DNA of 50,000 bases from Chiloscyllium plagiosum (Eukaryota): positions 1 through 50,000 of the forward strand of contig NW_025214731.1 in assembly GCF_004010195.1 (NCBI RefSeq), written 5' to 3'. Shown here one piece after another: positions 1 to 50,000 of the stretch; position 1 is the first letter of the stretch, and each line of letters begins with the position of its first letter. The notes under the pieces were generated by a model that worked only from the letters and a program-made list of their open reading frames with translations, searched no databases and had not been told where the DNA came from. The position numbers were made by a program, and so were the translations under genes.

Positions 1-214
1 AATCAATCAACTTCTGTCACCTCTTTCAGTGAACCAATTCATAATTGTTCTGTCGCCTAATGGAAGAAAAAGGATTAAAAGGTTGGCTTAATATACGTCT
101 GCAGATCAAAGCAAACATTTTACTACATACCAGCAGCCTGAAAAAATCAATTCAGATTATACCTCTTCTGCTCAAATTAAATTGAATTATGACTCACTTT
201 TATATAGTGTGCTT

Positions 215-561
215 AATCATAGAATCTCTTCAGTGCAGGTAGAGGCGATTCAGCCCATTGTGCCTGTACTGATCCTCAAAAGACCATCGCTACCAGACCC
301 ACTCAGCTAAACCTGTATCCCCACATTTACAATGGCGAATCCACCCACCCTACACATCCCTGGACACTATGGGACAATTTAGCATGGCCAATCCACCTAA
401 ACTGCGCGTCTTTGGATTGTGGAAAGAAACCAAAGCACCAGGAGGAAATCCACTCAGACACCGGGTGAATGTGCAAACTCCACGCGTGCTGTCACCCAAG
501 GTTACAATCGAACCTTGCTCCCGGGTGCAGTGAAGCAGCAGTGCTAACCGTTGTGTCACCC
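215..561 (-). mobile_element. HE1-type V-SINE (tRNA-derived)
   Basis: Minus strand has a tRNA-like head, a V-domain-like core (GGATTTCCTCCTGGTGCTTTGGTTTCTTTCCACAATCCAAA) and a GATTCTATGATT tail; same family as 13537-13865. Confidence 0.9.
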
Positions 562-748
562 ATTTCAAAGAATAAAATCCCACAATACTTCAAAAGGGAA
601 ATAAAATGGACCCTGAATTAAAGAAAGTGACATGGCATTTACAAACTGTCGAAATCATCATGCTTGCTGTTGACTGTTCTACTCTCATTATGATACGCCA
701 AAAATATTTTAGTAAATAATTGGTAATATTGTACCTCAGCAGCATGTA

Positions 749-965
749 AAGTTACCATGGTCTGACCAAACCATAGGTCTGCTCTCTCATTAGAGAGACA
801 ACTAGTGTTGTTTAACTGGAGAATCACCACACATTAAGTGAGGGGAGTAGTTGAGGAGGAGAGTTCTTCATGGTGATCTCAGCCTGTGCAGGAATTGAAC
901 CCACGCTGTTGACATCACTCTGCATCATAAACCAGCTGTCCGCCAACAGAGCTAACTGATTCCTA
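749..965 (-). mobile_element. tRNA-derived SINE of a second family
   Basis: Minus strand has an A-box-like TTAGCTCTGTTGG and a B-box GGTTCAATTCC; flanked by direct repeat AGCATGTA (741-748, 968-975), a likely target-site duplication (TSD). Confidence 0.7.
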
Positions 966-3346
966 GTAGCATGTACATTGCATGAAAGCACCACATTCAC
1001 ATCAGGACATTGATGAAATTTTTTAAATAAACATGTTCAACTAATTGAATACTTTTGTACCTTTTTTTGACACTCTGAAAACAAAACACAATGTGACATC
1101 AATGATGGAATATATGTCTTGTCCTTATATAACAGATACTCAGTAAATACAAGAGATCATGAAAAAATGTGAAAATATTTGTGAAGCTTTCATGAATGTA
1201 GAGCTATTTTACTCACTTTCTCAAAGTAATATTACTTGAGAATGAGACATTCAACAATTTTACAGAGATAACAGTCACGTTTTGCAGTAGAAATAAAGTG
1301 AGGTTATCAGAAATTCAATTCATAAAATGTCCATTACAGCCAACGGTGGTGACTGCATGTGGAATTAAAACTGGGTAGCAGGTGAATGCCAAATTATTTC
1401 TTCAACTCCTCCTGAAATTGCATTATACCATATTCTCATTAACATTCTGCATTGAAATATATGGAACATGAAATTGGGATCCTCACACAACAGATATTTA
1501 ATAAATTAGCCACAGTCACCACTTAAATGAAAGTAAATTATTTAATAATTCTCTGATAATACCAGCCAATCTCTCTACCACTGAAAATTCACTTCGACAA
1601 AAATGAAGACTTTCAATTGTTCAGATTTTAAAAATTGAAATCTCTCTCTTAATGCCATCTTTCGTCCCCCTCCTCACTTCACTTTCTGATTTAATGTTGA
1701 ATTGAAAGATTCTCCCCAGCACATCCTGGTTCAGACTGTGTTGTCACCAATGAGTCTGTAACACCCCCTCACCCCCCGAGACTGGCCAAGGAGAAGAATA
1801 TAGACTGCTTTGTTCACATGTCACAACCTCCTGCAGAGACGCTGTGCCATTTTGACTCTCCAATTCTAATTTTACAGCCAAATATGAAAACTACACTCAA
1901 TAATGACCAATTAGCACTAAACAGCCAATTTCCTTGACTGCTGCTATTTTGATTCTAGGCAAACAAACACACTGAATCTGTATTTCTCGTTCTTTTTCAA
2001 ATACTTCCAAGTCATTTCCCAGAGTGTGTGTAGTCCTACAAAAATAATCTCTACTCTAGCAACCAAAAATAAATCTGGAATTTTCGACATGGTTTGTATT
2101 TTCAATTGTCATAGTTATTTATAATTATTATTTAAATTAAACATTTTAAAGATATACCATGCTATTTTAAATTATATTTAGTGTCAAGTAAATGAGGAAG
2201 TAACAAAGTCATCATTAAACTTCTTTCACTAACCAACAGGTTGCAAATATAAAACACAAAAACAATTAGCTTGAAGATTACTTACACACCAACATTATGG
2301 CCTCACTCAATTAAAGCAAATAACATAAAAATTGCTAGAAATGACCAAACATTTAATTGCTTTCAGTATTTGAGAGTGAAATATCAGAGCAGCAGAAACC
2401 AAAACAACTGTCTTAAAGTTACAGCAGGAAATCCTTACTAGTTGCAGAAAAATAACCAACTGTGTGACTTCCTGCTGTTATCTGATCTGCTACCTCTTTT
2501 TGAGTGTAATGATACCTACAAGTCTTTGCAGCATTTCTCATGTTCTTACATTTTGTCTGGTAAATGTACCAATCATCTCTAAATTTAAATGCTGCGCAAT
2601 TCATAGATTATAAATTGGGATTCCAAAAAAACAAAGATCAAACTTACAGAATAGTTTATTGGTGATAAATGTAAAACAAAGGAATTCATTTGGTAACTTG
2701 AACAAATTAGTTGATTCGATAATTGGCTTTTGTCCATTTTCTCAGACACCCATTCAGATGTTGTGAGCTGATGTCTCCACTTCAGTTGGCCTCTGCCAAA
2801 CTTCTGCCTAAACAGCTGATCCCAAGTTAACAAATCCAGAAGCAGCACAATAGCCCTGTAGACATAACCCACGGCAATTTCACTTTCCCCATTTCCCTAT
2901 CACAATGTGGTTAAAATTCACTGTGAGGGATTGGATTTGCTCTTTACCCTGCTGACACATTATGGTGGCATTTTCCAGACAGGCTGCAAAATGATACAGA
3001 ACTTGTAAATTGAATTGGGCTCATAATTAGGAAAATGTATTTTCTTATCTCATTACATTGTCTATAGGGTTCTTTGAAACCAACAATAGTGATTTACTTC
3101 AATGCTCTCATGAGAACAGACCCATACAATCAAAGTTACACCCATACTGTGCTATTTACATATAATTCCCATTTTTTTAAAAATCAGGAAATGTCTAAAT
3201 TGCTGCACTCAAATGGAACACATATCTGATCAGCAAAGTGAACATGGCGAAATTCTAAGGTGTAAAATTGGACAACAGTTTAACTTTTAAACCCAATTCA
3301 TTTTGCCTGTCCATAAAAGACACAAAGAATGTGAATAACATACACA

Positions 3347-3360
3347 CCACTAGGTGGTGC
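3347..3360 (+). promoter_or_regulatory. candidate CTCF-binding motif
   Basis: CCACTAGGTGGTGC closely matches the CTCF core CCASYAGRKGGCRS, in non-repeat sequence; motif match only. Confidence 0.4.
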
Positions 3361-4239
3361 ACTAAAACAGATTACTAATGTGACATCTCTCACACATGCA
3401 ATATCTAACTAGGAATTGGAGAAAAATGTGCACCTTGAACTGGTTTTTGGTAAGAATGATGACCCCAAATCATTGAAAAAACTGGATTTTAAAATATATT
3501 TATATGAAACAAACCATAATACTGCAGCCTGTATAAAGTGCAACTTTTATCTTTCACAGTGACTAAAAATGGGAAACTCTCTACTCTCCCCATACATCAT
3601 GAGAAGGATAAATTATAATGATTTGCATTTGCTTAGTAAACCTTTTTAATACTAGCTTGGGTTTAATATCAGACTGAACAAGACCATTCTGCCAAAAATA
3701 ATCACTTTGTGCAACTGCAAGCAAACTTGAGGCAATTTATTATAAAATAATTAGTCACAATTCCAGGCAAGCTGAAAACCAGTCTGATCGAGACACCCTA
3801 CAAAGGCATGAATTTCAGACTTTCTAACAGCTAGCAATTAGTACAGCAACTAACTTTATAGTTTCCACATGGCCATTTTCAAACTCACCTTTAAAAGTGA
3901 AACCTATCACATAGTAAATCCAAGTACCTGAGCACTTGATGCCAGTGGATTAACCCTCTGTCCTTTCACATGTCTAGAGTCTCTGTTGGCAGCCAAAGTT
4001 TGATGTAAAATAGGTTTGTGCAATCTCAGCTAGTTTCAAAATAGAAACTACATGGATGACTGCAGTGAGAAATTAAAATATCCTGCTAGCAAGGAGCTTT
4101 TCCTGAGATTTGGTCTGGACTTACACAGTTGGATCAAAATCAAAGATACTTTGATAATCTGTGCAATGTCTGACCTAGATATACCGAAACCATTGTGTGA
4201 AGTAGGAGCACAGCAAGAATTTTTACAAAAGTAATGAAA

Positions 4240-4770
4240 CATTGTGTGGCAAACCTCCGCATGGTAAGAAGGATGTGATTGCATTAGAGAAGGTGCAGAG
4301 GAGGTTCACTAGGATATTGCGTGGGCTGCAGCAATCCAACTAAGAAGAGAGATTCGATGTCTTGGGACAGCTTTCCTCAGAGCAAAGAAGGTTGAGGATA
4401 TTTGACAGAGGCGTGCAAAGTTCTGAAGGGCCTCGACAGCACAGATAGGGAGAAATGTTTCCCTTTTGTAGAGGGATCAATAACCAGCGACGATAGGCAA
4501 GGAACAGGAGGTGTAAGAGGAGATTTTGGGGGAGTAAAACTCAAGCAGAGGATTGTAACTATCCAGAACACACTGCTTAAAAGGATGGTAGAGGCAGGAA
4601 CTTCCAAGACATTAAACACCTTTTAGTTATACACTTGAAATACCATAGCATACAAGACTATGAGCCAAGTGTAGTAAACTTAGAACAGGTGAATGTTTGA
4701 TGACCAACATGGACATGATGGTCAGAAGGACCTCTGTCTATTTGTAAAAACTCAATGACTTTATAACCTT
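4240..4770 (+). mobile_element. old CR1-clade LINE 3' fragment
   Basis: Translates to KDVIALEKVQRRFTRI and TEACKVLKGLD (decayed CR1 ORF2 C-terminus), followed by a 3' UTR. Confidence 0.8.
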
Positions 4771-4942
4771 ACAGTAATAAGAAAAAGAAGAAAACACCAG
4801 AACCCAACAAGTTTCATCTAATGATCCTGAAGTAAATGAAAGAGTAATAAATACCACAAAAGCTCTCTCTCAGGGTTCAAGGGAGTGCATGCATGCCTGA
4901 GAACTGGAGAGTGACCAAAGGTTACTTATTTCAAAAAGTGCT

Positions 4943-5247
4943 TTAGATTAGATTCCCAACAGTGTGGAAACAGGCCCTTCAGCTCAACAAGTCCACACCG
5001 ACCCTCTGAAGAGTAACCAACTTCCCTCTGGCTAATGCACCTAACACTACAGGTAATTTAGCATGGCCAATCCACCTGACCTGCACATTTTTGGACTGTG
5101 GGAGGAAACTGGATCACCCGGAGGAAACCCACACAGACACTGGGAGAATGTGCAAACTCCACATAAACAGTCACCCAAGGCAGGAATCGAACCTGGGTCC
5201 CTAGTGCTCTGAGGCTGTAGTGCTAGCCACTGAGCCACTGTGCTGCC
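4943..5247 (-). mobile_element. HE1-type V-SINE
   Basis: Minus strand GTGGCTCAGTGGCTAGCAC...GGTTCGATTCC (A/B boxes), V-domain, AATCTAATCTAA tail. Confidence 0.92.
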
Positions 5248-5319
5248 TGATGTGGGATATGGGTAATTACAGGCTACTTAAGAGAACATTTTTCACAGCT
5301 ATATACAGAATCGCTGAGT

Positions 5320-5630
5320 AAACAGAAAGGAAGATTGCAATCGAGTATCGCCTTCAGGCAGGCGGCGGTTTGAACAGATGGAAGAAATGCAGTGGATGTT
5401 GTGTACATGGACTTTAGCAAATCTTTGAGTCAAAGCATAATACAGGAAATGATAAGGAATATGGAAACAGAGAAAGGACAACTCATTGGTTTAAAAACTG
5501 ATCAGGAAATAGAATAGTAGTTTAACTTTTCTGAGTGGTTGGATGTGGTTAAGGGTTCCTACAAGATCCTGAACTGAGATCCCTTGTCTTCATTGCATAC
5601 CAATGATTTGAATGCAGGATCAGATGAAGT
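5320..5630 (+). mobile_element. very old CR1 reverse-transcriptase fragment
   Basis: GCAGTGGATGTTGTGTACATGGACTTTAGCAAA encodes AVDVVYMDFSK; the rest is degenerate. Confidence 0.65.
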
Positions 5631-6989
5631 AGTGTTGATAGTAAAGCAGAAAACATAACAAATAATTGATAATTTGATGAATAGTAGCCTTCCCTAACCT
5701 AGGAGTGCCCTATTACCAAAGATCCATATGCCTGGTCCACACTGACTTCTCATTGGAGAAAATGACTGAATCATGCAAATAAAAATACAAACACTTTCAA
5801 AAGATAACTAACCAATTTAATTTCTGCATTAATTATACTTCTGTGGAAACGATTTCCGTAATAAGCTTCAGGTATTTCTTTTTATTAAAACTGCCTACCA
5901 TCAATACTTAAAAATGTGGAATCAGCTGAATTTTAATTTTATGTGAAGTTGCCAAACCCTTCTGCATCCTTGTATAGCAGAGTTGGTCAGAACATGCAGT
6001 TGTAGTGACAATCAGATCAGCTATTATCTTACTGAATGGTACAGTACACTATAGGGACTGAACGGCCTAATTCAGATGTTTGTTCACTGCATTTAAAGAA
6101 GAAAAACAGCATTTTCACTTTGTATCACTTCTGTTCTTATTAACTGGCCTTCCATTGCTATTTTCATAATGTTTTCTTATATTTTTTGTTAACCCTCCCA
6201 TTTCCATCATTTTTTTTATCTTCCCTCTCATTTAACTGAAAATATTCCTTCTGAAATAGAGAAATGGCAATGTACAAAATAAAAAAACACAGCTAAAACT
6301 TGAAAATGCTCCATGTAGATCTACTTGACAAATGTGTTCTTTCAAATCCTTTGGAATAGGTTAGAACCAAAAGATTGGGCTGGTTTTTGTGGTTGGGGCA
6401 AAGCCACCGACTTTTAAGAAAACGGTCCACAACAAATTTGCAAACTCTAAGAGGAAACTTTGGTTTCCTTGTTGTCAGTTTATTTCAACCATTAATTTAA
6501 GGGAACATAACAGGGATGTAGCAGCAATGATGTTAGCAAGCAGACTTGAGCAGCCAATCACATTTAAGTATTCTTATAGGTAGCTTGTCAGGAAATATAA
6601 GCCCCTGAATCCCCACATTTAGAATTTTAACATTATTTTTATGACAGAATAATGAGTTGAACATGTAAATGAAATTAACGAATGACGGATTTGAAATAAT
6701 TTATCAGAATGGAGGAACTTGACTTGTAGGAAATTTGAAACACTCTTTTCCAAGGTGATGGTGTTCAGCAGTAATTTGCAAACTTAATACACTATTAAAA
6801 GCCCAGCTAAAGCTCATTCAACAAAGTAGAACTTTGTCTTCCATAGGGAAGGTAACGTTAAGAGATAAAACTTCATCCGCAATGCAAACCAATTTTGATA
6901 AAATCAAAACCAGCTTTATTGTTCCCACCTCAAAAAAAAAGTCACTCGCTAGCAGTTATCACATCTGAAGCAAGGACTTCCCAACTGGG

Positions 6990-7085
6990 CAGGCAGAAGG
7001 GATTAGTTTTTACTGGCATCAGATTCGGCACAACATTGTGGGCTGAAGGACCTGCTCCTATGCTGTACTATTTGATGTTTGATGA
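6990..7085 (+). mobile_element. CR1 3' tail fragment
   Basis: CGGCACAACATTGTGGGCTGAAGGACCTG...TGCTGTAC matches the tails at 19270-19322 and 38440-38500. Confidence 0.6.
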
Positions 7086-7439
7086 CACAAGGGCACAAAA
7101 GGTGCCATTCAAGAACGCAAAGGGTGGGGAGGCATGAGAGCAATTTAAGAACTCCAGGGGTTGACTGGTGGGTGCTGCCTTTTCAAGGGCTTTAATCATA
7201 ACAGGAATCAGCTTTAAAAGATCTTCCCATTCAAACACACCCACTATTACAAAAGGAACCGCACAAATGTTAGCACTCAGTCCGAGTTCCACCATTGCTT
7301 CCTGGAGTTCATGACACCAAAATTGCATCTTGTGACCAAGAGTATAGGAAGAACAAAGAACTAAGCTGTCGAAAGATTATGTGCAACATTTTGTTATGTT
7401 GGAATTACCAATAGAAAAATTAATAACCAAAACTTTGGT

Positions 7440-7750
7440 TTTATATTCATTCACAGGATGTTGTATCATGGCCATGAATGCCCCAGTTAAAAGTCAATCA
7501 TATTCCTGTGGGTCTGGAGTCACATGTATGGCAGTTTCCTTCCCCAAAGGACATTAACAAATCAGTTGGGGTTTTCCCCCCCAACAGTTGACAATGGTTC
7601 ATGGTCATCAATAGACACTTAATTCCAGATTTTTACTGAATTCAAATTCCACCATCTGCCGTGGCAGGATTCAAATCCAGGTACCCAGAACATCGCCTGG
7701 CTCTTCAGGTTACTAATCTAGCGATAATGCCACTAGCTCATTGCAACCCC
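7440..7750 (-). mobile_element. tRNA-derived SINE (third family)
   Basis: Minus-strand head GTGGCATTATCGCTAG...GATTTGAATCC and core TAATGTCCTTTGGGGAAGGAAACTGCC; related pieces at 34650-34835 and 46995-47150. Confidence 0.7.
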
Positions 7751-8161
7751 ATATTAAAACAAACATTTCTGAATATAATTATATTCTTCCGTAACAAAGT
7801 TTTAACAATGTTCCGGAAGGTTGGTTTTTAATTGGTTTTCACATAACTTACCTGTTATGGATAAAATCAATTCATAGAATGTCTTATGGAGATGAGAAAT
7901 GTCAGACTAACAATTATTTCAACATCAGCATCATTTTCCAAACAACTTTGATGAATTCAAGTGCATCAATGAATTAGAATCAACTGTACCAGATCTACAG
8001 ATAAACATGTGGATATCTTAAAAATAGCATCTATTGTCCATACAACAGTGTACAGCATGAGTGCTTGAGGACTTTGCACAGTTTTATTAAAAATGGGCTG
8101 CAGCTCAAGGCATGAAGAACCTTTACAGTAAATCCTCAAATATATAAAAAAAAACTGGGGT

Positions 8162-8194
8162 TCCTGATGAAGAAGCAGTGCTCCGAAAGCTAGT
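8162..8194 (+). ncRNA. minimal hammerhead-like motif of a PLE terminal repeat, disrupted by a LINE
   Basis: CTGATGA-A-GAAGC-AGT-GCTCC-GAAA-GCTA: core boxes, stem II with one mismatch, palindromic AGCT; probable continuation at 10689-10746. Confidence 0.55.
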
Positions 8195-10688
8195 CATAGA
8201 GTCTTAGAGAGCTACAGCATGGAAACAGACCCTTTGGTTCAACCCGTCCATGCAAACAGATATCCCAACCCAATCTAGTCCCACCTCCCAGCACCCGGCC
8301 CATAGCCCTCCAAACCCTTCCTATTCATATACCCATCCAAATGGCTTTTAAATGTTGTAATTGTACCAGCCTCCACCACTTCCTCTGGCAGCTCATTCCA
8401 TACACTTACCACCCTCTGCATGCAAAAGTTATCCCTTAGGTCTCTTTTAGATCTTTCCCCTCTCACCCTACACCTATGCCCTCTAGTTCTGGACTCCCTG
8501 ACCCCAGGGAAAAGACTTTGTCTATTTATCCTATCCATGCCCCTCATAATTTTGTAAACCTCTATAAAGGTCACCCCTCAGCCTCCGACACTCCAAGGAA
8601 AACAGCCCCAGCCTGTTCAGCCTCTCCCTGTAGCTCAAATTCTCCAACCCCAGCATCATCCTTGTAAATCTTTTCTGAACCCTTTCAAGTTTCACAATAT
8701 CTTTCCGAAAGGAAGGAGACCAGAACTGCATGCAATATTCCAACAGCGGCCTAACCAATGTCCTGTACAGCCACAACATGACCTCCCAACTCCTGTACTC
8801 AAAACTCTGACCAATAAAGGAGAGCATATCAAACGCCTTCTTCACTATCCTATCTACCTGCGACTCCACTTTCAAGGAGCTATGAACCTGTGCTCCAAGT
8901 TCTCTTTGTTCAGCAACACTCCCCAGGACCTTACCATTAAGCATATAAGTCCTGCTAGGATTTGCTTTCCCAAAATGCAGCACCTCACATTTATCTGAAT
9001 TAAACTCCATCTGCCACTTCTCAGCCCATTGGCCCATCTGGTCCAGATCCTGGTGTAATCTGAGGTAACCTTCTTTGTTGTCCACTACACGTCCAATTTT
9101 GGTGTCATCTGCAAACTTACCAACTTCTTACTGAGATATTTATATCATCGATGATATGAATATCTCAGTAAGAAGCCCAGCAATCACTTCTCTATCTTCC
9201 CACAGAGCTCTCGGATTCACCTGATCTGGTCCTCGGGATATATCCACCTTCATGCACATCAAGACATCCAGCACTTCCTCCTTTGTAAAATGGACATTTT
9301 TCAAAATGTCACCATCTATGTCCCTACATTCTATATCTTTCATATTCTTTTCCACAGTAAATACAGCAAAATACCCGTTTCGTATCTCTCCCATTTTCTG
9401 CAGCTCCACAAAAAGGCCGCCTTGCTGATCTTTGAGAGGCCTTATTCTCTCCCTAGTTACTCTTTTGTCCTTATTGTATTTGTAAAAACTCTTTGGATTC
9501 TCCTTAATTCTATTTGCCAAAGCTATCTCATGACCCAATTTTGCCCTCCTGATTTCCCTCTTAAGTATACTCCCACTGCCTTTATACTCTTCTAAGGGTT
9601 CACTCGATCTATCCTGTCTATACCTGACATATGCTTCCTTCTTTTTCTTAACCAAACCCTCAATTTCTTTAGTCATCCAACATTCTCTATACATACCAGC
9701 CTTTCCTTTCGCCGTAACAGGAATATACTTTCTCTGGATTCTCGTTATCTCATTTCTGAAGGCTTCCCATTTTTAAGCCGTCCCTTTACCTGCGAACATT
9801 TGCCTCCAATCAGCTTTAGAAAGTTCTTGCCTAATTCCATCAAAATTGGCCTTCTCCAATTTAAAAGTTCAACTTTTAGATCTGGTCTATCCTTTTCCAT
9901 CACTATTTTAAATCTAATAGAATTATGGTCGCTGGTCCCAAAGTGTTCTCTTACTGACACCTCAGTCACCTGCCCTGCCTTATTTCCCAAGACTAGGTCA
10001 AGTTTTGAAACTTCTCAAGTAGGTACATCCACATACTGAATCAGAAAATTGTCTTGTACACATTTAACAAATTCCTCTCCATCTAAACCCTTTATACTAT
10101 GGCAGTCCCGGTCTATGTTTGGAAAGTTAAAATCCCCTACCATAACCACCCTATTATTCTTACAGATAACTGAAATCTCCTTACAAATTTGTTTCTCAAT
10201 TTCCCTCTGACTTTTAGGAGGCCTATAATATAATCCCAATAAGGTGATCATCCCTTTCTTATTTCTCAGTTCCACCCAAATAACTTCCCTGGATGTATTT
10301 CCGGAAGTATCTTCCCTCAGTACAGCTGTAATGCTATCCCTTATCAAAAATGCCACTCCCCTCCCCCCCTTCTCTTGCCTCCCTTTCTATCCTTGCTGTG
10401 GTATTTGTATCCTGGAACATTAAGCTGCCAGTCCTGTCCATCCCTGAGTCATGTTTCTGTAATTGCTATGATATCCCAGTCCCATGTTCCTAACTATGCC
10501 CTAAATTCATCTGCCTTCCCTGTTAGGTCCCTTGCATTGAAATAAATGCAGTTTAATTTATTAGTCCTACCTTGTCCCTGCCTGCCCTGACTGTTTGATT
10601 CACTTTTGTTCTCAACTGTACCAGTCTCAGGTTGATCTCTTTCCTCACTATCTCCCTGGGTCCCAACCCCCCACCTTACTAGCTTAAC
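8191..10688 (-). mobile_element. HER1/CR1 LINE ORF2, 5'-truncated, with internal RT deletion
   Basis: APE endonuclease motifs (CIYFNAR, GLYYRPP, MVGDFNFPNID, SDHN), then KFADDTK and WQMEFN...KCEVLHFG, and a (CTATGA)-type tail; frameshifted; RT core missing at about 9124-9175. Confidence 0.95.
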
Positions 10689-10874
10689 TGCTTCCAAATA
10701 CAGTAAACCTGTTGGACCATAACCTGGTGTTGTGTGATTTTTAACTGTATATTTTAAATGATATTTGAATAACATTTAATTTTTAATTACATTTAAAATG
10801 CAAAGATACCTTTTTGAAGATCAATGCTAACCAATTCTATAGTAGTTATTTCTTACTTCATTGCTCTACCAGTA

Positions 10875-11118
10875 GTGGCATTATTCCTTCAGTTGCCTAG
10901 GCCCTAAGCTCAGGAATTCTCTCTTGTAAACCTCTCCACCAGTCTTTCTTCATTCAAGATGCTACTTAAAAGCTAATCTTTGACAAAGATTTTGGGCATC
11001 AATCCAAAAAGCTGCTTACGTTCCTCAGTTTCAATTAGTGTTTGATCATGTTCCTGTAGAGGCACGTTAGAATATGTGGTGACGTTAAAAGGTGCTGGAT
11101 AAATGCAAGTTTTTGTTT
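10875..11118 (+). mobile_element. L2-clade LINE 3' end
   Basis: Translates to FSCLGPKLRNSL...SFKMLLK, followed by an ATAAATGCAAGTT tail typical of L2. Confidence 0.65.
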
Positions 11119-11164
11119 ACTCAAATCCCAAAAAAATGGCGGCTCAGGAATTTTGTATTTTTAC

Positions 11165-11482
11165 CTTCTTGGATACAATAAACTTATGAAGCACTTGGAC
11201 TTAAAACGATACTGCAGTTTAAATAAATTCTTTGTTTTCAGTAAATGTCTCCCTTCCTTCGATGTCTGGGTATGTCAGAGTATAGTCTATTTCCTGTCCT
11301 GTGTTTGTCAATATGCTGTTTTAGGATGCATCATCGTGCTTCTTGAACAGGGGAGTTGTGATGACTCAGCACATATCTCTCAGTATTCATCAGGCTGACT
11401 GTTTATGATTTTAAAATCCATCCTCTGCGTTGGTTAGATTACAGCTGCAGTCGGTGCTGACACAGTAAGATAAGATTTCCTG
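11165..11482 (-). other. candidate non-coding exon
   Basis: Acceptor TTTTGTTTCCTATTTCAG|CAG and donor AAG|GTAAAA; no long ORF; splice-site matches only. Confidence 0.3.
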
Positions 11483-11860
11483 CTGAAATAGGAAACAAAA
11501 GTTACTTTTTTGTAATTCCTGAGATACAGTTTCTAAGTGTTATATGTACTGTATTGTTCCAGCTAGAAACAAGTATGAATTCGATTGAAATGGGATGTTT
11601 TTAATAAAGTGCTGATAAGGCAAAATAGTAGATTGGTTTCTCATTCCACAGGCACTATTTGATCGACTGGTTTCATCCAACACTTGTGTTGCTTTGCAAT
11701 TTTAATGTTAAGAATGACTTGTTCACCCCAAATAACCTAACAAATCTATGGATTGCAACATGAGACACATTTAAAAAGATAATGACATGCCATGACAGAT
11801 AGGGCATTAATAATTAAGCTTTTATGACCTACCTGACACTCCTTTTATTAACACACTCAC

Positions 11861-11905
11861 CCTAGTTTCCGTGTGGTTTTACAGGACACAGGGCAGCACA
11901 AAGTG
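11861..11905 (-). other. candidate 45-nt exon
   Basis: Acceptor CTCTGTCTCTTTGTCATCACTTCAG| and consensus donor AGG|GTGAGT. Confidence 0.35.
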
Positions 11906-12406
11906 CTGAAGTGATGACAAAGAGACAGAGTATTCAAATCAAACATCCAAAAAGTAAAACTTTCAAAATTGGCCTGGATGACAATGATGTTATTATTTTC
12001 TCCATTAGAATAGAAGAACTGAATTTTACAGCTGCCTGACATCCTGTTCAAACTTGAAGTAATGAACCCCCTCTATATCCCTGTTTACTTGCAAATATTA
12101 ATGCAGAAATGAAAGCACACTCAACTGTTTTTACCTTTTTGCATGGCTTGGCTGAAGATGTTGGAAAGAATTAAACTTATCCTTTTGCTCATCCATGCTT
12201 TTTCATCAGCACTTCTAATTCTGTTCAGTTTTATCTTTGTTGTTCTTTTTCCCCCTTTTTTCTCCACTACATCATGTTTGGTGCATTGACATCAGGGCAT
12301 CCTCATGCAGCAAAGCTGCTCTAGTAGCTTACAAGAGCCATGATGCAGTCAGTCCTCCCTCCTCCACAATTATATTCCAATCCAAATAAGAACAAAGAGC
12401 ATATTA

Positions 12407-12785
12407 AATCATAGAATCTCTACAAGGCAGAAAGAGGCCATTCGGCCCATCAAGTCCACACCAACCTTCCATAAAGCATCCCAACCCAGATTCAGCCTCT
12501 CACCCCATTCCCAAAACCTTGCACTCCCCATGGCTAACCCACCTAACCTACACATTCCCAGACACTATGGTGCAATGCAGCATGGCCAATCCACCTAACC
12601 TGCACATCTTTGGACTGTGGGAAGAAACTGGAGCACCCACAGGAAGCCCACATGGACATGGAGAGAATGTGTAAACTCCACACAGATAATAGCCCAATTT
12701 TTGGGGGTGAGAGATGGGGGAAATCAAACCCAGGTCTCTCATGCTATGAGGCAGAAGTGCTAACCACTGAACCATCATGCCTCCC
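12407..12785 (-). mobile_element. HE1-type V-SINE
   Basis: Same head, V-domain and tail as the other copies; about 20 extra bp near 12695-12720. Confidence 0.9.
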
Positions 12786-13354
12786 TAATGCTGTATTTCC
12801 ATTTTCCACAGAGATCAACCTTAAGGCCTCTCTCACTAATGTTTTTCTACAGTCTAGGCTGAATGGTTAATGAGCCGGTCAACTCCAGGGTTCACAATAA
12901 ATTACTGTACAAAGGGTTTAACCTATTTAGTTTCTGGAATATTGTGTGACTTGCTGCACCTCCTGGTGCACAGCTGAAATAAATCAAGCATTTCTGTTAA
13001 TATTTCAATAACTCTCCAAACTCTAAGTCTTCCCAAGTAAAAAACAAGAAACTCAAGTGATAGCAGACTTTACGACGACAGAAACTGTGAATTTGTTTAT
13101 GCAACAGGCAGAATTATATTGCTCTTTAATATGCCACTCATACAGCATTATTGATTTATGTGCTTCAAAGCCAGTCACACTGCAGTACACTTATCTAAAG
13201 TAGAAACAAAATCTGTGCTGGACTCTCTGAAGCCCATGACTTGAAAAAGGGAAAGGCCAACAAATTTGTATTGACACCACCTTTTGTTACAACCAACAAA
13301 TATCTCTGAAAGAATTTATGCAATGAATCACTTGACAAAATTATCGTCATTGTA

Positions 13355-14030
13355 GTAACACAAAACACAGCAGTCAATTTGAACAGAGCAAAGTCCACAG
13401 ATAGCACAATGAACAGGTAATCGGCATTTATGATATTGATTGAGGGCTAAATATTGGACAGAATAGTGAGGTATCTCCCCTACACTACCCTGCCATAGAG
13501 TCTTCCACATTCAGCTGAACAGATAGGGCAGAACAGGGGCAGGATGGTGGCTCAGTGGTTAGCACTGTTGCCCTACAGCGCCAGGGGCCTGGGTTCCATT
13601 CCAGCCTCGGGCAACTGTCTGTGTGGCGTTTGCACATTCTCCCCATGTCTGTGGGGGGGTCTCCTTCCACAGTCCAAAGATGTGCAGGTAGAATGGCTCT
13701 GCTAAATTGCCCCATTTATTGTTCAGGGATGTGTAGATTAGGTGGATTAGCCATGGGAAATGCAGGGTTACAAGGATAGGGTGCGATGTTCTTTGGATAG
13801 TCGGTGTGGACTCATAAACTGAACGGTCTGCTTCCACACTGTTAGGATTTCATAATGGTTCTATGGGATAGATGGGGCTGTGGGATTTAATGTCTCAACC
13901 TAAGAATGACACATCAGAGCGAGTGCAGAACAGCAGCGTCAGTTTTGTGCTCATGCCCCAGGGTAGAGTTTGTACCTGGAGTTGTGTCTTAAGGCAAAGA
14001 TGATACCAACTGACCCACAGTTGACAGTGA
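13355..14030 (-). mobile_element. degenerate Deu-domain SINE (SacSINE1/AmnSINE-like), split by an HE1 copy
   Basis: Plus-strand TTGATTGAGGGCTAAATATTGG and GATTTAATGTCTCAACC...GTGCAG resemble the reverse complement of the Deu domain on both sides of the HE1 insertion. Confidence 0.55.
13537..13865 (+). mobile_element. HE1-type V-SINE
   Basis: GGTGGCTCAGTGGTTAGCACTG...GGGTTCCATTCC, V-domain TTTGCACATTCTCCCCATGTCTG, LINE-derived tail. Confidence 0.92.
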
Positions 14031-14302
14031 AGTTTAGAAAAGCTCAGAAAAAGCAAAATATTTCCAATATTTGTAATTCAGCGTGCAATTCCATCATTCA
14101 ATGGTATATGCCTTTGTCTTAGTCTGGCACACAAGTCTTCACTTGGAACTCTGTTAACACCGAAGAAGTCACGCTTCTGCAAAATCACGGAAGAATCAGT
14201 AATAGTTCAGAGATACAGAGGCCGGGGTGGTGGATGAATTCCAAGTCTGCTTGACACAGTCATTTTTAGAGAGAAAAATAACAGCAAACATTAAGCTTGA
14301 AC

Positions 14303-14567
14303 TGGAATTTTTACCAGTGCATAATGAGAAATGATGAAATTATTATCAAGTTTTAGATTAGATTACTTACAGTGTGGAAACAGGCCCTTCGGCCCAACAA
14401 GTCCACACCAACCTGCCGAAGCGCAAATCACCCAGATGGAATTTTTACCAGTGCATAATGAGAAATGATGAAATTATCAAGTTTTAGATTAGATTACTTA
14501 CAGTGTGGAAACAGGCCCTTCGGCCCAACAATTCCACACCAACCTGCCGAAGCGCAAATCACCCAGA
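14303..14567. repeat. tandem duplication (134 + 131 bp)
   Basis: 14303-14436 and 14437-14567 differ only by a TAT indel and one substitution. Confidence 0.9.
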
Positions 14568-14724
14568 CCTATTCCCTTACGCTTACCCCTTCACCTAACA
14601 CTATGGACAATTTAGCATGGCCAATTCACCTAACCTGCACATTTTTNNNNNNNNNNNNNNNNNNNNNNNNNNNNNNNNNNNNNNNNNNNNNNNNNNNNNN
14701 NNGCCACTGTGCCACCGTGCCACC
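14484..14724 (-). mobile_element. HE1-type V-SINE spanning an N gap (14647-14702)
   Basis: Tail and 3' body before the gap; GCCACTGTGCCACCGTGCC (head, reverse complement) after it. Confidence 0.85.
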
Positions 14725-17281
14725 CACGTTCTGTGCACATTTAAGCCAGAGTATATTAGATCTTTGTGTTTCCCATGTTGACTGTTTTAAATCACCAACC
14801 TCAAATCACACCGGAATATTTTTGAACAGGTCACAACAGAAATCCCATGGACTGTTAAAATAACATGGGACTTCTTTCCAAATCTGATGACCCAGAGACT
14901 GCTGAAACTAAAGAGGTCTTCAATTGGAATGGAGCCCTTTCTCCCTCTAACCTGAACCTGCTTCTGACTCGGCCTCTTTCTCTCGGAGGTCATAAAAAGC
15001 CAACTTAGTAAACACTTCGGCAATTATTTCCCCAGGTTGATTGCATTGTCAGTCTGCTTAAGTCACATATTTCCTGGAAATGTTATTTTCAACTATTAAA
15101 GATGACTTGGACCTTAATGTAAAGCCACATTCACAGAATTCAAACTACAAATCTATTTGTCTGTGCTTTAAGAGCCCAAATCCCCAAATTATGTTATAGA
15201 CCTTGCTCTACATTAAAACAAATATTGAACCAAATGATTAAAATAACTAATAGCATATTTTAGACACATTTAGTTTGCTGCAAGCACCATAAGTAATTGT
15301 ACAGAATTGATTTGCCTCCTTTACATCAGTTTTAGCAGCTGGTTTGTATTAAAACAGCAGCTGCAAGAGGGTGGGAGAACTCAATATACATACATCCCCA
15401 GAGTGGAATAATCTAAATAATTTTACCCAACTTTTCTCATTTAGATTTCAAATCTATTAGAGGACAAAAGAAAAACTGCCGTTAAGTCCAAACTGTTCAA
15501 ATGGAAAATTTCAGAACAAAACACTATATTTAAAAGAACTTTCTAAACATAGATTGCAATAATGGAGGGAGGCTTGCCTTGTCAAGGAGATGTCAGTTAT
15601 GAGTCAGTGATCATTATCTGTGTTGGCAGATAGTTACTGCAACATACATATTCCTTCAATAGGTTTTGTAAAGGGTGCTATTCTGAACCACTTTGTTGTG
15701 GCAGAAACACTCATCTTTCATGCAGATGACTTTTGCAAAAAAACAGTTTTCTTACATTGTTTCCATGCAAGGAAACATACATTCTCAATATATATTTATT
15801 TCTTTATCTTTTTAGCCTAATAAGCCTGATTTTCCTTACTTAAAAGAAGGAGTTTCACTTCTCATTAAAGGTTTGCTGTCTGTCTCATGGACAAACACCA
15901 TATTTGATTAGTTTCTTACAAGAGCCAAACATGTTCAATTAGCATGCCAAATATTCACAATTGATTGCCTAATAAATAATCTTTCAGTAGAAAGCAAGCT
16001 GAAACATCAAACTAGCAACTGGCATTTACATGTTCAGCCTCTGGGCACTATAAAATATTTGGCTTAACACTAACATCACAGTTCAACTCAGATGGTGACA
16101 TTTAAAATCCAAGAAGTTAGTCTTCAGGTAATTGTGTGCGTTTTCCAATAAAAAATGCATGTCACAGTTTTAGTTGGTTAGTTTTAATCAATTTCTCATC
16201 CAAAACCCCCATGCTTTTGATGCAATAAATTGTGTTGACACTGAAAGATAAGCATTTTCATTAGTTTTAGAAAGACGTCAATTTTCTTTTTCAAAAAAGC
16301 ATAGACCTGCACCAATTGATATACAATGTGTCATACAATACAGCCTGCTTTTAGTCTCTTTGACAGGATTAATATCTTTCCAATATTCATACAAACAGTT
16401 GACACCACTATTCCACTTTCAGGAACTGTCGTTAGCATCATTTTGCACTATTCTTGAGCCAACTGTCCTAACTGACCCTCCCAATGCCTCGGCTTACAGA
16501 GTGACTATCAGTGAATCATTTGATTTCTACAAGTGGCAGGAAGGATGGTGATGCAATACACAAATATTATTGAGTTATTGTGTCCTTAATAGCTCACAAG
16601 CGAAAAGTGAGTGTTACCTGTGTCATTTAGTATCAGGACAAAGTCAATGATTATTATTCATTATTATTCACTCATTATTATTCACTGATGATATCAGAGC
16701 TTCCCCACTCCTTGTTTTTTTTTTCCCTCCCCCCCCGCTCATGTCGTCTGCTCACAGGTGTCCTCCCGTTTCTCAGTATTTTTTGCACAACAGCTGCTGG
16801 CCGAAACCATGAGTAGAGATACTCAACAACAGGAGACTAAACTAAATAGGTTTAATACAATAACATTTCCAGACCTTACAAGATCAGATCTCAAGACAGT
16901 GATCCAACAAGTTTTGCCACCCTGCTTTCAGCTGTAACAGGTCTAGCCTAGGCATGCTTTTGGGAAGTGCAGACTTGTTGAGGATCTGTAGCATGCTCTC
17001 ATCATCACTGGCGGGTAACTGCAGGAAAGCAAAAAGTGCTTAGGTTTAGGGCCTCATCAGGAATTGCTGGAAGGTGTGAATGCAAGGGAATCACCAACTA
17101 ATAGATCTGTAACCTAGCCTTAAAACAAAAGGGTTATATTTGTTACCCAAAGGGTTTATGCTGCAAAAGAAATAAATTAAAAATAAAGTTCAGGTTTCAG
17201 ATGCCAAAGTTCTTGATGATTTTTGCTCAGTTTTGTTTTATTCTTTTCATCAATTTTGGTTCGGAGCTATGAACTGGGAAC

Positions 17282-18575
17282 TGTGAGATAAAGATGACTT
17301 TTAACACAAGCTGTTACTGGCAATCAAAAAGACAAAAAGCTTTTATTTATTCACGAGACTAGGCCTGGAAGTAAACCGCACACTGGTTCTTGATCAAAGA
17401 TTTCTGTAGATGCTTCATCACCACAGAAGAGCATAATGTTTAAACAGACAGCAAAAGTTGGCTATTAATGAGGTCATTACCTGGGATTAGCTGCAGCAAG
17501 TCCGGAAATGACCTTATTTTCAAGCATATGGCAAATGTTGAATGGGAACTGGGACCTCAAGGAGGAGATGGTCAGTAAGTCAGAGACAGGTCAGAGTTGG
17601 AATTGGGTTTTAGACTGTATTTTCTGTGAGAATGAATCTGACTGCTGATATTACAGCATGGAGACAGCATGGCTCCCTGTCTAACCTCTCATGAACAGTT
17701 CTTCAAAGCTCAGAGAAGAGAAAACCAAGTTATAATTATTACTGCCTTTTTTGGAGAGAACTGCAAAATTGACCCTGATCAGCATCGTCAGAAAAATCAA
17801 CAGAGAAACCATCATTTACTCCTGTGGAACAAGCCAACAAGAAAACCACTTAATAATCTGGTCAGTTTTGTTACTTGCTTTTGTGCATCTTTTACTGCGT
17901 TTGTCTGTCTTCTGTGAGATGAGGTGGAAAACAAAGGCATTTGGGTTTAAAACATTGATCAATTAGATTTTAGACTCGGTTGTTTAATGTTACTCTAAAG
18001 TTATTATATTGTTAATAAATTGCTTAAATCTTTTTCTTAAAGATACAGACTGATACCTGAATTGCTTATTGGCAGAATCTGGGATTAATTATTCACAACT
18101 GAAAATGTGTTGCTGGAAAAGCGCAGCAGGTCAGGCAGCATCCAAGGAACAGGNNNNNNNNNNNNNNNNNNNNNNNNNNNNNNNNNNNNNNNNNNNNNNN
18201 NNNNNNNNNNNNNNNNNNNNNNNNNNNNNNNNNNNNNNNNNNNNNNNNNNNNNNNNNNNNNNNNNNNNNNNNNNNNNNNNNNNNNNNNNNNNNNNNNNNN
18301 NNNNNNNNNNNNNNNNNNNNNCTTATGCCCGAAACGTCGATTCTCCTGTTCCTTGGATGCTGCCTGACCTGCTGTGCTTTTCCAGCAACACATTTTCAGC
18401 TCTGATCTCCAGCATCTGCAGCCCTCACTTTCTCCTCCTTAATTATTCACAAGTCTGATTAGAAACCAATGGAGGTCAATTTTGAGGCCCCTTGAAGGTA
18501 TTAATTTTACTGAGTTGTGATTACAGAATAGAAAGGCTGATTTGGTTCATGTATCTGAGACCTCTGAGCTGGCAT
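17282..18575 (+). mobile_element. possible degenerate solo LTR
   Basis: Starts with TGTG, has an internal AATAAA near 18014 and LTR-like composition; no convincing TSD, boundaries uncertain. Confidence 0.3.
18099..18438 (+). mobile_element. palindromic PLE terminal-repeat insertion (copy A)
   Basis: Inverted arms around an N gap (18154-18321); TSD TTAATTATTCACAA at 18085-18098 and 18439-18452. Confidence 0.85.
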
Positions 18576-19014
18576 GAATTTTCCTCTCAATATGTAGTGT
18601 CAACCTGCTGAGAATTTCCAGCGGGATTCTGTCTTAATTTCAGAAACCCAGGATCTCCTGTACATTGTTTTATATTATATGAAAATGTTTTTAAAACAAG
18701 GGAAAAATGAAAATAGCTGCCATTTCAGTCAGAGGTTTTAAATAGGGGTCACATTTTAAACGAGAGCACAATTCAGACTATGTTGGATCTTGGTCTAACC
18801 CATAGTTAACGACTACCCTCAAAACAGGCAACGAAGCACAAACACAAAAAACAGTAATTTCTGGACCGTGCATATAACATCTCTGAAGATAACAGATTCA
18901 ACTGTAAGAAGTAATAATTGTTGCTAACCCAGTCCAATCTTCAACCACCCCAACTTTTCTAGGGTCTTCCCAGCGTATTCCTATGTAAAACAATAGATAA
19001 ATCAATTTTTACAC

Positions 19015-19475
19015 TGTTCTCAATGGCTCCAAATACGCCATCCAGGTCATAAATAAATTTACCTGTAACTCCTTCCACCTTACAAATTTTTCTGGATATG
19101 AAGGAAACCATAGAGCAATTTTTCACTCAGAGTAGTAGGGGCATGGAATGCACTGCCTGCAACAGTAATAGACTCGCCAAATTTAAGGGCATTTAAATGG
19201 TCATTGGATAGGAATATGGACAAGAATGGAATAGTGTAGGTTAGATGGGCTTTAGATTAGTTTCACAGGTCGGCGCAACATCGAGGGTCGAAGGGTCTGT
19301 ACTGCGTTGTAATGTTCTATGTGAAGCATTTAGAGAGCCATTGCAGACTCAACAGGTCTCTTTCACCACCATAAAGATTGTGTGATCGTGTGTCTGAACA
19401 CCCCATTTTTGTGCACACTACCTCAAATGTAATCTCACATCGCCACTATTCCCACACCGATCTTCTCATTTCTCC
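19015..19475 (+). mobile_element. Penelope-like GIY-YIG endonuclease relic, interrupted by a CR1 fragment
   Basis: GSKYAIQVINKFTCNSFHL and RLCDRVSEH...HSHTDL resemble the PLE motifs FTCxSxNLIY and RLxDRFxEH. Confidence 0.55.
19105..19323 (+). mobile_element. CR1 3' fragment (GTTCTAT-tail subfamily)
   Basis: Translates to VVGAWNALP; UTR ends in GTAATGTTCTATGT. Confidence 0.85.
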
Positions 19476-19489
19476 AGCCCAACTGAATA

Positions 19490-20148
19490 CAAGATTTGGG
19501 GGAAAAAAATTGCTAGAACCAGAGGTCACAGTCACAGGAGCAGATTTAAACAGAGAGGAGGAGAAGTTACTTCTCTCAAAAGGTCACAAATCTGTGGAAT
19601 TCACTATCCCAGAGTGCAGAGGCTGCTGGGACATTGAGTCAATTTAAGGAGGAGATAGACTTTTAATTAGCAATGGTTTGAAGGGTTATGGTGGGCTAGG
19701 AGGAAAGTAGAGTTGAGGCCAAGTGAGATCAGCCATGATGGTACCAAATGGCAGAGCTGAATTAGCTCCCCCCATATCTAGTTCTTGTGTTTTAAAAGTA
19801 TCTGGGCAGTCAGCAACAGTATCTTAGTATTGATTTGATGAACATCAACTCTCAGCTATATTGGAGAATCCAAAAACCAGTGACCACAAAGACAAGCTAG
19901 TAACCAATTATTTCAACAGGAAATTCAGAGGAATTAACGTACCCAGAACGCAAGTAGAATGTGGAACTTGCAACCACAATGGAGTGGGTGAGGCAAATAG
20001 CACAGATGCATTTATGCAAAGTTCGATAAACACAGAAAGGAGAAAAGAACAAGGAGGTTGTGCTGATAGAGTTATTTCAACCGGGCACTGCCATGGTTGA
20101 GTTGGACTGAATGCGCTGTATCTATGCTGTACATTCTGGTATTCTATG
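19490..20148 (+). mobile_element. two consecutive old CR1 3' fragments
   Basis: CTGTGGAATTCACTATCCCAGAG and ATGTGGAACTTGCAACCAC (WNxLP-region homology), each followed by a CR1-type UTR. Confidence 0.65.
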
Positions 20149-20149
20149 T

Positions 20150-21985
20150 TGAGTAGCTTTTTCATAGTAGAGTAGCTTTTTATTTGTCATTTCTACCATA
20201 TACAACTGTTACAGTAAAAATGAGACAGCATTCCCCCAGGACAGAGGGTGCTACATGGACAGCACAAACTACACAATCGTACACGGCATAAAGAGCCTAC
20301 AAAGTGGAAAACACACAAGTTACAGTGTAACAGAAGAATGATAAATAATGGACATTTTTCTAGCAGCAATTCAAAGTCGTGCAAAGAATTTCAGATGTGA
20401 AAGAGTCCGATCATACAGAGTTAAGGAGCCAGATGGCTTGGGGGAAGAAACTGTTGCAGTCTAGCCATGAGAGACTGAATGCTCTGGTACCCCCTGCTAG
20501 ATGGCAGGAGGGAGAAGAGTTTGACTGAGGGGTGTGTGGGGTCTTCCACAATGCGATTCGCCTTTCAGATGCAGTGTGTGGTGTAAATATCTGTAATGGA
20601 GGAAGGAGAGGCCCCAATGTTCTTACGAGCTGTTCTCAATATCCGTTGTAGGGTCTTACGGTCCAAGACGGTGCAGTTCCCAAACCAAGCAGTGATACAG
20701 CAGCTCAGGGTATCCTCAATGAACCCCATGTAGAATGTGGTGAGGATGGGGAGTGAAAGTTGGGCTTTCCTCAGCTTGCGCAGAAAATTCAACACGCTGC
20801 TGGGCTTTCTTGCAACGGAGCTGGTGTTGAGGGTCCAGGTGAACACCAAGAAATTTGGTGCTCTTCACAATCTCCATGGTGGAGCCGATGTCCAGCAGAG
20901 AGTGGTTGCTCTGTGCCCTCCTGAAGTCAACAACCATCTCTTTTGTCTTGACCACAATCAGAATCAGGTTGCTGGCTCTGCACCAGTCCGTTAGCCGCTG
21001 CACCTCCTCTCTGTATGCTGATGAGACCCACTACAGCTAAAGCATCAGCATCGTTGCACAGTTGTGTGTCAGCAGAATGAACAGCAGTGAACTGAGCACA
21101 CAGCCCTGGGGTGTTGGAGATGTTGTTCCCAATCCGGATAAATTGAGTTCTCCTAGTCAGGAACTCCAGGATCCAGTTGCAAGGGGAGATATTTAGGCCC
21201 AGCAGACCCAGCTTTCCAAACAGGTGCAGAGGAATGACAGTGTTAAGTGCAGAACTGAAGCCTGTGGATGGTAATCTGATGTAGGTGTCCTTTTTCTCCG
21301 GGTGGGTGAGGGCCAGATGGAGGGTGGCGAAAATGGCATTATCAGTTGAGTAGTTGGGTCGACACATGAACTGCAGGGTGTCCAGCGAGGAGGGCAGCAG
21401 GGTCTTAATATGACTCATCATGCGTCTCTCAAAACACTTTGTGATGATGCGTGTTAGCGCAACAGGGCAGTAGTCGTTGAGACAGGACATTAAAGACTTC
21501 TTCAGCATGGAGGTAATAGTAGCTGACTTAAAGCACATTGGGACTATGGCACAGCTCAGGAAGATGTTGGAGATGAAAGTGAGAACATACAGCAGTACAT
21601 CAGAGCATCCCCTGACCACTCTGCTCAGGATGTCACCTGGCCCAGCAGAGACCCCTTACATGGGTTGACTCTGCATCAGGTTTTCCTCACTTGGTCGTCG
21701 GGAGGGGGAGTGGACCTCCTTGCTGCCACGTTATTTCTTGCCTCAAACCATGCATAAAAAGTTGTTCAGCTCATCTGGGAGAGAGGCATCACCAGCACAA
21801 GCAGGCGATGCTGTTCTGTGGTTGGTGATGTCATGGATGCCCTTCCACACGCTCCACATATTGCCCCTGTCCTGAAAGTGGCCGTGTATTCTCTGTGCGT
21901 GTGCTCACTTTGCCTCTGTGATGGCCCGGGTCAGGTTGGCCCTCGCTGTTGGTAGGGCCACCTTGTCATCTGCTCTGAAGGTGGA
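20150..21985 (-). mobile_element. Rex1/Babar-clade LINE, RT region to 3' end, decayed
   Basis: SCLNDYCPVALT..TKCFER, STDNAI..TLHLALTH, KTKEMVVDFRR, KFLGVHL, CITAWFGNC; short AGTAGCTTTTT repeats at the 3' end. Confidence 0.9.
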
Positions 21986-22004
21986 ATAGTGTCATTTTAA
22001 CTTC

Positions 22005-23135
22005 CAGCTTGACCATCAGTGGTGGGCAAGTTGTTGGGGGGAATCCTGAGGGACAGGATGTACATGTATTTGGAAAGGCAAGGACTGATTAGGGCTTTAT
22101 GGCTTTATGTGTGGGAAATCAAGTCTCACAAACGTGATTGAGTTTTTTTGAAGAAGTAACATAGAGGATTGATGGGGGCAGAGCGGTAGATGTGATGTAT
22201 ATGGACTTCAGTAAGGCATTCGACAAGGTTCCCCTTGGGAGACTGGTGACCAAGGTTAGATCTCATGGAACACAGGGAGAACTAGCCATTTGGATACAGA
22301 ACTGGCTGAAAGGGAGAAGACAGTGGGTGGTGGTGGAGGGTTGTTTTTCAGACTGGAAGCCTGTGACCAGTGGAGTGCCACAAGGATCGGTGCAGAGTCC
22401 ACTATTTTCATCGTTTATATAAATGATTTGGATGTGAGCTTGAGGTACAGTTAGAAAGTTTGGAGATTACACCAAAATTGGAGGTGTAGTGGACAACGAA
22501 GAGGGTTACCTCAGATTACAACAGGATCTTGATCAGATGGGCAAATGAGCTGAGAAGTGGTGGATGGAGTTTAAGTCAGATAAATATAAGGTGCTGCATT
22601 TTGGGAAAGCAAATCTTAGCAGGACTTATACACTTAATGATGAGGTCCTAGGGAGTGTTGCTAAACAGAGAGACCCTGGAGTGCAGGTTCATAGTTGAAA
22701 GTGGAGTCGCAGGTAGATAGGATAGTGAAGGCAGCGTTTGGTATGCTTTCCTTTATTGGTCAGAGTATTGAGTACAGGAGTTGGGAGGTCATGTTGTGGA
22801 GGGACATGGATAGGATAAATAGACAAAGTCTTTTCCCTGGGGTGGGGGAGTCCAGAACTAGTGGGCAGAGGTTTAGGGTGAGAGGGAAAGATATAAAAGA
22901 GATCTAAGGGGCAACGTTTTCACTCAGAGGGTGGTACGTGATGGAATGAGCTGCCAGAGGAATTGGTGGAGGCTATTGCAACATTTTAAAGGCATCTGGA
23001 TGGGTATAAGAATAGGAAGGGATAGGGGCCAGGTGCGGGCAGGTGGGACTAGATTGGATTGGGATATATGGTCGGCATGGACGGGGTGGACCAAAGTGTC
23101 TGTTTCCATGCTGTACATCTCTATGACTCTATGTC
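22005..23135 (+). mobile_element. HER1/CR1 LINE RT-to-3' fragment with an internal deletion near 22798
   Basis: YMDFSKAFDKVP, SGVPQGSV; CTCTATGACTCTATG tail. Confidence 0.93.
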
Positions 23136-23446
23136 TCGACATTACATTTCTATTCTGTGTAATTGCAAACACTGTAATGTGACCTACACCAAAAGGCTTA
23201 CTTGAGGAAATGAATTCCGGATCTTAAAGTAATGAGAATTTCACTTACTGCAGCAATTGGAACATTTCAGATCAAACATAATGTCAAAGTTTAAAAGAAC
23301 TGAAGGACAAAGATTGTCATAATTTACTTTGTTATCTTAATTTAACAATTTCTGAACACATCGAATACAAGGTTGGCTGTACCTTAGCTTCAGAAAACTT
23401 CCATTATCCACAGCAAAAGCATCCAGTTTAAAAGTTCAACTCTGAA

Positions 23447-23600
23447 CAGAAGCAAAACACAGTGGATACGAGAAATCTAAGATAAAACAAAAAAGAGCTG
23501 GAAAAACTTGAGGACCTCAGGGAGCATCTGTGGAGACACAGTTAAAGTTTCAGGTCAATGACCTTATAACAGAGGTTTCATCAGAAAAAAGGTCATTGAC
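23447..23600 (-). mobile_element. old PLE terminal-repeat remnant with inverted piece
   Basis: Minus strand AAGGTCATTGACCTGAAAC...CCACAGATGCT...TTTTTCCAGC; 12-bp inverted repeat 23554-23565 / 23589-23600. Confidence 0.55.
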
Positions 23601-25932
23601 ACTGACCGACATGGAGTCAGGATTCCACAAGATAGTCACTGTTATCTAGTGTAAGGCCAACATTTCTTATATAGCCTTAGAACCACTGCCTTCAGCAAAT
23701 ATAAGACACACTGCAATAGAACTAATAGTTTGCAAGACCATTGCATAAGGCAGTTAAGAGTGAACTACTATACCAAGGATCAGGAATCAAACAGAGAATG
23801 GATTGGGTAAGGACAACTATTTCCTTTCCATTTTGTCCACAAAAGTCATTTAGGGATCTTTTAAACAATCTAGCTAAATGCTGACATCCAACTTCTTAGC
23901 GAATTGACTTTTAACTCCCTGGTGGCCATTGTTGAATTTGAACTCGTCTGTCAATTTTTAGCTGCCTCTGGATCACAAGCCCTGTTCCATCATTGCATGT
24001 GATATTGTACAACCATCTGTTCGCATATAAATTTATCCTGAATAAAGAGAAACAAAGAAATCTATAACCACGCTCCTTGCTAATTACCTGAACAAGTACA
24101 AAGAAAAGCTTCCCAATGTGAAGGGGCTAGCAACCATTAGTGAACAGAAATCCAGAGAAAAGGAACAGCCCAAGAGAATTGAGAGAAAAATGTGTTTCCT
24201 ATTTGGTTTTATTAAAACTTGCCAAAACATCAAGTTTGAGGTTACAGCTTTTGTCTGTTTTTGTTCTTTCTTGAAGGGACAGTGCTACCACATCACATGT
24301 ACTTCACTATGCAGACAGACTGACAATGTGATTATCACTGCAACTGTCTTAAATTTATGGTTTCCTTTGGTATTAAGTATGCACAGGGGAAAAACTGCAT
24401 CAAGACTCTGAACCAGTTTAGCAATTAATAAACAGTGCCTTAAAGAGAATTTGCATTTCAATTGAGTAAGACTAGGGGCTAAACTAACTACTGAAAATTT
24501 ATTTCATCAAGGTGAGGTATTCTCAGTGTGAAGTTTGACAGTTTTCTCATTTTAAATGCTACATCACCAAGTAGTTAAAATACAGGAAAAAACTGAGAAA
24601 GCATAATGCGCCTCTCACAGAAAACAGTTGACAATGTGCCTGAATGACATCTGAAAGTACTTCACCAGATGACGTATATTTTCCAAATCAGTTATTAAGA
24701 GTGCTGAATCAGTGACATTCATGGTCACATCTCCTGAATAGTTCCAAGCATGTTATGAATTGGGAACTTCCCAGCCCAACTTATTCAGAGTCGAGAGGAT
24801 TGGCATCAAGCAGAGGCCTCGTGGTTCAAGTCCCACTCCAGGATGGGATGGCCATGGAAGACATAGTCAACCTCTATCACCATGTTATGACTGTTATGGC
24901 AGGTAATGAGGACACAAGAATCTCCTGACTTGACATGAAGAGGTGTCTTCTAAGCTACAAGCTCTAGCAACATGCTAATGACCTGTGGCAGGAATATTCA
25001 GCTATGGAAATGCATGTTTCATATGTCATAAAGCTTGGAAAAGCCCCCTTTACAACTGCATTTTAAAATTTCTTTCATGAGATACAAGCATGGCCAGCAT
25101 TTAAGACCCAGCCATAATTGTGCTTCAGTAGTGACTAATTGAGCTCTTTGAGAGACTAATTGCTAGACACAGATCAATAAGGCGAGACAGAGTGGATAAT
25201 AGCCGACAAATGACAAACAATCCCCAGGCATATAAAAATGATAGCACAAATAAAAAAACTGCAGAAACACTGAAACCAGGCTAAAGGAAGAAAACCACAT
25301 AGAGAAACAAGAAACAGGAACTGGCATACAGCCTGTGTGGGTGGATCTTTTTGGCAGAAAAATAATTACAGCTCACCACGAATTAAACTGAGGTGCAGGA
25401 GGTCAAGAACATGACCTAAGAAGCTTGAGCTAGAGAAAAACACATGGGAGATGATCACTTCCCTAAAACCATTAGACAATGTGATGAAAACTTTATTATC
25501 ATCAACGCCCAACCTTTCCTTGGTCTCAAGTGAGAAGGAATATCTTCATCCTCCACTGGCTGGTCAAAGTCAGCCAATATTTGGAGATTTTAAAAAAATC
25601 ACTCTCGGCTTACTTATCTTGGATTTGTTTGCAAACTGATCTGATTAGATACTACAGTACCACTGAGCCACTGATGTGAAAATGTAACAACTCTTGGCAC
25701 TTTTTTTGATCAGCTCTGTTTCACATTTCATTGATGTCTCTCTAAACTCTTGTTAGCCCAGTTTTACAGGCTAGGCTTTTAAAATCAATGATGAACAGTA
25801 AACATTTTAAAGCCACACACAAAACCACAAATATCTTAAAGTCAAGAATTGTTCAGAAAACTTGCATCAACACACCCACTTTAACAAGCTGACGCAGTCT
25901 GATAAACACAGGAAGAGCACTCCTGCTGTTAC

Positions 25933-26068
25933 CCAATATCGTAGCAACATGTCTGCTTCACCTCTGTCACTGTGCCTCACAGCTTTCTGTCATTCATTAT
26001 CAGTCAGCCACACTTCTGAGTAATTTGGAAATAGTGTTGTCACACCCCGAAGCAAAATACAAGGAATG
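25933..26068 (-). other. candidate non-coding exon
   Basis: Branch-like CTTAAC, then TTCACTTTGTTTTCTTCAG| acceptor; weaker donor TGG|GTAACA. Confidence 0.3.
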
Positions 26069-26384
26069 CTGAAGAAAACAAAGTGAATACAGTTAAGGGG
26101 AATGTACGGGCTATTTCCAATTTTCTAACTTCACTAAATTTCCTCAGTTACAGGAAGTAGACAGTTTGGCAGAATGTTTGTCATAATATTCCATGCTATG
26201 GCCATGGAGAAAATTCCTTGATAATTCCACATGATTTCTTTGCCTTTCTTTGCGGATAGTTACATTTGCTACTTTCTCGAAGCCAGCATGGAATTCTTTT
26301 ACCTTTTGCCCATTTGACTTGGCCTTTGCCTGATCCTTGGTCACTTCAGATATGTTTACTTGGTGAACATATGGTCAGATCTCA

Positions 26385-26714
26385 GAATCATAGTATCCCC
26401 ATGGCACAGAAAGAGGGCATTCGGCCCATCAAGCCTGCACTGACTTGCCAAAAGAGCACGTACCCAGATCCAGCCTCCCATCCCCTTAACCTTGCACTTC
26501 CCATGGCTAATCAGTTCAACCTGCACATTCCTGGACATTATGGGCAATTTCCCATGGTCAATCTACCTAACCTGCACATCTTTGGATCTGTGGGAGGAAA
26601 CGGAGCACCTGGAGGGAACCCACGCAGACACAAGGGGAATGTGAAGTCATTCAAGGCTGGAATTGAACCCGGGTCCTTGGTGCTGTGTGCAAACTACTGA
26701 GCTATGGTGCCACC
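26385..26714 (-). mobile_element. HE1-type V-SINE inserted in the RTE relic
   Basis: V-domain and B-box GGTTCAATTCC; CTCA on both sides. Confidence 0.9.
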
Positions 26715-27096
26715 CTCATGTGCTTTTACTTCCCATCATGTGACCTTTACCTTCCAGATTTCTTTTGGGTGTGAGACTTCAGCTCTTGGAATGTTGCCTT
26801 CTCGACTCGTGACCTTAGATTGTTCTATTAGGCCATAAAGGCTGCTTGTTTTCGTTCCAGGAAGTCCCTCAGTTCAGCATTTTCATTAAACCAGTCACAA
26901 AGGATTTTATCAAAATTTGCAAAAATCCTCCAATTTACCTATCTGACAACATTGCTTGCACCTGATCAAAGGAGTCTAGGAGAGCTACTGTTACTTAATA
27001 TCCCTGTTCAGGATCTGTGTTGAACGGGAGAGTTTTCCAGATTGGTAATTGCTGCACTTGGAATTCCTCTCTTCAGTAGGGCTGCTTTAGAGCAGA

Positions 27097-27712
27097 AATA
27101 GAGTCATAGGGTTACACAGCACAGAAACAGATGCTTCAGTCCAACTCATCTGCATTAACCAGATTTCCTAAAGGAATCGAGTCCCATTTGCCAGCATTTG
27201 GGCCATATCCCCCAAACCTGTCCTATTCATATACCCATCCCGATGCCTCTTAAAGGTTGTAACTGTACCAGCCTCCACCACTTCCTCTGACAGCTCATTC
27301 CATACACATACCACCCTCTGCATGAAAAGGTTGCCCTCAGGTCCCATTTATATCTTCCCCCTCTCACGTTAAACCTCTCCCCTCTCGCTTTGGACTTCCC
27401 TACCCTGGGAAAAAGACCTTGTCTATTTATCCTATCCATGCCCCTGCATGATTTTATAAATTTCTAAGGTCACCCCTCAGTCTCCGATGCTCCAGGGAAA
27501 ACAGCCCCAGCCTATTCAGACTTTCCCTATAGTTCAAACCCTGCAACCCTGGCAACATCCTCATAAACCTTTACTGAATCCTTTCAGGTTTAACAACATC
27601 TATAGCAGAGAAACCAGAAATAAACACAATATTCTAAAAGTGGCCTCACCAATGTCCTGTAAAGCTGCAACATGATGTTCCAACTTCTATACTCAGTGCA
27701 CTGAGCAATGAA
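27097..27712 (-). mobile_element. HER1/CR1 3' fragment
   Basis: LYRTLVRPLLEYC, MDRINRQGLFP; CTATGA tail. Confidence 0.92.
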
Positions 27713-27920
27713 GATAATATTGATTATTTTATTCTTATTTTTGATCCTTTTGGGTCTTTTACTTCCACTTAGCACAAAGGCATTGTGTCCAACATACACC
27801 AGTTGCCCACATTGAACTAGTGAAACAGATATCACTGAGATCTTTGATGCGAGCAGTGATAGACTCCAGGAAGTACCAATGCTGGCTATTTTTCTAGATT
27901 GGCTAAAAGCGGTTTCATAT

Positions 27921-28851
27921 TGTCATAACTCATTGGAAATTAAGCCCAGCTATTCCCAGAGTCGTCACAAAAGATTTTATCAAAGTTTGCAAAAGTCCAG
28001 CAATGTACCTCTGTTTAGACCCAGGCAAACCGTGAGTATGGATCAGATTTCTCCACCTAACAAGAATTATTATAATTAATTAAATAAATAAATAGATTCT
28101 AGCCATGTAATCAACTAGAACTGTGGACACTTACCACCACAAGTTAAAAATCTAGCCGTTTCTAAAATTCCCTATACACACAGACAGATAGGCAGGCAGA
28201 CACAAAGAAAACCTTGGTGGTTAGGGTGGAGGGAAGAAAACACAGGAAAGCTATTCAATGGTCCGGAGGGTTTGCTGAGATTATCGTTTTGCTCGCCATG
28301 GCTTGCTGTTCATCAATTTATTTCTTCAGATTCTTTCTTTACTAGTTTGCAGAAGTGACTGGTTCATTAATTGCAAAGTCTCCCAGTCATTCTTTAAAAG
28401 CCACAACAACTGGTGAGGGAAAATAAAGTGGCTTTCTTTAGGCTTTAGGTTTATTTTTAACTGCAGAGAGAAAAAGACATCACTTCTTCCTCTGGAGGTC
28501 CAAATGCCTCTGGCAATATCATTCATAACCACAAGCAGTTCCGCGACCCAAGAGCCAATCACATAACGGTTGGCAAGCAGGCAACCAAAGCTGGTTGAAA
28601 ATCCACAAACCAATCAGCTCCTAGTTGCCAGTCAAATCTCACTGCGTACTCACACCCAGTGCCACCCATTGATAACTAGCCTCCCTGACTGGTCGAAAGG
28701 AAACAGTGTAAACACTACTTACAATGAGTTTTGGTGACTTGCTTTAAAAAAGTGTAGCAATTAATTTCACATGCATAGTTTTTAAAATAGTCCTTTTCCC
28801 ATTTCAGACTGTAAGCAAAACTGCAGAAAAATTAAAGATACAGTCTTTACA
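27921..28851. mobile_element. solo LTR (931 bp)
   Basis: Termini TGTCA...TTACA, 4-bp TSD ATAT (27917-27920, 28852-28855); removing it rejoins the RTE frame (FHQKGKY|ETAF). Confidence 0.8.
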
Positions 28852-29443
28852 ATATTTGCCTTTCTGATGGAAGAGGAGGATTTTAGAATGAAGTTGGGTT
28901 AACAACCTTTGTCAGCAGGAGGATGCCATTTACATCAGCTTTTACCATCCTGCTTTTTCTCACAAAAAAAAGTTCCTCTCCAGACATCAAAGTCACATCC
29001 AGCTCTGGCATTAAAGTTGCCGGAATTTAGGATTACAGTGAGATTTCATCAAGGTCACAACAGAGGTCTTCCTTAACATCTTTCACAGAGTTATGGGCCA
29101 GGCGTAAGCATTAAAATTTGGAGTGTACTGAATACAGCTGAGCTGCAGGTGATATGTTATAAGCTTTTTTATACAACTGGGGAGTTCTGGCAGTGCATCC
29201 AAAACCTATTCCAAAGGGCAAAAGCCAACCCTATGGACCCACAAGCAAGTGTTTCCTTTCACACAGAAGGTGACCTGTTCTCTCAGCAACCCCTCTGCAT
29301 GGAGGTATACCTCACAGAGAGTGGCAAGGTCGGTTTGGACAGCAGTTTTGCTTTCAGGATGAGCCAGTCTTAACTTTATCAATAAGTCTTATAAACCCCA
29401 ACTGCAAACCTTAACATTTTCTTTCTTCAACGATAAGGATGGT

Positions 29444-30608
29444 GATAGAGTCATACAGATGTACAGGACAGAAACAGACCCTTCAGTCCAAACCTGTCCA
29501 TGCCGACCAGATATCCCAACCCAATCAGGTCCTACCTGTCAGCACCTGCCTCATATCCCTCCAAACCCTTCTTATTCATATACCCATCCAAATGCCTTTT
29601 AAGTGTTGTAATTGTACCAGCCTCCACCACTTCCTCTGGCAGCTCAATCCATGCACATACCACCCTCTGTGTGAAAAAGCTGCCCCTTTTTGCTCTCTTT
29701 TATATCTTTCTCCTCTCACCCTAAACCTCTGCCCTCTAGTTTTGGACTCTCCCACCCCAGGGAAAAGACTTTGTCTATTTATCCTATCCATACCCCTCAT
29801 AATTTTGCAAACCTCTATAAGGTCACCCCTCAGCCTCCGATGCTCCAGGGAAAACAGCACCAGCCTGTTCAGCCTCTCCCTATAGCTCAAATCCTCCAAC
29901 CCTAGCAACATCCTTGTAAATCTTTTCTGAACCCTTTCAAGTTTCACATCATCTTTCTAATACGAAGGAGACCAAAAGTAAACGCAAAATTCCAACAGCG
30001 GCCTAACCAATGTCCTGTACAGTCGCAACATGATCTCCCAACTCCTGTACTCAATACTCTCGCCAATAAAAGAAAGCATACCAAACACCTTCTTCACTTC
30101 ACTACTTTCCTCATTCCTGAAGAAGGGCTTATGCCCAAAACGTCGATTCTCCTGTTCCCTGGATGCTGCCTGACCTGCTGCGCTGTTCCAGCAACACATT
30201 TTCAGCTCTGATCTCCAGCATCTGCAAACCTCACTTTCTCCTCGAAGATTTTAACCTTCTTCACTATCCTATCTACCTGCGACTCCACTTTCAAGGAGCT
30301 GTGAACCTGCACTCCTTTGTTCAGTAACACTCCCCAGGGCCTTACCATTAAGTGTATAAGTCCTGCTAAGATTTGCTTTCCTAAAATGCAGCACCTGCAC
30401 TTATCTGAATTAAACTCCATCTGCCACTTCTCAGCCTGTGGGCCCATCTGGTCCAGATCCTGTTGTAATCTGAGGTAACTTTCTTCGCCGTCCACTACAT
30501 GTCCAAATTTGGTGTCATCTACAAACTTACTAACTATACCTGTTATGCTCACATCCAAATAATTTATGTAAATGACAAAAAGTAGAGGACCTAGAACCGA
30601 ATGTCCTT
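29444..30608 (-). mobile_element. HER1/CR1 RT-to-3' fragment carrying a PLE insertion
   Basis: SVLGPLLFVIYIN, SKFVDDTK, LERVQKRFTRM; tail present. Confidence 0.94.
30099..30253 (+). mobile_element. single-arm PLE terminal-repeat insertion (copy D)
   Basis: CTGAAGAAGGGCTTATGCCCAAAACGTCG...CTCACTTTCTCC; TSD ACCTTCTTCACT at 30087-30098 and 30254-30265. Confidence 0.85.
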
Positions 30609-30610
30609 TA

Positions 30611-30636
30611 CACACACACACACACACACACACACA
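30611..30636. repeat. (CA)13 microsatellite
   Basis: Read directly; abuts the 5' truncation point of the LINE. Confidence 0.97.
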
Positions 30637-30706
30637 GAATCTGGCTACATGGAATACCATACTCATAAAAATGCAGTGAACTCTTAATCCCATTGATGTG
30701 GTGAAA

Positions 30707-30885
30707 GCTGGAGATTAGAGTCAAGATTAGAGTGGTGCTAGAAAAGCACAGCAGGTCAGGCAGCATCCGAGTAGCAGGAAAATCAACATTTTGGACATAA
30801 GCCCTTCATCATCCCAAAACGTCGTTTCTCCTGCTCTTCGGATGCTGCCTAACCTGCTGTGCTTTTCCAGCATCAGACTCTTGAC
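30707..30885 (-). mobile_element. palindromic PLE terminal-repeat insertion (copy F, sister subfamily)
   Basis: AAAAGCACAGCAGGTCAGGCAGCATCCGA and TCGGATGCTGCCTAACCTGCTGTGCTTTT form inverted arms that meet in the hammerhead motif. Confidence 0.8.
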
Positions 30886-31369
30886 AATTTTATTAACTTT
30901 ATAGCTGAGGAAATATTTGCCCATTCCCATCTCTTTCAATAACATACACCAACGTATTGATTCAATGTTTGTTACTGGCCAGTGCCAAGTTGCTAGATCT
31001 TAGATAGTACAACAGTATTGGGATGGCAATCAGCTTCAGTTCCCCTTGAATAAAGGGAAACAGTAAGTCAACATTTCCCCAGTTGATTCTCACGCAATGT
31101 ATGGAAATATGGGTGTTATCAAAATAAATCAGAATTAGCCATGATGGATATGAAACTAAAAGCTCAGCTGCTGTCCATCAAGTGGAGTTTAGATTACCAC
31201 AATTAGCAGCTGGTTTCATTTCTCCCCTCAATGCTGCTAATTAATTATCATATGTTTTGCATCACAGCATAACGGAAAATCAATCCCCGATAAGTGAAAC
31301 ACCATAAAGATTTTCTTCTGAATCAGCTCACTGCCATCGCAACTGCAAGGTGTGCACTCATTGCTCAGA

Positions 31370-31470
31370 AGGACAGGGTAGGGCTGTGAGTGGGAAGCTG
31401 TTCAGAGGGTAGATGCAGACTTGATGGGCCAAATGGCCTTCTTCTGCACTGTAAGGATTCTATGATTCTA
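31370..31470 (+). mobile_element. HE1 SINE 3' fragment
   Basis: GATGGGCCAAATGGCCTTCTTCTGCACTGTAAGGATTCTATGATTCTA. Confidence 0.8.
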
Positions 31471-31739
31471 AAGAACATTTGGGGGGGGGGGGGCTTATGG
31501 AAAAATTGACAAAGCTGCTTTACCAATTAGACAACCGTCAGCTGTCATGCCTTAGGTCTCTCCTTCACCACAATTAGCAACCCCTTTGACTTTGGTTGTG
31601 AGCATCCTCACAATCTCTCCCACCCATTTCTCCCCTACTTCTGTCTCCAGCCCTGATACTACGATTTTCTGATCCCTTTCAATCCTGAACAAAAGTCACA
31701 TACTGGACTTGAAATGTTAACTGTTCCACAGATGCTACC

Positions 31740-31869
31740 TTTCTGAAGAAGGGCTTATGCCCGAAACGTCAATTCTCCTGCTCCTCAGATGCTGCCTGGC
31801 CTGCTGCGCTTTTCCAACACCACACTTTTCAACTCTGGTATCCAGCATTTGCAGTCCTCACTTTCTCCT
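31740..31869 (+). mobile_element. single-arm PLE insertion (copy E) inside an older PLE end (about 31680-31910)
   Basis: Intact core CTGAAGAAGGGCTTATGCCCGAAACGTC; TSD ATGCTACC at 31732-31739 and 31870-31877. Confidence 0.82.
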
Positions 31870-31989
31870 ATGCTACCAGACTTGCTGAGTTTCTCCAGCA
31901 CTTTTTTTCCAGCACCTAAATACTGTGGCTGCAAAAGCAGGTCAGAGGCTAGAAATCCTGTTGCAAGTTACTCATCTCCTGACACCTCC

Positions 31990-32440
31990 TAACCAATCTA
32001 CATAAGTCAGGAATGTGATAGAATTCCTTGCAATTGCCTGGATGAGTGTCACTCCAGAGAAAATCAACAGCTTGATGCCATTTAGGAAAAAAAAAAGGCC
32101 AACACAGATTGGCAGCACATCCACAAACATTCCCTCCATTCAACAGTAATGCCCAGCAGCAATGTGCACTGTCTTCAAAATGCATTTCAGAAATTCGCCA
32201 AAGGTCCTTAGACAGTACCTTCCAAATCCACAACCACTACCATCTAGGGAGGACAAGGACAGCAGATGCATGGGAGCACCACCACATGCAAATCCCCTTC
32301 CAAGTGACACCCTGACTTAGAAATATGTTAGCATTCCTTCAGTGTCATTGGGTCAAAGTCCTTTAACACTATCCAATTTAAAAAAAAAGGCCCAGTCAGC
32401 GACATCCATCTGCCACAAATGAAGGGGGAAAAAAAAATCA
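31990..32440 (+). mobile_element. 3' fragment of a second CR1-like LINE family
   Basis: Homologous to 48275-48870 (ATCTACA..GTCAGGA..GTG..GAAT; CTTCCAAA.CCAC.ACCACTAC). Confidence 0.75.
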
Positions 32441-32523
32441 CAGGCTCAAGTCACAGGTGTCAGTACCCTGATGTCATGCACTACCTACATGGAAGATGGA
32501 TAATGAAACTGGGGAATAATTAC

Positions 32524-32688
32524 CTTTTTCAGTAACAACTACTCCTCATTGAGTGCAACCTGGATTTGCTGCCACAACACTGCGCTTTCACTCCCCTGTT
32601 TTCTCGTACAGCTGCTGCACAACTCCAAATTTCCTGCTTCAGTAGAAGCTCATTTCCATTGGTTATGCACGCAGCTGGAGATTGATTT
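32524..32688 (-). other. candidate non-coding exon
   Basis: Higher-GC unique island between acceptor CATTCCACCCTAAATCAG| and donor AAG|GTAATT; stops in all three frames. Confidence 0.3.
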
Positions 32689-33059
32689 CTGATTTAGGGT
32701 GGAATGCAGGTTAAAGAAATACATTAACTATGCTCAAGGTATGTTTTGAACTCCCCAAATTACAAGTACAGTACCTAATAATGAAAGTTAGTTGGTAAAC
32801 AATCATTTGGATTTATGTTTCCTTCCTAATGTTAGAAAATAGTGCACTAATTACGCTTAACTTTACGATTTCCCTGATAATCTCAATTATTAGCAGAATT
32901 TTCTAAAATTGGTCAAACAATTGAGTAGCACTATTAAAGTGAACAGTGGCTGCACATCCTAAACTATTTTCAGGAAGGTCGTAGTGAATGGACTTTGTTG
33001 AACCCTGTTAGTCCTAAGTACGTACAGAGCACTATTAGATGGGGAGCTCTGAGATTAAG

Positions 33060-33235
33060 ATCCAGCAATGACAAAGGGACAGGGATACAGCATCAAGCCA
33101 GAATAATGTGTGACTTGGAAATATCCGTAACTCCCCCGCCGTGAGTCATTACGCTGGTCTTTTTCAGTGTCAGAGGTTGCAAGTTTGGGAGGTGCTGTCA
33201 AAGAAGGCATGGTAAGTTGCTGCAGTGCAATCCAG
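33060..33235 (-). mobile_element. fragment of the second CR1-like family
   Basis: Reverse-complement similarity to 48570-48730. Confidence 0.6.
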
Positions 33236-33930
33236 CTACATAACCAATTTCCTATTCTTGAAAATGTGATCAAATGTGATTTAAGTACAGTTACCTGTAA
33301 GGAGTAATGAGTTGATTGACCAGGCAACCTGGCCTTGTAGAGTCAGTTGACACATGAACATTACTGAAAGTACTACAACACTTTTAGATACCACATTGAA
33401 GTAATAGCCAAGGCACACTCCAATTCCCACAGCAGTCTTCAATTGACAACCTTCTGACTCACAGACTAGAATGTTGCCATGCGCCAACTTTTAGTATCAT
33501 GATCACCACCTTTCATTTTGCGCACACTTCTTGATTTGATTGATGTGTAAAGAATGCAGAGACTTCTTCAGGCCAAACCCTGAGCAAGATAATTCCTGTT
33601 TAAAACCAAATTTAAGAGGAAATGTCTGCAAAGTCATTTATTAGTCATAGTAATTAGCTACAAGATTGACAGAAAGAAACTCTTCATTTCGAAGAACTGA
33701 ACACTTGGAAACCCACAGAGCAGCTCCCTCTAAAATAGCATTAATGACACAAATGCCATGCAAGTGAAGTGAGAAACCATCACAGCAACATCCCTGGAAA
33801 AATCCACTGCTTTTTATAACATGACGCTTGGAATCTTTCCTGAGAAGGTAATATTAAAACAAAACAAAAGGAGTTATCATTTGCAAAGATAACTTGAATT
33901 TAAGTTGCAGCTTTGCTGTCTTTGTAATTA

Positions 33931-34121
33931 GCTGAAAATGTGTTGCTGGAAAAGCACAGCAGGTCAGGCAACATCCAAGGAGCAGGAGAATCGATGTTTC
34001 AGGCATGAGCCCTTCTTCAGGAAAGAAGCCCTTGGCTCCTTGGGTGCTGCCTGACCTGCTGCGCTTTTCCAGCAACACATTTTCAGCTCTGATCTCCAGC
34101 ATCTGCAATCCTCACTTTCGC
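33931..34121 (+). mobile_element. palindromic PLE terminal-repeat insertion (copy B)
   Basis: Inverted arms; TSD CTGTCTTTGTAATTA at 33916-33930 and 34122-34136. Confidence 0.88.
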
Positions 34122-34649
34122 CTGTCTTTGTAATTAAGCAATCATACAAAAAGATTTAGCAGTATTCTCTCGGTACCTTCTACCACATTCTCTCAACCGT
34201 CAAGAAGTGCATCTGTGAGATTTACCAACTAATTGCACATAGCAGCTTTAATAAATATATTGCACTGACTCAGTGTAATGTTTAGTTGTATGGATGGAAA
34301 AGGGGTAGCATTATAATTTATACAAATTCAATGGTAGCTGAGGTTAGTTATTCTGTGAACAACTTTACAACACAGACTTAACAACGACAGTATGTCAGCA
34401 TTTTTAAAACCTGACTCTCTTTTTTCATTTGCAATGCACATCAGCATGTTTCAACCAATGTTCAGATAGCACATTCACATAACCCTACTTGCCCTGAGCA
34501 GACTACAACATGAACAAGGCAGTAAAGCTCTATGTTCTGCTTTCATTGCTCTCAAAGCTATGTCAGGTCTCAATGTGCCACATCCCCCCCTGCAGCCAGC
34601 GCTGCCCCACCCCCCACCCCCACCCCCAGGTGAGAGGGTGGCGGTGAAC

Positions 34650-34836
34650 AAAACCTGACATCCTTACCCCTAGTCTGGCCTACATGTGACTACAAAAACC
34701 ACAGCAATGTGGTTAACTCTCAACTGTCCTCTGAAGTGGCTCCAGCAAACCACTCAGATTAAGCAGCAATTACAAATGGGCAATAAACGCTGGCCCAGTC
34801 AGCAAGGCCCACATTCCAGGAATGAAATTTTAAAAA
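34650..34836 (+). mobile_element. SINE 3' half (family of 7440-7750)
   Basis: GTCTGGCCTACATGTGACT...GGGCAATAAACGCTGGCCCAG...GAATGAA tail, shared with the LINE end at 48810-48870. Confidence 0.7.
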
Positions 34837-35129
34837 AGCATTACTGCTGCAATTAGTAAACACGCTAGTGCAATAAAAACCTATTAACTCAAAAGCTATT
34901 TTCCATTATTTTTGAACAATTTAAAATGTGGAGCACACAAAATATAAATGCATGATAAAACTCAGATGAAGAAAGTTACTTGAATCAGAAATAAACCATA
35001 TTGTGCAGACACAAGATAAATGCAGAGTTTTGTTTTAAAATGACCAGCAAATGATTGTTTACACAGGACTTTAATCTCAGACGAACATAGACTTATTTTT
35101 AGGAAATAAGTTTCAAAAAAACACAACAC

Positions 35130-35742
35130 ATTTATTGGTCAGAGTATTGAGTGTAGGAGTTGAGAGGTCATGTTGCAGCTGGACAGGACATTGGTTAGGC
35201 CACTTTTGGTATATTGCATGCAATTTTGGTCTCCTTCCTATCGGAAGGATGTTGTCAAACTTGAAAAGGTTCAGAAAAGATTTACAAGGATGTTGCCAGG
35301 GTTGGAGGATTTGAGCTGTAGGAAGAGGCTGAATAGGCTGGGGTTGTTTTCTCTGGAGTGTCAGAGGCTGAGGGGTGAACTTATAGAGGTTTATAAAATC
35401 ATGAGGTACATCAAGAGGATAAATAGACAAAGTCTCTTCCCTAGTGAGTCCAGAACTAGAGGGCATAAGCTTAGGGTGAAAGGAAAAAGATATAAAAGAG
35501 ACCTAAGGGGCAACTCTTTCATGCTGAGGGTGGTGTGTATGTGAAATAAGCTGCCAGAGGAAGTGGTGGAGGCTAGTACAATTGCAACATTTAAAAGGCA
35601 TCTGAATGGGTATATAAATAGGAAGGATTTAGAAGGATAGGATCCAAGTGCTAGCAAGTAGGACTAGATTAGGTTGGGATATCTGGTCGGCATGGACGAG
35701 TTGGACCAAAGAGTCTATTTCCGTGCTGTACATCTCTATGAC
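35130..35742 (+). mobile_element. HER1/CR1 3' fragment
   Basis: LVRPLLVYCMQFWSP, LEKVQKRFTRMLPG; CTCTATGAC tail. Confidence 0.93.
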
Positions 35743-36249
35743 CATGTCCAGGTTATGGTGAGTAAGTGAGAATTCTTTTTGTTGAAGTGAGACTTGTTAG
35801 CCCCACATCTTGCTGCATATAGCAAACAGCTAAAGGCTAAAAGAATTTAAAATAGTCTCCTCTTTGGCCCAATGCTGCAGTTTCACCTTGTCTATTTTCC
35901 CCAGTACAGGGCTCATAGTCACGGTGTAATAATATTGTTTCAATGCTGCGGTATAATGGCATGTTTTCAGTTCTTCACACGGTGAACAGCATTCTGAGTT
36001 GTACACTGTGGAGCTATAACCAGTCCTTATTCAATTTCATGTGTTTCAAACAGGATCATTGTCAGCGTACAATGTTAATCAGAAGTTTTTTTTTATTATA
36101 ACAAGAATTCTATGCAATATCAAGTGTGATGTTACCAACAGCAGAAAGCCTTGCACACCATATTTTTTGTCTTGGTCAAGTATAGCCATTATGAAATGCT
36201 CACCCTTTGATCTATTTTACATTTTGTGGATTTTACAACTAAGGTGGAT

Positions 36250-36560
36250 TCCTAGGACAAGAGTGTTGCCTCCTGAGAAATATTGAGTAAAACGGGCCAA
36301 TGCGCTAGAGTTTAGAAAAAAAAAGAGGGGTCATTACATTGAAAGAGATAAGATTCAGAGGATTTTTTCTTCTGGCTGCAAAGTCTAGAACAACAGGGAA
36401 GAATCTCACGATAAGGGTTGGCCATTTTGGATTGAGACCAGGAGATATTTAGTCATTGACGATTATTGTGGATCTTCAAACTTCCCTAATGAAGAGGGCT
36501 GATGATTCCCCATCATTGATCATATTTGACATTATGATTGACTTCAGATAGAAATGACCT
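36250..36560 (+). mobile_element. very old CR1 fragment
   Basis: CTAGAGTTTAGAA...AGAGGGG.CAT.ATTGAAA and GTCTAGAAC..GGG are degenerate matches to the CR1 C-terminus. Confidence 0.55.
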
Positions 36561-37062
36561 GTTGCCTAGTCTATTTCTCATGTTCCTTGATGGTTGTGTA
36601 CATTCACATGAGAAGTTCACAGCAGTAGTGTAAAAGTTAAAGCAAGTGTAACTGTGTTCCAGATATTATTTGATTGGTCCACTGCTGAGCTTAATCAAAA
36701 CACACTTGACTTTTACAACACAATTAAAATACAACAAAAAGTATAATTGCCAAAACTTTACTCAATTGAAATACTTAACCAGATAATGTATTAGTTAGCC
36801 ACTAATCATCAACTTTCCAATACAGGCAGCATCCCATGACCACACCTTTTAGCTAAAATGCAATTCTGCAAAAGAGGCATTATCCTTCACTGAAGCAGCA
36901 GAGAATGCAAGCTGATAGGTCCAGCGACCAGCAAACCCGCCACACACTGAAAGCAAGCCAAAATCCTTCTTGCGTCGGTGCGCACTTGACCCCATCCAGC
37001 CATTATTCTTTTGCCTTACTTTAAAAACAAAACCCAGGGAGAACTCAAAGCGGTTTACCAAC

Positions 37063-37108
37063 CTCCTGTTGGAAGGAGACATTTTAGCACCACTGTGACA
37101 ACACTCCT
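37063..37108 (-). other. candidate exon 2 with a possible start codon
   Basis: Strong acceptor TTCTGTCCTGTTTCTCTTGCAG|, then GCTAAAATGTCT (ATG at 37082-37080; MSPSNR); donor GAG|GTTGGT, or TTG|GTAAAC 4 nt further. Confidence 0.4.
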
Positions 37109-37699
37109 CTGCAAGAGAAACAGGACAGAATATATCTCTCAGGCACAATATCATCGCAAGAACAAACTATAGAAATGAGAAAGCAAATTCTAAAAGCAAA
37201 TTTGCCGAACACCTCCAAATCATATCAAACACTCCAACTCATTAAAAAAACAAGGATGGAATAAATTAACACCAGCCCTCGTGTCCTCAACCATTACCCG
37301 CAGCCTTCCTGGGGAGGAGAGGCATTGCGAGTGTCAGCTCAAAGCCTCAGTTAAGTGCTGGGGACATCAACATGACGTTTCCCAACAATGTGACCTTTGG
37401 CACAGTTGCAACCAATTATACTTCCCCCCCCACCCCCAGGGTGGGAGATGGGGTAGAAGTGGTTCAATTCTAACACAGCAGTCACTACCTTTAACCCCAA
37501 AGCAATAAAATGGGGTTGATCATGTTTTTTCCTAAACAACTCGTCTGAAAAAAATATGAACAGTTGATTTTTACGAAGATATTGTACGATTGACATGCGC
37601 TTCATGTCCACAAACAAGAAACAACGACAAAAGAAAATGAAATTAAATCCAAAAAAAAAAACATTGTTCCATAAACCAAAAAGTACGAAGTGGTAAGCT

Positions 37700-38290
37700 T
37701 ACTTTCAGTTAAGCTGGGTAGTCCTTGCCACCCTCAGTGTTTCTTCCTCGTGGCAAACATGGAGGAATATTGATTCATCAGCTGAGGAGGTGCAGTACAT
37801 GGAAATCAGCAGGAGGTGTCTTTCCCCAAATTTGGCCAGGTGGCATGAGACATCATGGGGCCCAAAGCCAATGTTGAGATCTCTCAGGGGAACTCCCTCC
37901 TGCCTGTACACTGCTGTGCCACCATCTCTTCTGAGTATGTCCTATGGGTGGGACAGAAGATAACCAGAGATGGTGGTGATGGTGTCTGAGATATCATCTA
38001 CAGGGTATGATTCTGAGTGTATGAATGTGCGCAGCTGTTGTTCAACCAGCTTTTGAGACAGCTCTCCCAGTTTTAGCACAAACCTCCGGATGTTGGTGAG
38101 GAAAACACTGAGGTGTTGACAGGACTCTATTTGCCATCGGCATTTGCAGTGACTGGTGGCCTGTCGAGTTTCATTCCATTCTTTAGACTTTGTAGCAGTT
38201 TTGATATAACTGAGTTGCTTGAGGCCATTTCAGAGCGCAGTTTGAGTCATGTGTAGGCTAGACCAGGTAAGGATAACAGGTTTTGCTCTC
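37700..38290 (-). mobile_element. endonuclease-region fragment of the second CR1-like family
   Basis: Minus-strand HRTYSEEMVAQQ and GPHDVSCHLAKFGERHLLLISMYC resemble the CR1-type EN motifs DR..GGG and YRPP. Confidence 0.6.
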
Positions 38291-38306
38291 CAAAGTCATA
38301 TTGAAG

Positions 38307-38378
38307 ACAAAAAAACTGCAGATGCTGGAATCAAAGGTAGACAAGCAGGGGGCTAGAAGAACACCTGCTTGTCTACCT
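38307..38378 (-). mobile_element. tiny PLE-like hairpin remnant
   Basis: TGCAGATGCTGGA is shared with the PLE tail; perfect 15-bp inverted repeat 38335-38349 / 38364-38378. Confidence 0.55.
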
Positions 38379-38435
38379 CTAAAATATATTGGCATGGACT
38401 GAGGAGTTTACAGAGAGGAAGCAGAATAGGAAGAA

Positions 38436-40900
38436 ATTAGATAGAACATAGAACAGTACAGCACAGAACAGGCCCTTCACCCACGATGTTGTGCCAACCA
38501 TTGATCCTCATGTAAGGTAAACCTAATGTACGAACCCTCAAATTTCTGTGACCATATGCATGTCCAGCAGTCTCTTAAATATCCCCAACGACCTCGCTTC
38601 CACAACTGCTGCTGGCAATGCATTCCATGCTCCCACAACTCTCTGCATAAAGAACCCACCTCTGACATCCCCTCTATACTTTCCGCTAAACTGCTTAAAA
38701 CTATGACCCCTCGTGTTAACAATTTCTGCCCTGGGAAAAAGTCTCTGGCTATCAACTCTATCTATGCCTTTCATTATCTTGTACACCTCAATTAGGTCCC
38801 CTCTCGTTCTTCTTTTTTCCAATAAAAAAAGTCCGAGCTCAATCAACCTCTCTTCGTAAGATAAGCCCTCCATTCCAGGCAGCATCCTGGTAAATCTCCT
38901 CTGAACCCTCTCCAAAGCATCCACATCTTTCCTATAATAGGGCGACCGGAACTAGAAACAGTATTCCACGTGCGGTCTAACCAAAGTTTTATAAAGCTGC
39001 AACACGATCTCACGACTCTGAAACTCAATCCCCCTGTTAATGAAAACCAAAACACCATATACTTTCTTCACAACCCTATCCACTTGGATGGCCATTTTAA
39101 GGGATCTATGTACCTGCACACCAAGATCCCTCTGTTCCTCCACACTGCCAAGAATCCTGTCTTTAATCCTGTACTCAACTTTCAAGTTCGACCTTCCAAA
39201 ATGCATCACTTCGCATTTGTCCAGATTGAACTCCATCTGCCACCTCTCAGCCCATCTCTGCATCCTGTCAATGTCCCGCTGCAGCCTACAACAGTCCTCT
39301 ATACTGTCAATGACACCTCCAACCATTGTGTCGTCTGCAAACTTGCTGATCCATCCTTCAATCTCCTCATCCAAGTCATTAATAAAAATTACAAAGAGTA
39401 CAGGCACAAGAACAGAGCCATGTGGAACACCACTCACCACTGACTTCCAGGCAGAATACTTTCCTTCCACTACCACTCACTGTCTTCTGTCGACCAGCCA
39501 ATTCTGTATCCAGGCAGCTAAATTTCCCCGTATCCCATTCCTCCTGACCTTCTGAATGAGTCTACCATGGGGAACCTTATCAAATGCCTTGCTGAAGTCC
39601 ATATACACCACATCCACCGCTTGACCACATCAACCTGTCTAGTAACATCCTCAAAGAACTCAATAAGATTTGTGAGGCATGACCTGCCCCTCACAAAGCC
39701 GTGCTGACTGCATTTCATCAAGCCATGCTCTTCCAGATGGTCATAAATCCTATCTCTCAGAATCCTTTCTAACACCTTGCAGAAGACAGATGTGAGACTG
39801 ACTGGTCTGTAATTGCCGGGGATTTCCCTATTTCCTTTCTTGAAGAGAGGAATTACATTTGCCTCATTCCAGTCCTCAGGTACAACTCCGGTGGAGAGCG
39901 AAGATGCAAAGATCTTCACAAGCAGCGAAGCAATCACATTTCTCACTTCCCAAAGCAGCCGAGGACAAATCTGGTCTGGCCCTGGCGACTTGTCAATCTT
40001 AATGTTTGTCAAAATGTTCAGCACATCAGCTTCCTCAATCTCTACCCATTCCAGCATGCTTACCGCTCCTCAATGGTTTCATTCACTACAAGGTCCTTTT
40101 CTTTAGTAAAGACAGGAGCAAAAAACTCATTTAGGGCTTCCTCTACCTCCTCAGACTCTATACACAAGTTCCCTATGCTATGCCTGATCGGCCCTACTCT
40201 TTCTTTGATCATTCTCTTATTCCTCACATACGTGTAAAATGCCTTGGATTCTCCCTAATCCTTCCTGCCAAGCCTTTTTCCTGCCCCCTCCTGGCTTTCC
40301 TCAGACCATTTTTGAGCTCCTTCCTCGCCTACCTGTAATCCTCTAGAGCTGAGCAAGACCCTAGCTTCCTCCACCTTACGTAAGCTGCCTTCTTTCTTTT
40401 GACGAGAAGCTCCTCCGCTCTCGTCATCCAAGGTTCCTTTATCTTACCCCTTCTTGCCTGTCTCAGAAGAACACATTTATGCATCACACCCAACAACTGT
40501 TCCTTAAACAGTCTCCACAAGTCTATAGTGCCCTTTCCATGGAACAATTGCTCCCAGTCCATGCTTCCCAACTCACGTCTGATAGCATCATAGTTTCCTC
40601 TACCCCAATTAAATATCCTCCCATTGTGCCTGCTTCTCTCCTTCTCCATTGCTATGTAGAATGTGAGCACCCATTACAACAACCCTACTACATTCACACT
40701 TTTCCAAAATCTGCCGACCTATGCTTTCTTCAATCTCCCTGCTGCTATTGGGGGACCTGTAGTAAACCCCTAATGAGGTGACTGCTCCTTTACTGTTCCT
40801 AATTTCCACCCATACTGACTCAGTAGGCAGACCCTCCTCAACAATGGTAACTTCTGTAGCTGTGATACCCTCTCCGATTAGATGTTCTCCAATCAGCAGC
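38436..40900 (-). mobile_element. CR1 LINE ORF2 (GTTCTAT-tail subfamily), frameshifted, deletion near 40665
   Basis: GVYYRSP, KSPGPD, PGNYRPVSLTS, QHGFVRGRSCLTNL, SKFADD, WQMEFN; (GTTCTAT) tail. Confidence 0.96.
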
Positions 40901-40974
40901 CTGTGACTTGTAGGATACCAAAGATCAAAGCTTGCACCCCAATCATTCATAATCTGTCACAATTATTTCAATAT

Positions 40975-41815
40975 AGGAACCAAAGATAATATTTCCAAAG
41001 TTGCAGATGATACTAGGTCACAACCTTCATTGCATTGATGGTGTGAAGAAGTTTCAAGGAGATTCAGACAGGATGTGAGAGTGGAAAAGAACGTGGCAGA
41101 TGCAGTATAATGTGACTCAGTGTGAAGTTGCCCATTTTGGTAAGAGAACCAGAGCTGTAGACTTTTCTTTTAAAACAGTGAGAGAACAGGAAATGTTGAT
41201 GTTGAAAAGGACTTGTATTTACTTGTTTATAAGGCACTGAAAGCTATCATGCAGGTGTACTGAGCAATTAGGAAGGCAAACAGCTTGTTGGCATTCTCTT
41301 CTATAATCCAATCCTCTTGCAATAAAGAGGTCTTGTTGCAGTTGGAAAGAACATTGAAGAGTCTGCACTGGCCTTTGTGTCATGGAGGTATACCAGACTA
41401 ATTCCTGGGATGGTGAAACTTTCCTATTAGGAAAGATTAAGACGAGTGTGTTCCCATGAGTTTAGAAGAATGAGAAGTGATTTCATTTAAACATACAAAG
41501 TTCTTAAAAAGGGCAAGATTGGGTAGATGGAGGAAAGATGTTTCCCCAAGTTTTATGGAGGCGTGGGGGAAGGTGCCCAGAACCAGGGAGTCGCAAAAAT
41601 AAGGAAAAAGCTGTTTAGGACTGAGAAGAGGATAAATTTCTTCATTCCGCATCTCAGTAGTTGTGGCTGTGGAAGCTCAGTTCTTGAGTAAGTTCAAGAC
41701 AGTAGATGCTAATAATCACAAGGAATAGCACAGAGAAATAGAATTGAGATAAATAATCAACCTTAATTTAACATAGTGGGGGTGGGCTCAAGGGGCCAAA
41801 TTCACGCTCCTATGT
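40975..41815 (+). mobile_element. old CR1 RT-to-3' fragment
   Basis: ISKVADDT, WQMQYNV..CEVAHFG; decayed C-terminus. Confidence 0.8.
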
Positions 41816-43171
41816 TCCAGAAATATCAGGTTCTCCTCATGCACCTCTTCACAATTGCTTCAAAAGTGGGATCAAAGGAAAACATGTAACAGCCTGCTGC
41901 ATCAGGGAATTATGTTTGTTAAGTGTCAAAACCGAAACACTTCAATTTTTTTGTCGCAGCAAGTGTTGGCTTGAATGTCACCTAACAGTGCACAAGTCAG
42001 TTGAGAATAAAAATGACAAACATTTCTTCTCAGAGAGATTTGCAATTGGGGTTTTTACTATATAACAAGTGATTGTGAACAGAACTCCATTGGACTGTGA
42101 ATAATTGAGCTGATTCAGTCATATTGAATTCGCTTCTATTTCCACATAACCAAGACCCGAAAAATTAGGCTCCATTCAGACAAGTTAATCCAAAGCCCAA
42201 CTGAACTGTGGGTACTGTTTCCTGCTTTTATAATTTCAGAAAGCGATCAGACATCAAAGTTTCAAAAATAGTTTCAAAGGCTGAAAGCACCAATAGCACA
42301 CAATTCATAAACTGCACCATTTTAACATATGAGATGAGCAATTTAACAAGTTAATAATTTGGATGTTACAACTACTTAAAATATAAATGTTTGAAGTTTG
42401 TATCCATCACAAACTAAGGTGTCACGACAACAGCTAATAAGCAATGACCTAGCTTTGAAAGGAGAACAGTAATAAGTTCATAACTAGGAACATAGTTATG
42501 ACCTCATTTTGCCTGTGTGAATACTAACCAGTTAGGCCTCTTACAAATTTGCTGGATATCCAGAAAAGGGCTATTAAAAGTTCATACTTTTTAATTTTAA
42601 TAAATGATTGTTGTAAATCAATATTACCAAACCAGAACAGTAGTCACAATTCAAAGCATTATTAAACCTTCAACTCGATTCCTCTAATGCATCATAGGAT
42701 CCATGCAGAAAATATTGCTGACAAAACTACAAAGCAGTTCCAACATTTCATTTTAAGTTTTGTGGTTTCTTTTTGTTACTAAAAAATATTTTCATAATGG
42801 GTGGGTCGTGCATAAATTTGGAGTCTATTGACATCTTTTTATATAGATAAAAAAGGATTCTCAATTCAGTCTCAGGTCCCATTGAGTTAGATAATCTCAG
42901 TTGGTGCAGTGAGGATTCTGGACCATTTCCCTCAGTATTCTCTGAAAAATAAGCCCAGCTGGAGGGAAAAAAAATATGCATTTGTCTTGCATTTTTTGCA
43001 ACCACTTAAGGCTCTTACGTATCTTTGAAGTGTAGTCACTGTTGTCAGTTGGGACCAGTTATCATTACAAATTTGCTAAAAACAATGCATGTATGTCAGA
43101 TTTAAGGTCTCTGTGGCGGAAGGGGTCAGGTATCTCTATTGATACTTAGGAAAGGCTCACATGCAGAATAT

Positions 43172-43710
43172 TTAGTCCTAGAAATGTACAGCACGGAAAC
43201 AGATCCTTCGGTCCAACTCGTCCAAGCCATCCCGATACCCTAACCTAATCTAGCCCCATTTGCCAGCATTTGGCCCATATCCCTCTAAACCCTTCCTATT
43301 CATATACCCATCCAAGTGCCTTTTAAATGCTGTTATTGTACCAACCTCCACCACTTCCTCTGGCAGCTCATTCCATACACGTACCACCATCTGCATTAAA
43401 AAGTTGCCCCTTAGGTGTCTTTTATATCTTTCCCCTCTCACCCTAAACCTATACCTTCTTTTTCTGGACTCCCCACCGCAGAGAAATGACCTTGCCTATT
43501 TATCCTATCCATGCCCTCATGATTTTATAAACTTCTAAGATCACCCATCAGCCTCCGACGTTCCAGGGAAAACAGCCCCAGCCTATTCAGTCTCTCCCTG
43601 AAGCCCTAACCCTCCAACCCTGGCAACATCCTTGTAAATCTTTTCTGAACTGCTTCAAGTTTCACAACATCCTTCTGATAGAAATGCACGCAATATTCCA
43701 AAAGTGGCCA
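43172..43710 (-). mobile_element. HER1/CR1 3' fragment
   Basis: VVRVWNELPEEVVE...FKRHLDGYM. Confidence 0.92.
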
Positions 43711-46324
43711 AGATTACTCAAACTTTGCACCTTTTGGAGTGAAAACAAAATGGAGAAATTTGCTGAGGGAGAAAACAATACGGATAGACAAAATGTCAGA
43801 TACTCTGTGATTGTCATCACAATTGTAGAAACCAATTGCATACATAAATGCAATGTACTGATGAGCATAATGTGTTGTTTTCAATATTGCGAACAATGTG
43901 TACCTTCCTCTGAGCATTGTCATTATAACATGACAAACTGTACCTTGACTGCCACAGTCAGACTACACTGTAGGGATTCTATGTTTCCATATTGATTCTT
44001 TATTAAGTGAAAACAGAAGTTGTCATTCATAATGTACATAGACCCAAATGCTTAAGTGTTGTGAAAGTGATAAAGCAAGTTATTGATTTTATGTGAGCAT
44101 TTTGTCAGTTACACATGATCAGACCTGCCAAGAACTGTGCTTAAATATGTTTTCCTGAGGCCTCATTACCATTTGCCAGAACTAACAATTTTGCACTTCC
44201 CCCCCCTCCATCACTTCCTTCTTCCCACCCCTACTCCCCAGAAAGCAGACAGAAGCTTTGGCTAAAGTGCTCTTTTTGATTAAATTGCATGTAGCTGAGA
44301 CCTGACACAATCTCCACTCAGGTCTTTGGTCAAAAGACCACTTCAATTGTGTTAGGGAGTAAACTCCATTCTATAACACACAGCATGCGCAGGCTGCTAG
44401 TGTTGTCACAGGGTCATAAAACAACTTCATTCATGCATCCAACTGTTCCCAGTGGGACAGTGAACATTTGACCAGACAAAGTGGACATTCATTTATCCAG
44501 ATCCATGCCAAACACTCATATTTCAAGGTCTACCAGGGGTCAGCAGCATGACTTTAAACAATATTAAAACAGTCAACCAACTTGCTTTACAAAAACCATT
44601 AGAAATAAAAAGATTAGTTACATCTAAATCACAAAACTTATTAAAAATTACTCATACTTTTAAAGAAGTGTTTCTTACTCTATTCAATAATGGGTTTCCG
44701 GATGGGTTTGTATGATAAAACAATATATGCTCTGAACTCATTAAAGTGTATAATGTGATGTACGTTCAAGACAAGTACAGTCATGCAATGTGAAACTGTA
44801 AAGAAGACAAATTCTCTTTATTTTGGCTGGTTCTGTTCAAGCATATTCACTGGCCAACTCGCATTTACAATGACGTTTAGGACTGGTCAGCTGACCGATT
44901 TGACAGAGCACGATTCTTCTAGATGGAAATCGCTTCATGAATGAATTGAAAAGACTTTTATGTCAGTGTGCATTTTTAAAATGCCACCCATTACGATAAA
45001 CATGACAAGTGCCGAACTTGCTTTAATATTCAACAGGCCGCGTGAACCACGTCTCTATTCTCTGATAGCAATTATAATCATCATAACTAATATTTGTGGC
45101 CAAATATCATATCTGTTTAATTATTTGGCAAGAGAGTAAATAAATATCTCAGTAGATCAAGCACTTATGGCTTCTTCCTGAATTTGGGGGAAAATCTCAA
45201 TGAAAACGGACAGCAAGCATTTGTTTATTTTTAAAAAAACGTCCAATTTTTCTGGATTTTCACTCAACTGTATTCAAGGGTAAGAGGCTCAGAACAAATA
45301 AGAAAACAGACAAACTAAATAGGGCAGCTTTTTCAGTTGGGTAAGAATGCGGCTGTTCGAGGGCAATCCATTTTTTTTTAAACCATCCTTCCTGTTGAGA
45401 TACCTTAATTGCTGTATCTTCAATTTGACACAGCAAACGTTCCAATAAAGTGCCTGGTTTCCTAACATTACAATGAAGTGTAAATTGCACGGACAGCGTT
45501 TTCCATGCAATGTTTCTAATTAGGGCGCGAAACCATATCAACATTTTAGTTATTTCAGAGTGTAGACAGTCTATTTTGACAAGAGTTTTATGATAACCAC
45601 ACAGTCACAATATCTGTGTGAAGCCTGAAGACCACCCAACCCCCAATGGGAATAAATTCTCTGAAGGAAACACATTCATTGTTTTCTTTAACTACTATTG
45701 GGGCGACAAGTCAAATTGTATCACCACGGTGACAGGCCGAACGGTCGACTTCTGTCCATTAATATTCTGCATTTAAAATCCAAGCATTTATTGTTCCCTG
45801 CCGCACGTGAAAACTAATATTGTTACTATACAGAAACCAGTCCCTTGTTGAAACTCGTTTCCACACATGCACTAGCACAAAGCACACCAATCGACAATAA
45901 ACAGAGTTGCACTGCTCAGTTAAGGCTGAGGTAAAAACGCCGCCGAGTCTCCAAACATTAAGGGTCATTTGCAGGCGGTTCCAGCTCAATGTTGTCTGCC
46001 CCAGGAGGATGAATGTAACAATTTGACAATACGGAATTATATTAGATAGTGGGGAAACTGGAACCTTCCCTCTCAAAATCTTGACTGGGTTTCCCAAGCG
46101 ACCTTTGTTTCCTCGGACTATCCTGGGCGTTCGGACCCAGGTAACCGGATCGCTCGGAAACAAATGAAGCACACGTCCTGATAACGAGAGAGAGAGAAAG
46201 AGCGCGCTTCGAAGTTCCTGAACGAGGCCAAAATAAAACTCTTCCCATCTAAGAGTCACTGTTTTACATTGTTGTGTAGCAGAAATCAACTCAAAACATT
46301 GCACCCAGAAGCAGATCTGCTTAC

Positions 46325-46440
46325 CCGAAGCGTTGTGTTTCTCCGTGTAGTCGGCTTCTCAGCCCTGTCTCAGTTGAAACTTCTTGTTGCTACTTTGTTG
46401 CACCGTTGTATCGCCGCCGGTGGAGCTCTACAGCAGCTCC
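46325..46440 (-). other. putative non-coding first exon of an unidentified minus-strand gene
   Basis: Donor CGG|GTAAGC at 46325/46324, no ATG, just downstream of the ZNF143-type motif; 5' end approximate. Confidence 0.55.
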
Positions 46441-46446
46441 CTCTCA

Positions 46447-46465
46447 GCCTTCTGGGAGATGTAGT
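46447..46465 (-). promoter_or_regulatory. ZNF143/THAP11 (SBS) motif
   Basis: Minus strand ACTACATCTCCCAGAAGGC matches the ACTACAnnTCCCA(G) promoter motif. Confidence 0.75.
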
Positions 46466-46819
46466 TCACTTGTTTGGCAATTAGTTCCAGCAAACATATC
46501 TCAACCTCATCTTCACCGGTTTACAGTTTGCAATTGTCTGTCTACAGTCTACTTCAGATCGAAAACTTGCATAAAGAGAGCGTCAGTTTAGGGCTAATAC
46601 CTCTTAAACCTGTCAACTTCCGTTGATTTTGGGTTATCATCCTCTAGTTTGGCTGACCACAGAAATTTGCCACCATCCTCCCACGTGCAAGTTATGATCC
46701 TCACCACCATTGTCCCTATCTCTTGTGAAGAAACTAAGATGCTGAGGTATCGTACCAAGACAATTATCCTTCTTCCTGGCTATTATACTGGGGCTCATTT
46801 CCAACAAATTACTCAGAGG

Positions 46820-46990
46820 CCTGATGAGAATTTACAGAACTAGGCAGGAAAATATTAGCTGCATTGCACTGCCTTCAAACCTAACCACAATCACTCCAAC
46901 CTGATCTCCAATGTGACGATGTGTGCTGCTCCTTCAGAAACTGACCTCAAGATCATGATTGACTTTTTCTCCAAAGCTTTTGAGGAAAGA
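46820..46990 (+). mobile_element. RTE-clade RT relic
   Basis: DDVCAAPSETDLKIMIDFFSKAFE resembles RTE ADD....SE.DLQ...D.F..A. Confidence 0.55.
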
Positions 46991-46994
46991 GGAG

Positions 46995-47150
46995 GTGATG
47001 TTATAGCAGGACTATTAACCCAGAGACTGAGTAACATTCTGGGGAACTGCGTTCAAATCCAACTAAAAGTCTAATAGTAGCTGAGAACCCATTGCTGTTT
47101 GTTGTGGAAAAGCCCATTTGATTCAATGTCTCTGTTCTTTCCCTAAAGGA
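46995..47150 (+). mobile_element. SINE 5' half (family of 7440-7750)
   Basis: GGACTATTAACCCAGAGAC...GTTCAAATCC...GAAAAGCCCATTTGATTCA. Confidence 0.6.
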
Positions 47151-48032
47151 TATCAAATTCTCAGTTAATTTTTTTCCCCAAAATCAGATTGATAGTTGGT
47201 TTCTAAACTTCATTAACAGCTTATTTAATAATAAATAATCCAGTGCAGCTACACTCATTCCCCCCTGTTTTCTCTCAGGTATTAAAAACAGACCCTGAAT
47301 GGTGGTAAAAAATCTTTGATCAGTATAAACCTCTCCCCCCCTTATAACTTTCTTCCTGCTTCTATTCCAGATTAATATTTGGATTAACAGTGCCATGATA
47401 AGGAAGAGAATTGAGTCCCATGCTTTAATTTCTGTCAGTTCTGTAGTTTTGGTGTTTGTGGAGTGAACCTGATACATTTGCTTTGTTGTCAAAATTGCCA
47501 AAACTGTCCTTGTCATTGAGTCACAGAGTCATGTCGTGAAACTCCAATTTTCATTGCACATGATGATCTTGCTGAAAGATAATGGATGTGGAAAAGAAAA
47601 AGAGTTGCATTTATAGAGCACTCTGATATCTACCTAACATTTCAAAGCATTTTACAGCCAATTAAGTCTAGATTGAAATGTGGTTACTTTTGTAATGTAC
47701 AATACGTAGAAGTCCAAGTCTTGCTTCATTTGGGCATGAGCAGCACAATGTCCAAATACAACAAGACCTGGATAGTATCCAGCATGATAAATGATAAGTA
47801 AGTCAACACCCAAATAAACACAGGGAAATGACCATCTCAAGGGAGAATCTAACTATCATCCCTTGACATTTAATAGCATCACCATCACTGATTCCCCCAG
47901 TAACAACAGGGATGGAGGTTACCATTCTCCAGAAACTGAACTGGATTAGCCATATAAATACTGTGGCTACAAGAACAGGTCAGAGGGTACGGTGAATTCA
48001 CCCCATGACTCTCCAAAGCCTGTCCATCATCT

Positions 48033-48260
48033 GAAAAATGTTTTGCTGGAAAAGCGCAGCAGGTCAGGCAGCATCCAACGAGCAGGAGAATCGACGTTTT
48101 GGGCATAAGCCCTTCTTCAGGAATGAGAGCCCTTCCTGAAGAAGGGCTTATGCCCGAAACGTCGATTCTCCTGCTCCTTGGATGCTGCCTGACCTGCTGC
48201 ACTTTTCCAGCAACACATTTTTCAGCTCTGATCTCCAGCAACTGCAGTCCTCACTTTCTC
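48033..48260 (+). mobile_element. palindromic PLE terminal-repeat insertion (copy C)
   Basis: About 90-bp inverted arms, 9-nt spacer, hammerhead motif in both arms; TSD CCTGTCCATCATCT at 48019-48032 and 48261-48274. Confidence 0.9.
48133..48166 (+). ncRNA. minimal type I hammerhead ribozyme motif (PLE-type)
   Basis: TTC-CTGAAGA-A-GGGC-TTAT-GCCC-GAAA-CGTC-GA: core boxes, 4-bp stem II, palindromic ACGT, GUC triplet; activity not shown. Confidence 0.6.
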
Positions 48261-48749
48261 CCTGTCCATCATCTACAAGGCACAAATCAGGAGTGGGATG
48301 GAATGCTTCCAACTTACCTGGATGGATGTAGCTCTAACAACACTCAACAAACTTCACACCATCCAGGACAAAGCAGACCGCTTAATTGGCACCACATCCA
48401 CAAACATCTATTCCCTCCATCAAAAAGTTTGCATTATATACAGTGTTTCAAGATGGCTCTGGAACATGGTGGCACTTTGCATACAACACGCGAAAAACTC
48501 TTCACTTTTTGTATACGTGACAATAAATCTAAATTAATGCTCAGTAGTAGAAGTTTAGCCAGATGCATTGCAGAAATTCACCAAGGTTTCTTAGACACCA
48601 TCTTCCAAACCCACGAACACTACCAGCTAGAAGAATATCGGAACAACACCCCTGCAAGATCCCTTCCAAGCCACTCACCATTCTGACTTGGAAGTACATG
48701 GCCATTCCTTCAGTATCGTTGAATGTGATCCAGGAACTCTCCATATGGT

Positions 48750-49502
48750 ACAAATGGACTGCAGTCATTTAAGGAGGCAGTTCATCACCATCTTCTCTGG
48801 GGCAAATAGGGACAGGCAATAAATGCTGGTGCAACCAGCGATACTACATCTCTTAGATTAATAAAAAAAAGTAAATTTGCTCACAGAAAACTCCAACACA
48901 CACCACTGAGGGTAGATGCATTACAATTTAATATCTCAGCCCCTGACAGTGCAGCACTCCCTCAGTATTGTACTGCAAACTCAGCATTGATTCTCAGGCA
49001 CTCAAGTGGGATTTGAACCTTGTGACCCAGGCATGTTTATCACCAATAAAACTCCAGCTGACAGAGTGGTTGGTTTCACATTGCAAAGATAAGAAGGCAA
49101 AGTACAGATGTCACTTTCCAACCATGCAAGCAACAAAATGACTCAGGACAAATGAGGAGATTATGAATAAATTATAATAAAATGCCATAACTGGTGCTTC
49201 ATCCTAATCAACAAAGACCAATCCAGAAATAGAAAGCCAGACCACAGATAGAAATGATGTTGACATGTTCATATTGCAACATAAATCGTTTGGACTATTG
49301 TGAAATGTTAAATTGAGATGTTAAATTGTAATGCATCTACCCGCAGTGGTGTGTTTTGGAGTTTTCTGTGAGCAAATTTACTTTTTTTTATTAATCTAAG
49401 AGATGTAGTATCGCTGGTTGCACCAGCATTTATTGCCTGTCCCTATTTGCCCCAGAGAAGATGGTGATGAACTGCCTTCTTAAATGACTGCAGTCCATTT
49501 GT
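48750..49502. repeat. 189-bp inverted duplication
   Basis: 48750-48938 equals the reverse complement of 49314-49502, with 4 substitutions by my count. Confidence 0.93.
48940..49063 (-). mobile_element. Deu-domain SINE 5' fragment
   Basis: GACAGTGCAGCACTCCCTCAGTA...AGTGGGATTTGAACC (Deu domain and B-box, reverse complement). Confidence 0.7.
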
Positions 49503-50000
49503 GAAATTTATAAAATGATCATGTTTTTGCACTGTAGTTACAAGTAAACAGGTTGTGTGATATGTTCTTGCGTCTGCCTGACTATAGATCTTAGTGTTTG
49601 TTAAAAATTAAAATAAGACTCAGATTGTTTTGCTGGGAAGAAGGCCCTTTTAATTCAAATTTTTAATTTTTTAAAATATTAGGTTACTGTGCCAAGAAAT
49701 TCCCAAACTGTAGGAAATCTTTATTAAGTCTTCCCGAACTTATAGGAATACTTTGGAACACTTGAAAATCTTCCACATAATTAATTGCAATCACCGGCAG
49801 TGGCATCAGTATTTACAGTGGTTAGACTCCAAAGTCAAACAAATGTGTTGAAAATGTCAGGCTCTAAACAATCCTTTAAACTGTCCATATAGTTCAAAGA
49901 CAGCATAGAATTTGTCTCTAAAGAAAAGCTAAACAGCACTTCTATCTGGATACAAGGTTCATGTGATTTTTGTTGGCAGGATGGTGGGTTTTGAAAGGGA

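Follow-up and report, generated by a model that had tools for sequence, protein, structure and literature searches.

Six insertions of one repeat family

The window, that is, the whole 50,000-nucleotide stretch of Chiloscyllium plagiosum DNA analyzed here, harbors six related insertions, beginning at positions 18099 (copy A), 30099 (D), 30707 (F), 31740 (E), 33931 (B), and 48033 (C) (Table 1). All six insertions of the original prediction proved to be real, since self-BLAST connected six out of six and the 20-mer core of the repeat was matched 10 times in the window, compared to 0.00 times expected. The copies amount to 1,054 called bases, or 2.1% of the window, and the two DNA runs contained 51,724 and 46,316 contig pieces of the repeat family. 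The insertions are probably stubs of a Penelope-like element (PLE), derived from its ribozyme-bearing end; such insertions form a class that is already known, and the family is very abundant in C. plagiosum.

The hairpin shape assigned to the whole set held for copies A, B, C, and F, which are mirror-image hairpins, but not for D and E, which are single arms, thus reducing the hairpins to four of the six. As the center of copy A coincides with a gap of 168 N, only three hairpin centers (B, C, and F) are visible. Copy F belongs to a second subfamily, differing from the arms of the other copies at 7 to 11 of 50 columns, and lies in the opposite orientation with a shortened tail and no target site duplication (TSD). 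Copy D begins with a 5-nt re-copy of the TSD end (30099 to 30103) and runs 11 nt past the usual tail end. The older remnant into which copy E was inserted gave a local score of 64, exceeding 1,000 of 1,000 shuffles (maximum, 51.5).

Table 1. Parts of the six insertions and of the older remnant, in window coordinates
Feature	Position	Strand	Remarks
Copy A left TSD, 14 bp	18085..18098		second occurrence 18439-18452
Copy A inverted untailed arm	18099..18153	-	outer end at proximal site; N gap 18154-18321 in place of inner part
Copy A tailed arm	18322..18438	+	3' half of hammerhead, body, tail of ~37 nt
Copy A right TSD	18439..18452
Copy D left TSD, 12 bp	30087..30098		second occurrence 30254-30265; within CR1-type LINE fragment
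Copy D single arm	30099..30253	+	unit starts 30104; hammerhead G12 lost; tail
Copy F tailed arm	30707..30811	-	second subfamily; tail shortened; hammerhead broken; no TSD
Copy F untailed short arm	30814..30884	+	outer end at proximal site
Older, different pLTR-like remnant	31683..31915	+	decayed hammerhead; host site of copy E insertion
Copy E left TSD, 8 bp	31732..31739		second occurrence 31870-31877
Copy E single arm, 130 nt	31740..31869	+	from recurrent 5' end to tail end
Copy E intact minimal hammerhead	31743-31770	+	helix I C-G changed to U-A
Copy B left TSD, 15 bp	33916..33930		second occurrence 34122-34136
Copy B inverted untailed arm	33931..34023	-	extends to recurrent 5' end
Copy B left-arm hammerhead core	33993-34020	-	without dimer palindrome
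Copy B center insert	34024..34034		contains 7-nt re-copy of left arm
Copy B tailed arm	34035..34121	+	5'-truncated by 40 nt; without hammerhead
Copy C left TSD, 14 bp	48019..48032		second occurrence 48261-48274; last 2 nt common to arm end
Copy C inverted untailed arm	48031..48127	-	extends 4 nt beyond tailed arm in 5' direction; G12 of hammerhead lost
Copy C center insert	48128..48132		start of re-copied piece found in B; joined via 3-nt overlap
Copy C tailed arm	48133..48260	+	intact minimal hammerhead 48136-48163

Target site duplications and outer ends

All five TSDs that had been claimed were recovered as exact flanking direct repeats, while the longest direct repeat flanking copy F is 5 bp. 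With random flanks drawn from the window as the null model, the probability of a repeat of at least 8 bp is 0.037, of at least 12 bp 0.001, and of at least 14 bp 0.0003. By length alone, only the 8-mer of copy E is thus weak, yet it exactly abuts both ends of the insertion. One of the five TSDs is strongly AT rich (86%) and the other four range from 50 to 73%, which weighs against the explanation favored below; the window itself is about 59% AT.

The outer geometry foreseen for copies A, B, and C is common to all three, with a tail of about 37 nt on one arm. Expressed in copy D coordinates (used for all end positions and variant sites below), the outer end of the untailed arm falls at 30204 to 30206 in four of four hairpins, narrowing to 30205 to 30206 in A, B, and C, and the tailed arm ends at 30240 to 30243 in copies A, B, C, and E. 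Across the genome, loose ends whose flanks are long, unrelated, and AT rich in their consensus pile up at 30241 to 30243 (1,362 contigs in DNA run X1 and 1,439 in X12). No pile at the proximal end appeared among the 24 of 779 loose-end rows listed, so that this end is defined by the four window copies. The summed depth of the body was 2.0 and 2.1 times that of the tail in X1 and X12, respectively, a ratio of word depth rather than of copy number in which the subfamilies are mixed. Depth just beyond the tail was 1.2 to 3.3% of that of the tail, indicating that longer copies exist. On the inner side, a 5' end at the hammerhead's front edge recurs among contigs of the DNA runs, often with a G before it; such ends concentrate about 30 nt upstream of, and not at, the hammerhead cut site (30144).

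These features bear on whether the family could consist of DNA-transposon MITEs or of non-LTR retrozymes propagated through circular RNA. The long inverted arms of four copies and the presence of a type I minimal hammerhead would suit such an origin. A MITE is nevertheless difficult to reconcile with TSDs that are long and vary from 8 to 15 bp, with a one-sided tail that makes the ends asymmetric, and with two single-arm copies. A non-LTR retrozyme is defined by direct units in tandem, every one of which contains a hammerhead (bioRxiv 10.64898/2026.07.22.740005). Such elements resemble the shark family in being ORF-less and pLTR related, in their type I hammerhead and in the occurrence of dispersed monomers, but differ in layout, which is inverted here, and in the location of the ends, which here lie away from the ribozyme cut site. 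Membership among them fails because tandem direct units are lacking: the window holds no tandem array of the repeat, and only rare joints that go back were seen among the contigs. We therefore regard an origin as retrozyme or MITE as very improbable.

The hammerhead ribozyme

The full descriptor of a minimal hammerhead was matched by 3 of the 10 arms, namely, the right arm of C, the arm of E, and the left arm of B, the last in spite of having lost the dimer palindrome; shuffled sequences gave a mean of 0.09 and a maximum of 1. Across the arms, 95.6% of 45 cells pair, with one two-sided change, which is not significant compared to shuffles (109/500). Isolated hammerhead and tail segments folded no better than shuffles, and no hammerhead match was returned by Rfam. 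Rfam hits to miRNA hairpin models (four) and to an lncRNA model (one) all lay below the gathering score and were rejected as generic. The listing for the poly(A) single-cell run showed no accumulation of RNA read ends, which a library of this type may not reveal.

The motif resembles the minimal hammerheads of metazoan PLEs (PMC4209133) in its core boxes, the extra nucleotide before helix II, G10.1-C11.1, the palindromic 15.2-16.2 and the short helix I, but in the shark family helix II has 4 bp and helix I only 2 to 3 bp. In a further point of resemblance, the metazoan motifs occur mostly solo or as opposite-strand pairs 100 to 700 bp apart (PMC4209133). One supplement file of that study contained no match to the shark motif.

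Hairpin centers and arm variants

The three visible centers all differ, joining 30114 to 30154 in B, 30110 to 30114 in C, and about 30118 to about 30134 in F. Among the 15 of 48 joints listed from the DNA runs, each was supported by 1 to 3 contigs per run, in a sample that is biased because short-read contigs rarely span hairpin centers. The centers of B and C contain the same re-copied 7-mer (34027 and 48128). In copies B and C, the untailed arm carries 40 and 4 nt, respectively, of family sequence missing from the tailed arm, and the tail is missing from the untailed arm. Each arm thus has sequence that its partner lacks, and neither can have arisen by plain copying of its partner. The two arms of B and of C diverge at 3 of 50 columns, which is not below the 2 to 4 of 50 between copies and also weighs against the explanation favored below. 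Copy C has a predicted folding energy of -175.8 kcal/mol and a nearly symmetric center.

Sequence variants are matched between the arms of a hairpin. Position 30155 is T in both arms of A and C in both arms of B and of C (C in about 47% of X1); an extra T, present in 2.4% of the X1 depth, occurs in both arms of C; and both arms of F are of subfamily 2. In this small sample of four hairpins, source variants are thus copy specific and not arm specific. Other histories, counter to the explanation that we favor below, could leave the same marks: later deletion for the short arm of B, conversion between arms for the variants common to them, and a common ancestor for the 7-nt center piece of B and C.

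We then considered how the two arms might have arisen. In one scheme, the PLE cDNA would fold back near the hammerhead and copy itself, while at the proximal site the endonuclease would resolve the second end. Palindromes seen where inverted copies meet have led to a published proposal of such self-priming (PMC3846280, Discussion), and "EN-mediated resolution" has been invoked (PMC8557442). It would directly give variants common to both arms, is in line with the near symmetry of the C center, and suits copy F equally well, as the tailed arm is the longer one there. But fold-back retains the whole first strand, so that the second arm cannot outreach the first without later deletion, while the untailed arms of B and C exceed their partners by 40 and 4 nt and lack the tail. 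Self-priming as a general explanation is, in our judgment, unlikely.

A second scheme retains the MITE-like shape with a retrotransposition mechanism: one or a few master hairpins would be transcribed and reinserted whole by PLE proteins. The identical 7-mer and outer ends of B and C, the ability of pLTRs to act in trans (PMC3846280), and the presence of family RNA on both strands in RNA run X21 are consistent with such masters. They are opposed by the four source variants found among the four hairpins, with agreement between the two arms in every case, by the rarity of all joints listed (1 to 3 contigs), and by the existence of single arms with TSDs. In addition, for B to derive from a C-like hairpin, about 40 nt would have to be deleted, the linker altered, and the extra T removed from both arms. 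The hammerhead and the priming region would also lie buried in a 93-bp duplex. We consider re-insertion of masters quite unlikely.

A proposed model of two-ended priming

The differing centers, the copy-specific variants, and the arm sequence mutually missing in two hairpins together speak for priming from two nicks rather than for simple fold-back or a MITE-like master. We hold it probable that the insertions are ORF-less products of an endonuclease-bearing PLE, made anew at each site by two-ended priming. In this model, an RT-GIY-YIG protein would cut both target strands with a stagger of 8 to 15 nt, giving rise to the TSD. One nick would prime copying of the pLTR RNA from a distal start site, the tail end, and the other from a proximal start site about 37 nt upstream, so that the two start sites would fix both outer ends and confine the tail to one side. 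Each cDNA would proceed toward the 5' end of the RNA, often reaching the recurrent stop where the hammerhead has its front edge. End joining of the two cDNAs via short overlaps and templated inserts would then yield variable centers. Priming from a single nick would leave a single arm, as in D and E.

The model draws on the TSDs, fixed outer ends, varied centers, source variants common to arms, and recurrent 5' end seen here, and on the two-strand cleavage and extension and the two RT start sites published for an anole PLE; we infer the PLE nature of the family's ORF, the two-ended priming, and the joining step. Of the two routes originally proposed, de novo formation at each insertion agrees better with the data than a retrozyme- or MITE-like master does. 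Copies B and C are explained by two-ended priming and not by simple fold-back. Their anatomy, the genome-wide ends, and published PLE structure all support the view of the copies as ORF-less integration products of a probable PLE whose outer ends are fixed.

Comparison with known PLEs

Units of endonuclease-positive PLEs (Penelope/Poseidon, Neptune) consist of a pLTR, an adjacent inverted 5'-truncated copy, a one-sided tail of 30 to 40 bp and a TSD (PMC3846280; PMC8557442; PMC2377424), the TSD measuring 8 to 10 bp (PMC3846280, PMC8557442). The shark insertions share with them the head-to-head inverted copy (four of six), the one-sided tail of about 37 nt, TSDs (8 to 15 bp here), frequent 5' truncation, an assembly gap at a hairpin, and an open frame through the tail. 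They differ in having arms of only 70 to 130 nt, in being ORF-less, with no ORF partner seen, and in their very high abundance.

In the Poseidon element of Anolis carolinensis (PAc), the two ends of the tail coincide with reverse-transcription start sites that have been mapped, and the protein cleaves and extends both target strands (PMC11167929). The shark family resembles PAc in its two fixed outer ends bracketing the tail, its upstream hammerhead, and its AT-rich flanks genome-wide; its two ends lie 61 and 98 nt from the cut site, compared to a stated start 85 to 92 nt past the cut in PAc. The part of PMC11167929 consulted contained no treatment of inverted hairpins or center joints, and neither it nor a literature search yielded a report of the recurrent 5' end with its preceding G.

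The view of these copies as an under-described system was therefore overstated. Inverted pLTRs with tail and TSD are in print (PMC3846280, PMC8557442), as are opposite-strand hammerhead pairs (PMC4209133), and the tail is accounted for by two RT start sites (PMC11167929).

Searches for an ORF partner, homologs, and a host gene

The 32-amino-acid frame through the tail of copy D had no match among 1.84 billion representatives, a weak blank, and only unnamed Atlas matches scoring below 0.9. Frames of 46 (D) and 42 (C) amino acids gave 4 and 5 candidates, none at an E value of 1 or less, likewise weak blanks. The repeat DNA had no matches in viral contigs, genome contigs, or plasmids. Metagenome matches to a 20-mer were rejected as chance in 17 of 17 cases, extending over at most 32 aligned bases. 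The core 18-mer was absent from the main texts of the literature and from one supplement file of PMC8557442. Comparison of 217 ORFs (210 of at least 48 amino acids outside repeats, plus 7 LINE frames) to Pfam at the curated cutoff returned no host-gene family and only retroelement-type hits, in a search that would miss short exons. A donor-like site lies near 46326 on the minus strand, and the intron envisaged around copies A, B, and F is putative.

RNA and editing

In RNA run X21, A>G changes were found at 15 places, compared to 4 in each DNA run, T>C at 12 compared to 6, and C>T at 15 compared to 13 to 14. The excess at A sites gave a Fisher P value of 0.005, while A>G and T>C together against all kinds gave 0.15, in a comparison dominated by a few loci and made between RNA and DNA of different individuals. 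Among the rows listed, A>G leaned toward the expected strand in 5 of 5 cases and T>C in only 3 of 6. Since the non-editing changes T>A at 30118, G>A at 30205, and A>C at 30194 were equally enriched, A-to-I editing is at most suggested by X21, and not for the window copies. From the predicted pairing of their arms, it is plausible that the hairpins could form double-stranded RNA and be substrates of ADAR.

Implications

As the class is known, the finding itself is ordinary, and its value lies in the data. A family this abundant breaks short-read assemblies and could supply many double-stranded RNA hairpins. The studies consulted leave it unsettled how the second strand and the inverted repeats of PLEs are formed, self-priming being set against other routes, and hairpins with mutually missing arm sequence can distinguish two-ended priming from fold-back.

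A joint reading, which we advance tentatively and consider possible but on the doubtful side, is that the usual template would be a discrete capped RNA with an initiator-like start at hammerhead helix I, copied as a unit of about 130 nt. The G before the 5' end would be the copied cap, and a dimeric PLE protein would prime both nicks on one RNA at the two start sites and jump back at the template 5' end, forming a new hairpin at each insertion. If this were true, the family would be a SINE-like parasite of PLEs that has seeded edited double-stranded RNA hairpins across introns, and its copies would amount to thousands of natural snapshots of how the second strand is made during PLE integration, a step that is unresolved.

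The six insertions and the anatomy of their unit

The window has the composition of repeat-rich animal DNA (41% GC, with CR1-type LINE fragments), and the related insertions of the original prediction are present at all six positions, with the claimed target duplications (TSDs) recovered as exact flanking repeats. No exact flanking repeat was found for copy F. The hairpin shape was confirmed for copies A, B, C and F, and copies D and E turned out to be single arms; overall, what had been observed was real and mostly correct. The centre of copy A is a gap of 168 N, copy D sits within a LINE, and copy F, which represents a second subfamily, is oppositely oriented and has a shortened tail. A pLTR-like remnant of another, older kind (window 31683-31915) received copy E at its corresponding body motif, so that related repeats may be targets of insertion.

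Features of the window. Inner ends are in coordinates of copy D, the reference unit
Feature	Window position	TSD (bp)	Inner ends
Copy A	18099 (start)	14	
Copy B	33931 (start)	15	30114 and 30154
Copy C	48033 (start)	14	30110 and 30114
Copy D	30099 (start)	12	30104
Copy E	31740 (start)	8	30114
Copy F	30707 (start)		about 30118 and 30134
Hammerhead-like stub	8160-8195		
CR1-type copy	8192-9125		
52-bp palindrome	9124-9175		
131-bp tandem units	14303-14567		
CR1-type fragment	22449-23136		
Splice-donor-like site, minus strand	about 46326		
189-bp inverted duplication	48750-48938 and 49314-49502		
13-bp tandem repeat	49301-49333		

At the start of the unit lies a minimal type I hammerhead, comprising the core boxes, one extra base, a 4-bp helix II and palindromic dimer bases, with a predicted cut site at 30144 (here and below, in coordinates of copy D). 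The full hammerhead descriptor was satisfied by 3 of 10 arms, compared with 0.09 in 100 shuffles. In helix I of copy E, a C-G pair is replaced by U-A; this one event does not reach significance. In all four hairpins the untailed arm has its outer end at 30204-30206. The tailed arm stops at 30240-30243 in copies A, B, C and E and extends to 30253 in D; the one-sided tail is about 37 nt long, and an open frame passes through it. The ATG of hammerhead loop II is in frame with this open frame in copies C and E (window 48150-48260 and 31757-31869), because one additional base precedes the tail; in copies A and D it is a later ATG that shares the frame. Six of the eight visible 5' ends fall within 30104-30118.

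Ends and abundance across the genome

Four runs were placed on copy D at 85% likeness; of each of the two DNA runs, about 84-85% was read. This yielded 51,724 contig pieces for organism A and 46,316 for organism B, and the two organisms may have insertions in common. DNA run X1 may come from the same source as the window. At 30241-30243 there was an accumulation of loose ends whose long flanks are unrelated to one another (at least 1362 and at least 1439 contigs in the two DNA runs). No pile of proximal ends, those on the body side of the tail, appeared among the 24 loose-end rows listed of 779. The ratio of body to tail depth was 2.0 and 2.1, and depth immediately past the tail fell to 3.3% and 1.2% of tail depth, all of these being summed word depths and not copy numbers.

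At 30113, a 5' end recurs next to flanks that are unrelated (at least 214 and at least 241 contigs), and the site fits the initiator consensus. The last base of the flank consensus before it is G in both DNA runs, and G is also the last base of all three inserts at joints landing on 30113, among the joints listed; each of the 15 joints listed of 48 has 1 to 3 contigs behind it. Some copies extend upstream of this point in sequence that they share (at least 42 contigs at 30104).

Formation of the hairpins

PMC11167929 demonstrates that the protein of an anole Penelope-like element (PLE) cleaves and extends both target strands, with reverse transcription beginning at two adjacent internal sites bracketing the tail. 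If both target nicks primed copying of the PLE RNA, one at the distal and the other at the proximal start site, the product would have fixed asymmetric outer ends, a TSD and a variable centre, exactly as seen, and a template jump at the 5' end of the RNA would give short re-copied inserts like the centres of B and C. These inserts are indeed short re-copies with the polarity of the untailed arm.

Both arms of a copy carry the same source variants: position 30155 is T in both arms of A and C in both arms of B and of C, an extra T, shown by 2.4% of the depth of DNA run X1, occurs in both arms of C, and subfamily 2 is found in both arms of F. The four hairpins therefore need four sources. The untailed arm, itself devoid of the tail, exceeds the tailed arm toward 5' by 40 nt in B and 4 nt in C; since each arm of these copies holds sequence that the other lacks, neither simply duplicates the other. 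Arm-shared source variants and the arm asymmetry in B and C support such two-ended priming, although later deletion or conversion could produce the appearance of either. Self-priming by fold-back is the published proposal for the origin of inverted copies, set out in PMC3846280, and copy F fits either route. The shared centre insert of B and C could also have been inherited from a common hairpin ancestor, and arm divergence inside B and C is no lower than divergence between copies, which counts against two-ended priming. The comparison covers only three centres.

Transcripts and editing

Copy C is predicted to form a duplex of 93 bp (-175.8 kcal/mol, z -23.9), which would bury its hammerhead. 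A poly(A) single-cell run, of which about 2% was used, contained family reads on both strands; of these 2955 reads, a single one crosses the ends of copy D. A>G changes were listed at 15 places in RNA versus 4 in DNA and leaned toward the expected strand; other changes were enriched in RNA to an equal degree, and a small number of loci dominate. A-to-I editing is suggested for RNA of the family, not for the six copies of the window. A splice-donor-like site on the minus strand follows a moderately GC-rich stretch, without Pfam support, and may correspond to the putative first exon of the original prediction.

Other repeats in the window

The window also contains an inverted duplication of 189 bp whose two copies are 98% identical and separated by 375 bp. 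It has no relation to the hairpin family, one of its inner junctions carries a 13-bp tandem repeat, and it represents either a recent templated insertion or an assembly artefact. A near-perfect 52-bp palindrome lies at an apparent deletion junction inside a CR1-type LINE. Adjoining the end of a LINE fragment is a short stub that resembles a hammerhead; it comes from another family and does not satisfy the full descriptor. The two parts of another CR1-type fragment match the CR1-type copy at 8192-9125 in altered order, suggesting a rearranged insertion, and two 131-bp tandem units (97% identity) containing a short interspersed repeat adjoin a gap of 56 N.

Relation to published elements

No RT/GIY-YIG partner of the repeat was found in protein and DNA searches, which were weak, and PLE membership therefore rests on four structural features. 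Among PLEs, PMC3846280 and PMC8557442 describe inverted adjacent copies, a one-sided tail of 30-40 bp and TSDs of 8-10 bp. Inverted termini that vary, together with a promoter inside the element, are reported in PMC2377424, and minimal hammerheads, solo or on opposite strands, in PMC4209133. By their structure, the six insertions appear to be PLE-type products, a class already described. Retrozymes, according to bioRxiv 10.64898/2026.07.22.740005, require tandem units; these are absent here, and retrozyme membership was rejected. Searches of the open-access literature, judged by their listings and by the papers cited here, brought up no paper on this family, on two-ended priming in PLEs, or on a G at the 5' ends of PLEs that derives from the cap. 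Of most value are two points: the use of arm asymmetry to test two-ended priming, and the G that precedes the recurrent 5' end.
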